From IMG/VR virus record IMGVR_UViG_3300032053_000099, positions 1 through 54,199 of that record: a DNA stretch of 54,199 bases; one strand, given 5' to 3'. Position 1 is the first letter of the stretch. Each line of letters opens with the position of its first letter. This document shows positions 1-54,199 of this stretch, piece after piece. This DNA comes from a virus. Its lineage: Duplodnaviria > Caudoviricetes. A program made the translations under genes and the position numbers. Below the pieces are notes generated by a model. The model was given only the letters and a program-made list of their open reading frames with translations, was not told where the DNA came from and searched no databases.

Positions 1-442
1 GCCAAACGGAAGCCCGCTGCGAGAGCTTAAGAGGGCAACCGGGGCAAGCCGCCTGACGGGTCCAATTGACAAATAGACGCTAACAGCAAGGGGAGCCGGG
101 GGGATGCCCCAGAGGACGGCGGTCACCGCAAGGCCCAGGACGTTAGTCGCCGGGCAAAACTAAACCGACCGTAGCAGGGCCTGGGAGCCGTGGCGAAAGC
201 CGCAAGGCGGATCAGGCGGGCAGGCAAAAGCCGGGTGAACCGAAGTGGAGGCAACGGTGGGAAGGGAGCCAGTGACTGCGACCGCGAACGGGCTGGCTCT
301 GCTGGCAAGTACCACCGGACTCGTGCGGTTTAAGGCGTCTCGAAGGGAAGCGTAGGAATCCGAGAGGGTTCTGTGGGGCGACTTCGCCCCGCGATGCCAG
401 TGGCCTCTATGGGGTGGACGACCCCGAGGAGGCAAGAAGACG

Positions 443-637
443 ATGGTGGTACAAGTGACCGTGAATGGACAGCCGCTCCGGGACTTTATACAGCAGGAAC
501 GGAGCGATGAGATAACGCAGTTCGTGCGTGATGAACTCCGTGACATGAAGCGCAGCGTCCGGCCTCACATTGCGAGCGCCAGGCCGTTTGCTACGAGCTT
601 CGGTCATGGACCGGCCAAGGTCCTGTACGCAAGGTAG
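443..637 (+). CDS. small hypothetical protein
   Basis: 64 aa ORF with GAGGAGG Shine-Dalgarno upstream of the ATG. Confidence 0.6.
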   Translation: MVVQVTVNGQPLRDFIQQERSDEITQFVRDELRDMKRSVRPHIASARPFATSFGHGPAKVLYAR

Positions 638-722
638 GCTCTGGGAGGGTCCTCCCTCCCACAGAGGCCAACTGGCTCGTATCTTACACCCTCCACTGTG
701 AGGGCAATAGGAGACCAGAACC

Positions 723-1106
723 ATGAAAAAAAGCGTGAAGAAGCAACTGAAGAAGCAGGTGAAGAAGCAGGTTGCGAAGGCCGTCATTGGCGACGTGCTG
801 AAAGCGGCTCTCGCTGCTTCCAACTACAAGGCCGTCAAGGGCGAGCTGCGTCCCGTCACATCGGCTGCCATGTACGTCACCATCGGCAACCGCAACGCAG
901 CCTTCATCAACAAGGCGGGCACCGACGAGCCGAACGTCAGGCTCATCACCAGCATTAAACCCAAGGAGTTGGGCCTGAATCCGAAGAACTGGGCCAAGAC
1001 CAACAGCGACCGCGAGTACGCGTTCAGTGGTGACTACGCCACTCTGGGCAAGTCGCTGGCCGTCGCCTTCAAGGCTCTGTACAGTGTGCAGAAGAAAGCG
1101 GCCTAG
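723..1106 (+). CDS. Lys-rich protein; stand-alone paralog of the C-terminal domain of ORF 9375-10433
   Basis: AGGAG SD. DVLK.AL..SNYKAVKG...AAFINKAGTDEPNVRLITS is shared with the 9375 ORF; 55 nt exact match 900-954 = 10215-10269. Confidence 0.85.
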   Translation: MKKSVKKQLKKQVKKQVAKAVIGDVLKAALAASNYKAVKGELRPVTSAAMYVTIGNRNAAFINKAGTDEPNVRLITSIKPKELGLNPKNWAKTNSDREYAFSGDYATLGKSLAVAFKALYSVQKKAA

Positions 1107-1230
1107 CCCTGGGCGATGGGAGACAAGACGTGTGGGGAGAGACCAAGCAAGGTCTCCCCACTGAGCCCTTTCGGACGTTACGCTTTGGAAGCTTCTGTGG
1201 GGTGACTTCACCTCATGGAGGGAGTGCGAC

Positions 1231-1479
1231 ATGACCAAACTTGAGAAGGCCAAGAAATTCTTGAACCATGGTTACCCGATCGTCATCGAGGTCCTCCGCC
1301 CGAGGGCTTCCTATGGCCTGCTGCATGACGTCAGCCTCACTGTGGCTGAGGCCAAGGAACTGATGAAGGATATCATAGAGGCCATCGAGGCGGGCCAGGA
1401 AGACGGCAAGTACCCTGACGTGGTGGTCCGGGCTGGAGATCATCGGGGCAAGTCGATCAGCCTTGGGGAGTGGCGGTAG
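1231..1479 (+). CDS. hypothetical protein
   Basis: 82 aa, GGAGGGAG SD. Confidence 0.7.
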   Translation: MTKLEKAKKFLNHGYPIVIEVLRPRASYGLLHDVSLTVAEAKELMKDIIEAIEAGQEDGKYPDVVVRAGDHRGKSISLGEWR

Positions 1480-1710
1480 TCAGAGCAAGGCAAGAGTGGG
1501 AGGCAAGAGGCCCTCCCACAGAGGCTTCCAGGGTAAGACCTTCCGTGACATACGCTTCCTAGACGTTAGCAGCGTAAATCCGCTGCAAGGCTAGGCGTGT
1601 GGTAACGTCTGGTCCCGTCGGCAGTATCGGCCGTGTCAATAATTAGACGAGCGTGGTTAACCGTCCCATGCCCAAAGAGCTCGGGCCGGACTGACGCCGA
1701 CGTGAGGTAT

Positions 1711-1885
1711 CGTCCCTGTCTCAACTATCCAAGAAGGGAGCAGGGACGTTGGCTATCCATCCAAGAAGGAGCCATTGAGCCAAGATAATCTTTCGGTCTT
1801 GACAGGACCGTCCTGTGGTGACAGGTAGAAAGGAACCAGGCTTCGCCAGCGAGAGCCTTCTGCCATCCATCCAAGAAGGGGTAGA
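1711..1885 (+). repeat. three stem-loops carrying the same loop ATCCAAGAAGG (candidate ncRNA domain)
   Basis: Hairpins at 1711-1748, 1750-1774 and 1859-1885 have different stems but the same loop sequence; no credible CDS here. Confidence 0.6.
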
Positions 1886-2252
1886 CGGCGCTCGGCAAGT
1901 GGACTGAGACTGCCATATCTCAAGCGGCGAGCAGCATGTGGAACCGTATCACCCGCGCAATCAACTAAACCAAAAGTCGCTGTAAGGCGGAGGCCACATT
2001 CCGTTCGTATGCGTGGAAACACTCTGTCCAGCGTGAGTGGCAACACCCTGCCCGCCAATGAGCGGGGAACGCGGAGAATGCGAATCATATCAGGAATTGT
2101 CGGACCTTCCCCTTGCCAGCGACTGAGGAGGCCAGGGGTCACTCTACTATCGTGGCAGGTGGACATTTGTCTTTGGTTGTCACCCACTGCTGCGCTCTGG
2201 CTTCCTCAGTGGCTGGCAAGGACCAGCAAATCAGATCAGACTGGAGGCAATC

Positions 2253-2498
2253 GTGATCCATAAGAGATTGAAGTCCATGGAGTGGTCGAGCTTGGCAGAA
2301 GAGATCCTGGTCACGGCTGAACCACTCATACCACTCGACAAAATCCCATTGGCGATCCGTTTCGCTGAGCAGGAACTTGTCATCAGTCTCAGGGAAGATG
2401 GGCGTCATAACCTGAAGGCTATCGTCCTGCCCTGCGACGTTCGCGCCGCTTTGGACGCCATGAACCTTCGGCCCTGGGGAACGGCATCGCAAGTCTGA
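2253..2498 (+). CDS. hypothetical protein
   Basis: GGAGG SD, GTG start, 81 aa. Confidence 0.65.
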   Translation: MIHKRLKSMEWSSLAEEILVTAEPLIPLDKIPLAIRFAEQELVISLREDGRHNLKAIVLPCDVRAALDAMNLRPWGTASQV

Positions 2499-2506
2499 GA
2501 GGAGAT

Positions 2507-2833
2507 ATGACGTTAATCAACTGCACGCCCCATGCTATAGTCCTGTGCGGGAGGCCGCTCCTAGCTAGTGGTGTGGTCTCTCGTGTGACTGAGCACGCCA
2601 GTCACATAGATGACCTGGACTGGCTAGGCGGCACGGTACCGCTCGACGCGGTACTCTATGGCGAAGTGGTCGATTTGCCCGATCCTCGGCCATTCACCTA
2701 CTACATCGTTTCTCGGCCAGTGGCAGAGGCTGTCCCGCATCGACTGGACGTGGTATTTCTTACGGACTTTGAGCGGGACGCTGGTGGCCAGGTAGTTGGA
2801 GCGCGTCGGTTGGGCAGGAAGCGGGTGGGCTAA
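2507..2833 (+). CDS. conserved phage hypothetical protein (IN.TPH N-terminus)
   Basis: GAGGAG SD; the pattern LINCTPH...LPDP...YIVS recurs in phage small proteins. Confidence 0.75.
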   Translation: MTLINCTPHAIVLCGRPLLASGVVSRVTEHASHIDDLDWLGGTVPLDAVLYGEVVDLPDPRPFTYYIVSRPVAEAVPHRLDVVFLTDFERDAGGQVVGARRLGRKRVG

Positions 2834-2834
2834 A

Positions 2835-3047
2835 GTGAAGCGATTTCCCAGACTACCGCGTGCCGACGACTTCCCTCCAGGTGCTTATGGTACGGACACC
2901 AACCGTCTCGTCCATATCTGGCCTGGGGCCAAGCAAGACAAGAAGCGCATCGTGATCCACTGGATGGACGGCCTAGACGCTGGTAAGCCTGTCTGGTGGG
3001 CCAAGAAAGACTTGGAGTTCTTACGTCCTATCGTGGAGGGGGCATGA
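2835..3047 (+). CDS. small hypothetical protein starting MKRFPRL
   Basis: GTG at 2835, one base after the upstream stop; stop overlaps the next start (ATGA). Confidence 0.6.
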   Translation: MKRFPRLPRADDFPPGAYGTDTNRLVHIWPGAKQDKKRIVIHWMDGLDAGKPVWWAKKDLEFLRPIVEGA

Positions 3048-3580
3048 AAGTCAAGGTAGTCGGTGGTAGTCTTATGCAGCAGGCGCGCATCAGGTACTAC
3101 TGCGAACAGTTAGTGCCTACAGCATTCCGTAAGCGCAAACTGTTGGGCTTTCTTGAGCGCAAGGGGTTTTCCTTGCTCGCAACAAGCGGGTCCTGCAAGG
3201 GGCTCTTCTCACGTGAGGGCATCAAGGTCTACCGCAGCCATGAATTGGGCTGGCGCAACTACCGCGATAAGGATGGCAAGCGTGGGTTCTTCCGTGCTGA
3301 CCAGGTCGCCATCCACGAACTGATGCACGGCGTCTGGAGTTTTGCGTTTGATGGTGGTATGAGGCAGTCTGTGTATGCCCTGCACGCTGTTGCAAACCCA
3401 CGATATTTCAATTACCCCGACGCTGTACGCCATCCTTCAGAGTGGTTCTGTGACCAGTTCCCGCGTGCCTTCTTATTCAAGAAGACATGCGACCCGGCAT
3501 TGGTACGTTTTCTCAGGGACTGGTACTTCAGCAGGTGCCTGCCTAACATCCGCTTGGAGCGGGATGAGGTAGGAAGATAG
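3044..3580 (+). CDS. putative zincin-like metallopeptidase
   Basis: AIHELMHGVW (HExxH); ATGA coupling. Confidence 0.55.
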   Translation: MKVKVVGGSLMQQARIRYYCEQLVPTAFRKRKLLGFLERKGFSLLATSGSCKGLFSREGIKVYRSHELGWRNYRDKDGKRGFFRADQVAIHELMHGVWSFAFDGGMRQSVYALHAVANPRYFNYPDAVRHPSEWFCDQFPRAFLFKKTCDPALVRFLRDWYFSRCLPNIRLERDEVGR

Positions 3581-3591
3581 AGGAGGAAATC

Positions 3592-4893
3592 ATGGCTGCA
3601 AAGTCAGCCCCGTATATCTGGAAGCAGTGCCCGTTCTGCCATAAGGACCTTCCGAAAGGACCCTTGCTGGAAGTGGTGGAGCCAAAGCCGATCATGCGCT
3701 ATCCGCGCTTGCTGGCTACCACGCCTGAACAGGAACGGACGGTGAAGATCATCGAAACCAAGTGCCGTCAGTTCGCCTGTCCTGGCCGTATCGTAAGCGT
3801 CCAGGCTGGCCCGATGGTCACGCAATACGACTTCAGCCCGGATCGCTTCACCCGCGTCCGGCAACTGAAGACCATGCACGAAGACCTTGCCATCGCTATC
3901 CCCGCTGAGGCCGTCACGGTGATGCGTATCCCTGGTCGCATCGCAATGGCCATCACGGTGCCTAATGTGGAGCGCAAGATCGTGTCGTTCAAAGAGTGCT
4001 TGCCCAACGTGGTGACGGTCCGCAACGAGCAGATCCTGCCGATCAACTTCGGTATGGACTCTGTCGGCAATCCTGTGGTCGAAGACCTTACTCGTATGCC
4101 GCACCTGCTCGTCGCGGGCAGTACCGGCAGTGGCAAGTCTGTCCTGCTCAACAACATCATCCTCAGCCTACTCCATGTTCGTAACGCCAAGCAGATGAGG
4201 ATGGTGGTGATCGACCCGAAGAGCGTCGAGTTATTCATGTACAAGGACGTTCCGCACCTGATGCGCCCGCCGGTATGCAGCGTCTTCGACGCCCTGGGAG
4301 CAATGGATGACGTCCTTCAGCACGTCCGCAAGCGCATGGTCATGCTGGAGACCTTCAAGGCCAAGAACCTGGCCGAGTACAACGCGGTCATGCCTGATGA
4401 GGAGCGTAAGCTGCCGTATATCGTTGTGGTCATTGACGAGATGGCCGACATCGTCTTGCAAGAGAAGAAAGCCTTCACGCAAGTGATGGCCCAGCTTTCC
4501 AGCCTGGCCCGCGCCTCGGGAGTCCACGTGATAGCGGCTACCCAGCGCCCGTCAGTAGACGTGCTGTCGGGCAAGATCAAAGTCAACTTCCCCGCTCGCG
4601 TCTGCTTCCGTGTCCCTGGTCATGCTGACAGTAAGACAGTGCTGGGCGTCGGCGCCCACGCTGAGCAGTTGATGGCGCGGGGCGATATGCTGTACTGCTC
4701 GCCAAACCTCCCTGGGTATCTGCGCCTTCACAGTCCGTTGGTTGAGAACTCCGACATCAACGAACAGCTTCTGCTGTCCTTGGAGTGCGGCCACTTCCTC
4801 CGTTGCCCAGCAGACGGTCCCCCGGCTGTACCGCAAGAGTCTGGTGCTCCGAAACTCGAACTCGTCGAGAGAAAGGAAAGGAAGGTGATGTGA
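3592..4893 (+). CDS. FtsK/SpoIIIE-family ATPase (motor only, no TM or gamma domain)
   Basis: PHLLVAGSTGSGKS Walker A, IDPK, VVVIDE Walker B, ARASGVH..ATQRP, GDML. Confidence 0.9.
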   Translation: MAAKSAPYIWKQCPFCHKDLPKGPLLEVVEPKPIMRYPRLLATTPEQERTVKIIETKCRQFACPGRIVSVQAGPMVTQYDFSPDRFTRVRQLKTMHEDLAIAIPAEAVTVMRIPGRIAMAITVPNVERKIVSFKECLPNVVTVRNEQILPINFGMDSVGNPVVEDLTRMPHLLVAGSTGSGKSVLLNNIILSLLHVRNAKQMRMVVIDPKSVELFMYKDVPHLMRPPVCSVFDALGAMDDVLQHVRKRMVMLETFKAKNLAEYNAVMPDEERKLPYIVVVIDEMADIVLQEKKAFTQVMAQLSSLARASGVHVIAATQRPSVDVLSGKIKVNFPARVCFRVPGHADSKTVLGVGAHAEQLMARGDMLYCSPNLPGYLRLHSPLVENSDINEQLLLSLECGHFLRCPADGPPAVPQESGAPKLELVERKERKVM

Positions 4894-5081
4894 TGCCGTT
4901 GTACAAGGAAATGCACCGCCGTCGTCGTATGAAGCTGCGGAGGGAATGGGAGTGGCTGAGGCACCTTCATTACCAAGGGGGCGAAGACGCTTCAGCCATA
5001 TTGATCGAGCCAAATCAGTGGGCCGTGAAGAAGTGGGATGCTGCCATAGTAGCAGCAAGGCTGAAAGGAGTACCTGTATGA
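4893..5081 (+). CDS. small hypothetical protein
   Basis: Start overlaps the upstream stop (TGATG) and its stop overlaps the ligase start (ATGA). Confidence 0.55.
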   Translation: MPLYKEMHRRRRMKLRREWEWLRHLHYQGGEDASAILIEPNQWAVKKWDAAIVAARLKGVPV

Positions 5082-6112
5082 CGGGCAAGGTCAGTACTGA
5101 GATCCGTGCCTTCCAGGTCCAACATACGTCCAACGGAGCGTACGATCCAGAGGCACTAGCCCTCATCGAACGCAATGATCTCCTGGTGGAAGAAAAGTAC
5201 GATGGCAGCCTCTACGTTGCCAAGTTCTTCGGTAGCAACGTCCAATTCACGTCGCGTCGTGAGAGCAAGAAGACAGGATTACCCTGCGACAAGACGGCCA
5301 ACCTGCCGCATCTGAACCGCTGTCCTGTGTCACTGAACGGCACGGTGCTGCTGGGTGAGATACTTTCCCCAACGAGGGAATTTCATCATGTGTCGGGCAC
5401 GATGAACTCACTGCCAGCGAAGGCGATCGCTTCCCAGGAGGAGCGGGGCTGGCTCCAATACTACGTCTTTGATTGCCTGTGGTACGTGGGTGTTGACGCT
5501 CGCAGCGAACCTCTGACGGTGCGTCGTGAACTAGCAGAGCGTGTTATCCGCGTCTGGGGTGCATTCCAGGCATCCCGCCGTGATAGAGTGCATGGCCATG
5601 TTGGGTGCCCCAGCGATTGCATCCATATCTCTCCAGTCTTGCGTGGCAACTACGGGGAGTTGTTTCGCAAGGTCGTAGCGCGGGGCGGCGAGGGCCTGAT
5701 GCTCAAGGATCCCGACGCGCCATATGGCAAGGGTGTGTTCAAAGTCAAGAAGGCCACGGATGTCTCCGCGTACATCACTGGCTACACGGAAGGCAAGGGC
5801 AAGTACGAAGGTCAGATCGGGGCCATCCGGTTCAGTGTGGGTGGAATCGATCCCATGGTGGCTGAACTCGAAATCGGGCAATGCAGTGGCATGGCCGACG
5901 TTACGCGGGGATATATTTCCAAGAACCGCCGGGCATGTCTCGGCAAGGTCATCGATGTCTGCTGCGAGCCGCCGGACAAGCCGAGTGCCTGGACGGGGCA
6001 GCGGCTCCGGCATCCCAGGTTCATTCGGTTCCGTGATGATCTTTCGCCTTTGCAATGTACGGTCAGCAAAGTGCGGGGCGATTTCATGAAGCTGACAAAG
6101 GTGGGCTCCTAA
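5078..6112 (+). CDS. ATP-dependent DNA ligase
   Basis: EEKYDG motif I, LLGE, YVFD, EGLMLK, KVK, LRHPRF.RFRDD; AGGAG SD before ATG 5078. Confidence 0.93.
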   Translation: MTGKVSTEIRAFQVQHTSNGAYDPEALALIERNDLLVEEKYDGSLYVAKFFGSNVQFTSRRESKKTGLPCDKTANLPHLNRCPVSLNGTVLLGEILSPTREFHHVSGTMNSLPAKAIASQEERGWLQYYVFDCLWYVGVDARSEPLTVRRELAERVIRVWGAFQASRRDRVHGHVGCPSDCIHISPVLRGNYGELFRKVVARGGEGLMLKDPDAPYGKGVFKVKKATDVSAYITGYTEGKGKYEGQIGAIRFSVGGIDPMVAELEIGQCSGMADVTRGYISKNRRACLGKVIDVCCEPPDKPSAWTGQRLRHPRFIRFRDDLSPLQCTVSKVRGDFMKLTKVGS

Positions 6113-6137
6113 ATTCTTCCAGAGAGGAGAAAGTGAG

Positions 6138-6401
6138 ATGGGAAACATCAGAGGTTTTGGCACCAGTCTGCGCTCCATCCGCCGGGTCATCGAGCGGCAC
6201 AAGGGGTACCCGAATGCGCGCCAGCGCCGTTTCATGAAGCACAGGCAGGCCAAGGAGGAGGAGCAAGAGAAGCACGAGGCCCAGGTCCGCGACATGCGCC
6301 GTCACGCTGGCAACATCGGCCGTATCACTGCGAAGCAGCAGGGCGTCGTCCAGCGCGTCATGTCACGGATGTCGCGCTTCCTGAGAAAGGCCATCGGATG
6401 A
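6138..6401 (+). CDS. basic hypothetical protein
   Basis: GAGGAG SD, 87 aa. Confidence 0.65.
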   Translation: MGNIRGFGTSLRSIRRVIERHKGYPNARQRRFMKHRQAKEEEQEKHEAQVRDMRRHAGNIGRITAKQQGVVQRVMSRMSRFLRKAIG

Positions 6402-6755
6402 CGAATCCATTTCTGCCATCTGACTTTGAACCACCACCACAGAAGCCGGCATCGCAAGAAGAGGCTGACCGGCTGGACAACGAGGCGGACGAAGACCATC
6501 AACAACCGACGTTCCACGGTCGGAAGAGCGAGATCATATATCGTCCGGCCTGGGCCGATGACAACGACCTGTAGAAAGGAGAGAGCCAGTGAGTAAGAAC
6601 AACCTGCACGCGATCGACCGTCGGGATAAAGATCCCGAAGAGAAGTGGGTGAAAGGTGAGTCCCATTTCTGCCAAGCCTGCAAAGCCTACGTCACCAGTG
6701 CCGGTCCTTGCCCCGACCGAGCGAGGTTGTGGGACGGGGAGAAAGGAGCCAAGTC

Positions 6756-7097
6756 ATGAAGCGCGTCAGTTTCAGGGACTCGGCTAGGAAGACCTGGGTC
6801 CTCGACGAGTGCAACGTCCGCGAGGATGTGGCAGACATCATATCTGATAGCTGGGAACTCCGCGTCTTCAAAGTGACCAGCCCAGACAGCGGCAACGTCT
6901 ATTGGGTGCAAGTCCTGAGAAGACGCGGAGTTCCCAAGGGCAAGAACGAAGAGTGGGATACCCCCGCCGTGTTCTGCAATTGTCCCCATGGTCTGTTCAT
7001 GGCCCCGTTGCAGGTGGTACTCTTTGGACCGTGTGGGTTGGATACCATCTGCAAGCACGTCAAGGTCGTCTGGGACTTTCTGAAGGGAGGGGGATAG
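6756..7097 (+). CDS. SWIM-type zinc-finger protein
   Basis: FCNCPHG...ICKHV; AGGAG SD. Confidence 0.65.
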   Translation: MKRVSFRDSARKTWVLDECNVREDVADIISDSWELRVFKVTSPDSGNVYWVQVLRRRGVPKGKNEEWDTPAVFCNCPHGLFMAPLQVVLFGPCGLDTICKHVKVVWDFLKGGG

Positions 7098-7808
7098 ATG
7101 GCATATCTCCAAGTCACGACCGCCACGCTCCCGCCGCTCAGCACTAAGGAGTCACGCCGTCGCTGCGTCCAGGCCCAGCGTGCTTACAGAGAGGGTCGCT
7201 CCCTGAAGCACCAGAAGCGTGCTGGCCTCAGCAAGGAAGACCTTCAGCAAGTCAACATATTTCGGGAGCTTGGCCTCGACTACACATGCCTGGCCCCCAA
7301 AGAACGGTATCCTGTCATTGCGAGAATGGTGGAAGGCCGCAGAGCAGACACGCTCTCACCCTCCGCGCTCAACTTCCTGCGTGACAACCTTGATGCCCAC
7401 GCTACTTTCAGGGATGGCCGGCAGGTAATCACCTTCGCCCAAAGTGGCGAATCCAAAAGAAAGGGAATCAACGACATGAACTTAGTCAGTGAAGTGGTTA
7501 GTGCGTCCGGCGAAAGCCGGAAGGTTGTGAAGTCCGTCCTGGACAATCTCCAAGCGTACATCTGCGATCAACTGAAGGAAGAGCGCCGTGTCCGCATCCC
7601 TGGCCTTGGCATCCTGGCCCTCAAGTACAGTCCGCCTCGGGAGAAGCGCAAGGGCGTCAGCCCGTTCAGTGGGGAGCCGATGGTGTTTAAGGCGCGACCG
7701 GCCTCCAACAAACTGAAGTTCCGGGTCTGCAAGGAACTGAAGGACTTCTGCGCCGTCCTGCCCGCCGTCGCCCCGAAGAAAAAGAAGGCCAAGAAAACGG
7801 CCAAGTGA
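7098..7808 (+). CDS. HU/IHF-like DNA-binding protein (possible internal start at 7476)
   Basis: C-terminal half RVRIPGLG.L....PREKRKGVSPFSGEPM..KA....KFR..KELKD matches the HU fold; Lys-rich tail. Confidence 0.85.
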   Translation: MAYLQVTTATLPPLSTKESRRRCVQAQRAYREGRSLKHQKRAGLSKEDLQQVNIFRELGLDYTCLAPKERYPVIARMVEGRRADTLSPSALNFLRDNLDAHATFRDGRQVITFAQSGESKRKGINDMNLVSEVVSASGESRKVVKSVLDNLQAYICDQLKEERRVRIPGLGILALKYSPPREKRKGVSPFSGEPMVFKARPASNKLKFRVCKELKDFCAVLPAVAPKKKKAKKTAK

Positions 7809-8149
7809 CCACGAGGTTCTGTAACGTCACGCTATAGCACGGCCACGTATCTTGTGGCCGTCCGCCGACTGACAGTTACAGGCGCGGTATCCTGGCCCCC
7901 GGCAGGTGCCGCGCAGACCTCAGGACAGACGTTAGCCTCCACCCAGCGCCCGTCCACGCTGGTGTCGTCTTCTACGTCTGCCTGGGGTCTGCGAGGCATC
8001 TGTCATGGTAATCGAGGCCACGATCCTAGCTTACGACACAGTCGCTCGACGGGGTGCGCGTGTCGGTCAAGGAGCTGCTATCTGCGCTCGGATCAAGGAA
8101 ATACTTTGGAAGTGGTCTCAAGTGGAGCTAAAGACGACATGGAGACGAC

Positions 8150-8785
8150 ATGGACGAGAATCTGGAGAGGGCTTGGCGAGCCGAGCTATACCCTGGTCGC
8201 ATAGTTGCATATGACGTCTCGGGGCACTCTGGTGAGATACGCAGTCTACACTTCGGAAATGGCGAGCGCGATGCTCGGCCTTGGATAGACGTTTGGAATC
8301 TGAACCGTGGCTACGAGCGGGAAGAGTGGTCTCTGGCGCATATCGCTTTGCGCCGTCCAAGAACTTGCAAACGCTGGCCGCGCCCGTTCCGCTATGCCAG
8401 GCTGACGCCGACGTTTCATTGTCATTGCCCTAGTGGTAAACTGACTGTAAAGGGACCGCATGACGTTATATGTAATCGCTGTGGGTGCGCCATCGGAAGT
8501 GAAAGCTACCCTGACCGTTTCCAAGAAGCCAGCCGGAAGTTAGCGAAGGTGTATGGTCTGCCAGAGGCCAAGGCTTCCGAAAAGCGCATTCTGCCAGCAG
8601 GAGGGCGTGTGAAGCTGGTGGAATATGAGGAGCAGATATTCCGCCGCACATACGTCAAGGAATCGCCCAAAGAGGCGAAGCAATTCCGGGCCAAGGTAGA
8701 CGAGATCCTGAAGAGGGTGGACGCCGAAAGCAAAGCCAAAGGGTGGGGTCAGAAGAAACCTAAACCAAAGAGGTTAGGACGCTGA
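8150..8785 (+). CDS. hypothetical protein with Cys motifs
   Basis: 211 aa; CHC...CNRC; stop coupled to the next gene. Confidence 0.6.
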   Translation: MDENLERAWRAELYPGRIVAYDVSGHSGEIRSLHFGNGERDARPWIDVWNLNRGYEREEWSLAHIALRRPRTCKRWPRPFRYARLTPTFHCHCPSGKLTVKGPHDVICNRCGCAIGSESYPDRFQEASRKLAKVYGLPEAKASEKRILPAGGRVKLVEYEEQIFRRTYVKESPKEAKQFRAKVDEILKRVDAESKAKGWGQKKPKPKRLGR

Positions 8786-9369
8786 TGTACGATTACGGTG
8801 TAGCTCTGCGACGGTTCGACAAGCTGATACGCTGGACGGCGAGGAAGTATCAGGTGTTGGGCCACCATCATCTGATGCCCCAGGATATCCAGGCCGAAGG
8901 CTACCTGGTCCTGGTCCGCTGCTGCCAGCGTTTCCCGCCGTATCGTACTGGCTTCGCGCGCTTCTTCAAGCGTTCATGGTACAACCGCCTCAAGGACCTT
9001 AGCCGTTTCTCTCATCGTCAGGCCCGTGACGGCGTGACGGTTGAGATACCTGAGACGCTTGTCGATGAGCGCTTCCTCCCCAGCGATAACTTGCGTTCCC
9101 GCATTAGTGAACTGAAACATCGTGTATCACCATTGGCCTTCAAGTTCCTACGCTTATTCACTCAGCCCAACGAGGCTGTTACCCAAGCTGCCTGGCGAGA
9201 CTTCTGTCGCAAGAATAAGCTCGCAGGCTTGGGTATCAAGGTGACAGGGTTCAAGAAGTTTCGCATTCGGCCCAAGCATGTGCAGACGGTCCTTGGCATA
9301 CCGCCGGTCCTAGGCCGGAAGTTGCTGAGGGAACTTAAACAGTCAAACCAACAGCAAAAGGAGCGTTGA
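8785..9369 (+). CDS. sigma70 region-2-like phage transcription factor
   Basis: LIRWTARKY...QDIQAEG.L.L.RC..RF...F..F......NRLKD. Confidence 0.65.
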   Translation: MYDYGVALRRFDKLIRWTARKYQVLGHHHLMPQDIQAEGYLVLVRCCQRFPPYRTGFARFFKRSWYNRLKDLSRFSHRQARDGVTVEIPETLVDERFLPSDNLRSRISELKHRVSPLAFKFLRLFTQPNEAVTQAAWRDFCRKNKLAGLGIKVTGFKKFRIRPKHVQTVLGIPPVLGRKLLRELKQSNQQQKER

Positions 9370-9374
9370 CGCTT

Positions 9375-10433
9375 ATGATCAGTAAGAAGAAGAAGAAGGC
9401 CAACAAGACGGCCAAGGGCAGGGCCTCGTCAGACGATGAAGACGACGAGGAGGAAGAAACTCCTCGGAAGAAAAAGAAGCCAGCCGCCAAGTCGCCAAAG
9501 TCCAAGAAGCCCCGGGACGACGATGACGATGACAACGGCGACGATGAGTCCGACTCTGACTCCGAGGAAGAGGACGAGGGCGAAGACTCCGACGACGCCG
9601 ATTCCGACGAAGAGGAGGAAGAAGAGGAAGCCCCCAAGAAGAAGAAAAAGGCCAAGGACGACGACGACGAAGAGGAGGAAGAGGAGGAAGAGGAGGAAGA
9701 GGAGGAAGAAGACGAAGAGGAAGAAGCCCCCAAGAAGAAAAAGAAGAAGGCCAAGGACGAAGATGAAGAGGAAGAAGAGGAGGAAGAGGAGGAAGAGGAG
9801 GAAGAGGAGACCGGCCACACGCCTCGTGCCCCCTCGATCCCCGTCCCCAAGGGCATGGAAGACTGCTTCGGGCAGTTCTATGACCCCGATGTGACAGAGT
9901 GCAAGAAATGCACCGAGTCACCGCACTGCAAAAAGCTGATGGCTGCTGGCCGCAAGAAAGCCGAGGAGTCGGCCGGCAAGAAGGGAGACAAGGTGAAGAA
10001 AGTCAAGAAAGCCGAGAAGCCCGAAAGGGAGGAGAAAGTCAAGAAGCACCGTGAGGAAGACGACGAGGAAGAAGCCCCGAAGAAGGCCAGCAGTAGCGGG
10101 ATGGGTGACGTGCTCAAGAGTGCGCTCGCGCGTTCTAACTACAAGGCCGTCAAGGGCAAGCTGAACATGGTTTCTTCCTCAGCGTTGTACGTTACCATTG
10201 GCGGCAAGAAAGCGGCCTTCATCAACAAGGCGGGCACCGACGAGCCGAACGTCAGGCTCATCACCAGCACCTCGCCGAAGAAGCTCGGCCTGGAACTCTC
10301 GGATTGGGGCAAAACGAACAACGTCCGCGAGTACGTGTTCAAGGGCAACTACAAGCTCCTAGGCAAGGCCCTGGCCATCGCCTTCAAGGCCATCCGCAGA
10401 GAGCAGCGATCTGAATCCGAGGACGAAGACTAG
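9375..10433 (+). CDS. intrinsically disordered acidic/basic block protein with Cys4 motif and C-terminal globular domain
   Basis: Alternating poly-D/E and poly-K tracts, CFG...CKKC....HC, C-terminal domain paralogous to ORF 723. Confidence 0.85.
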   Translation: MISKKKKKANKTAKGRASSDDEDDEEEETPRKKKKPAAKSPKSKKPRDDDDDDNGDDESDSDSEEEDEGEDSDDADSDEEEEEEEAPKKKKKAKDDDDEEEEEEEEEEEEEEDEEEEAPKKKKKKAKDEDEEEEEEEEEEEEEEETGHTPRAPSIPVPKGMEDCFGQFYDPDVTECKKCTESPHCKKLMAAGRKKAEESAGKKGDKVKKVKKAEKPEREEKVKKHREEDDEEEAPKKASSSGMGDVLKSALARSNYKAVKGKLNMVSSSALYVTIGGKKAAFINKAGTDEPNVRLITSTSPKKLGLELSDWGKTNNVREYVFKGNYKLLGKALAIAFKAIRREQRSESEDED

Positions 10434-10458
10434 CCGACCGAACCCCAAGTGGCACGAG

Positions 10459-10488
10459 ACGGAGGGGCTTTTACAGCAGCCCCTCCGT
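10459..10488 (+). terminator. stable hairpin between the IDR gene and the modification cluster
   Basis: ACGGAGGGGCT / AGCCCCTCCGT 11 bp inverted repeat; no clear U-tract. Confidence 0.45.
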
Positions 10489-10508
10489 ACCTCCCTCAAG
10501 GAACTGCC

Positions 10509-11486
10509 ATGAGATACCCAATAGAGCAGCCTCCGCCTTTTGCAGTGCAGATTGAACTGACCGAGGGGTGCAATCTGCGGTGCCCTTTCTGTGCTATATC
10601 TAGTATACGAACCTCTCAAAGCATTTACAAGTTCTTAACTGTCGAGAATGCCAGACGTATCGCGGATGGGATTGGTGACGCCGGTTGGACGCCGCGCATA
10701 GAGTTCGGGATGCATGGTGAACCTACCATCAATCCAAACTGCTGCGAGATCATCTACATATTCCGCAGGCGTCTTCCGGGTAGTCTGATGCTCTTGGAGT
10801 CCAATGGGACAGGCTTCGCCAGTAACACCATTTCCCGTCTGTTCGATGCTTTTGCTGCTGGGCTGGATAACCTGGCAATAGAGGACTATAGGCACGCTAA
10901 GATGTGTGCGCGGATACGCTCTAGGGCCTCGGAACACCCGGTAGACTTTAGTGAGGTTGGCGTTTTCATCTATGACTACCCCCGGGACCCAGAGGGCAAT
11001 CCCCATCGACGTGGCAAAAACAAGAAGCTGATATTCCTGGCCGACCCCACGGTCGCAAAGATCGGCACACACTCGCAGGTACATAACTCAGCGGGTTTGG
11101 CCAAGCCACCTCTGACGAAGCCTCCCACGACCCGTTGTGCGAAACCATTCAGGGAGCTAGCGATTCGGTGGGACGGCAATGTGGCTCTGTGCTGCAATGA
11201 CTGGCGAGGTTGGTACAAGATAGGCAATGTGTTACAGACTCCGGTCGAGGAGCTTTGGCAGCACAGCGCGTTCAATGCTGCGAGATTGAAGCTGTACCAC
11301 GGCCAGCGCGACTTCGGTCCCTGTAACGGTTGCGACGCTCGTAGCTACCGTGTGGGCCTATTGCCCGACAAGTTTGGTAAGGCGAAGCTTCCGGAGCCGG
11401 ATGATGGCACGTTGAGAACGATCAAGCGGGCGCTGTCTGGTGGAACGTACACCCTCCCGGTTCTTAGAGAATGGGAGGAGAGCTGA
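10509..11486 (+). CDS. radical SAM protein with SPASM/twitch domain
   Basis: ELTEGCNLRCPFC (CxxxCxxC), GEP, C.KPF...I.WDG.V.LCC.D..., PCNGC. Confidence 0.92.
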   Translation: MRYPIEQPPPFAVQIELTEGCNLRCPFCAISSIRTSQSIYKFLTVENARRIADGIGDAGWTPRIEFGMHGEPTINPNCCEIIYIFRRRLPGSLMLLESNGTGFASNTISRLFDAFAAGLDNLAIEDYRHAKMCARIRSRASEHPVDFSEVGVFIYDYPRDPEGNPHRRGKNKKLIFLADPTVAKIGTHSQVHNSAGLAKPPLTKPPTTRCAKPFRELAIRWDGNVALCCNDWRGWYKIGNVLQTPVEELWQHSAFNAARLKLYHGQRDFGPCNGCDARSYRVGLLPDKFGKAKLPEPDDGTLRTIKRALSGGTYTLPVLREWEES

Positions 11487-12289
11487 TGAAGCACCCCGAC
11501 CTGAAGATTTACATGGCAGTGCTCAGCCATGGACGCCCGGATAGCGTCAAAGAGGTTGAAGGGTATCTCGGCTGTGAGGCCACATGGTATGTTGGGGAAG
11601 GTGAGTCCAGCAGCTATCGCCGTCATGGAGCTGAGCGTGTGGTGGCAGCCGGAAACCTGCCGGATAGTAGGAACACAGCGTTGGAAGACGCGTGGAAGTA
11701 CGGCTTCACGTGTGTTCAGTGCTCTGATGACTGCCGTCGCTTTAGCATAGCGACAGAGCGTATGGTCAACTTGACGGCCTTGACAACGGCCATCCTCATC
11801 AAGTCGGCGATGGAGGCTGTGGGAGGGGTATATCTGGGAGGAGGGAACTCTACAAGCAACCCCTACATGGCTATCGGTCTTAGGACTGGTAGCAAGCTGC
11901 CCCCACAGCCTTCGGCGCAGCTCATTAGCTACAATCGCCTGGTTCTGGGAGACTTCTCCGTCGTGAGGCCCTGCGGCATATTCTTTGAAGACGACATCCT
12001 CGTCAAAGAGGACTATGCCTACACGTTGAAGCACCTCGTGGCTTTCGGTCGTGTTGTCCGTTGCAACTATATCCTACAGGACTTCCGTCACAGAGCCAAC
12101 CTCGGGGGTGCCAATCTGTGGCGCAATGAAGGTGCTGAGCAGGACGCCTGCAAGAAGATCCTAGAGCGCTGGCCGGGTGTGATACGGCCAGCGAAGCCTA
12201 AGTCCGGGTCTAGCTTCCCAGAGCTGATGATCACGTGGAAGCCCGAATTGCGGGACCACCTTCTGCCTGCGAGGTTTGCTAGGATATGA
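11486..12289 (+). CDS. GT-A glycosyltransferase, TET/JBP-associated (TAGT/GREB1/JGT-like)
   Basis: LSHGRP, SRN..LE.A, Q.SDD, KEDY..TL.H, N.GG pattern typical of that family; sits in a modification cluster. Confidence 0.7.
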   Translation: MKHPDLKIYMAVLSHGRPDSVKEVEGYLGCEATWYVGEGESSSYRRHGAERVVAAGNLPDSRNTALEDAWKYGFTCVQCSDDCRRFSIATERMVNLTALTTAILIKSAMEAVGGVYLGGGNSTSNPYMAIGLRTGSKLPPQPSAQLISYNRLVLGDFSVVRPCGIFFEDDILVKEDYAYTLKHLVAFGRVVRCNYILQDFRHRANLGGANLWRNEGAEQDACKKILERWPGVIRPAKPKSGSSFPELMITWKPELRDHLLPARFARI

Positions 12290-13203
12290 ATGTCACAGCA
12301 GCCGTGCTTCATGTGAATCCCACGAATCGTTGGTCCAGCGCTCCAACGGTACGTATCGCTAGATTTGTAGCTGACGCGCTTGGGATACCACTCTTGTGTG
12401 ATGAGGATTCATGCCACGCCAATCGCAACACTAAGTTTGATGTTCTATTTGTGAAGTTTGGAGTGCTGCGGTTCTGTGCGTATCGGGACATCGTCTTTCA
12501 GGTGTACCAGAAGGCAGATTTGATCATCAACCTGGAAAATGACTACGCATTCAAGCCGGACCCAAGGCTTCTCAAGCTGAACCCAAGCTATACCGTCTGG
12601 AGCACAGTGCCCAAGAACTGTGTGGAGGGCGGGCGTTATATCAATTGGAACAAGGCTTCCTGGATTCAAGGGATTAAGCCATCAAAGCATAAGCATTGGG
12701 ACGTCTTGTATCATGGGCGATGGCGCGATGACCGAGAGGCCCTGTTTGCCAGGTACTTCGATACGCCGAGCATCACAGTCAGCGCGCATTCGCGTAGCCA
12801 GCGGAAGTTCCTAGAGCAATACCCTCGTGTGACGCTTGTGCCCCAATTGAAGGACATCACTGAACTGAGGCACGCTGATCTAGGGCTGTATCTTGAAGAT
12901 GTGAAATCCAGTACGCTCTACTGTTCACCGGCACAACGCTTCTATGAGTGCGTGCAGGCTGGCGTGCCTGTGATATTCGACAGTGCGTGCATCCGTACGT
13001 TCTATACTGCGGGGTACGGTGATGTAAGCAATTTCGCTGTCGGGGGTAGTGCGTCTGCACTGAGGATGCTGCGGAGAGCTCCAAAAATTGTAGAGGCACA
13101 AGCCAAGTGGTACCGTGACTACGGTGCTGAACTGAGGCATGAACTGATGGAAGCACTGGCGGAAGAGGGTCTCAAGATTGGGGTGCGAAGATGGCCACGC
13201 TGA
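12286..13203 (+). CDS. GT-B glycosyltransferase resembling T4 DNA beta-glucosyltransferase
   Basis: DVLYHGRWRDDRE..F..YFDT and RFYECVQAGVPVIFD resemble T4 BGT segments as recalled (DVIYGGSFRSGQRE...FLFDT; RVWE..A....LID). Confidence 0.65.
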   Translation: MNVTAAVLHVNPTNRWSSAPTVRIARFVADALGIPLLCDEDSCHANRNTKFDVLFVKFGVLRFCAYRDIVFQVYQKADLIINLENDYAFKPDPRLLKLNPSYTVWSTVPKNCVEGGRYINWNKASWIQGIKPSKHKHWDVLYHGRWRDDREALFARYFDTPSITVSAHSRSQRKFLEQYPRVTLVPQLKDITELRHADLGLYLEDVKSSTLYCSPAQRFYECVQAGVPVIFDSACIRTFYTAGYGDVSNFAVGGSASALRMLRRAPKIVEAQAKWYRDYGAELRHELMEALAEEGLKIGVRRWPR

Positions 13204-14168
13204 TTGACAGGAAACCTTGGCTGCATCTGCCAATCGTCCCACTTATCCAGGAACACCTGGACCAGTTCTACCAGTTCGTCTACGAGCGGCACATGGTCTG
13301 GTTCCGCCGCTTCGCTCTGAAACTGTCTCCACCATGGACAGCAAATCGTTGGCTTCGGGACTACAAGTTCACGAACGTCTACCGTGAACTGGATCGTGGC
13401 ACAGCTTGGCTGATGAGCCATATCCTGAATCCTACTGCACTCGCAGCGGGCAGCCAACACAATCTCTTGTGGCAGGTGGTGTTGTACCGCGTCCTAAACC
13501 GTGTGGAGACGTTCGAGGCTGTCGGTATCCCGTCGTATTCCAAGTGGGAAGCTGACAAGGATATGTTCCGTAGCAACCTGTATGAGTACAAGCGTCGCCA
13601 TGGTCATGTGTTTACTAATGCTCACCTGACGGTTCCTGTCAACCGGCTCGGTGGTGACAAGCTCGCGGCGTATCTGAAAGGGCTGGATGCCTTGCATAAG
13701 CTGGTCCCCAAGCTGTGGATGGAGATAGCAGCCGCTGAAACCATGGAGCAGGTCTTTCGTGCTTTGCAACTGGTGCCATACGTCGGCCCCTTCATAGCCT
13801 ACGAGATCACCGTCGATCTCACATACGGCAAGTTGATACCGTTCACCGAGGACGATTTCGTGAATGCTGGCCCCGGTTGCAAGGTGGGCATCAAGCTGAT
13901 ATTCCCAGAGCGTAGCAAGAAGGACGAGCTTGTGGCAGCGATCCACGAACTGCGGGATAGCCAACAGTACCACTTCCAGCGTCTTAGCTTGGACTTCCCA
14001 TATCTCAACGGGAAGCCGCTGTCGCTGCGCAACATCGAGCACAGTTTGTGTGAATTTTGTAAGATGTGGAAGATCACCCATGGCGTCGGCAAGGCTCGGA
14101 TGCTGTTCAAGCCCAAGTCAACCAACCCCTACGAATCTGCTGCTGGTCAACTTCCCCTGTCATTCTAG
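13191..14168 (+). CDS. aGPT-Pplase1 / 5-hmdU DNA kinase helical-domain family (thymidine hypermodification)
   Basis: F..ERH.VW.RR...PPWT....L..YKFTNVYRELDRGT, GPF.AYE...DL, GPG...G, IEH.LCEF.K. Confidence 0.85.
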   Translation: MATLIDRKPWLHLPIVPLIQEHLDQFYQFVYERHMVWFRRFALKLSPPWTANRWLRDYKFTNVYRELDRGTAWLMSHILNPTALAAGSQHNLLWQVVLYRVLNRVETFEAVGIPSYSKWEADKDMFRSNLYEYKRRHGHVFTNAHLTVPVNRLGGDKLAAYLKGLDALHKLVPKLWMEIAAAETMEQVFRALQLVPYVGPFIAYEITVDLTYGKLIPFTEDDFVNAGPGCKVGIKLIFPERSKKDELVAAIHELRDSQQYHFQRLSLDFPYLNGKPLSLRNIEHSLCEFCKMWKITHGVGKARMLFKPKSTNPYESAAGQLPLSF

Positions 14169-14194
14169 CGTTTAATTCAATTGGAGGCAATGCA

Positions 14195-15358
14195 ATGCGA
14201 GACTATTTCGGTGCTGGCCTTGGTGCCATGTACCTTCAGTCTTTCCAGGCTATCAAACTCGAGGGTAGGGACATCACTGTGCGCGGTCAGGGATGCCGCG
14301 AGATGCGGTCGCCCGTCGTATTTGAGTACCTGAAACCCGGCTATTGCTGGATGCATATCCCGGGCCGTAGGTTCAATCCGTTCTTCGCCCTGGCCGAAGT
14401 GGTGTGGATACTCTCAGGACGCAACGATGTGAAGTGGCTCGCGTACTTCAACTCCAAGGTCGCTCAATTCTCTGACGATGGCCATACATTCCATGGTGCC
14501 TATGGGGAGAGGCTGCGGGCATGGCCTCGGTTGTATTTCCCTTCTACCGTGTCCGATCCTGCGGACCCCCGGTATCTTGACAAGGTGCCTATTGACCAGT
14601 TCAAGGAAGTCGTTGACAAACTGGAAGCCGATCCAGTTACACGGCAGGCGGTCATGTCGCTGTGGGATCCTGCTAGGGACAATGAGCCAGGGCACCGGGA
14701 TTATCCTTGTAATTCGATCGTCTATCTCAGTCTCCGTGACGGCAAGCTGGACATGACGGTGGTCATACGCTCCAACGATCTCATCTGGGGCGTACCTTAC
14801 AACGCGGTTCAGTTCAGTCATATACACGCCTACATAGCAGGCTGGCTGAACTGCCGAATCGGCACGCTCACGTACTTCATCCAGAACCTGCATTACTATT
14901 ACGATTTGTACCCTGACGCGCTGAAGTCCGTATCGGATGCTGCCCATCGAAAGGACTTATCTTTAGACTTCGCAAGGGGCGATACCCCTGCTGTCGGGGC
15001 GCTCTGCCATCCAGGGTTTGAAACTGTGACGCCCGGCGTGTTTGACAGTACCAGGGAGAATGTGGAGGCTGTGCTGTCCACGAAAGCTGTGCGCCCTTGG
15101 AGTTGGTACTTCGATTCATTCGGGTGCAAACACCCTGTGAACTATTGGACGTTCACGATCCCCCTGATGATCTGGATCTACAGGTCCATCAAGGAGTGTG
15201 CTCCCAAGACGCCAGCGCAGATAGAAGACCTGGTGTGCCATATCCGGGGCGTCGGTGAGCCGTTTACTACCCTTATAATGGATTGGCTGCCACCTAGCAA
15301 TCCTCTGACGCCGGAGCTGAAGGTTATCATGGAAAGGGAGCAGAGCCGCCATGGGTAA
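14195..15358 (+). CDS. thymidylate-synthase-fold enzyme, probably dUMP hydroxymethylase
   Basis: GAYG.R, TRQAV..LWDP, DYPCN, RSNDLIWGVPYN (Asn indicates dUMP specificity), NLHYY; GGAGG SD. Confidence 0.85.
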   Translation: MRDYFGAGLGAMYLQSFQAIKLEGRDITVRGQGCREMRSPVVFEYLKPGYCWMHIPGRRFNPFFALAEVVWILSGRNDVKWLAYFNSKVAQFSDDGHTFHGAYGERLRAWPRLYFPSTVSDPADPRYLDKVPIDQFKEVVDKLEADPVTRQAVMSLWDPARDNEPGHRDYPCNSIVYLSLRDGKLDMTVVIRSNDLIWGVPYNAVQFSHIHAYIAGWLNCRIGTLTYFIQNLHYYYDLYPDALKSVSDAAHRKDLSLDFARGDTPAVGALCHPGFETVTPGVFDSTRENVEAVLSTKAVRPWSWYFDSFGCKHPVNYWTFTIPLMIWIYRSIKECAPKTPAQIEDLVCHIRGVGEPFTTLIMDWLPPSNPLTPELKVIMEREQSRHG

Positions 15359-15854
15359 GAGTATGAAAGAGGGTGTGGAGAGGCCAGCCGCAGGCTCGCC
15401 TTGGTATCTCATATTTGAGGCGCTAGGGCTGGAGCAGTACGATGAATTAAGGCTGCTGCCAGAGAACTCGCCGCGTGTGCTGGTCATCTGTCGTGGCGGC
15501 AACTCCCGCTCCGTGGGCCTGTCGTTTCTTCTGAAGTACAAGTACAGCGTAGACGCGCTGTCGGCCAGCCTGGAGAAGAACTCAACAGAGACGCTTCGCC
15601 TGCTGTGTGACTGGGCCGACAAAGTAGTCCTCGTGGAAGGGTGGATGTACGAGCCGTTGACCAACTGGCTTCCATATGTCAGCCGCAGCAAGTTCCTGAT
15701 CTTCGATGTCGGTGGGGATTGGGGAGCAAATGGTATGAGTGTGGAGCGGTTGGTCGAGTTCGACTCTCGTATCCAGGAGGTCCTGTCTAAGCTACCAAAG
15801 GCTCATATTGAGCTTGAGCCGTGGTCCCGGAGGTTTAAGCTTATAGAAGACTAA
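15351..15854 (+). CDS. LMW-PTP/arsenate-reductase-fold phosphatase-like protein
   Basis: VLVICRGGNSRS P-loop (CX5RS), WAD.VV. Confidence 0.7.
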   Translation: MGKSMKEGVERPAAGSPWYLIFEALGLEQYDELRLLPENSPRVLVICRGGNSRSVGLSFLLKYKYSVDALSASLEKNSTETLRLLCDWADKVVLVEGWMYEPLTNWLPYVSRSKFLIFDVGGDWGANGMSVERLVEFDSRIQEVLSKLPKAHIELEPWSRRFKLIED

Positions 15855-15872
15855 AGTAGAGGGGGAACAAAC

Positions 15873-16343
15873 GTGAGAGCAATAACGCCTGAAAGATTCA
15901 AGGAACTGTACGAACTGGCAAAGCAGAGAGCCAGCGTGCGGAGTGTAGGGCTCGCCGCGTGGGAAGAGGTTTTTCATGACGGCTACACTTGTGCGATGTA
16001 TGACGTTGCCGCCATCCCTACACTGAGGTCCGAGGACGACTTCAGCTTTTCCAGGGTCTGTGGTATCCTGGCCCTGATCGAAGCCAAGAAAGGGAGATAC
16101 TACCAAGCGTCTTGGCAGCGACGCGGCCTGGATTCTGCATACGAAAATATCCGCCGCAAGTTCGACCGTCTGGAAGTTCTCGTTGCGGCGCTCAAAGCCG
16201 GGGAAGGCACAGGCAGCCAGTCCGAGAATATCCTGGAAACGCTCGGAGACGCTGCTGTCTATGCCATCAAGACTATCGTTCTGCTCAGTGAAGCAGACCC
16301 CAACGAATTGCAGAAGTGGCTTGAGGAGGTCCGCCAGATATGA
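15873..16343 (+). CDS. nucleotide-modification-associated domain 1 (DUF1599-like, MazG-type helical fold)
   Basis: K..YY..SW..RG......I.RK.DRL....E.I.ETL.D.AVYAI. Confidence 0.65.
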   Translation: MRAITPERFKELYELAKQRASVRSVGLAAWEEVFHDGYTCAMYDVAAIPTLRSEDDFSFSRVCGILALIEAKKGRYYQASWQRRGLDSAYENIRRKFDRLEVLVAALKAGEGTGSQSENILETLGDAAVYAIKTIVLLSEADPNELQKWLEEVRQI

Positions 16344-17299
16344 AACCAAAGCCGACGAAAGGTGTAGATGTGGCCCGCGTCTTGGTAACGGGTGCTACTA
16401 GCTTCCTAGGCTGGAATGTCGTCATGGAGCTGGTGAAGCGAGGTTTCTGGGTGCGCGCTGCCGACTTACCCGAAGCCGACTGGTCCGTCTACCCAGTATC
16501 TAAATTTCAGAAGGTAATCTATACAGATGGTGCTACTGTGGAACAGCTTCGGGGGCTGGTGGAGGGGGTGGGCTACGTGTTCCATTTCCATGAGAGCCCA
16601 TGGCTGGCTGGCGTCCCCCTCCACAAAGCAAGGAATGTGGATTACACGTTCAACCTCCTGTCCGCATGCCGCGTTGGCCGCCCGAAGTTCATATTTGCAT
16701 CCACCAGCGAAGTCTACTCCCCGCGTAGACCGGATATGGTCAAGTTACCGAGGGTGGAGTTCGACCGCTTGGCCCCGGTCTCGTGGTTTGGGATAACTAA
16801 GCTCATGGCCGAGCAGTGGGTACAACAATGGACAGGATTCGGGGTCGCTGGCCTCTCACCCGTCACCTTACGCTATTTCTGCCTATATGGTCCTGGGCAA
16901 AAGACGGGGGTTGTCCCGACGATGATAACTCAGATACAATCCAGGCTGCCTGTGGCGATCGACGCTGCGAACCCCTCGGCGGACTACGTGTATATCCAGG
17001 ACGCCGTTGACGCTTCGATAGCGGCCATGAAAGGCCCGCCAGGAGCTATCGTGAATGTGGGTTCCGGTAAGCAGTACACAGATAGGACTGTAGTTCAGAA
17101 GCTCGCCAAGCTCCTGGGCACTACAGTGGCCGTAGCTATACCTGCGGCGGGCAACGCTGTTCAGTATGGCGCGGCCAGCCTGACCTTTGCTGCCAAGGCT
17201 CTGAAATATCATCCAAAGGTTTCCATCGGCGAGGGCCTGGCAGCCACAGTCTCTGAATGGATGAGTCGGCCATTGGAGCGTATCCATGCGAGTGGATGA
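16340..17299 (+). CDS. NAD-dependent nucleotide-sugar epimerase/dehydratase (SDR)
   Basis: VLVTGATSFLG, FASTSEVY, FGITK (YxxxK degenerate), LRYF.LYGPGQ, DYVYIQD, NVGSG. Confidence 0.85.
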   Translation: MKPKPTKGVDVARVLVTGATSFLGWNVVMELVKRGFWVRAADLPEADWSVYPVSKFQKVIYTDGATVEQLRGLVEGVGYVFHFHESPWLAGVPLHKARNVDYTFNLLSACRVGRPKFIFASTSEVYSPRRPDMVKLPRVEFDRLAPVSWFGITKLMAEQWVQQWTGFGVAGLSPVTLRYFCLYGPGQKTGVVPTMITQIQSRLPVAIDAANPSADYVYIQDAVDASIAAMKGPPGAIVNVGSGKQYTDRTVVQKLAKLLGTTVAVAIPAAGNAVQYGAASLTFAAKALKYHPKVSIGEGLAATVSEWMSRPLERIHASG

Positions 17300-19907
17300 A
17301 GCGTGCGAGCGTTGCGGCTTGTACAAGACTTGCAAAAGTCCCTTCATGCCGGTGACGGGTGCCGAGCGCCCCGTATATCTCTTCGTTGGGGAGGGACCCG
17401 GTGCTGACGAAGATACGCTGAATATGGCTTTCGTCGGTGACTCCGGGGAACTGCTCCGAGAAGACATCGAATCTTCTGGTATCCCATTGGACAAGTGCGC
17501 CTTCACGAACAGCGTCCGCTGCCGTCCACCGAATAACGATATCAAGTTCCAGCCTCGCTGCGTAGAGTTCTGCCGTCCTAAGCTGCTGCGAGAGATACAT
17601 GCCCTGAACCCACGAGTGGTCACCCTTCTGGGCAATACGGCTATAGACGCCGTGGGCCATCTTCGTGGAGTCACCAAGCTGAACGGGGAGGTATTCCAGG
17701 CCAACGGTCGGTACTACGTCATCAGTGTTCATCCATCGTATGCCTTGCGTGGCACGCAGGAGGGGGACAACACAAAGAGGGCTATGCTGCGCCAAGCCCT
17801 GTCCAATGTTTCTGGAGTACTGAAGCAAGGCAAGTCGGGGAAGAAGAAGCACTACATTGTTGTCCGGGACAAGCGGACACTGTACGAGGTTGTTGACCAC
17901 CTGAAGAAGCAGAAAGAGCTGGCGACTGATATTGAGTCCTCGTCATTATCTCCGTATGCCATACATGTCAAGCCCGCTGTCGGCTGTGTCGGCTTCTCGT
18001 GGGAACCGTACCATGCTGCTTGTCTTCCAGTACATGCTAGGGTGGGGGAGAAGATACCTGTCCGTTCGGAGGAGATGCTGGAAGCCATCAAGGAGCTTTG
18101 GGAAGACAAGGCCATCAGGTACATCCTCCACTTCGGGAAATTCGACTACCTCTATATGCTTGTGCTGGAAGGAATCCTTCTGGAGAACTACTGGTTCGAC
18201 ACGGGACAGGCTAGCTACGTGCTGGACGAGCGTAAGGGCATCCATGCATTGAAGCATTGGGCGTGGAAGCTGGAGCGTGGTGGGTATGAACTGCCATTGC
18301 GGGACTACCAGCGAGTGCATCCTGAAGAGCACATGAACCTAGTCCCTGGTAGCATACTGTACCCCTACAACATGGAGGACTGCGACGTTACGGGGGTCCT
18401 CAAGGGCGATCTGTTTCCTAAGCTGAAGGAGCAGGGATTGTACGACAGGCCGTTCCGCTTCCCACAGATGTGGAATAACTGGCTTGCGGCCATGCTGGAG
18501 ATCGCTGGCATTCGCATAGACCTGGCGCGCAACGCAGAACTCTTGGAGGAGTTCCCTGAGAAGATACGTGGCCTTGACAAGCAAGTCCGACGCTTCCCCG
18601 CCGTCGCGGAGTACGAGCAACAGCGATATCGAAAGCTGATGGAGGCCGAGTACGAGCGGGTGTCTGCTTATAAGCGGCCTTTGGCTCCGGAGAAGGTGAA
18701 GGCCCGCGTCTTGGAGCTGACGAAGAACCACTTCGAGCCTTGCAAGTTCACTTCGCCGGACGTCGTGCGGGAGATCATATTTGATGTGCTAGGCTATGAG
18801 CCTCTGTGGGCTACGAAGAAGGGGGACAAGCCTAGCGCCGAGCGTGAAGTCCTGGAGAAGCTGGCAGCAAAGCACCCGAAGGACAAGTTCCTGCCTCTGC
18901 TCGTAGAACGGCGATCGTCGTCTTCATCGTTCAGTAAGTATGTGGCGCCGATTCACGGCTGGGTACTTTCGGATGGCCGCAGTCATAGCGACTTCAACCC
19001 CGCCAGCCAGAAAACGGGCCGTGTCAACAGCTCTAAGCCAGACCACGAGAACCTGCCTAAGCGTCAGAAGATAGCGCCGGTGTTACGTAGCCAGTTCGTA
19101 AGCTCTGGTGACGGTTGGTTCTTGTTGGAAGGTGACGAGAAGCAGGGTGAGCTCAGGCTGATGGCCGACCGCTCCCAGGACAAGAATCTTGTCCACGAGT
19201 TCAATTCCGGTATAGATCCGCACCGGATGGCCGCTGCCAAGTGCTACACAGCCATGCTCGGCCGGGAAGTGAAGTATGAAGACGTCACCAAAGACCAGCG
19301 CAATAATGCTAAGAACGCGGTTTCCTTCGGTATCATCTATGGCAGAGGGGATGAGTCTCTGTCCGCGGATTTAGGTCTCACGTTGGTGCAAGGCAAGAAG
19401 CTGCGTGCTGGCTACTTTGAGCACTACCATGGCGTCGCTGCCTATATCGAAGCCGAGACAGAGAGGCTGCCGAAGGTAGGAGTGGCTATCTCCCACTTCA
19501 ATAGGCATAGGCGCTTGCGTCCTGCTATAGATGACGAAAGGCCGGGGGTAAGAAACGAAGCAATCAGAGAGGGTATCAATGCCCCCATCCAGGGGGACTT
19601 GAGTGATGTAGTTTGGACAGCAGGCCACCGCTTGAGGAAGTGGATGCTGAAGTACCACTTCAAGAGTAAGATCGTCATCATCAACCACGACGCCATCATC
19701 GGTGATATATGGCACAAGGAACTCCAGGACGTGATCGAGATGCAGTACAAGTTCATGACCGACCGCGAGTTCCTTCGCAAGATGACCGGCTGGTACTGTT
19801 CTGTTCCCTTTGACGTGGACTTCACTCTGGGCGCGTCCTTGGCAAATCCAGTGGAGCTGGTAGCCAAGAAGCCGGGTGAGTTCATCATACCGCCGCAATT
19901 TAACTAG
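17286..19907 (+). CDS. family A DNA polymerase with N-terminal family-4 UDG-like domain and 3'-5' exonuclease
   Basis: UDG: CxxC, VGEGPG.DED, FVG.SG, TNSVRCRP, HPS. Exo: DIE, KFD, Y..ED. Pol: TGR..S..P..EN, D..Q.ELR, R...K....FG..YG, NAPIQG, HD. Confidence 0.95.
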   Translation: MRVDEACERCGLYKTCKSPFMPVTGAERPVYLFVGEGPGADEDTLNMAFVGDSGELLREDIESSGIPLDKCAFTNSVRCRPPNNDIKFQPRCVEFCRPKLLREIHALNPRVVTLLGNTAIDAVGHLRGVTKLNGEVFQANGRYYVISVHPSYALRGTQEGDNTKRAMLRQALSNVSGVLKQGKSGKKKHYIVVRDKRTLYEVVDHLKKQKELATDIESSSLSPYAIHVKPAVGCVGFSWEPYHAACLPVHARVGEKIPVRSEEMLEAIKELWEDKAIRYILHFGKFDYLYMLVLEGILLENYWFDTGQASYVLDERKGIHALKHWAWKLERGGYELPLRDYQRVHPEEHMNLVPGSILYPYNMEDCDVTGVLKGDLFPKLKEQGLYDRPFRFPQMWNNWLAAMLEIAGIRIDLARNAELLEEFPEKIRGLDKQVRRFPAVAEYEQQRYRKLMEAEYERVSAYKRPLAPEKVKARVLELTKNHFEPCKFTSPDVVREIIFDVLGYEPLWATKKGDKPSAEREVLEKLAAKHPKDKFLPLLVERRSSSSSFSKYVAPIHGWVLSDGRSHSDFNPASQKTGRVNSSKPDHENLPKRQKIAPVLRSQFVSSGDGWFLLEGDEKQGELRLMADRSQDKNLVHEFNSGIDPHRMAAAKCYTAMLGREVKYEDVTKDQRNNAKNAVSFGIIYGRGDESLSADLGLTLVQGKKLRAGYFEHYHGVAAYIEAETERLPKVGVAISHFNRHRRLRPAIDDERPGVRNEAIREGINAPIQGDLSDVVWTAGHRLRKWMLKYHFKSKIVIINHDAIIGDIWHKELQDVIEMQYKFMTDREFLRKMTGWYCSVPFDVDFTLGASLANPVELVAKKPGEFIIPPQFN

Positions 19908-19911
19908 GACG

Positions 19912-19921
19912 GCGTTTCATA
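19912..19921 (+). promoter_or_regulatory. recurrent intergenic motif GCGTTTHATW (candidate phage promoter element)
   Basis: Copies at 14168, 19912, 43370, 49177, 49825 and 51589, all at gene boundaries. Confidence 0.55.
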
Positions 19922-19933
19922 TAACGGAATGCA

Positions 19934-20371
19934 ATGCTAGACTCTATCCCAATCGTAGTCAGGCTTGACGCCAAGAGGGTGCATACAGCAGACCTCTTGA
20001 GAGAGCTTCGTGTCGATAAGTTCCACTTGGAGCGTGAGATATTGGAACAGGCCGGGAAGTACGCCTGGTGGGCCACCCTGTATTCCGAGGTCGAGGCCAA
20101 GTGCGAGCTACTCCGAGAGAAGCTGGAGGGCCTGGAGGCCAGGCTGGCACACAACTTCGTTGAGGGGAGTGAGGCAAAGCATCGTGTCACGGATGTCAAA
20201 TACTACGTCCGTCAGAACGGCAAGTACGCCACGCTCAGGCGTCGCCTTCGCCATTGGGAGAATGCGCTAAGGACCTTGAAGTATGCCGAGAAGGCTTGGA
20301 TGCAGCGGGCCGGGCTGCTACAGACATATTCCGCCAATCAGCGGCAGGACAAGAAGGGAGAGACAGAATGA
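19934..20371 (+). CDS. UvsY-like recombination mediator (helical)
   Basis: 145 aa coiled-coil with Y.WW.TL and a Q+..LLQ end; adjacent to SSB and RecA. Confidence 0.55.
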   Translation: MLDSIPIVVRLDAKRVHTADLLRELRVDKFHLEREILEQAGKYAWWATLYSEVEAKCELLREKLEGLEARLAHNFVEGSEAKHRVTDVKYYVRQNGKYATLRRRLRHWENALRTLKYAEKAWMQRAGLLQTYSANQRQDKKGETE

Positions 20372-20545
20372 TCCCCGAAGTCATTGTAACTTGCCCCATC
20401 CACGGTTTCAGGTACATCAGTCAGCGCAGTTGCCCTCTATGCAATAACAGGCCCCTTGCTGATTGGTGGATGAAGGGGCAATTCATACAGAAGAGTGCGC
20501 TGGCCGCATCGGTATCCCCCAGCGTGGGGAAGGAGAGTAAGAGCC

Positions 20546-21664
20546 ATGACGATGACGGCGAGTCAAGTACGAGAGCTCCGGGAGAAGAACATCAAGGACC
20601 GTAAGCGTAAGGGCGGCGGTGATTGGCTACAAGTCCAGGAGGGTGCCATCTGGGTGCGGTTTGGCCCACCCTGGCATAAGGGTGGGGAGGTCTGGAAGGA
20701 TCGTTTCTTCCATGGCCGGTATCCTAACAAGATCTACTGTGGCCGGAACGACGTCGATGAAGCAACCGGCAAGCGCCGGGCCTGCAAGATATGCAAGCGT
20801 GTGAAGGCTTTGGAAGGTTCCAAGGACGCCTTCTCCAAGGCGCTTTGGGGCCTGCTGAAGCAGAAGCGCGATCATATCTGGAACGTGGCAGTAGCCAAGA
20901 CCAAGGAAGTGAACGGCAGAACGAAGGTCATCGGTCTGAAGACAGGTAAGTTCCAGATATGGTCCCTGGCTGCGCAGTGGCACGACGCGCTGCTCGATAT
21001 CTTCGCTGACGAGGATTACCGGGAAGCCTCCATCTTGGGCGTTGTTGACACCCGCCATGGTCGCTTCATCCGGGTCACGCGTACCGGGACGGACATCGAC
21101 ACCGAGTACACATTCAAGGCTGCTAAGGACGAGTCGCTTCTGGCTGGTACCAAGGAGGAGAGGCTTGCCATACTCAAGACCTTGAACGACTTGGACACCA
21201 TCGTTTCGGGTTCCAGTAGGGAGGAGATGGACGCCTTCCTGCAAGCGGCCGAGAAGGAAGCACGTAAGAAGTCCAAGGCAGCAAAGAAGTCCAGGGATGA
21301 GGACGAGTCCGAGGAAGAGGAAGAGGAGGAAGAAACCGAGGACGAGGAGGAGGAGGAAGAGGAAGAAGCCCCCAAGAAGAAGAAAAAGGCCAAGGACGAA
21401 GATGAAGAGGAAGAAGAGGACGAGGGCGAAGACTCTGACGACGCCGATTCCGACGAAGAGGAGGAAGAAGAGGAAGCCCCCAAGAAGAAGAAAAAGGCCA
21501 AGGACGACGACGACGAGGAAGAGGCCGAAGACGAAGAGGAGGATGACGATGACTCGGAAGACGAAGCTGATAAGACCTTCCGGGAGATGAAGCGTTCCCT
21601 CCACAAGAAAAAGAAGAAAGCCAAGGCCACTTCGGACGACGATGACCAAGACGAACCCTTCTAA
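20546..21664 (+). CDS. gp32-like single-stranded DNA-binding protein with long D/E-K block tail
   Basis: VRF.PP, H...C...C.IC, I.VTR.GT..DTEY, acidic tail ending DEPF; lies between UvsY-like and RecA. Confidence 0.7.
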   Translation: MTMTASQVRELREKNIKDRKRKGGGDWLQVQEGAIWVRFGPPWHKGGEVWKDRFFHGRYPNKIYCGRNDVDEATGKRRACKICKRVKALEGSKDAFSKALWGLLKQKRDHIWNVAVAKTKEVNGRTKVIGLKTGKFQIWSLAAQWHDALLDIFADEDYREASILGVVDTRHGRFIRVTRTGTDIDTEYTFKAAKDESLLAGTKEERLAILKTLNDLDTIVSGSSREEMDAFLQAAEKEARKKSKAAKKSRDEDESEEEEEEEETEDEEEEEEEEAPKKKKKAKDEDEEEEEDEGEDSDDADSDEEEEEEEAPKKKKKAKDDDDEEEAEDEEEDDDDSEDEADKTFREMKRSLHKKKKKAKATSDDDDQDEPF

Positions 21665-21842
21665 TCAGATAGCCTTTCGTATCCGGCTTCTGAGTGAGCT
21701 GGCAAGCTTCATGACGCCAACGGACCTGGAGACCTTCCGTGGCCTGTGTGATAAAGCTACGGAGGGCTCCTTGTCTGAAGGCGATGTGGAGGCCCTGAGG
21801 GTTCTCTACAGCAAGTTTGAATACAAGCCAAGGAACATATGA
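21642..21842 (+). CDS. small hypothetical protein
   Basis: 66 aa, overlapping both neighbours. Confidence 0.5.
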   Translation: MTKTNPSNQIAFRIRLLSELASFMTPTDLETFRGLCDKATEGSLSEGDVEALRVLYSKFEYKPRNI

Positions 21843-22903
21843 TCATCCGATTCCCAAGAGTGCCCCCTAGCATCAGCGCCAGTTCTATAGCGAAGATAGT
21901 TGGCCGGGTGTCTCGTAGCTTTGGCAAACGCCATAAGCCCACCGCCGACAGTGGGGAAGTAGTAACGACGTTGGGTCATTCCATATTTGCTATCCCCCGC
22001 GAGTACATCCGTACTGGCATCACGCCTTTGGACTGCATCATCAGTGGCGGTAGAGGGTTCCCGACTGGTATCATAGAGATATATGGACCGGAAGGCTCCG
22101 GGAAGTCTGCTGTCATGGAGATGACGCTTGCCTCGGCGCAACGGCAGGGCTATTTCGCTGGTATGTTCCAGATGGAGTACGCCCTAGAGATGCAGCGGGC
22201 TAGGACCGTTGGCTTGGACGAGGAGTCGCTACTGTTGTTCGACGGAGCAGAGACGATCGAAGATGTTTACGACTGCATCCGTACATCAGTAGCTGCCATC
22301 CGTGACGAGGATGAGAGTACACCCATCGTATTCGGTTGGGATACAATAGCATCCACGCCGACTCGTGTAGAATTGGAAGCTAAGAAGGGCTTGGAATCTG
22401 GTGGCATGGGCCAGGGAGCGCGTATGATGTCCAGCCTGTTCCGTAAACTCTGTCGCTTCCTGTTCAAGAACAAGGTGTGCCTCATCTGTGTCAACCAGAC
22501 ACGGATGTCTTTCGGTGGCTACCATCCAACTGAGGTTACATATGGCGGGAAGGCATTGCGGTATTACGCTTGGGTTCGCTGTCGGATCAAGTACAAAGAC
22601 GCAATCGTATCTGGGGACCAGAACGTGGGCATGATGAGCGAGCTCAAGGTCTACAAGAACAAGGTGTTCCCGCCGTTGCGAACGTGCCGTATACCCATAT
22701 TCTGGAGCCACGGGATCGACAACGCCAGAGCGACTTGGGAGTACTCCTTGGATCATGGCCTTATAGAGCGCCGAGGAACGAGCTATCGGTGCCTGGGTGT
22801 GCCTGTCACCCGGAAGACGTTCCCCAGGTTCTACATAACAAATCGTAGGGAGCTGAACTCCAGGCTGGCGCGGCTGTCACGGAAGGAGGGTATCGAGCCA
22901 TGA
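21839..22903 (+). CDS. recA: RecA/UvsX recombinase
   Basis: TG...LD, EIYGPEGSGKS, E.AL, WDTIA, AR.MS, NQ.R, GGKAL.YYA, KNKV.PP. Confidence 0.95.
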   Translation: MIIRFPRVPPSISASSIAKIVGRVSRSFGKRHKPTADSGEVVTTLGHSIFAIPREYIRTGITPLDCIISGGRGFPTGIIEIYGPEGSGKSAVMEMTLASAQRQGYFAGMFQMEYALEMQRARTVGLDEESLLLFDGAETIEDVYDCIRTSVAAIRDEDESTPIVFGWDTIASTPTRVELEAKKGLESGGMGQGARMMSSLFRKLCRFLFKNKVCLICVNQTRMSFGGYHPTEVTYGGKALRYYAWVRCRIKYKDAIVSGDQNVGMMSELKVYKNKVFPPLRTCRIPIFWSHGIDNARATWEYSLDHGLIERRGTSYRCLGVPVTRKTFPRFYITNRRELNSRLARLSRKEGIEP

Positions 22904-23847
22904 AGACACTCATCCTGGACGGCCATAATGCCTGGTATCGGCTCTGGAAGGTGATGCCGCACTTGAGCACTGATGGCCAGAGGGTGGAACTCATCTACGG
23001 ATTTCTGCGCCTTCTCCGTTCTTTACTGGAGAAGTTTGAGCCTGATAGGGCTATCGTATGTTGGGATGGTGGGGCGTCTCGGATCCGGCTTGAGTTGTTC
23101 CCAGGTTATAAGGGCGCACGGCGGGAACGTAGAGAGCATCAGACTCCTGGGGAACAGCAGAGCTTCCGGGACATGATTGTTCAGTGGACTTCTGTGCAGG
23201 CCGTGCTGGATAGACTTAGTATAGGACAGGCTATGGTAAAGGGCGTTGAAGCCGATGATCTGGTTGCCATGGCTTGTCGTGTACTACCGGGAGGAAAGGT
23301 CATAATATCTGCGGACAAGGACCTCCTGCAACTGATATCCGGGGACGTCTGTGTCTATGCGCCTCACACATCGTTCCACCCGGCGACCTTGTACACTGCC
23401 CAGAACTTCTACCGGCTCTTGGGATTGACACCAAAGCAGTATCTGGAAATGCGCCTGTTGGTGGGCGATAAGAGCGACAATATCCCAGGAGTGGCAAAAG
23501 GCTTCGGTGACGTGACGGCGAAGGAGCTGTTGAACAAATACGGCTCACTCAGCGTACTGCTGGAAGACAGGGTCCGCAAGCGTATCTTAGGCAAGGGAGG
23601 CCGCGTTGCTCTACTGTACTCAAACCCAACCTTGCGGAAGCAGCTAGAACTCAACCGTCAACTCATGGACTTGTCGCTGATGCGTAGCGAAACTGCTGGG
23701 GCAATCATAGAGCAAGCCCATGAGCCTCATAAGATGGACAAGCAGTCTCTGCTTTCATACTTCCACAAGATGTCTTTCGAGTCGCTTGTGAAGGACTTTG
23801 CGTTGTGGGTGCTTCCATTTGAGAACCTGGGAGGCAAAGCAACATGA
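22900..23847 (+). CDS. 5'-3' exonuclease / flap endonuclease (PolI N-terminal / T4 RNase H-like)
   Basis: LILDGHN, WDGG..R....P.YK, EADD, SADKDL.QL, GDKSDNIPGV. Confidence 0.95.
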   Translation: MKTLILDGHNAWYRLWKVMPHLSTDGQRVELIYGFLRLLRSLLEKFEPDRAIVCWDGGASRIRLELFPGYKGARRERREHQTPGEQQSFRDMIVQWTSVQAVLDRLSIGQAMVKGVEADDLVAMACRVLPGGKVIISADKDLLQLISGDVCVYAPHTSFHPATLYTAQNFYRLLGLTPKQYLEMRLLVGDKSDNIPGVAKGFGDVTAKELLNKYGSLSVLLEDRVRKRILGKGGRVALLYSNPTLRKQLELNRQLMDLSLMRSETAGAIIEQAHEPHKMDKQSLLSYFHKMSFESLVKDFALWVLPFENLGGKAT

Positions 23848-24224
23848 AGCGTTTTCCAAGGACCTTGCGGCGATACCCAAGAGGGCTAGTCTTAGGAGTC
23901 TATGGTGATTGGCGGCGATACCCTCGTCTGCTTCGCCATCCTAGGTTATCTAGTAAGCAAAGTATAACGTATTGCCCATGTGGACGCCCGAGCAACTTGA
24001 TCATGCAGTACATGCAGCCCCGTGACAAGCGTGGCCGGGTCATGATTGGTGCTGGCTATCTCCCTATGGGCTTCTGTTGTGAGGCTTGTAGGGACTGCCA
24101 ACTATTCCACGATAGACTGGAAGTGACGGCACGTGTTCTTGCTTGGAACAAGACAGGCAGTGCATCCCTGTATGGCGAGAGGGTGACAGAGCCTGAAGTA
24201 CATTTCCGTAGAAAGGTGGTCTGA
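23844..24224 (+). CDS. protein with four tandem R[FYH]PR motifs and Cys pairs
   Basis: MKRFPRTLRRYPRG...RRYPRLLRHPRL, CPCG, CCEAC. Confidence 0.7.
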   Translation: MKRFPRTLRRYPRGLVLGVYGDWRRYPRLLRHPRLSSKQSITYCPCGRPSNLIMQYMQPRDKRGRVMIGAGYLPMGFCCEACRDCQLFHDRLEVTARVLAWNKTGSASLYGERVTEPEVHFRRKVV

Positions 24225-24700
24225 TGCAGCATCAGAGATTCTGGCGGCGGCGTGATGACTACCAGTCGCTTCTACGCGAGGCCAGACAGCTATTTCCCAA
24301 CCTACTGAAGCATGTCAAGCCCGAGCGTGTTCTACTGGTCTCATTCACTGGTCGGAAGTGTAGGTTCATCGCTAGGGTGCGTGCTAACAAGAACCCCTGG
24401 CGTCTAGCCCTACCGCAGTACGACTATGCCATAGAGTTCTGGGCAACGCAATTCGATGAAACCAGCCATGCCTATAAGGTGTTCGTTGTAGTCCACGAAC
24501 TGCTGCACATCCCTAGAGGCGGATTCCTATCAGGTGGCCCATCACACTTGAGGCTGCTGGATCACGACATACAAGACTTCCTATTTCTGCGCAGTCTGTA
24601 TGGGCTTCACCTGGAAGGCGTGGATGACGTGCTGAAGGGGGAGAAGGCTCTGCTCAAGAAAGGGCCGAGGAGATTTCCTAGGCAGTTCATCATAAAGTAG
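24224..24700 (+). CDS. putative phage metallopeptidase
   Basis: Y.IEF...F.......VVHELLHI.....L.DHDIQDF. Confidence 0.7.
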   Translation: MQHQRFWRRRDDYQSLLREARQLFPNLLKHVKPERVLLVSFTGRKCRFIARVRANKNPWRLALPQYDYAIEFWATQFDETSHAYKVFVVVHELLHIPRGGFLSGGPSHLRLLDHDIQDFLFLRSLYGLHLEGVDDVLKGEKALLKKGPRRFPRQFIIK

Positions 24701-24712
24701 GAGGAACTGATC

Positions 24713-25489
24713 ATGGCAAGCGAGAGGGGAACGTGCGATAAGTGCCAAGAAGAATCAATCACTGCAGAGGGCAAACTCGTAATTCATCATCGGCTGAAGG
24801 GGCTGAAGGTTTTCATTCGCCTCTGCCCACTCCATGACTCCGCTGAGCGCATCGCGGAGCTGGAACGGCAGTTGGAGCAAGCCACTATCGCTGTAGACCA
24901 AGCGTCCGACACACTGTTTAAGAAAGATGCGCTGATCGCCAACATTACGAAGTCTCTTCCAACCATTGACATGTACCTAGCTACTGAAAAGCTCGAACCC
25001 TCGCCCTGCGGCGTCAAGGGCCATTGCAAGGTGGATTGGACGGAGAGGCGGAATAGTGAGAGACGCATAAACAACCACTGTTGCAACGGGGGCACAATTC
25101 ATTGCCTTGAGCTTCATCCAAGTCGGGTTGGATGCCGACGCAATTTCCCGCGCCGCATCACCAATCTCGGCGGCTACTGCAGGAGATGTAAAGAAATCAA
25201 TAGGGCCTGTGCAGAAGCAGAACTATCCGAAGCGGAAAGGCAAGGAGAGAGAATCGAGAAGGCCGTCACCGAAGCCCTCGAAGCGGCCGGGCAGTATATT
25301 CCCGGCGATCTTCGTGCCCTGGGTTGGTCTGTTGCTACTCATAACGACTATCGGCAAGACGGTAAGTTCCACACCTTCTGGTTGCTCACCAAGAGTGGCC
25401 AGTGTGTAAAGGGCGAGGGTGAAAGCGATGCGGAAGCATTGAATCAGATTCGGGTCGCCATTCGCGGGAAGGCGGTGAAAAGTGGCTAG
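24713..25489 (+). CDS. mosaic hypothetical protein
   Basis: AGGAGG SD, 258 aa, several Cys/His clusters. Confidence 0.7.
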   Translation: MASERGTCDKCQEESITAEGKLVIHHRLKGLKVFIRLCPLHDSAERIAELERQLEQATIAVDQASDTLFKKDALIANITKSLPTIDMYLATEKLEPSPCGVKGHCKVDWTERRNSERRINNHCCNGGTIHCLELHPSRVGCRRNFPRRITNLGGYCRRCKEINRACAEAELSEAERQGERIEKAVTEALEAAGQYIPGDLRALGWSVATHNDYRQDGKFHTFWLLTKSGQCVKGEGESDAEALNQIRVAIRGKAVKSG

Positions 25490-25736
25490 AAGGGGAGCAC
25501 AACTTGGGCCTGAGCCGAACTGCCCTCGGTGTGGTGGGCTACATTTCGGCACTGTCGTGTGTCCCTATTTGGACAGGGCCGTGTGTGTCTCTTGCGGACA
25601 GATTATAGAAGCGGAAACCGGTAGTGACTTTAGCGTGTATCTCAACCGGCGCTTTGATGAGTTGGGGCGCGTTCACCATAACGTTTGCAAAGAAACCACG
25701 GCAGCCGCCATTCTCGGGAAGGGTGTGAAGGGATGA
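25482..25736 (+). CDS. small Zn-ribbon protein
   Basis: CPRC..H...C, CVSC. Confidence 0.55.
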   Translation: MARRGAQLGPEPNCPRCGGLHFGTVVCPYLDRAVCVSCGQIIEAETGSDFSVYLNRRFDELGRVHHNVCKETTAAAILGKGVKG

Positions 25737-25991
25737 GCGGCCTGATTCTTACACTGGCGATTGTAGCGATATACTTCAGCATCTTTCGCTACAAGCTGGA
25801 ACGTCGCAATGATAGGACCATCGAGTTGCTGAAGAAGGAGAAACCATGAGCGAACCCGACGTAGTTTACTCTATAATAGAAAACATTACGGGCGGTCCTC
25901 TCATCATCTTCTTTCTTGCGCCGCTGATGGGTTATTGCCTAGAGTGGTGGGATGTCTTGCTAGAGAAACATTTTCCAACGGAGGTGAAGAA

Positions 25992-26300
25992 ATGCTAACC
26001 AGACGAGGAGCAGTTGCGTTGCTGGCGGTTGTCGCCGGTATTGCATCAAAGCTGACCGCTTCACAGGTACTCGCTACTTTCAAGGGCGTTGTCACCAAGA
26101 AGAAAGAAGCCGCGTACCAAGCATGTCTTGCCAAACACGAGAAACAGAATACCGTCGCTTTCGGATGTATGCCACCCGACCTCGACGCGCCTTTCTGGTG
26201 CGAGATCAACGCCGATAACTGGGGCGGCATTCGCATCGTCTCCGGCAAGGAAACCATTGAGATCACAATGGCGGAAGTGATGGAGGCGCTGAAACTGTAG
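25992..26300 (+). CDS. hypothetical protein with twin-arginine-like signal
   Basis: GGAGG SD; MLTRRGAVALLAVVAG. Confidence 0.55.
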   Translation: MLTRRGAVALLAVVAGIASKLTASQVLATFKGVVTKKKEAAYQACLAKHEKQNTVAFGCMPPDLDAPFWCEINADNWGGIRIVSGKETIEITMAEVMEALKL

Positions 26301-26325
26301 TTCATCCTGGAGTGAAAGGAGCACC

Positions 26326-26601
26326 ATGAAAGAAGAGTCGGGGTGTACAACAAGAGAATCACAGGTCCAACAAGCACTCGCGGCCCTCGAACGAGTTATA
26401 GGAGACTTGAAAACCAGGCCAGAACTTCTAGGCGGGCGACTGATGCGCATTTTGCGGATAGAACCTCCGTCCGCACTTGACACACCCCCGCTCGAAGTCC
26501 GCGGCCTTGCACCGCTGGCCGCTTCGCTACAAGCATTCGCAATGGACCTACGGGTCGTTGACGATGCGCTTGTATCGCTCATCAGCAGGTGCGAAGTCTG
26601 A
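26326..26601 (+). CDS. hypothetical helical protein
   Basis: AAGGAG SD, 91 aa. Confidence 0.6.
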   Translation: MKEESGCTTRESQVQQALAALERVIGDLKTRPELLGGRLMRILRIEPPSALDTPPLEVRGLAPLAASLQAFAMDLRVVDDALVSLISRCEV

Positions 26602-26847
26602 AGAACGCATTGGCGCGACTCAATCGCAAGGAAGGAGGGATGTGGAATGGGTCAAAGACATAATTCTAGCAAGGGCATCGTTTCAGTTGGCTTCGTGATA
26701 GCCGTCATCTGTTCGTGGACAAGAAACGCATCTGTTCTCTATGCGTTCCTTCATGGCCTTTGTAATTGGGGCTACGTGATCTACTTTGCCCTAACGAGGT
26801 AGGCACCGTCGCCGGCGCGCTGCCCGAGGCGCTGCCGGTGCAATCAT

Positions 26848-27909
26848 ATGATACATGAGGCTAATAGAGTGACACTTAGGTTTCTAGCCACCGGTGATCT
26901 GCATGCTCACAACTGGAAGCAGTTTGCTAGGACTACGCCTGCTGGGCTGAACAGCCGCTTGCATCATATCCTCCAAGTGTTCAAGATCCTTGCGGCCACT
27001 GCCAAAGAGCGGCGCATCAAGAAGGTGCTCCTGAATGGCGACATATTTGAATCGGCCGACTACATAGCGACTGACGTGTATGACGCTGTCTACATGGAGC
27101 TGGAAGCATTGCACCAGGCCGGTCTGGAGGTAGCCATCACCGTCGCCAATCACGACATATCCTCTGCTTCCAAGGCTCGATTAGTACACACTCTCAGGCC
27201 GTTCAGCAGAGTGGCTCAGGTGATAGAGCAGCCGCTGCGCCTCTGGCAGCGGCTGTATGTCATACCATGGATGGAGCCTGACGCCCTGAAGCGAGCTATA
27301 GCAGAGGCGTCTCGTCGAGGTTATGGCCACCAGTGCCTAGTCCTTCATTGTGCTGTACAGGGAGCAAAGACCGGCCCGAAGGACTACCTGCTGCGCTGCC
27401 CAGTCAAGTTGAAAGACTTGTTCCCAGACAAGTGGGACCTCATCTTGTTGAGTGACTTCCACAAGACACAATTCCTCGCTAACAACGTTCTATACCTCGG
27501 CAGTCCTATACAACACACGTTCGGCGAGACGCATCGACCTCGCATTTGGGATGTTAGCCTCAGCGATGATGGCTTCCGCCTCCGTAAGATATTCACAGAC
27601 AGTCTGCCCCGGTTCAAGCGAGCGTCAATCCAGAAGAACTCAGAATTGACCAGGGGGCTTGGAGAGCGGTTGGCTGGCCACTACATAATGGTCCATGCTG
27701 GACGAGCCGTTAGTGAACAGGCGTTAGAGCGGTTCTCGGAGCGGTACCATTTCCAGTATGTGCTGGGCAGGGAGCGGCAAGAGACTGCCGGGGCAAAGCA
27801 AGCCAGTAAGTTGGATGCCGGCGAGTTCATATCCCGGTACGTGTTGGCCAACGCCAGAAAGGCGGACGCGCGACGGCTGGAAGATATGGGCCGGAGCCTT
27901 TGCTCGTGA
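26848..27909 (+). CDS. SbcD/Mre11-like metallophosphoesterase nuclease (gp47-like)
   Basis: GDLH, NGDIF, ANHD, LH, SDFHK.Q, YLGSP.Q..FGE. Confidence 0.9.
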   Translation: MIHEANRVTLRFLATGDLHAHNWKQFARTTPAGLNSRLHHILQVFKILAATAKERRIKKVLLNGDIFESADYIATDVYDAVYMELEALHQAGLEVAITVANHDISSASKARLVHTLRPFSRVAQVIEQPLRLWQRLYVIPWMEPDALKRAIAEASRRGYGHQCLVLHCAVQGAKTGPKDYLLRCPVKLKDLFPDKWDLILLSDFHKTQFLANNVLYLGSPIQHTFGETHRPRIWDVSLSDDGFRLRKIFTDSLPRFKRASIQKNSELTRGLGERLAGHYIMVHAGRAVSEQALERFSERYHFQYVLGRERQETAGAKQASKLDAGEFISRYVLANARKADARRLEDMGRSLCS

Positions 27910-29603
27910 CTACGTTCCAAAAACTCGTGTTCCAGAATCTATTCAGCTTCGGATGCCGTCAGGCTCTCCAGCTAGAGGACCAGGGTGTTATACAAGTGGT
28001 AGGGAGAAACGTAGACGAGCCCGATGCTGATAGCAATCGTGTTGGAAAGTCAGCCATCATCGAAATCCTAGTTTGGTGCCTGTTTGGTAGGACAATCAGG
28101 TATGGGTTCCGCAACGACTTAGCTGTAAACAGGTTTCATAAGCGAGACGCCTTCGCGACAATCCACTTCTCTGCTAACAGCGTCCCCTATCGGCTTACCC
28201 GGTATCGTAAGCACAAGAAGCACGGCAACGCTCTCCTGTTTTGGCGAGGCAGTAGACTCATATCTAGCCGCCATGAGAAGCTGACGCAGCAGAAGATAGA
28301 GAGCGTCTTGGGGATGGGCTACGATGTCTTCTGTAACTCGGTGATATTTGGAGGGGCTAGGCCGTTCGCCGCTTTGTCAGATGCTGAGCAGAAGAAAGTG
28401 CTGGAATCGTTTCTCCACTTCGAACAGTTCGACATGGCTCTGAAGCGTACCAAGCTGGAGCTGGCCGCGTCTTCCGAGCAGCTAGAGGCGGTCTCAAGTA
28501 AGGTATCCTTGGCACGCGAGGAGCTCGGCAGTTGTTTCTCTAGGCTGACTGCGCTTCGGGAATCCCAGCATGTTGTGTCCAAGGGGCAAGAGGCGAAGCT
28601 GGCTAGGCTGAGGGCGAGGGCATCTAGTCTCAGAGTCAAAAGTGACAGCCTCGGTGTCCTGGACCGTTCAAGTCTTCAGTCTCTACGGTCCGGTAAAGAT
28701 AGTGCTTTAGCCAGACTCAGCGTGGCTGAAAAGAGCATACACAATTGTAAGAAGGCGCTGTTTCTAACCCGGAAGAAGACTTGCCCGGTGTGCCACCAGC
28801 CTATTAACAAGCGTCTGCTCAGAGAGCACATTGCTGGTGAAGTCAAGAAGGCAGAGGGCCAGCGCCAATCTGCTAAGGTGGACCACGATACACTGACAGG
28901 AAAACTGTCGCAGGCTGAGAGACAGGTGAGGTGTCTTTCAAACATAGAGCAGGAGATACAAGGGCTGCGGCGGGAGATAGCTTCCTTGAGGAAAGAGGCA
29001 TCCCAAGACCCTTGGAAGCAGGAGATAGGAGAGCTGATTGACAAGCGTTCTATATTACTATCTCGCATGCTTGTCTTGAGATCCGAGGAGGCGCGCCTCC
29101 ACCGTAAGCTGAAGGACCTGCATTTCTGGGAGGCCGGCTTTGGCAACAAGGGCATAAAGAGCATCGTGGTGCGTGAGGCGTTGCCAACCCTGAACAGCAA
29201 ACTCGTGGACTACGGCAAGATGATATTCCGTGGTTCAGCCAAACTGGAGTTCGTGCCTACTAAGCAGACCAAGAAGGGTGAGGAGCGGGAGCTGTTCCAT
29301 GTCAAGTACGAAGCCAAGAAGGGGGCTGACCTGTATCTGGGAGAGTCTAGCGGCGGTCGCAAGCGTGTTGACATCTGTGTCTTGCTGGTATTCTCGTGGC
29401 TGTCCCACGCCAGTAATCTTCTCCTGGTAGATGAGCTCCTGGATTCTCTGGATGAGACTGGACGGGGGACGGTGATGGATATCCTCAGCACGTTGCGGGG
29501 CACTATCCTGGTGGTTACGCATACTGCTATGGGGAGGACGCAAGGTGGAAAGGTTTGGACCGTCGTTAAGGAAGGCGGAGAAAGCCGAGTAGAGGTAGCG
29601 TGA
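27900..29603 (+). CDS. SbcC/Rad50-like ATPase (gp46-like)
   Basis: N..SF, G.N...N.VGKS, CPVC zinc hook, SSGG signature, LLVDE, VTH. Confidence 0.92.
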   Translation: MLVTTFQKLVFQNLFSFGCRQALQLEDQGVIQVVGRNVDEPDADSNRVGKSAIIEILVWCLFGRTIRYGFRNDLAVNRFHKRDAFATIHFSANSVPYRLTRYRKHKKHGNALLFWRGSRLISSRHEKLTQQKIESVLGMGYDVFCNSVIFGGARPFAALSDAEQKKVLESFLHFEQFDMALKRTKLELAASSEQLEAVSSKVSLAREELGSCFSRLTALRESQHVVSKGQEAKLARLRARASSLRVKSDSLGVLDRSSLQSLRSGKDSALARLSVAEKSIHNCKKALFLTRKKTCPVCHQPINKRLLREHIAGEVKKAEGQRQSAKVDHDTLTGKLSQAERQVRCLSNIEQEIQGLRREIASLRKEASQDPWKQEIGELIDKRSILLSRMLVLRSEEARLHRKLKDLHFWEAGFGNKGIKSIVVREALPTLNSKLVDYGKMIFRGSAKLEFVPTKQTKKGEERELFHVKYEAKKGADLYLGESSGGRKRVDICVLLVFSWLSHASNLLLVDELLDSLDETGRGTVMDILSTLRGTILVVTHTAMGRTQGGKVWTVVKEGGESRVEVA

Positions 29604-29607
29604 GCGG

Positions 29608-30342
29608 ATGCCCGTCAAGAAGCAAATCTTTGATGACAAGGTGATGACCAAGAGGATGGCGAAATACTCCTCTCTTGTGCATGGTGCCAGCACGCCCGAC
29701 TCGGATGACCTGCTCCAGATGCGGAATGACATCATGCTGAAGATCCTTCCGCTCGTGGACGCTGCCATCTCCCGTAAACGCTTTTTCTGCAATCGTAAGG
29801 ACCTGAAGCAGGAGTGTGCCGTCAAGGTATTGGCTAACCTGGACAAGTTCGACCCCCAGCGTGGTACGGCCTTCAAGTTCCTGTGGACTACAATCTGTAA
29901 CACCTGCCGTACGATCAGTGGTAGGTTAGGCAAGATAACTCCCAGCTTGGAGGAAGAAGCCAATCGCAAAGAGGCAGAGGCCAAGCCTTCTGGAGAAGCA
30001 CCAGACCGTTCTTATATCTCGACTGCCATCGAGGAAGCTATCTCTGATGCGCTCAAGTCCAACCCCGCCACCAGCAGGTTCCGGCGGAAGAAGTTTGTGT
30101 CGCTCTGTAAGCTCATTCAGGGGTCTGTACTGGACGGGTCCTTTTTCGACGATCGTTCCAGAGTCATCCGTAGGTGCAAAGCAAGAGGCATCTGCTCCAA
30201 CGATGCCAAGCTACTGACTGACTTCGTGTTAGTAAGCCTCCGAAAGCGGCTGTACAATCTTAGACAGGAGCAGGCTTCTCATGGTGAGTACACGGCTACT
30301 GGGCAAACTCAAGTTCCTATTTCCGAAGAGTCTGATCGCTGA
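29608..30342 (+). CDS. second sigma70 region-2-like factor (possibly late sigma)
   Basis: LPLV......DLKQEC...VL..LDKFDPQRGTAFKFL.T...N. Confidence 0.7.
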   Translation: MPVKKQIFDDKVMTKRMAKYSSLVHGASTPDSDDLLQMRNDIMLKILPLVDAAISRKRFFCNRKDLKQECAVKVLANLDKFDPQRGTAFKFLWTTICNTCRTISGRLGKITPSLEEEANRKEAEAKPSGEAPDRSYISTAIEEAISDALKSNPATSRFRRKKFVSLCKLIQGSVLDGSFFDDRSRVIRRCKARGICSNDAKLLTDFVLVSLRKRLYNLRQEQASHGEYTATGQTQVPISEESDR

Positions 30343-30691
30343 ATTCCACGACGTCTTTGGTGACGAGACTACAGCCAAACTATTGACGATATTTGCGGGG
30401 ACTATCATACGAGTCCCTTCGTCGAGGGACATCACTCGTAGTGAGCAGGCTATCTCGATCTACGAGACTTTTGAGGGTGTAACACCACAGAGTAGAGTGG
30501 CTCTGGCAAACTTGGTATGTAGCCGCTGGAAGCTGAACTCCAAACGCGTCATGGCCATATTCTGTAAGATGCAAAGCGTCGCAAAGGACGCGGCTCGGCT
30601 GCAAGAATCTAACAGTGCTGTTTCCAAGTTGAAGAAAGGGAGGGGTCACCATGAGACCAGGAGGGGGAAGGGCAAAGGGCCACGCTTTTGA
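30281..30691 (+). CDS. Mor-like transcription activator
   Basis: DVFG.ETT.KLL..FAG..I.VP followed by an HTH-like C-terminus. Confidence 0.5.
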   Translation: MVSTRLLGKLKFLFPKSLIAEFHDVFGDETTAKLLTIFAGTIIRVPSSRDITRSEQAISIYETFEGVTPQSRVALANLVCSRWKLNSKRVMAIFCKMQSVAKDAARLQESNSAVSKLKKGRGHHETRRGKGKGPRF

Positions 30692-31229
30692 GAGGCAGGT
30701 AGCCAAGCTGATCATCAAGGCTTTCGCCAGGTTTGGCATCAAGAAGGTAGACTGTTACCGAACGCCATTGTCTGGAGGGCACAGATTTGCTTGCAAGAAG
30801 CAGCCAGGGGACCTTGTCATATCTGCGCGCCTTGCCAAGCTCTTCCCGTTCTGCGTGGAGTGCAAGAATAACGAACGATGGGAGATGTGGCACTTCGTGT
30901 CTGGCCTCCAAGAAGACTCTATTGAAAGCAAGTGGCTGCGCCAGGCTCTTGCTGAGACCACTGGGAAGCGTCACCCGCTTCTGGTATTCAAGAAGAACAA
31001 CATACCTGCGTTCTGTGCCTTGCGCTTGCATGACCTCCATTCTGTGCCTCTCCTGCTCCCAATGCGCTTGCTCCAATCCAAGGCTTTTCTGGAGTTCGAG
31101 TATGACAGCAGCCCTTGGCGTGTGCTGGAATTTGAGAAGTTCTTGGCTTCCTACACAAGGGGCTCCGCGAGACAGGGAGGTCCGAATGAGCAAACCTACC
31201 AATCGCGCTGCAAGAGAATACCAGCGTGA
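30651..31229 (+). CDS. Holliday junction resolvase (PD-(D/E)xK, Hjc-like)
   Basis: KG..FER.VA, R.PLSG, GDL, VECK, W..QA, P.LVFK. Confidence 0.8.
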   Translation: MRPGGGRAKGHAFERQVAKLIIKAFARFGIKKVDCYRTPLSGGHRFACKKQPGDLVISARLAKLFPFCVECKNNERWEMWHFVSGLQEDSIESKWLRQALAETTGKRHPLLVFKKNNIPAFCALRLHDLHSVPLLLPMRLLQSKAFLEFEYDSSPWRVLEFEKFLASYTRGSARQGGPNEQTYQSRCKRIPA

Positions 31230-31623
31230 GCTTGAACGCCTGTCCATATTTGCCCAGGCTCTAGTCACGCAGTTGCCTATGGGCACAGTAGCAGAAACAT
31301 GGGTAGGCAAGGTCGTCTTGCGAGCGGAGGTTACAGTTCTAGCTGACCTGGTACTGAGCTTGTGCCGAGAGGAGCATCCGCTGGTCCTCAGTAGGACAAA
31401 CTTCTTGGATGCAGTGTCACGTGAGCTCCGCAGGCGTATCGCTCAGATTGAGATACACTACGCCGTCAAGATATCCCCAGAAGGGGTGCAAAGTCTGAAA
31501 GACTTAGAAGGGGCACAAGATGCCAGAACCGAAGCAAGACCACCAAGTTCCGGTGAGCACACCTGCGAACCCGACAACGGAAACCACGGTGGTGATCCGG
31601 GAGGATGGGATGGGCAAGGTTGA
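31186..31623 (+). CDS. hypothetical protein
   Basis: GGAGG SD before ATG 31186. Confidence 0.55.
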   Translation: MSKPTNRAAREYQRELERLSIFAQALVTQLPMGTVAETWVGKVVLRAEVTVLADLVLSLCREEHPLVLSRTNFLDAVSRELRRRIAQIEIHYAVKISPEGVQSLKDLEGAQDARTEARPPSSGEHTCEPDNGNHGGDPGGWDGQG

Positions 31624-31755
31624 AGCAGTATTCTCATCCAAGATGGTCGAGACCGGCCAGCCCGTCTCTCTCAGGTATTCACACGTGGCCGGTCTCTTGC
31701 ATACAGCCGCGTTCCTATTCCTGCATAGGAACGTGAAGTAACTACAAGGGGTGCT

Positions 31756-32394
31756 ATGCCCAAGAGGATCCTCAGGTTTCCGCGTCTGAAGAATAGCCTC
31801 ACCAAGACGGAACGCTTCGAGATCATGGTGAAGATGGGCATCCCTCCACGAGGCTACGACGGGAAGCTGACCGACAAGCAGATGTCAATCATCCGCCGTG
31901 TGGCATCTGGGGAGAGCGTACGCAAAGCCTGTGACAAGCTCCATATCGAGACCGACACGTTCTACCGCTGGCGACGCTGCCACAAGCTGTTCGCCAGGAA
32001 GTTGGTCAGGCTGACACAGAGCCACTTAGAGAAGCTGGATGACACCCTCGACGGCGCACTGGTTCGCTCGGCTCGTGTCGTGGAAGAGAACCTGGACAAC
32101 GAGGATCCATATCTACGTGGGCATACAGCACATGCTGTACTGAAAGGCCGAGGCGTGTTCAAGTCTAGTGTCCAGACTAAGGCTGACGTTCACGTCGATG
32201 GTATCGTTCAGCACGATCACGACGTTACCATGAAGCTGCCGCCGGGTTTGCAGCAGGCATTCATGGAGGCCATACTCCGGGTCGCAGTGACTGGCGGTTC
32301 TGTAAGCAAGGTGCTGCCAGAGTCAGAATTGCCTGTCATAGATATTCTAGCTGAAGAGGCTCCTAAGCTGCTGCCTGCTTCGGCCGAGGGTTAA
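31756..32394 (+). CDS. terminase small subunit-like HTH protein
   Basis: LT.KQ.......G.SV..AC..L.I...TFYRW HTH; upstream of TerL. Confidence 0.65.
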   Translation: MPKRILRFPRLKNSLTKTERFEIMVKMGIPPRGYDGKLTDKQMSIIRRVASGESVRKACDKLHIETDTFYRWRRCHKLFARKLVRLTQSHLEKLDDTLDGALVRSARVVEENLDNEDPYLRGHTAHAVLKGRGVFKSSVQTKADVHVDGIVQHDHDVTMKLPPGLQQAFMEAILRVAVTGGSVSKVLPESELPVIDILAEEAPKLLPASAEG

Positions 32395-32676
32395 GCATGT
32401 CAATGGTCAGGAAGGGGTATTGTCGGACGGGGGTTCGATTCCCCCCGCCTCCACCATTATGGGGGCGAAGCGGCTTCGACGGCGATATCTGGCCTGGCCT
32501 TCATGCCGGATGGCGTGGCCACGTTACGGACACGCAAACCAAAACTGCCACTAACCGTGACAGTAACAAGGTGATCCCATTCCCGATGCACATGCGTCCG
32601 GCGAGTGAGATGGCCTTGGCTGCCTAGTCGAGAGATGAAGCGGGGAGTTGGCCCGTCCCGGCAACAGAAACGGGCC
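32395..32676 (+). ncRNA. ssrA: circularly permuted (two-piece) tmRNA
   Basis: Acceptor piece first: T-arm GGGGG-TTCGATT-CCCCC then CGCCTCC-ACCA, ending 32456. A 4 nt spacer TTAT follows, then GGGGGCG (32461), which gives a 7 bp acceptor stem with G3-U70. P2 pairs across the pieces. AAAACT-GCC resume site at 32547; tag ATNRDSNKVIPFPMHMRPASEMALAA*. Confidence 0.93.
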
Positions 32677-32698
32677 TTCGAATTTAGCAGGAGGCAAC

Positions 32699-33115
32699 AT
32701 GACGTTGTATTTCTGGCTCAACTATCTCCTCGGTGCTATCATCCACATCCTCGTCCGTGGCCGATCGGCGTCCCAAAGCAAGGGCTACAAGACCATCGAT
32801 ATCTGGATCAGGACTTACTGGGTGGTTCTCCTGGCCAGGACTATTCTGGGCGGCGGCCTCTTTGCCCTATGGGTGACAGGCAAGGGCCAGGTCGCTGCTG
32901 CTATGGGCGCTAAGTTGCTGGGGCTGGAGTTTACCATCCCCAACATACCCGTCAATGGTCCCACAGCCTTCTTCTTCGGATACTTTGTGGATTCGATCCT
33001 GGACTGGCTATGCAACAAGGTCCCGTTCCTACGTCGAGAGATACCTCAGCTTAATAACGGCGCTCTGTTGCTCCCGGTGCCCCAACAAGGGCCTCTCAGC
33101 AAGCCTGGAGTCTGA
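32699..33115 (+). CDS. membrane protein (holin-like, about 3 TM segments)
   Basis: AGGAGG SD before ATG 32699; hydrophobic segments. Confidence 0.6.
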   Translation: MTLYFWLNYLLGAIIHILVRGRSASQSKGYKTIDIWIRTYWVVLLARTILGGGLFALWVTGKGQVAAAMGAKLLGLEFTIPNIPVNGPTAFFFGYFVDSILDWLCNKVPFLRREIPQLNNGALLLPVPQQGPLSKPGV

Positions 33116-33118
33116 CGG

Positions 33119-34354
33119 GTGGCTCAGCCTCTTAAATACCGGAAGTTCAAACAGTCGGACATAGACAAGCTGGCAGCAACGCTGGCCTCTCTGACGACTA
33201 TCAATTCCGTCCGGCAGTTTTTGAGGCAGCATTTCGATAGAGGCTTTCGAACCGCCCTCGCAGCCAGTCACCCCGAGTTCTTCCTTTTCTACTATCTTGG
33301 CTTCCGTCTCCCGGCGCACCAGCGTAGGTGGATTGCTCTCTGGAGGACCGTGAAGTACCTGCTGGAGCTTGCCCCCAGAGACCATGGCAAGTCTTGGATT
33401 TTCAACTATGGCCTGCCACTCCAAGAGGTATACGCGTCGTACGTGCGCAGTGGATTCAAGTCCGTGACGGCTCGCATTCTCAGCTTGACCAAGACGGACA
33501 CTCAAGCAGATAAGTTCTCCAACCAGATACGGGAGACGATCGAGCGGAATACATATCTCAATGAGGACTTCGGTGATATTGTAGACCGCAAGTATTGGTT
33601 GAAGGACCACTTCCGCTGCAAGCGTAGCTTAGTAGACGCGGTAGAGAAGGACTGGACGTATGAAAAGTGCGGTATCCTAGGTGCTATCACGGGAGGCCAC
33701 CAGGACCGCATCATCGGAGACGACTGCCTGGATGACGAGAACACCAAAACAGTGGACCGTATGGACACGCTGTCTGCCTGGTTCTGGGGCACGGTCTGGA
33801 ATATGCGGGAGGTCTATACCAGATTCTCCTTCGTTGGTACGCGCAAGAACAGGCGGGACCTGTATAGCGAATTCCTAGCTAATCCTGTCTGGAAGGCCAA
33901 CGTAGAAAGGGCCATCATCAAGTACCCTATGATCCCGGACCCAGATAAGCCGGGTGCCGAGAAGCAAGGCTGGCGGTATATCACTAGCCGCAAGCGTGTG
34001 ATAGATACTCCTCCTGAGCTGAGGCTGGGGGAAGAGATTGTGGACGTAGAACTGCTGACCGATGATCACATAGTGCTGTGGCCGTCGGAGCCAGCGTATG
34101 ACAACGACGGCAAGCCTGAGCTAGACCCCGACACCGGCTTGCAGAAGGTATTCGGTTGGGGCATCAAGGAACTTCTACTGGACCGCGCTGCCTCAGGGCC
34201 GTTGTACTTTGACAGAGAAAAACAGAACAACATCTCATCGACTGAAGGTGTTATATTTGATAGGGCTTGGTGGAGGTTCTTTGCAACCGAGGAGCTGTTC
34301 TTCAACCCGACCGATGGCTGCGTCTATCTTCAGCCTTCGGCAATAGGAGCATGA
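33119..34354 (+). CDS. terminase large subunit, ATPase portion
   Basis: HQ..W, LAPRDHGKS Walker A, ITGG..D.II.DD Walker B, VGTR, F.RE.QN...EG.IF; no nuclease domain. Confidence 0.9.
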   Translation: MAQPLKYRKFKQSDIDKLAATLASLTTINSVRQFLRQHFDRGFRTALAASHPEFFLFYYLGFRLPAHQRRWIALWRTVKYLLELAPRDHGKSWIFNYGLPLQEVYASYVRSGFKSVTARILSLTKTDTQADKFSNQIRETIERNTYLNEDFGDIVDRKYWLKDHFRCKRSLVDAVEKDWTYEKCGILGAITGGHQDRIIGDDCLDDENTKTVDRMDTLSAWFWGTVWNMREVYTRFSFVGTRKNRRDLYSEFLANPVWKANVERAIIKYPMIPDPDKPGAEKQGWRYITSRKRVIDTPPELRLGEEIVDVELLTDDHIVLWPSEPAYDNDGKPELDPDTGLQKVFGWGIKELLLDRAASGPLYFDREKQNNISSTEGVIFDRAWWRFFATEELFFNPTDGCVYLQPSAIGA

Positions 34355-34358
34355 TTTC

Positions 34359-35906
34359 ATGGTAGCGATGCCTGCATCCCTCGGCTTCGATAGCGACGTG
34401 CTCTATGAGCAACGCCTAGCAGATTCCCAGCCTGAGCAGACTGTGCTGACGGTGGAGCAGTTGAACGCCCGCATCCGTGAGTCTCACAAGCTCCACTACA
34501 AGACAGAGTTTCAGGATCTACCTATATCCGTCGAGAACCGTAAAGGCTCCGTCCGTGAAGGCACTGACCCCAAGACAGGCAAGCCGTGGCGTACGAAGAT
34601 GAAGAACCCCTACGGCTATATACGGGGCACTAAGGGCGTAGACGGCGACTCTGTGGATGTCTATCTTGGTCCTGAAGAGGAAGCTGGCAAAGCCTTTGTC
34701 GTGCATCAGAAGGACCCGGAGACAGGCAAGTTCGATGAAGACAAGGTGATGCTTGGCTTCCCTAGCAAGACCAAAGCCAGGAAGGCGTTCCTCAAGCACT
34801 ATGACGACCCTGACTTCCTTGGCCCTATATCTGCTATCCCAATGCCGAAGCTCAAAAAGAAGCTGAAGGCCAAGAAGGCCCAGAAGCTGGTAGCGTCATC
34901 GCGTTTGACAGAGCTTGACGTATTGGCACTAGAGCAGAGGCTGCGCGAGGCCGAGCTACAGGAACACGGCATCAAGGGCATGAAGTGGGGAGTGCATAAG
35001 TTCCAAGTCCACGTCAAGCGCGACTACTCCAAATACTCGGAAGCCAAGTACGACACCAACAAGAAGCGATGGTTGACAACGGCAGGCAAGCCTCTACCAA
35101 AGCATATCCAAGCCTGCTACATCCCGCCAGCTTGGCAGAACGTCAGGTACAGCAACGACCCTGGTGACGATCTACTGGTATCTGGAAGGGACAAGAAGGG
35201 TGTAGGTCATGCGGTGTACTCCGCGAAGTTCAATGCCCAGCAGGCCAATTCTAAATTTGAACGGGTCAGCGAGCTAGACCGGAAGTACAACAGAGTCCTC
35301 GCCTCAGTGGTGAACGACATCCGTATTGGCAAGAATGTGGAAGAGGCTTCTATCCTCCGCCTGGTGATGACAACTGGCCTGCGTCCAGGCTCTGAGAAAC
35401 AGAGAGGCGCTGTGAAGGCATATGGTGCGACCACGCTGGAAGGTCGTCATGTTATCGGCAAGGACGAGAGTTCTATTAGGTTGCGGTTCGTTGGCAAGAA
35501 AGGCGTCAAGATCGACGTTCCAGTTACAGACCACGACGTCGCAAGAGACCTATTGAAGCGTCGCGGCGAGGCAGGTCCTCTGGGGCGCATATTCAATCCA
35601 GGTCCCGGCGAGGCTGTTAGGAGCTACTCGAACACCCAAGATGGGGGAGGGTTCAAAACGAAAGATTTCCGTACCCTTCTCGGCACTCGTGTAGCACAGG
35701 CGGAGAGGGACAAGCTGCCCCCACCGAAGACAGAGAAGGAATACCGTGTGTCTTGCAAAGCCGTCGCCAAGATAGTATCCGAGAAACTGGGCAATACGCC
35801 CAATGTGGCGTTGAAAGCATACATCGCGCCTCACGTATTCGCGGGATGGCGAGTGGGGAAGGGTTGGCGTGTGAGTAAGGTAGTAGAATCTGGGAGGGCC
35901 ACATGA
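34359..35906 (+). CDS. InPase-like domain + GMKWG tag + type IB topoisomerase fusion
   Basis: ISVEN.KGS.R.G....W...M..YGYIRGT.GVDGD.VDV...FDEDKVMLGF; HGIKGMKWGV; IPPAW, GRD.KG, GLRPG, FVGKKG, KDFRT, LGNTP.VA..AYI. Confidence 0.88.
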   Translation: MVAMPASLGFDSDVLYEQRLADSQPEQTVLTVEQLNARIRESHKLHYKTEFQDLPISVENRKGSVREGTDPKTGKPWRTKMKNPYGYIRGTKGVDGDSVDVYLGPEEEAGKAFVVHQKDPETGKFDEDKVMLGFPSKTKARKAFLKHYDDPDFLGPISAIPMPKLKKKLKAKKAQKLVASSRLTELDVLALEQRLREAELQEHGIKGMKWGVHKFQVHVKRDYSKYSEAKYDTNKKRWLTTAGKPLPKHIQACYIPPAWQNVRYSNDPGDDLLVSGRDKKGVGHAVYSAKFNAQQANSKFERVSELDRKYNRVLASVVNDIRIGKNVEEASILRLVMTTGLRPGSEKQRGAVKAYGATTLEGRHVIGKDESSIRLRFVGKKGVKIDVPVTDHDVARDLLKRRGEAGPLGRIFNPGPGEAVRSYSNTQDGGGFKTKDFRTLLGTRVAQAERDKLPPPKTEKEYRVSCKAVAKIVSEKLGNTPNVALKAYIAPHVFAGWRVGKGWRVSKVVESGRAT

Positions 35907-37147
35907 TAGACCAGGCCCATTTCGGTACAGTCGAGGACAGGCCAGCCGACTGGCGCAAGGCATTGAAGGACGGAACGCTGAAGGACGAGCCCGACGACGA
36001 CGAGGATCGTCCAGCGACGCCAGACGTTATCGGTATGCTGGGCTTCGACCCTGATGAACCTGATGAACCTGATGAAGGCGGGGAGCCTGCTGAGGAATCG
36101 GGCTTACGTGAGTACGGCACCTTGGGAATGAAGTGGGGAGTCCGCCACGAACGCCCGCATACTGTGGGGGGCCGCCACGTATTAGAACGGCATCCAAATT
36201 TTCAAGCGTTCAAGGACTTCCTTCTAGCCAATGGATACAAGGAGAAGAAGGGTGCATTCCGCTGGCATCAAGGTCCGGCAGGCAACGTTCTACTACAGGT
36301 AGTCGGGGGGACTTGGGAGCTTCAGAGAAATGGGCAACGCCTCGCTCGTGGAGGCACTCTGGAGGGCCTGAAGGCTGCTCTCACTGCTGAATACGCCGCG
36401 CCCCCGCCTAAACCCGCCGATGCTGTTGGTACGATGGCTAGTACTCCGGCGGAAAGTCATCTCCGTAGTAGCCCTATCGCTAGCTCCAAAGAGATTGGTC
36501 ACGGTGTCAGTGGCGCGGAGCTGGTCACTTTCGCAGACGGCTCCAAGGCTGTTTGGAAGGCTGACGACAAGGAGTCCAAAGGCTGCCGTGACAATATATC
36601 AGATGGGTACATGGGTGCCCGAGAGTACGGCGCATGGGTACTAGCCAAGGTGATAGGTATGACGGACTTAGTGACACCAATCGCTAAGCGTACGATCGAT
36701 GGGAAGGTAGGCACATTGTCAGCGTTCCAGGAAGGCGTGGTAGCGAACGCTGTAGACAGAGGCGATAGATTCGACGGTACCCGCGATCTGGCGCGTGCCG
36801 CTGTCTTCGACTTCATCATAGGCAATGAGGACCGTCATACCGGCAACTGGCTCATGAAAGCAGGCAGGTTTCGCTTGATCGATCATGGCCTGTGCTTCCC
36901 GGATAAGGGCAAGTATGTTGGTGAGAATGAGCAGGTCCTGGGGCGTGCTAGAGGCCATCTCGATCTAGAGCTAGAAGGCAAAGATCTTCTGCGCTCCCAG
37001 GCCGACATCTACACCCAGAGGAAAGACAAGATCCTGTCTACACTGGGAAAAGCAGGGTTGCCAAAGGGTTCCTTGGAAGGTGTGGCTGCAAGGATCGATC
37101 AGCTCAGTAAAGCCGCTGAGCTAGGTGGATGGGGGGACTTGAGATGA
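35903..37147 (+). CDS. GMKWG-tagged PI3/4-kinase/HipA-like kinase-fold protein
   Basis: LREYGTLGMKWGVR; G.S...AVWK, RE, FD.IIGNEDRH.GNW, IDHGL.FP. Confidence 0.82.
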   Translation: MIDQAHFGTVEDRPADWRKALKDGTLKDEPDDDEDRPATPDVIGMLGFDPDEPDEPDEGGEPAEESGLREYGTLGMKWGVRHERPHTVGGRHVLERHPNFQAFKDFLLANGYKEKKGAFRWHQGPAGNVLLQVVGGTWELQRNGQRLARGGTLEGLKAALTAEYAAPPPKPADAVGTMASTPAESHLRSSPIASSKEIGHGVSGAELVTFADGSKAVWKADDKESKGCRDNISDGYMGAREYGAWVLAKVIGMTDLVTPIAKRTIDGKVGTLSAFQEGVVANAVDRGDRFDGTRDLARAAVFDFIIGNEDRHTGNWLMKAGRFRLIDHGLCFPDKGKYVGENEQVLGRARGHLDLELEGKDLLRSQADIYTQRKDKILSTLGKAGLPKGSLEGVAARIDQLSKAAELGGWGDLR

Positions 37148-37392
37148 CATGCCGTCTGTGTATCTTAACACCGGAAGGCAAGAGGAAACTAGTGGGCCTT
37201 ATCTCTCTAGAGAACGGACGCATCAAGGGAAAGCCCGCTCGAGGCTACAAAGAGACCGTGAAAGAGGTCCTCTCCACTAGCTATACACGACACGGTAAAC
37301 GCCTGTCCGTGCTGGCTACTCCTGAACTCTGGCTCAAGAATCTTCCAATCCAATACCACGGGACATACTTCTGGGTAGAGGCTGTCCAGTGA
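37143..37392 (+). CDS. small hypothetical protein
   Basis: About 82 aa; overlaps both neighbours. Confidence 0.55.
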
Positions 37393-38042
37393 TCTCCCTC
37401 CGTCCATTGGCCTACGCAGATTTGGCAGTCAAGACAGAACATGATCCTGGAGTGCGCCTGAAAGCTGACGGCAGCGTAGACGCCGACTGGTTCTGTCTGG
37501 CCATCGGTGCCCGCGTACAGCAGTTCATCTACATCCTAGACTTGTACCGCGCCCAGATTACGTTCCCTGAGCAGGTGCGTGCTATCATCAGGGAATACCA
37601 TCGTTGGAAGATCTGGAAGATCGGGATTGAAAGCAATAATTACCAATGGGCACTAGGCCAGCAGATATGGGAAGCCGGCCTGCCTGCCGTGCCAGTACCA
37701 TCCAGCAGCGACAAGGTCTACCGTGCCACGATGGTCACGCCTCACGTAGAGACGGGCCGGGTGCGTTTCCGTGGCGTCATGGAGAATGGCGTGCTAGTAT
37801 CGCATCCTGCACTGCGACGCTTCTTTGTTGAAGCCGCCGACTTCCCGTTCGGCGACAGGGACGACGCCGTTGACGCCGTGGTCGGCCTTATCCAGATGGC
37901 TACCAGCGAGGAGATCATGGGCCAGGAGCTGGCACTTGTGCATAAGCCCGGATACGGCCTAGTAACTACAAGCGGCTCGTACGCAGGTGGTATCAGGCAG
38001 CACAAGCGCGACCCGTTCGACGTTATGGTGTCCAACTACTGA
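37389..38042 (+). CDS. terminase large subunit, RNase H-fold nuclease portion
   Basis: ADLA...D.....IG....YILD, IGIESN.YQ, DK..RA, E.GRV, FP....DD.VDA. Confidence 0.88.
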   Translation: MISLRPLAYADLAVKTEHDPGVRLKADGSVDADWFCLAIGARVQQFIYILDLYRAQITFPEQVRAIIREYHRWKIWKIGIESNNYQWALGQQIWEAGLPAVPVPSSSDKVYRATMVTPHVETGRVRFRGVMENGVLVSHPALRRFFVEAADFPFGDRDDAVDAVVGLIQMATSEEIMGQELALVHKPGYGLVTTSGSYAGGIRQHKRDPFDVMVSNY

Positions 38043-38053
38043 GGAGACTTGCA

Positions 38054-38434
38054 ATGGCTTACCGTGGAATCCCGTCAATCGCTTTGAACACAGCAACCGA
38101 TCAGCGACTGAGAGAGTCTTCTCGGTTGAGAGAGTTCGGTGTCAAGGGCATGAAATGGGGCGTGAGGAAGCAAACAGAGTTCAAGGATCGCCATGCACGC
38201 CTCGCTGACCGCATAAGCGACCTCATGGGCAAAGCCACTGAGTGGGATAGCCCTAAGCACAATAAAGCCTACTCAGCCTTAGAAAAGGCAGACATGCTTC
38301 ATGGACGTACTGCCGACGCCATGGACAGGGGGGATTTTGAGAAAGCCCACAGCTTGTTGGGCCGAGCCAAGGCAGCAACAGTTAGGGCGGCTGCTCACAT
38401 GCGGGGCGAGAGACCAATGGTGCCCAACTACTAA
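38054..38434 (+). CDS. GMKWG-tagged protein A (candidate internal head protein)
   Basis: Leader MAYRGIPSIALNTATDQRLRESSRLREFGVKGMKWGVRK. Confidence 0.8.
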   Translation: MAYRGIPSIALNTATDQRLRESSRLREFGVKGMKWGVRKQTEFKDRHARLADRISDLMGKATEWDSPKHNKAYSALEKADMLHGRTADAMDRGDFEKAHSLLGRAKAATVRAAAHMRGERPMVPNY

Positions 38435-38452
38435 CTACTGAGGAGGCTTGCA

Positions 38453-39082
38453 ATGGCTTACATTGGTATACCATCGATTGATTTGAACACAGCAACCGAC
38501 AAGAGACTGAGGGAGTCTCACCGTCTTCGAGAATTCGGCGTCAAGGGGATGAAGTGGGGAGTCAGGAAGGGTGGGCCTAAGGCAAACGAGCAAGTCACGC
38601 ATAGAGGCAAGTCATGGCAGGTCGTAGACCCGCTAGATAGCCAGGGCAACGTGCTCTTGGGGAGGAAGGATGACTCAGGCAGGTGGGCCAAGCTCACGCG
38701 AGTATCTGGCAGTGAACTCGCAGGCTACGAGCATCTGCGTACACCAGCAGAAAAGCCTGGACGGCCAAGCGCAGACCCAGAAGGCGCGAAAGCGTTCAAG
38801 TCCCAGTTCCCCGGAGCAGTCGCTGCCATCAAGGAGATGGCAGGCGGTAACGATGTATCTGAGGGGTACGATCTAGGCAAGGTGGCCGCGGACAAGGGCG
38901 TCATGGCGCTCGCTAAACAGGCTGAGCCTGCGTTCAGAAAGATGCCATCTTCTGACCGCGAGACTCTTGCCTACGGGGAGACGCGGGATCAGTTCCGTAC
39001 CGCAGCTAAGTATGGGACGGCTGGCAAGGCCGCACATCGACTGCTCAGTAGGGTCTTCGATCATGGGTTCGAAAACGACTAG
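38453..39082 (+). CDS. GMKWG-tagged protein B (candidate internal head protein)
   Basis: Leader MAYIGIPSIDLNTATDKRLRESHRLREFGVKGMKWGVRK with an unrelated C-terminus. Confidence 0.8.
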   Translation: MAYIGIPSIDLNTATDKRLRESHRLREFGVKGMKWGVRKGGPKANEQVTHRGKSWQVVDPLDSQGNVLLGRKDDSGRWAKLTRVSGSELAGYEHLRTPAEKPGRPSADPEGAKAFKSQFPGAVAAIKEMAGGNDVSEGYDLGKVAADKGVMALAKQAEPAFRKMPSSDRETLAYGETRDQFRTAAKYGTAGKAAHRLLSRVFDHGFEND

Positions 39083-39093
39083 CTCAGATTCCT

Positions 39094-41808
39094 ATGTCTG
39101 CTCACGTCGCTAACCCTGAGAATGCGCCTCACACAAAGGCCAGAGCGATGCCCGTTTCTACGCCGAAGCGAGCAGCCGCCGTCTCCAAGATCCAGCAAGC
39201 CGGAGACAAGTTCAATACTGGCACGGAGTACAAGCAAGACGACAACGTGCTCCTGACGTTGCTGCCTACTGCCAAGTTCCCTGTCTCTCTCGTCCATGCT
39301 CCTGGCATTACTTCCCCGCTAACGCCCGAAGCAGTCCTGGGCCTCACGGAGCCGGACAAAGCGGCGCAAGGCGACCATATCAACTATCTGAGGGAAGCCG
39401 CCGTCGTCGCTGACATTGACGCCAAGCTGATAGTCAGTGAGCCCAGCGAGATGCGCCGTGGCTGCTTCCGTGAAGTGCATTTCAAGTCCTTGGACGAGTG
39501 GATGAACAGTAAGCACTACCGGAAGCTACGCGAATCCCGGCTGAGGGGTCATGCCATACTGGAAGCCGTTCGCAGACAGGAACGGGAGCAGGATGCTCAG
39601 TTACGAGAATTTAAGCAAGAGGACGAAGACGGTGTATCAGAAACTCCCTACCAGGATACACATCCGGGCATCCGGCTCGACCCTCGCATTGCAGCCAGGT
39701 TCCGGGAAGCTGATGGGCCTATTATAAACCGGCTGAGAGAAGCCATTGGTGACCAGGCGGATATCTTTGCCCAGGACTCTGACCAGACAGCGGTGTCAGC
39801 AGACGCCTGGAGCAGCGGGCGAGATATTGAGTTCACGCCATTGATGGCAGGCCCATACAACAAGCAACTGTATTTCGCGGACTACCTCACGATGCACGCC
39901 CTTGCTCATGAAGCCGCCAATCACAACCCTATTGCCAAGCGTATAGCACAGGTCATCCCCCAGTTCGTGTTGGGCAAATCTGTCAAAGCTACCGTGATGA
40001 AGGCAGCCTTGCCGACGGGCAAGAAGGTCAAGCAGGGGAACAAAGTAGTAGACCAGGTCGTTGATTACAAGCGCAAATCACAAGCTATCCTAGATGAGCA
40101 TTGGCACAAGAACAGGATGCTGATACGTTCCAAGTCCATCCTACGTGACTTAGTGGTATTTGGAGAACAATTCATTCGCTACTTCAATGCACCGTGGGGC
40201 TTGAAGATCAGGCAATTGGACCCTAGCACCGTTTGGGAAATCGTAACGGACGTAGATGACTTGGAAACAGTTTTCTGGTTGCATCAACAGTACCCCACCC
40301 GTTTCCTCTGGATGACCGATGTTGGTGTTCCTACCATCAAGTACATCATCCGTCAGGTGCCCGGACCGCTATTCTACCACATGAAGATCAACGCCTCGGC
40401 CGGTGAGGTCCGTGGCCGAAGCGAATTATTTGCTATACTTGGTTGGCTCAAGAGGCTGAAGGAGTTCTCGAGTGATAGAGTGGTTCGGAACAAAGTCGCT
40501 AACCTGTTCTGTCTGGACATCTCAGTGGAAGGTGGGCCGCAGGACGTCGAGAACGTCCGCGCTCAGTTTGTCACTCCGCCGACTCCAGGCAGCTTCTTCA
40601 TACACAACAAGGCCGCTGAAATCCAGGGCATCCGTGCCGAGATAGGCGCTGGTGATGTTACCAGCGATTGGGAGATGCTACTGACCGTCATATCTGCTGG
40701 CGCAGGTATCAGCAAGGAATACTTGGGTATCTCCTCAGGTGGGAGCAAGGCTGGCGCTTTAGTAGGCACAGAGCCAGACATCAAGACGTTTGAAACATAC
40801 CAGGAGATCATGGAGGACTTCTACCAGCAGGATGCCCAGCGCGTGTTCGACAGATCCAAGGAAATGGGCCGCTTGCCAAAGGGCCTCGATGTCCAGGTGG
40901 AGATGACTTACCCGGCTATCGCCGAGGAGAACCGCAGTGAGAAGCTGAAGGACATCGCCTTCGAAGAGAGCATGAGCCATATGTCGCATCGGCGAGCGGC
41001 TTCTATGGCTACCAAGGAGCTTGGCATCACCGAGTACGACTACGACGACGAGCAGCGGCAAATCGCCGAGGAAGACGCCCAGAAGCAATTGATGATCAAC
41101 CAGGCTTACGGCCAGCTTGTGAAAGGCGCTGACAGCAGCAAGACAGCGCAAGGTGGCTCGGCGGCAGGTGCTCAGGGCGGACAAGGCGGGCAGGGTGCAA
41201 CGTCTGGTGGTATGGGCAAGACTGCCAAGGCTCCTACCAGCACGCCGACGGGCGAAAGCAAGAAAGGCTGGCAAGGGCGGGACCCCCGCGAAGTGCGCGA
41301 AGCCATATTGCATGAGACTCACCGGCTGCGTGTATCCCGGAAAGGGCTGAGGGAGTCTCAGGAAATGGGTGTTAAGGGAATGAAGTGGGGAGAGCAGCAT
41401 CCTAGCTCTATTGGTAAGCGGTTCAGCCGTCATGACGTCGGGAACTTTGATTGGAAGGCGCGTCATCTTGGTACAAACGCTGATGAGGAGCCTACAGCAG
41501 AGGATATTGAAAAGCTAGTGACTGACAACACAGTCTTGACGCCGACGAAGCAGCAACTCGATGGGTTCCTCCAATCTGCCAGGTATGCGTACCAACAGAC
41601 GCACAAACAGAAAGAAGCCTCCAATCTCTCCGTCGGTCGTAAGCGCCAGCTTCAACCCAATCGCCAGCAGCTATCGCAGTTCACTCCAAAGCGGGTGCGT
41701 GACCAGAAGAGCATGGACCGCAACGACATCGTAACACGCGGTCGCCGTGCCGTCCATGGCAAGTACAACGAAGCCAAATCCCGCCGTCGCTTTCCAAGAC
41801 TCAAATAG
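39094..41808 (+). CDS. portal protein with long N- and C-terminal extensions
   Basis: NPIAKRI......VLG, RD..VFGE.F, LDP, H.KIN......RG.S.L portal-like core; downstream of TerL. Confidence 0.75.
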   Translation: MSAHVANPENAPHTKARAMPVSTPKRAAAVSKIQQAGDKFNTGTEYKQDDNVLLTLLPTAKFPVSLVHAPGITSPLTPEAVLGLTEPDKAAQGDHINYLREAAVVADIDAKLIVSEPSEMRRGCFREVHFKSLDEWMNSKHYRKLRESRLRGHAILEAVRRQEREQDAQLREFKQEDEDGVSETPYQDTHPGIRLDPRIAARFREADGPIINRLREAIGDQADIFAQDSDQTAVSADAWSSGRDIEFTPLMAGPYNKQLYFADYLTMHALAHEAANHNPIAKRIAQVIPQFVLGKSVKATVMKAALPTGKKVKQGNKVVDQVVDYKRKSQAILDEHWHKNRMLIRSKSILRDLVVFGEQFIRYFNAPWGLKIRQLDPSTVWEIVTDVDDLETVFWLHQQYPTRFLWMTDVGVPTIKYIIRQVPGPLFYHMKINASAGEVRGRSELFAILGWLKRLKEFSSDRVVRNKVANLFCLDISVEGGPQDVENVRAQFVTPPTPGSFFIHNKAAEIQGIRAEIGAGDVTSDWEMLLTVISAGAGISKEYLGISSGGSKAGALVGTEPDIKTFETYQEIMEDFYQQDAQRVFDRSKEMGRLPKGLDVQVEMTYPAIAEENRSEKLKDIAFEESMSHMSHRRAASMATKELGITEYDYDDEQRQIAEEDAQKQLMINQAYGQLVKGADSSKTAQGGSAAGAQGGQGGQGATSGGMGKTAKAPTSTPTGESKKGWQGRDPREVREAILHETHRLRVSRKGLRESQEMGVKGMKWGEQHPSSIGKRFSRHDVGNFDWKARHLGTNADEEPTAEDIEKLVTDNTVLTPTKQQLDGFLQSARYAYQQTHKQKEASNLSVGRKRQLQPNRQQLSQFTPKRVRDQKSMDRNDIVTRGRRAVHGKYNEAKSRRRFPRLK

Positions 41809-41821
41809 TGGGAGGGTGTTT

Positions 41822-42238
41822 ATGAAGCAAGAACAAAAGACGCCGGTCGTGCCTAGGCGAGCAGGCTGGGCAATCAAATCCGGGTTGTCTAACTACGAGG
41901 AGCTGCAATACCATCCGTTGCGCCTGGAGCTGGACTGGAAGAGGAACCCCGAGGACGCCCGGTTGTTCTATGGCATACAGAAGTCCCGAGTGCCTTGGCT
42001 CCTAGACGTGCTAGATTACGTGTCCAAACTGAGGATGCCAGACGCGCCAAGGAACCGATTCTTGCAGCAAGCCGCTGCTATGACAGTCAAACATGGGAAA
42101 GATGGATTGGCCACAGCGGAGCAGTACTTCCGTAACGGCGATCTAGGCCGTGCGCTTATCCAGCAGGACATCGTTCTCCAGTTGGCGCACTCGGCACTCC
42201 TCAATTTTTACAAGGCACTGGAGCTGGAAGTAGCGTAG
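41822..42238 (+). CDS. hypothetical protein
   Basis: GGAGG SD before ATG 41822. Confidence 0.65.
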   Translation: MKQEQKTPVVPRRAGWAIKSGLSNYEELQYHPLRLELDWKRNPEDARLFYGIQKSRVPWLLDVLDYVSKLRMPDAPRNRFLQQAAAMTVKHGKDGLATAEQYFRNGDLGRALIQQDIVLQLAHSALLNFYKALELEVA

Positions 42239-42261
42239 TAACTAATAAGGGGGTAGCTATT

Positions 42262-42570
42262 ATGGAAATAGGACAACGTCCTCCGCTCCACATCCTCAAG
42301 GCTCTGCTCAACGCCGAGCTTCTTCAGCCTTGCAACATCGACGCCCCAAGAGGTGTTGATGTCACCGAGACGCTGTATCCTAACACGATCATCTTGTTCA
42401 CGGGCACCGGGGCAGTGGTATTCGGTGGCTTTCCCTTGCCTGGCTCAGTCGGAGACCACGTCCTTGCAGGCACCGTTGGCGAGTGCTACAAGGTCAAGGT
42501 CATCTACGACAGGAACACGTCGGGCATCGTGGGGATCAAGTTCGTGAAGGGCGTTGTTGAGCCGAGCTAG
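42262..42570 (+). CDS. hypothetical protein
   Basis: AAGGGGG SD, 102 aa. Confidence 0.6.
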   Translation: MEIGQRPPLHILKALLNAELLQPCNIDAPRGVDVTETLYPNTIILFTGTGAVVFGGFPLPGSVGDHVLAGTVGECYKVKVIYDRNTSGIVGIKFVKGVVEPS

Positions 42571-42600
42571 ACATCCTGGTAGGCAGTAAAGGAGAATCTC

Positions 42601-43155
42601 ATGTACGCAACTGTAGCATCGGTAAGCGGTGACTGCTACCTGAAGCGCGATGGTGTAGTCTCAAGGCTGCAAGCCGACGACGACATCCTCGCCGGCGATC
42701 TAATTCGGACTTGGGATGGCATCGTCACTCTGAACTTTGCCAGGGGCGGGAGCATGGAAATCGGTCATGCAGGCCGTCTAAATGTCCCGATCGCCCTTGG
42801 CCCCGACGATTGGCTCGATGCCGTCTGGGCAGAGGTACGAGACTGGCTGGTAACTGCTAACGACTTCTGGCTAGGCGACAACCCCTCAGATAACTTCTCT
42901 CGGGAGGACCGTGGCTGGATGGGCTGTATTGGCGCGCCAGAGGAGACCATCGTCTCGCTGATCAACTTCGATAACCAGCAATGCACCGAAATGGACCTGA
43001 CAGACGTTGAGGGCAGAATCTTGGATGCAGGGTACGAGATCACCGATTCACCCTCAGGTCCCACCATCACTGAGCATCAAGAGATCGATGGTGTGGACAT
43101 GCTGTTCACCTACGACCTGGACCCCTCTGACTTCGCAAACCTGGCCGTGGCCTAG
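42601..43155 (+). CDS. acidic protein with FecR-like N-terminal beta domain
   Basis: V..VSG......G....L.....I..GD.IRT..G.V.L.F..GG...IG. Confidence 0.5.
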   Translation: MYATVASVSGDCYLKRDGVVSRLQADDDILAGDLIRTWDGIVTLNFARGGSMEIGHAGRLNVPIALGPDDWLDAVWAEVRDWLVTANDFWLGDNPSDNFSREDRGWMGCIGAPEETIVSLINFDNQQCTEMDLTDVEGRILDAGYEITDSPSGPTITEHQEIDGVDMLFTYDLDPSDFANLAVA

Positions 43156-43177
43156 CGGGTTTCATCTGTCTCTTTAG

Positions 43178-43212
43178 TGCAGCTTGGCATGACGTTTCTA
43201 TGCCAAGCTGCA
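43178..43212. terminator. perfect 13 bp inverted repeat after ORF 42601
   Basis: TGCAGCTTGGCAT-N9-ATGCCAAGCTGCA. Confidence 0.5.
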
Positions 43213-43655
43213 TTAGCTGTAGGACGCCCCAGGACGCGTTGTAACACCCTTTCCGGCCCTTTCCCCGTTAAAAGCCTGCCATCGGTCTTAAAATGCCCGC
43301 TAGACCCCTAGAATCGGCTTCCCCCGAGCCTTCCAACCCTCAAAAGCGTGTACGCTCTCGTGCGTGCTGGCGTTTCATTAGGTTGTGTAGTACTCTATCT
43401 GTTCTGGTTTCACAACGAGGAGGCCGCTATGGCGGAGGCAACAGACAGTCGTCCAGTCTCATACCTCTGAGAACCGGGCTCTCGGCGGTTGCTTCCCTGT
43501 ACATCACTAACTAACCGATCAGAAGGAAAGCGAACGTGAGAGCCGAAAGGGAAAAGGCTCTCACGTAGAGCATCGAAAAGCCTTTCAGGTGATCACGTCG
43601 AACCTCAACTTGCCTCCAACCCTGAAGTCTTATCGGTGCTCTACGGGAGGGCCAT

Positions 43656-43928
43656 ATGGCAAAGCAAGTCGGAATTGCAGTTTCTGTTTCTGTCCAACGG
43701 GCAGCAGAGCAGGGCGACGACGAATTCCCATATCAGGCCAAAGTAGAACTAGGAACGCGGCTTCTGGGGGAAGACAAAGTTCTCACCATGTCTGCTGCTA
43801 TACGCTTCTTGATATGCACCATCGAGAAGCATGAATCGTTGTTAGTCAGTAAGCTGCACACACAAGTGAGGGAGCTTTACGATGACAAAGAAAAAGAAGG
43901 TAAGGCGCAAGAAGCCAACAAAGGCTGA
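43656..43928 (+). CDS. hypothetical protein
   Basis: GGAGG SD, 90 aa. Confidence 0.6.
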   Translation: MAKQVGIAVSVSVQRAAEQGDDEFPYQAKVELGTRLLGEDKVLTMSAAIRFLICTIEKHESLLVSKLHTQVRELYDDKEKEGKAQEANKG

Positions 43929-44012
43929 CTTTGAGAAGTGCCTCAGCGATCCCAAGCTCGCAAGTATTTCAGGTGAGCTAATGTCGGACATCCCACCAAG
44001 GAGGAAGCACCA

Positions 44013-44243
44013 ATGACACCTGTTGACTTCGACATATTCCACTTCATCGGAGCCGCGTTCGTGGCTGTCATGGCTCTCCTAGGTGGCATGTTCGCATTGG
44101 ATGCCGTGTTTAAGCATCCTATCACAGACCTGTTTCGTAGGAAGCAACATCGCCAGTTCGAAGTGAGGAAGAAGTACCATGCTAAAGAAATACGTCCTGC
44201 AGTGCGAGAGATGTCGCGCCGAGGAAACCTTCCAAGCTCGTAG
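44013..44243 (+). CDS. small single-TM membrane protein
   Basis: AGGAGG SD; hydrophobic N-terminal helix. Confidence 0.6.
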   Translation: MTPVDFDIFHFIGAAFVAVMALLGGMFALDAVFKHPITDLFRRKQHRQFEVRKKYHAKEIRPAVREMSRRGNLPSS

Positions 44244-44489
44244 CCGTGTCAAGGCGCGCGTCCAGGCCCATGCTAATGGCTAGGCCAGCACTTCAGTAGA
44301 GTCGCCTGCTGCCAGGCACGTCTGTCCCAAGTGTGCTCTCAATTGCCCATCGCTGACGCCCGGCGGAGTGCCTTTCAAGCAGTCCATATTCGTGGGGGTG
44401 CTGTCGGCCGAGTCTATCAAGTTGTTTGGAGTAGAGAGGCAGAGGCGTCCCAAACACGAGTTGGATCACAGAAAGAAAGCGAGGTCAGT

Positions 44490-45023
44490 ATGTGCAACGT
44501 GAATACTAGCGGCTGGAAACACTCTATCTGTGACAAGTGCTGGGGGGAGAACTATGCCGCTTGTCTCAATCGTGGAGGTCCACATCGGACTAGCAATCGT
44601 ACTCTGCAAGTCTGCTGCTTCTGTGGTGAGAAGCATAGGAGCGGCGTGTTCATTTGTCGCGATCCACAGGACGAAGTGCTGAAATGCAAAGGCCAGCACG
44701 TGCGTATGCAGCAAAGCAAGGTAGAGATTTACGACGCGTCCGACCGCGCTGTTTGGCATCGCAGACGAATCATGGATGACGGCTGTTTCTGCGTCGCCAT
44801 GCAGCTTCGCCTCACTGGCCACTGGTACCTGAGGATACACTACCACTTCTCGTCGGACGTGTCAATCGTTCAACCTGTAGTCCGACTGAGAGAACTGGCA
44901 TTGAAGAGGTACAGCAAGGCGGCGCTGGCTAAACCCGATCGCTTTGCCCAAGATGGCTACGAGCCGAAACGTGATTGTTGGTGCATCCCTCTGGTTCCCA
45001 AGCGGTGGTGCCACGCGCACTAA
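44490..45023 (+). CDS. Cys-rich hypothetical protein
   Basis: GAGG SD; CDKC, CCFC. Confidence 0.5.
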   Translation: MCNVNTSGWKHSICDKCWGENYAACLNRGGPHRTSNRTLQVCCFCGEKHRSGVFICRDPQDEVLKCKGQHVRMQQSKVEIYDASDRAVWHRRRIMDDGCFCVAMQLRLTGHWYLRIHYHFSSDVSIVQPVVRLRELALKRYSKAALAKPDRFAQDGYEPKRDCWCIPLVPKRWCHAH

Positions 45024-45067
45024 TCTGGTCGGAGGACCTTAAACTCAATCGAAAGGAGAACAAGCCT

Positions 45068-45367
45068 ATGAGTGAGATAGAGAAGGACATGAAGCAAGCC
45101 CTTGGTGGAGTCGGACCCAAGCGTCTCCCAGCCGCGATCGCGGCCATGGAGCGCCTCGGCAAAGCAGTCAATCAGGTCGCCAACGACGCGGACGACCTAT
45201 TCGTGGCGTTGCTGCCAGCACTGTCCAGCGAATTACCAAGCCGGGGCAAAGGCGCGACGGAAGAGGCCAGCGGCTGCAAGTTCGTGGACCGCGTCAACGC
45301 GCAAGCCAAGACCCTGGAGAACCTGGCGGCGCAACTCAAGGAGGCTGAATCCCGGTTGAGCCTGTAG
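45068..45367 (+). CDS. coiled-coil hypothetical protein
   Basis: AAGGAG SD. Confidence 0.6.
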   Translation: MSEIEKDMKQALGGVGPKRLPAAIAAMERLGKAVNQVANDADDLFVALLPALSSELPSRGKGATEEASGCKFVDRVNAQAKTLENLAAQLKEAESRLSL

Positions 45368-45380
45368 AGCCACGTTACCA

Positions 45381-45420
45381 AGTAGCTCCCAGTCTCTGAC
45401 TCTAGGGGCTGGGAGCTACT
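45381..45420. terminator. intergenic hairpin
   Basis: AGTAGCTCCCAG...CTGGGAGCTACT inverted repeat. Confidence 0.45.
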
Positions 45421-45431
45421 GCTATCATACA

Positions 45432-45614
45432 ATGACGAAGGTACTGAAGGACGGAGAGCCGCTGATCCTAAGCAACAGGGAACTGTTCCGTTTCACGTGT
45501 TGTGACTGTGGGTTGACCCACAACGTGGTCATTGTCTCAGAGAATAGAACTATCGCCATTGCTGTGGCCAGAAACAAAAGAGCTACAGCAGCCAGGAGGC
45601 GTAAATGTACGTGA
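45432..45614 (+). CDS. small phage protein with CCDCGL.H motif
   Basis: Recurrent phage Zn-binding motif. Confidence 0.6.
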   Translation: MTKVLKDGEPLILSNRELFRFTCCDCGLTHNVVIVSENRTIAIAVARNKRATAARRRKCT

Positions 45615-45679
45615 AGGCTTTGGAAGCTACACAGCCAATCCATCAAGTGGTGGAGATTGAGGTCTGAGGAGGAGGAATC

Positions 45680-45910
45680 ATGAGCAAGAGCGAACAAGAC
45701 CACGAAAGAGCAGCAGTGGAGACAGTGAGGGTGGAAGAGATCCTGAAAGCCGCCAACGTGGGAGTGGAGTCAGTTACACCTGTCTACCAGGTGAATCTGA
45801 ACGCCCATGTAACGGAGTTCCATCTCACCGAAGGCTTGGTGCTCTGGCTGATGCATGGTAGAAAGCCAACGAAACCTGTGCCACCTGGCCTTCGCTTTGG
45901 TGGTCACTAG
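45680..45910 (+). CDS. hypothetical protein
   Basis: GAGGAGG SD. Confidence 0.6.
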   Translation: MSKSEQDHERAAVETVRVEEILKAANVGVESVTPVYQVNLNAHVTEFHLTEGLVLWLMHGRKPTKPVPPGLRFGGH

Positions 45911-47218
45911 GAGGGTAGCATGTTCCACTTCTTTTGGCAGCACGATTGGAAGGAAGAGCAGCGCCAGCTCTACGAACAGAAGCGTCGCTACGTGAGAGGG
46001 TTCCAGGTAGAGGAGCCTTTCACTGTTCCTATCACCATGGTCCTCCAGAAGTGCGCTTGCGGCGCGATGCGCACTTGGGAGTTCGTCGGTCATCTCCCAG
46101 GAAAGGGGAAGGAGGCTGAGATGTTTAAGAACTGCAAGTATTGCAGCAAGCCCGCCGAAGGGAAGTGCGAAATCTGTGGTGCGCCCATCTGCCCAGATCA
46201 CACTGAGTACGCTAGGTACCTGGTAATCTGTACCCCATGCAAGGACAAGGAGGCAAGAGCGTCATGAATACAAACACAAAGGTCACTAAAACAGACATGG
46301 CAAAAGGGGTACTTGCACTCGCCGTGATACTCGCCATCGGTACGGGCTGCACTGTGCAAGGCTTGAAGCACAGCGCATTCCTATCCATTGGCGTAGCCCT
46401 GGTGTCCTTCGTCGTTTACGCGAGGCTTCTGACCTGGGAATTGAGTAGGAGGCCTGGTTGGGAGTCTGACCCCAGTCCTAGCTACCCTCGGCATCTCAAC
46501 ACCCACCCGGACAAAGCTGTCTGCGCGAGTTGCGGCACTATCGCTTCGAATCATACAAGAGAGTTCTTGGCTGGTGGCTACTGCACAGGGTTCGTTTGTA
46601 GTAGCAGGGAGGAGGCTTAGCATGACCGTGAGTAGGTACAGCCCATCGTGGAGACGTTGGCTTCAGCGTCATTGCAAGTTTCTGTTCTCGGTCTGCCCCG
46701 GCAGGAACTACCACTGGCGCTGGGAACTCATCTGCCATTGTGTGGATGGCAATGAAACTGAGGAAGGCCCATCTGTATGGCAGTCAAGGACTAGGACGGC
46801 AAGTGGATCTGCTTGACGGTGCGAGAGTGGCGTCACGTGGATCAAAGGCTAAAGCTGAAGGTTTGCCTTCCACCAGAGCAGGGTTACAAACGGGGTTAGA
46901 AAGGAGCATTTCCGTGGGAAAGCTAAAGAGCAAGTGCATAGTGAAGGACTGTCCTAACAAGCGCAGTCAAGGAGTGTTCGTAGGCGACCTGTGCGCGCCC
47001 TGCCACGATTTCATTACCACAGGAAAGGTAGACTTTGGGAACTGCCAGGCAGGCAGGAATGCGGTGAGCTTCGCTGCGTCAGGACTGAGCAAGCTGATCG
47101 AAACGCACGCCCGACAAGTCGCTGTAATCTTTAATCAGCTTCATCACCAGGTGACTTTCAGGCTGTAGCACAGCAGCAGAAGGGCACTAGAGTTCTACCC
47201 AGTCAGAAGGAGGTCAGT

Positions 47219-47470
47219 ATGGTAGTTAGGAAGGGCCGGTGGTATCTGTTGGCTATCCAAGGCCAAGGTCCAGTCATAGTGAAGCGTGGCGCCAGGCATC
47301 AGATGTTCAATGCGCTTCGCAAGACACTGCGGAGGGATGGTACTTCCTATGGTGTCTTTGCCGTGGATTCCAAGGAAGGCCGACTGGCGCAGAAGCTGGC
47401 AGCCCAGTGGAAAGACGGCTGGAAGAAGCGCAAGCCACCTTACGAAGAAGTCATGGAAGACAATCTGTGA
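47219..47470 (+). CDS. basic hypothetical protein
   Basis: AAGGAGG SD. Confidence 0.6.
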   Translation: MVVRKGRWYLLAIQGQGPVIVKRGARHQMFNALRKTLRRDGTSYGVFAVDSKEGRLAQKLAAQWKDGWKKRKPPYEEVMEDNL

Positions 47471-48051
47471 TAGGGGATCGCAAAATTCAGCGAACGGCAC
47501 TAGGGATGACTGCCAAGGGAGTAGCTAGGATATTCCATTGGGTAGTCCCTTGCATGGAAGTGGAGAAGGTAGAAAGGGTAGAGATAGTAGCTGAGCCAGA
47601 GAGAACAGTCGAGCCGTTAGGGACAACAGTAGGAAGGAGAGTCAGTATGTCAGTCGTTAGGAAACTGCTCAAAGTAGGGTACAGGGTTGTAGTGGTGATT
47701 GGTAGCATTCTGGCAGTGATTGGGTGGCTGATGGCCGCGACGGTGGTCGTATTGGCAGTGCAAGGGGTGTTACAGGAGATATTTTGTGGTTGCTGCGCGA
47801 GATGAGAAGAGCCGACGCGCCAACACCCGCAGAGTTGGAGCAATGGCGCAAGGAAGCAGAGGAGGCCTCTTCAACGAATTCAGGGGCTATCTTAAACCAA
47901 CAGCTTGAAGTGGTTTTCGGCGAATTCAGGGGCTACCTAACCACCCCGTTGTCTAATAACCGAAATCTTAATCAAGTACACAATCCTGTGATCTACTTCA
48001 CAGAACTCTATCACACTCTACAAAACTCTATCACCGTGAAGGAGAACGTAC

Positions 48052-48273
48052 ATGCCAACTAAGAAGCGCAGTAAGAGGTCTAGGTTTCCACGTGTTCTCT
48101 TGCGTCATCCGAGAGAGCAGACGAAGCTGGACATCGTACAATCACGTCTTGCCAAAGACACTCTCTATCAGAAGCTCTTATCTGCCAGAGAGGAAGCCAC
48201 AACTCGCAGGCTGGCTGATGTCATAGAGCACATCAATGCGTCTCTGATGTATCTGCGGCTCTGGTACGTCTGA
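48052..48273 (+). CDS. small basic protein with RFPR and RHPR motifs
   Basis: AAGGAG SD; MPTKKRSKRSRFPRVLLRHPRE. Confidence 0.6.
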   Translation: MPTKKRSKRSRFPRVLLRHPREQTKLDIVQSRLAKDTLYQKLLSAREEATTRRLADVIEHINASLMYLRLWYV

Positions 48274-48461
48274 TCTGAAAGGGAGAATCACATGACAAGG
48301 AAGAAGCCACACGCTCTGAAGTTCACATCTGGCTTTGTGCAGTTGCTTTCACATCAGATTTCCAAGCGCCTGGAAGATCCTAAGGATCCAATTCATAAAG
48401 AGTGGCCTAATGCCAGGCTGTTTCTAGCAGCAAAGCAGAAGCGTGAGAAAGGAGTCAAGTC

Positions 48462-48857
48462 ATGAAAGCTCACATCTGTGGAAACTGCGGTGGTATCCTT
48501 CCCAATCATGGTCTCGGCTGCAAATACAAGAAGGCTGACAGGAAGCGCAGTGGATGGATAGGAAAGAAGCCTGAGCATGGGAGGAAGAAAGTCCTTCTCT
48601 GCGTCATTTCCAAGGACGACAAGGACATCGGTGTCCTCGTATGCAGCACGAACTTGCTTCAGCTTCCTTTCTGCAAGACAGAGTATCGGACTGCTGAAGC
48701 CAAGCACGGCGGAGCCACTCTGGCATGGCAGACAGGAAGCATCAGAATCGAAGTCATATCTGTCTTCTCATGGGACAGATGGAACGCAGCAAGACTTCGC
48801 AACACTCTTATCTATCATGGCCTGAGAACACCACATCACAGGGCAGTCATTTCATAA
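48462..48857 (+). CDS. hypothetical protein
   Basis: AAGGAG SD; CxxC..H..C. Confidence 0.55.
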   Translation: MKAHICGNCGGILPNHGLGCKYKKADRKRSGWIGKKPEHGRKKVLLCVISKDDKDIGVLVCSTNLLQLPFCKTEYRTAEAKHGGATLAWQTGSIRIEVISVFSWDRWNAARLRNTLIYHGLRTPHHRAVIS

Positions 48858-48981
48858 CAAGCATACACTCCAGTCACAGCGTAGATAGAGTCTACGTCCT
48901 GCCTCATATCTTCAGATTGCGCGATGTCATTCCACTTACTAAGATCACCCCGAACCGTTTTACAGTGAGACAGATTGAGCC

Positions 48982-49165
48982 GGGGGGAGGGGGTTCCTTA
49001 CAAGCGCTACGTTCGATGAAATTTCTCTATCTTTCTGCGGTTTTGAGAGAAACCGTCGCGGCCTACGAAATCTGTTAAACTGCCGTTGCAAGCGTGAAAA
49101 GTTTTCTCTATCTTTCTACGTAAGCCTCTGAAAATTTGAGAAATTCTAGGGCTTTCTATCTTTCT
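48982..49165. repeat. G-run followed by three TCTATCTTTCT direct repeats in an AT-richer non-coding tract
   Basis: G-run 48982-48993; repeats at about 49022, 49103 and 49153. Confidence 0.55.
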
Positions 49166-49191
49166 GCAGTTTAGCGGCGTTTCATTCAACC

Positions 49192-49815
49192 ATGAAAGTG
49201 CTCATAGCTTGCGAGTTCAGCGGCGTCGTTCGGGACGCTTTCAGGAACTGTGGACATGATGCCGTCAGTTGTGATCTTTTGCCCACCGAGCGTCCGGGGC
49301 CTCACTTCCAGTGCGACATTCGGGAACTAGACTTAGAGCGATACGACCTCGTAATAGCGCATCCTCCATGTACTCACCTCTGTTGCAGCGGCGCGGCATG
49401 GTTCGAACATAAGATGCGTGTGAGATGGTACGCTCTAGAGTTCATAAAGTTCTTCTTTGAGTGTCCGGCTCCCATGGTGGCGATAGAGAATCCGGTAGGC
49501 ATCATATCCACGGTATTCCGTAAGCCAGACCAGATCATTCAGCCTTACGAGTTCGGTGATCCCTACAGCAAAGCAACGTGTCTATGGCTCAAGGGCCTGC
49601 CACTATTACAGCCTACGAACATCGTTGATAGGGGAGAGCGGTGGGTGAGTGCGACAGGATCAGGCAAGTCGATGGCTAGGTGGTACATTAGTGCATCGTC
49701 TAAGGAACGGGGCGTGACGTTTCCAGGTATCGCTGAGGCTATGGCTGTTCAGTGGACGCCTAGATTCAGACGCGCTTATCTGTTCCCAAGGTTCCACTTA
49801 TTTCCCAGGTTTTGA
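49192..49815 (+). CDS. short phage DNA cytosine-C5-methyltransferase-like protein
   Basis: VLIACEFSG.VR.AF...GH...SCD, DL.IAHPPCT, IENP, QP..FG....K.TCLW. Confidence 0.8.
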   Translation: MKVLIACEFSGVVRDAFRNCGHDAVSCDLLPTERPGPHFQCDIRELDLERYDLVIAHPPCTHLCCSGAAWFEHKMRVRWYALEFIKFFFECPAPMVAIENPVGIISTVFRKPDQIIQPYEFGDPYSKATCLWLKGLPLLQPTNIVDRGERWVSATGSGKSMARWYISASSKERGVTFPGIAEAMAVQWTPRFRRAYLFPRFHLFPRF

Positions 49816-49839
49816 CATCCGCCGGCGTTTTATAACGGT

Positions 49840-50091
49840 ATGAGAGTCCGCTGGCAACATTGTATCCCAGTTGAAGTGCTTATGGAAGCGCACTCCGACA
49901 AAGAGTATGGAGCTCTGTCCAAAGCGTCACAGCACACCGGAGAGGTCGTTGCGACGGTGCGAGCGTTTGGACAGACACGCTTTGTGATAAAGCCTGACGA
50001 CCAGCAGGAGTTTGTTGAAGTGCCCGTCAGAGATTGCACCCCGAACAGCCACCTGCATCTGGCGCTGGAGGACCAAGATGAGCGAACCTAA
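49840..50091 (+). CDS. hypothetical protein
   Basis: ATG directly after a copy of the GCGTTTHATW motif. Confidence 0.55.
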   Translation: MRVRWQHCIPVEVLMEAHSDKEYGALSKASQHTGEVVATVRAFGQTRFVIKPDDQQEFVEVPVRDCTPNSHLHLALEDQDERT

Positions 50092-50196
50092 AGCAGGACG
50101 CAAGTACGTCGTAGGACTCACTGAGGCGGGCATCAAGGTTATCCATCTTGGGCTCACCCGTAGAGGCGAGAACGACATCCATATCGGAGGCTTGAA

Positions 50197-50442
50197 ATGA
50201 TCGACTACGCAAAGACGCAAGTGGGAGACATCCTAAAGGTAGTAGGCGCAGGCGCTCCGGGATTCGCCGCCGTCGGAGACCTGGTGCGCGTTATAGCGGT
50301 ATATGCCAACTCAGTGAAAGTAGAGGGCAGAGATGGCCGCCGCATAGAGTTCTACTACAACTGCGGCGCTGCGCGTCTGGAAGCAACGGAGTGGAAGAAC
50401 GACTTCGCTGTCGGCTTCCAGATCGAAGTAGAGCAGAGGTAG
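50197..50442 (+). CDS. small beta-barrel-like hypothetical protein
   Basis: GGAGG SD; VGD repeats. Confidence 0.6.
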   Translation: MIDYAKTQVGDILKVVGAGAPGFAAVGDLVRVIAVYANSVKVEGRDGRRIEFYYNCGAARLEATEWKNDFAVGFQIEVEQR

Positions 50443-50452
50443 GAGCAACCAA

Positions 50453-50905
50453 ATGAGCGAACCTAAAGCAGGACGCAAGTACGTCGTAGGATTTGCCTTC
50501 AACTCAGCGCTGGACAATATCGTGCTGCTCCGAAAGCTCCGGCCGAAGTGGCAGTCTGGTCTGTTGAACGGCGTCGGTGGGCAAGTGGAGAAGGGGGATC
50601 TGTGTGTTGAAGAGGCCATGGCTCGTGAGTTCCAGGAGGAAGCAGCTCTGGTCACCAAGCCATCGGACTGGCGGGTATTTGCCATACTGGAAGACTCCCG
50701 TGGCTGGACTGTACACTTTCTCATGGCCTGCACTTATCTGGGTGGGGTTCGTACCATGACAGATGAGGATGTCTGCGTAGTGCGAGCTGATGAATTGCCA
50801 AAGAACGTGATACCGAATCTCCGGTGGCTGATTCCTATGGCATTGTCTATGGCTTCAGAGCCGAGAGTCGCTTACTTCTCCATAGACGAAGTGCCTCCCA
50901 GCTAG
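50453..50905 (+). CDS. Nudix hydrolase
   Basis: GVGGQVEKGD...EAMAREFQEEA Nudix box. Confidence 0.85.
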   Translation: MSEPKAGRKYVVGFAFNSALDNIVLLRKLRPKWQSGLLNGVGGQVEKGDLCVEEAMAREFQEEAALVTKPSDWRVFAILEDSRGWTVHFLMACTYLGGVRTMTDEDVCVVRADELPKNVIPNLRWLIPMALSMASEPRVAYFSIDEVPPS

Positions 50906-51073
50906 AGGGCAGCAATGTGAAAAGGGAGCGACGCCTCAATGCATTGCACGGTGTACATCCCTGGTGCATATTCCATTGGCGAGAGCATCGGGCCAATCTG
51001 GTGCGTGCCTGGAATCGTAAGGTGAGGCAGATTCCACCGGAACGTTGGAATCTTCCAAATCTATGAGGGTAAC

Positions 51074-51316
51074 ATGAACAACACTCAAGCACCGATGAAG
51101 GCCCTGCTGTGGTTTCATCAGCAGAGATTCTATTGGGCAAACGCCACGTTCACTAAGCCAGGATTATATGTATGGCTGTTCGGCAACAACCGCCGCATCC
51201 TTCCCTGGACTAGAGGTTGGCAACTACTGTACCTCTTTGTAGTGGCGTCCCTACTGGCGCTGTTGTTTACCCGGCTGGGGATCCCTCCTCCGCCGCTGTG
51301 GTTTCTGCATGACTAG
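51074..51316 (+). CDS. small membrane protein
   Basis: GAGG SD; C-terminal hydrophobic helix. Confidence 0.5.
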   Translation: MNNTQAPMKALLWFHQQRFYWANATFTKPGLYVWLFGNNRRILPWTRGWQLLYLFVVASLLALLFTRLGIPPPPLWFLHD

Positions 51317-51325
51317 GGAAATTAG

Positions 51326-51574
51326 ATGCCGTCCAAGATATTCATAGCAAGCGCCGTCCGATTAGGTGCCGCCCTGACGCAGATTTCGGATGAGGAGTTC
51401 AAGGACATCTACAAAGTGGAGAAGTCTGTAATCAAGGGTATGGTGGATCGGCTGGTGGCCCTCATTCTCTACTGTGAGAAAACGCGCGACGAGATGGCAC
51501 TCTCCGAGATGGAGCGACTGACGGAGTATCTGGGCAAAGTCGCCGATAGCGTGCCTGCTCCCAGGATGGGTTGA
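51326..51574 (+). CDS. hypothetical protein
   Basis: 82 aa helical ORF. Confidence 0.55.
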   Translation: MPSKIFIASAVRLGAALTQISDEEFKDIYKVEKSVIKGMVDRLVALILYCEKTRDEMALSEMERLTEYLGKVADSVPAPRMG

Positions 51575-52346
51575 TTTTATTGCTCCCAGCGTTTCATTCT
51601 ATTGGAGGAACACCATGAGTAGAATCATTAACAGACCATACACAGGGAAAGCACTTTCTGCCAAGCCGGTGGATCACATGCTCCCACTGCCGCCGACGCC
51701 ATGGAGGAAGCAGTGAGTGGAAGGTCAACGTCTCCTCTCATAGCAATCGTGAAGCCGTCGGACCAGAGAAAGAGGACGCGTGTCTTTCTCATATCCCATC
51801 GCTTCCTGGAAAAGCAGTATGGTGGTACTATGGAGGAGCAGGCCAAGCAGGCTCTGTTGGACTTGAGGGGGCATTTTGGCATCTCAAATGGCGACCGTGT
51901 ATCTGTCCACAGGACCTTGTGTTCAGGGGACGGTCCTACCATCGTGGAGCTGACATGAGTTCAAACATCTCGGATGTACTAAAGAGCAACCAGTTCATGT
52001 ATCACTGGCGCTGCCGATGCTGCAATCAGCAGGGCAAGTTCATTGTGGCTGGCCGGACCTCCCTAGAGAGGGTTCTAAACACAGCAGAAGCAGGTCACAA
52101 GACAGCCTCTCCACAATGCACCTGGCTCTCAGTGTCCCAGGTAACAGACTCAGGGAACGTGGATCCTGTGCCGCTCAGACTCGCCGACTTCCAGAAGTCT
52201 GGCCTCGCTCCCGACCTGGTGGAGCTCCTTATCTTGGAGCACCAGCGCGGCTGCGACGAGTGCGAGGACGGCCTGGCTGTTTTCTGTACGAGAGGCCATG
52301 AATTGAGGAAGCTGCGTGAGCAGGCTTCTGCGAAAGGAGATCGTGT

Positions 52347-52802
52347 ATGAACGACAAAGTAACTACACTTGTGAGGCCCTTGCTGGTGCTATTGGTTGCG
52401 CTTGTGGCCCTGGTTGTGGCAGGCTATAGCCAGGAGGCTGCCCCCGCTGCACCTGCTGCCCCAGCTCCTGTCGTAGTGGAGAACCCTCCAAAGCTGGCAG
52501 ATGCTCAGGCTTTGCAGATCCGCAATGCGCAGCTAGAGATGTACAAGACTGGCTTGAACTTCCAGAACGCCCAGAATGCCTGCCAGACCGCCGTGGAGCT
52601 GAGGCAGAGTTTCAATAGACAGCTATCCGAAGTGCAGGCGCTGGCAGAGGGCCTAGTCAAGAAGAGTGGGGTTGACCAGGAGAAGTGGGAACTGGACTTG
52701 GAGACTTTGGTCTTCAGGGCGAAAGCGCCAGTGCCAAAACCGGCTCCCCCTCCTGCTGCTAAGGCGGTCAAGAAGGAACTTCCTCCCGCCAAGCAGCAGT
52801 AG
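52347..52802 (+). CDS. exported or membrane-anchored coiled-coil protein
   Basis: AAGGAG SD; hydrophobic signal-like N-terminus, Pro/Ala linker, coiled coil. Confidence 0.7.
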   Translation: MNDKVTTLVRPLLVLLVALVALVVAGYSQEAAPAAPAAPAPVVVENPPKLADAQALQIRNAQLEMYKTGLNFQNAQNACQTAVELRQSFNRQLSEVQALAEGLVKKSGVDQEKWELDLETLVFRAKAPVPKPAPPPAAKAVKKELPPAKQQ

Positions 52803-52878
52803 CCTACTTGGCGTCTCCTGGTGCTGAAGGCTTGGGGAACTGCACAACGCGGTTCCCCTTCAGTACAAGGAGTCGTCG

Positions 52879-54199
52879 ATGAAAAGGCTTCTAGCCGTCT
52901 TTCTTCTGTTCGTTTCTACCTGCCTTGCTCAAGGCCCTGCTAAGACAACCATTTCGGATACGCTGTACGACTCAAGTGGAAACACCCGAAGCGGCTACCT
53001 GATAATCACTAACCGAACGAATTTCACATCTTCAGACAACTACCCGGTTCCGGCTGGGACAGTCAAGTCAATCGTCTCGGCAGGAACAGTCAACCTCCCT
53101 CTTGTGCCCAACATCGGGGCGACCCCATCGGGTACTTCATACGAGGTCGAGTACCATGTCAGTGGGTTGGTCACGAAAGAGTACTGGGTCGTATCCAGCT
53201 CTGGAGGCCCAGTCAAGATCTCCGATGTGCGAGTAATAACTCCGCCCGTCACCACATACGGAACTTTGGCAATAGCCCAGATCACGCCGCCTGCTCCGTG
53301 TCTGGCTGGCTACTTTGTGGAGTGGAGTGGTACAGGATGGCAGTGCTCCGTGATATCCCCTACGATACCACCAGGCACAGCGAACGAAGTATTTGCCACG
53401 AACACGAGTGGGCTGGGAACAGAGTGGCGAGTCTTTGATGCGCCTGGGGGCACTGGGACGGCTCCGAACTGGGCATTCTCTTTTGGCCACATCTCTCTGA
53501 ACCTGCCTATGGCGGCTTCGGCTGGCACTACGGCTGGTTTGCTTAGCAAGACTCAGTACGATGCTCTGAACGCTAAGCAAGGCACTCCGGTGGTGTTGAC
53601 CACAGATGTCTCTGGTATCCTGCCATCGGCGAACGGCGGAACTGGAGTGGCTTACTTCGGAGCCGCTGGCCCAACAGCGCCCAGAACCTACACATTTCCT
53701 GACAGTCCTCAGACGATGGAGTATCAAGCCAACAAGAACACCCCCTATGGCTACGCAGGACTCGGATCGGACGGATTATTAGCTGCGGCTGTAGGCCAGG
53801 AAGTCTGGTCTATAACGGATCTGCTTGAGTACTCAGGGACTTCAGGAAGTGGAGCCACTGCCATTCGGGCTACTGTATCAGCTCCTTCTACCAACGATGT
53901 ACTGACATGGAGTGGGACGAACTGGATTAACCAACCGGCCACGTTGGCCAGCCTCACCCAGATCACAAACCGTTCTCACACGCTGCTAAGTGATATCGGC
54001 ACCAACAGCCATGCAGCGATCGATAACCACATCTCGGCCGCAACGCCTACGCCGCAGTTCGCCCGTGTTGGCGCTGGACAGGCAGCGGACGCAACCGCGC
54101 CTTTTGCTGGCACCATTGATTCGGCGACAACGAATACCATCCTTGACGTTCTGAAATTGACTCGAAGCACTACCGGCACCGCCGGCGATGGCATCGGTA
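52879..54199 (+). CDS. fibre/adhesin-like structural protein with Sec-type signal peptide (5' part; runs off the window; absent from the ORF track)
   Basis: AAGGAG SD; frame open from ATG 52879 to the end of the window; MKRLLAVFLLFVSTCLA-QG; G/T/S-rich with GILPSANGGTG, DVLTWSGTNW and H..L.DIG fibre-like motifs. Confidence 0.8.
   Translation, partial: MKRLLAVFLLFVSTCLAQGPAKTTISDTLYDSSGNTRSGYLIITNRTNFTSSDNYPVPAGTVKSIVSAGTVNLPLVPNIGATPSGTSYEVEYHVSGLVTKEYWVVSSSGGPVKISDVRVITPPVTTYGTLAIAQITPPAPCLAGYFVEWSGTGWQCSVISPTIPPGTANEVFATNTSGLGTEWRVFDAPGGTGTAPNWAFSFGHISLNLPMAASAGTTAGLLSKTQYDALNAKQGTPVVLTTDVSGILPSANGGTGVAYFGAAGPTAPRTYTFPDSPQTMEYQANKNTPYGYAGLGSDGLLAAAVGQEVWSITDLLEYSGTSGSGATAIRATVSAPSTNDVLTWSGTNWINQPATLASLTQITNRSHTLLSDIGTNSHAAIDNHISAATPTPQFARVGAGQAADATAPFAGTIDSATTNTILDVLKLTRSTTGTAGDGIG

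Follow-up and report, generated by a model that had tools for sequence, protein, structure and literature searches.

AT-hooks are very short arginine/proline motifs of disordered basic regions, and sections of PMC4615771, PMC11354804 and PMC7279267 describe them both as single copies beside other DNA-binding domains and as arrays in small proteins. An established class of short, arginine-bearing peptides contacts the minor groove, and minor-groove arms belong to it (parts of PMC3950669). The clamp-binding motif, the PIP box, APIM and the partners of the SSB tip offer another comparison, since there one motif is found at the termini or in the linkers of unrelated DNA-transaction proteins. Clamp-binding motifs and PIP boxes follow the consensus sequences QL[SD]LF and QxxLxxFF, and APIM reads [K/R]-[F/Y/W]-[L/I/V/A]-[L/I/V/A]-[K/R]. 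The arm of Hin is a short Arg-Pro-Arg-type sequence, the Tat signal is an N-terminal RR motif with a hydrophobic stretch after it, and the T4 capsid-targeting sequence and the encapsulin cargo-loading peptides are short terminal tags on cargo.

Here, we analysed a window of 54,199 nucleotides (the whole of IMG/VR virus record IMGVR_UViG_3300032053_000099; Caudoviricetes), in which the peptide R-[F/Y/W]-P-R recurs in a number of unrelated proteins. A full-text literature search found no description of such a tag, which agrees with the first-pass annotation of this DNA.

Results

Motif copies in the window

All R-[FYW]-P-R copies listed in the first-pass annotation were recovered on the plus strand. 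They are given below together with the degenerate variants.

2841..2852, plus strand: RFPR (KRFPRL; KVKRFPRLPR) near the N-terminus of small ORF 2796/2835-3047
3697..3708, plus strand: RYPR (MRYPRL) in a linker of FtsK-like ORF 3592-4893
8372..8383, plus strand: RWPR (KRWPRPFRYAR) in ORF 8150-8785, directly upstream of a Cys/His cluster
12272..12286, plus strand: degenerate RFARI-stop, C-terminus of ORF 11471-12289
13189..13200, plus strand: RWPR (RRWPR-stop), final four residues of ORF 12286-13203
21848..21859, plus strand: RFPR (MIIRFPRV), residues 4-7 of RecA/UvsX-like ORF 21839-22903
23850..23945, plus strand: array of RFPR, RYPR, RYPR and RHPR at residues 3, 10, 25 and 31 of ORF 23844-24224 (copies starting at 23850, 23871, 23916 and 23934)
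24671..24682, plus strand: RFPR (RRFPRQFIIK-stop), five residues before the C-terminus of metallopeptidase ORF 24224-24700
31774..31785, plus strand: RFPR (MPKRILRFPRLK), residues 7-10 of TerS-like ORF 31756-32394
41788..41799, plus strand: RFPR (RRRFPRLK-stop), two residues before the C-terminus of portal ORF 39094-41808 (904 aa)
48082..48114, plus strand: RFPR and RHPR at residues 11 and 18 of small ORF 48052-48273 (starting at 48082 and 48103)
49780..49812, plus strand: degenerate LFPRFHLFPRF-stop, C-terminus of DNA methyltransferase ORF 49192-49815 (phrog_757)

Reading the first copy as MKRFPRL requires GTG at 2835 as start codon, and a Pfam search assigned no family to this small ORF. The KTFPRF variant of RecA was found at residue 326. 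RHPRF at 6008 in the ATP-dependent ligase ORF, which we take to resemble ligase motif VI, was left out of the tag and of all counts. ORF 12286-13203 is located within the thymidine-hypermodification cluster; its earlier label 'BGT-like' and the label 'TAGT' for ORF 11471-12289 were unsupported by Pfam or PHROGs searches, which assigned neither ORF to a family.

Frequency, terminal bias and distribution

To quantify the motif, we used 93 greedy plus-strand ORFs of at least 50 amino acids (17,535 aa) and 300 within-protein shuffles. Here, we found 12 copies of R[FYW]PR in the window versus a shuffle mean of 0.50 (maximum 4). Nine of these copies were located no more than 20 residues from a terminus versus 0.16 in the shuffles (maximum 2), and since genes were called crudely, from the first start codon on one strand, the distances to N-termini are upper bounds. 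The share of window residues that close to a terminus is 21%. The recurrence of the motif and its terminal enrichment are confirmed, and the observation is stronger than originally claimed.

Relatives were located via alignment of the portal protein; single-protein queries gave none. Five relatives, whose portals are 45-61% identical, share the excess, and each of the six genomes carries 7-20 copies of R[FYW]PR versus shuffle means of 0.4-0.7. The clade consists of uncultured phages of roughly 100-130 kb with thymidine-hypermodification genes. Among deposited phages, megablast found no close relatives, and tblastn with the portal, RecA, TerL and the HMUDK-like protein gave no more than 33% identity among the matches listed. 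With only distant matches of this kind, a cultured relative is not available. When one EndoVII-NUMOD3 carrier was used as tblastn query, its relatives were about 28% identical among the matches listed. A profile search of genome contigs with the portal alignment retrieved a single distant locus from a MAG (31% identity), which gave no hint of the host.

The motif is retained in orthologues of the relatives: it was present in RecA (6/6), TerS (6/6), the FtsK-like protein (5/5), the 8150 family (5/5), the metallopeptidase (5/6) and the portal (5/6). No excess was seen outside the clade, either among distant relatives of the portal or in two further thymidine-modifying phages. The RecA motif occurred in 43 of 51 clade RecAs versus none of 59 cellular RecAs, and 29 of 42 portal homologues contained R[FYW]PR, always in the C-terminal part where it was present.

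Sequence requirements and selection at the peptide level

In the six genomes (143,909 aa), RFPR alone occurred 71 times versus 1.19 expected; over the counts for the window and the clade, the excess relative to composition-matched shuffles is 24- to 60-fold. Lysine did not replace arginine (KFPR 0, RFPK 1), and position 2 was occupied by phenylalanine in 71, tyrosine in 10, histidine in 7 and tryptophan in 3 cases. RGPR was found twice versus 2.28 expected and glycine is thus unfavoured at this position. With R, F and R fixed, position 3 was proline 71 times, isoleucine 6 times, and alanine, leucine or valine at most 5 times each. The extended consensus is basic-x-[I/V/P]-[R/K/L/M]-R-F-P-R-[L/E/T], and across 84 copies the preferences beyond the four-residue core span positions -2 to +1. 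Glutamate occupied +1 in 15 and +2 in 10 of these copies; glutamine ranked among the six most frequent residues at -1 only (6/84), and no Leu/Phe pattern followed the motif. The flanks were net positive in 65/84 copies, and the ten upstream residues carried a mean charge of +1.73 versus +0.76 at random positions of the same proteins. In the called ORFs, the C-terminus was no more than 20 residues away in 29/84 copies and the motif formed the very C-terminus in 6/84. Carriers made up 64 of 663 ORFs in the six genomes. At least two copies were present in 15 of the 64, and 11 of 20 gaps between copies measured 6-8 residues. Small carrier proteins have arrays or one copy at each of their two ends.

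The codon variation noted before extends to all six arginine, both phenylalanine and all four proline codons, switches between AGR and CGN included, and the DNA flanking the copies is unrelated and not conserved. These two properties indicate that selection acts on the peptide. Same-strand RFPR was found 71 times in the coding frame versus 17 times elsewhere, and the opposite strand contained 12 copies. Eleven of these 17 copies stand at the end of uncalled ORFs (118-240 codons) that are conserved or syntenic, nine of them in the +1-frame ORFs over the 8150-family gene.

Proteins that carry the motif

Nearly all annotated carriers act on DNA, the metallopeptidase being the one carrier for which a DNA substrate is not evident. 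Pfam matches were obtained for RecA, FtsK/SpoIIIE and TerS with its HTH, and the portal scored under the curated cut-off. Further carriers with a family match are Endonuclease VII, 5-hmdU DNA kinase/pyrophosphorylase-like enzymes and an amino acid:DNA transferase. The nuclease carriers comprise three homing-type EndoVII-NUMOD3 proteins and one HNH-AP2 protein, and weak matches under the Pfam cut-offs pointed to SAP, PDDEXK, radical SAM and PIG-L. The motif was absent from other DNA enzymes, namely PolA-UDG, SSB, the UvsY-like protein, the 5'-3' exonuclease, the Mre11/Rad50-like and DnaB-like proteins, primase, SF2 helicase, ligase, the TopoIB fusion and the HU-like protein.

The claim that the motif lies outside conserved folds held, as RecA matches to other phages start at residue 21 or later and the motif arms had low pLDDT in two models (RecA, metallopeptidase). 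In RecA, residues 1-10 had a mean pLDDT of 56 and precede a helix (14-29). In the TerS-like protein, the motif is located on an N-terminal arm ahead of the HTH (42-75). The FtsK-like copy had been described as near-N-terminal, but 5/5 orthologues conserve a CPxC zinc-ribbon-like segment ahead of it, which places the motif in a linker between this segment and the FtsK alpha/motor domains (PF01580, PF17854). Orthologues of the 8150 family have a doublet, KR[YW]PRPxRFPR, at the motif site. Other copies are located between EndoVII and NUMOD3, ten residues after AP2, and on both sides of the SAP-like match. Cys clusters adjoin the motif in the FtsK, 8150 and 23844 families.

The array-bearing ORF 23844-24224 is small and basic with a Cys-rich segment after the array, and its stop codon and the metallopeptidase start overlap. 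In relatives G001, G003, G004 and G005, small syntenic ORFs carry the motif at one end or at both, and G002 has an uncalled equivalent. The metallopeptidase (HExxH, PF18894) has a tail with pLDDT 29-40 that its model placed nowhere with confidence. When a complex of its residues 1-144 (alignment of 6) with residues 1-50 of ORF 23844 was predicted, the score was 0.01 (mark 0.32), which speaks neither for nor against binding.

Taken together, RFPR is selected as a peptide, specific for the clade, conserved in orthologues and located on flexible arms of proteins that mostly act on DNA.

Discussion

With a four-residue core in flexible regions of unrelated folds and its conservation in orthologues, RFPR has the properties of a short linear motif. 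Its distribution resembles that of the AT-hook, with single copies beside DNA-binding modules and arrays in small basic proteins, but an invariant aromatic residue stands where the AT-hook (G-R-P core; HMGA proteins) has glycine. With its R-[F/Y/W]-P-R core, in which glycine is unfavoured at position 2, RFPR is not an AT-hook core, and it is known from a phage clade, where its DNA binding is putative. The TerS-like arm recalls the minor-groove arm of Hin-type recombinases, but the RFPR arm is common to dozens of unrelated proteins and has an obligatory phenylalanine.

Our preferred reading, which we hold tentatively and at somewhat less than even probability, is that RFPR is an auxiliary nucleic-acid hook acting like an AT-hook. 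The carrier list and the adjacency to DNA-binding modules make DNA at least as good a candidate for the common hub as a protein; the ligand and the binding mode are both inferred. The clade would have set a portable linear motif on the flexible termini and linkers of proteins acting on phage DNA, and the two arginines and the kinked Phe-Pro would grip DNA, probably from the minor groove. Such a hook may raise the affinity or dwell time of enzymes, nucleases, recombinase, terminase and portal, and small multi-copy proteins may bridge or coat DNA, as AT-hook proteins do. The thymidine hypermodification pathway acts on DNA after replication (parts of PMC5889632 and PMC8989533). Bulky thymine adducts occupy the major groove, which would account for the evolution of a groove-independent hook in this clade. 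Several observations count against a hook: glutamate at +1 or +2 would not help DNA binding, the invariant bulky phenylalanine, unlike the glycine of AT-hooks, could be a poor fit for a narrow groove, the motif is missing from many core DNA enzymes, and the metallopeptidase has no known DNA role. Moreover, strict invariance over four residues is just as typical of motifs that dock into a protein pocket.

If confirmed, RFPR would represent a proteome-wide targeting peptide in a phage by which recombination and DNA modification are linked to homing nucleases and packaging. As a simple handle that can be transferred, it would allow proteins to be directed to phage DNA or a phage hub; it would also aid function prediction for many small tagged ORFs and open a route into the ways in which proteins deal with DNA so heavily modified. 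The sharpness of the motif (about 60-fold excess, no lysine for the first arginine) suits clear-cut answers from peptide binding and point mutants.

The first-pass annotation had proposed docking to a common hub such as a clamp-like scaffold, a protease adaptor or a phage compartment. Docking to one protein hub, of phage or host origin, on or near phage DNA is in our view an alternative only somewhat less probable than the hook. The hub might be a replisome, a platform of the SSB type or the gate to a compartment or condensate, and RFPR would be a ticket comparable to clamp-binding or PIP-type motifs. The invariant core with preferences at -2 and +1, the position on disordered termini, the convergent placement on unrelated folds that is kept in orthologues and the tolerance of acidic residues beside the motif are all consistent with docking. 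So are the carriers, since recombination, helicase-neighbour and modification-type proteins also belong to the SSB and clamp interactomes. The poly-D/E proteins that had been suggested as partners exist: one is the SSB (20495-21664), whose long acidic tail ends in DEPF, and the other is the acidic ORF 9366-10433 with its poly-E tracts. Both are encoded by the clade, which favours a hub, but no link to the motif was found, and an atlas search with the C-terminal part of ORF 9366 gave no usable match. Family searches (Pfam, PHROGs) yielded no candidate receptor, with no clamp among 61 scanned proteins (41 from the window, 20 from relatives). The motif is missing from the classical clients (polymerase, ligase, flap exonuclease), whereas mobile homing-type nucleases carry it. 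Tandem gaps of 6-8 residues appear short for two sites on an oligomer, and the C-terminal tail of the portal, judging from portal architecture in general, should point into the capsid interior.

RFPR also matches none of the docking consensus sequences given above. APIM is ruled out by proline at position 3 and arginine, not an aliphatic residue, at position 4, and clamp-binding motifs and PIP boxes by the missing Gln lead and Leu/Phe pattern. A Tat signal is ruled out by the many copies near C-termini and the polar sequence after the N-terminal examples.

A more specific version of DNA binding, which we regard as rather unlikely, is that RFPR reads the clade's own hypermodified thymidine and evolved together with DNA modification as a 'self-DNA address'. 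Pairing of the arginines with the appended groups and packing of Phe-Pro on the adduct would then steer tagged recombinase, modification enzymes, homing nucleases, terminase and portal to phage rather than host DNA.

It is quite improbable that RFPR is a recognition tag for the HExxH metallopeptidase or another protease, by which DNA-bound proteins would be cleaved or cleared, e.g. before packaging, with the small multi-copy upstream ORF as pseudo-substrate or regulator. The motif-rich ORF does adjoin or overlap the peptidase gene in the window and the four relatives named above (uncalled in the fifth), the peptidase itself is tagged in 5/6 genomes, and Phe-Pro-Arg is the classical P3-P1 site of Arg-specific proteases. 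However, cleavage after arginine would remove nothing at the six very C-terminal copies and free just a few residues at N-terminal ones, tags are retained on TerS and portal, which are needed late, and the peptidase model has no confident fold-back of its own tail.

It is very improbable that the motif is a site at which Arg or Pro is modified post-translationally, or that gene ends use it as a nascent-chain or translation signal. Apart from the strict Arg and Pro requirement and the terminal bias, nothing speaks for either, no enzyme of such specificity was among the families found, the motif may be anywhere from 0 to more than 10 residues away from the stop, and copies in internal linkers are conserved as well. 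A gene-junction signal in the DNA or RNA, suggested by the location of all genes on one strand and of many copies near gene boundaries, or chance in an Arg/Pro-rich proteome can practically be dismissed in view of the codon variation at each position, the unrelated flanks, the preponderance of in-frame copies and the excess over composition-matched shuffles.

As short terminal tags on unrelated cargo, the T4 capsid-targeting sequence and the encapsulin peptides resemble RFPR, but its carriers, except for the portal, are replication, recombination, modification and nuclease proteins and not virion cargo.

Proteins near the portal are marked by a different motif, GxKGMKWG (DUF7211).

Enrichment and anatomy of the motif

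The peptide motif R[FYW]PR, mainly RFPR, is a real, sharply defined, clade-wide tag on DNA-handling proteins. All copies listed in the first-pass annotation were found in place in the window, and both an excess and a terminal preference were seen when we compared the ORFs with shuffled sequences. Among 93 plus-strand ORFs (17,535 aa; genes were called crudely, by greedy ORF selection), we counted 12 copies, whereas 300 shuffles within each protein gave 0.50 on average and never more than 4. Of the 12, nine were located within 20 residues of a terminus versus 0.16 in the shuffles (maximum 2), and only 21% of the residues are that close to a protein end. For the per-genome comparison, five relatives were taken as whole records (40.9-104.0 kb, 30-72% complete), all of which are incomplete metagenomic contigs.

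Copies of R[FYW]PR in the window and its five relatives (G000-G005), with shuffle means in brackets (200 shuffles per genome, none above 4 total or 2 terminal copies)
G000: total 12 (0.56), terminal 9 (0.15)
G001: total 20 (0.50), terminal 15 (0.08)
G002: total 10 (0.40), terminal 6 (0.11)
G003: total 19 (0.70), terminal 12 (0.11)
G004: total 16 (0.42), terminal 9 (0.10)
G005: total 7 (0.42), terminal 5 (0.12)

The 84 copies of the six genomes comprise 71 RFPR, 10 RYPR and three RWPR, and RFPR is 60-fold above the expectation from composition (71 vs. 1.19). Lysine does not replace arginine (KFPR 0, RFPK once), histidine occasionally takes position 2 (RHPR 7 vs. 0.68 expected), and any other residue at the proline position was found at most six times. 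Upstream of the core, 56 of the 84 copies have Ile, Val or Pro at -2, and most have R, K, L or M at -1; the residue after the core (+1) is Leu in 23 copies, Glu in 15 and Thr in eight. The flanks carry a net positive charge in 65 copies and a net negative one in eight, and are neutral in 11. Placement is U-shaped, with 27 copies no more than 20 residues from the N-terminus, 29 equally close to the C-terminus and 28 elsewhere. The motif is carried by 64 of 663 called ORFs, 15 of which have more than one copy, and 11 of the 20 inter-copy gaps measure 6-8 residues. Several small proteins carry one copy at each end.

Selection on the peptide

As the first-pass annotation had reported, codon usage varies between copies: across the six genomes each of the two Arg positions uses all six Arg codons, Phe is encoded by TTT 35 times and by TTC 36 times, and every one of the four Pro codons is used. 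The window copies have unrelated flanks (45 bases either side). Of the matches to the degenerate DNA pattern, 71 are in the frame called as coding, 17 are at other places on that strand and 12 are on the opposite strand. Eleven of these 17 lie at the end of uncalled ORFs (118-240 codons) that are conserved or syntenic, and nine of the 11 are in +1-frame ORFs over the gene of the 8150 family (named after window ORF 8150-8785). Codon variety, unrelated flanks and coding-frame bias therefore indicate selection on the peptide, and they exclude a DNA-level signal.

The +1-frame ORF is conserved in four relatives. It lies over the 3' part of the 8150-family gene, and its end carries from one to three RFPR copies (coding-strand coordinates):
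G001, 58639-59127
G003, 52693-53049
G004, 23840-24259
G005, 345-740
The main frame beneath it encodes low-complexity basic sequence. The window counterpart, 8150-8785, is a single in-frame ORF, the C-terminal part of which resembles the +1-frame product by eye (tblastn weak, E 0.011). The overlap could represent a +1 frameshift or an overlapping gene.

Conservation of the motif and its distribution

The motif is retained in RecA (6/6, in the N-terminal arm throughout), TerS-like (6/6, N-terminal) and FtsK-like orthologues (5/5), and in the Cys/His-cluster family 8150 (5/5), usually as a doublet KR[YW]PRPxRFPR. It is present in five of six metallopeptidases, five residues before the C-terminus, in five of six portals, in three of five 5-hmdU kinase helical-domain proteins (C-terminal) and in all three members of the family directly upstream of the DnaB-like helicase, plus an uncalled fourth one. 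A wider RecA search yielded two groups, 51 proteins at 39-51% identity and 59 cellular RecAs at about 30-35%. The motif was found within the first 45 residues in 43 of the 51 clade proteins and in none of the 59 cellular ones; the other eight comprise two truncated proteins, two with RHPR and four full-length ones with neither the motif nor its H variant (P0047, P0070, P0078, P0082), one of which comes from an 89.5-kb contig. RecA alignments to other phages begin at residue 21 or beyond. In the AlphaFold model of RecA (47 clade sequences, mean pLDDT 88), residues 1-10 average 56 and no secondary structure is predicted ahead of helix 14-29. Similarly, the modeled peptidase tail has pLDDT values of 29-40.

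A portal search returned 42 proteins, 29 of which contain R[FYW]PR, always in the C-terminal part. When a 17-portal alignment was used for locus retrieval, we obtained 41 viral loci. The eight loci with portals 46-61% identical contained 22 coding-strand copies, 15 of them terminal. The other 33 (portals 29-39% identical) contained two coding-strand copies, both non-terminal and in near-duplicate loci, and two on the other strand. In the first 50 kb of two other phages encoding the same 5-hmdU kinase-type enzyme, no motif excess was observed (coding-strand copies: PhiJL001 one, Epa5 none).

Gene content, carriers and non-carriers

The window (54,199 bases) is about 43% complete according to CheckV, and its long ORFs are essentially all on the plus strand. 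It had no megablast match among 50,697 deposited phage records, its portal matched a single deposited phage record (26% identity), and all 1,227 RecA matches in deposited phages were below 60% identity. Gene identities were taken from Pfam, PHROGs and a protein atlas. Genes identified include:
10449-17299, thymidine-hypermodification cluster: radical SAM/SPASM, 5-hmdU DNA kinase helical-domain, thymidylate-synthase-like and NAD-dependent epimerase proteins
17286-19907, family A DNA polymerase with N-terminal uracil-DNA glycosylase domain and 3'-5' exonuclease domain
19934-20371, small helical ORF between polymerase and SSB, UvsY-like by language-model features and predicted structure
20495-21664, SSB with a long acidic tail and DEPF end
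The Yersinia phage match of the helical-domain protein is annotated as alpha-glutamyl/putrescinyl thymine pyrophosphorylase. UDG-fused phage polymerases are described in a preprint (10.1101/2025.03.26.645540). The UvsY-like ORF would complete a set resembling the UvsY-SSB-RecA set of T4. The window also encodes RecA, a 5'-3' exonuclease, an HExxH metallopeptidase, Mre11/Rad50-like proteins, an FtsK/SpoIIIE-like ATPase, an ATP-dependent ligase, an HU-like protein, a DNA methyltransferase, sigma-like and late-activator-like regulators, a TerS-like HTH protein and the portal.

Additional carriers found in the relatives
Endonuclease VII: C-terminal doublet
Three EndoVII-NUMOD3 proteins: in the linker, residue 81
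HNH-AP2 protein: at 161, AP2 spanning residues 102-151
Two 5-hmdU DNA kinase (HMUD1-type) proteins: N-terminal
Amino acid:DNA transferase: carrier
SAP-like protein (weak match below the Pfam cut-off): at both ends
PDDEXK-like, radical SAM and PIG-L-like proteins (weak matches below the Pfam cut-offs): carriers

Judged from family assignments, four of which are weak matches, every carrier with a family match except the metallopeptidase appears to have an evident DNA substrate. Among the clade proteins with a family match, the motif is absent from the polymerase, SSB, UvsY-like protein, exonuclease, Mre11/Rad50-like proteins, DnaB-like helicase, primase, SF2 helicase, ligase, TopoIB fusion, HU-like and sigma-like proteins, both terminase ORFs and the nucleotide-level enzymes.

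Possible ligands of the motif

We tentatively favor DNA as the ligand, with the motif acting as a direct nucleic-acid hook on its DNA-acting carriers. This reading is based on the nature of these carriers, on the DNA-binding modules that the motif adjoins (HTH, NUMOD3, AP2, the SAP-like match, Cys clusters), on obligatory arginine with exclusion of lysine, on the basic flanks and on the motif arrays in small basic proteins. Thymidine hypermodifications are described as being made on DNA after replication (PMC5889632, PMC8989533). The adducts of this clade would crowd the major groove, which would be a reason for a hook independent of that groove, and arginine-bearing arms in the minor groove are a described class (PMC3950669).

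Published descriptions of the AT-hook give it a tiny Arg/Pro core, place it in basic, disordered regions and assign it an auxiliary role beside other DNA-binding domains, with three copies in HMGA proteins (PMC4615771, PMC11354804, PMC7279267). RFPR has the same distribution pattern, but its sequence differs from the defining core, and RGPR occurred twice versus 2.28 expected. RFPR matches none of the consensus sequences of APIM, the clamp-binding motif, the PIP box and the Tat signal. Thus, it would work like a linear targeting or hook motif, yet one outside every named family. Among the papers listed by full-text literature searches, none was relevant to it by title or abstract.

The first-pass annotation had proposed that the motif docks onto a protein hub or the gate of a compartment, which we consider a serious alternative, only slightly less probable than the hook. 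The strict core, the terminal, disordered placement and the tolerance of Glu beside the motif are consistent with docking. However, family searches found no receptor candidate, and the tag is absent from classical hub clients but present on mobile homing-type nucleases. Minor alternatives are a modification or translation signal and a protease tag, the latter suggested by the conserved pair of a motif-rich small ORF and a tagged peptidase but weakened by the six of the 84 copies that form the very C-terminus.

Other observations on the genomes

The large terminase of the window is encoded by two separate ORFs, an ATPase (33119-34354) and a Terminase_6C nuclease (37389-38042), and the roughly 3 kb between them hold an InPase-TopoIB fusion, a PI3/PI4-kinase-like protein and an 87-aa ORF. 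The halves are separate in all six genomes, with a different intervening ORF in the four relatives examined. Another short motif, LRE-x-G-[VI]-K-G-M-K-W-G, is also common to several proteins and corresponds to Pfam DUF7211 (25 positions). Among the relatives, it occurs in one protein each of G003 and G005 and in two of G004; in the window it is present in five proteins around the terminase and portal genes, including the fusion and the kinase-like protein:
34359-35906, aa 204
35903-37147, aa 72
38054-38434, aa 29
38453-39082, aa 29
39094-41808 (portal), aa 759
This motif may mark virion- or portal-associated proteins. The clade portals (P0001-P0037) have an N-terminal V-N-N-P-T-N-A-P motif in common, and their C-terminal extension is long and variable and contains more short blocks that are conserved; the homologues P0034 and P0036 contain the intein-splicing Pfam domain PF14890.

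An ARAGORN call of a permuted tmRNA (32364-32718), which overlaps the end of the TerS-like ORF and small ORFs, is probably false. Finally, ORF 9366-10433 (net charge -36) and the SSB have in their acidic tracts a common 143-base repeat (92% identity; 9564-9706 and 21410-21552), which encodes poly-Glu/Asp runs interrupted by APKKKKKAK.
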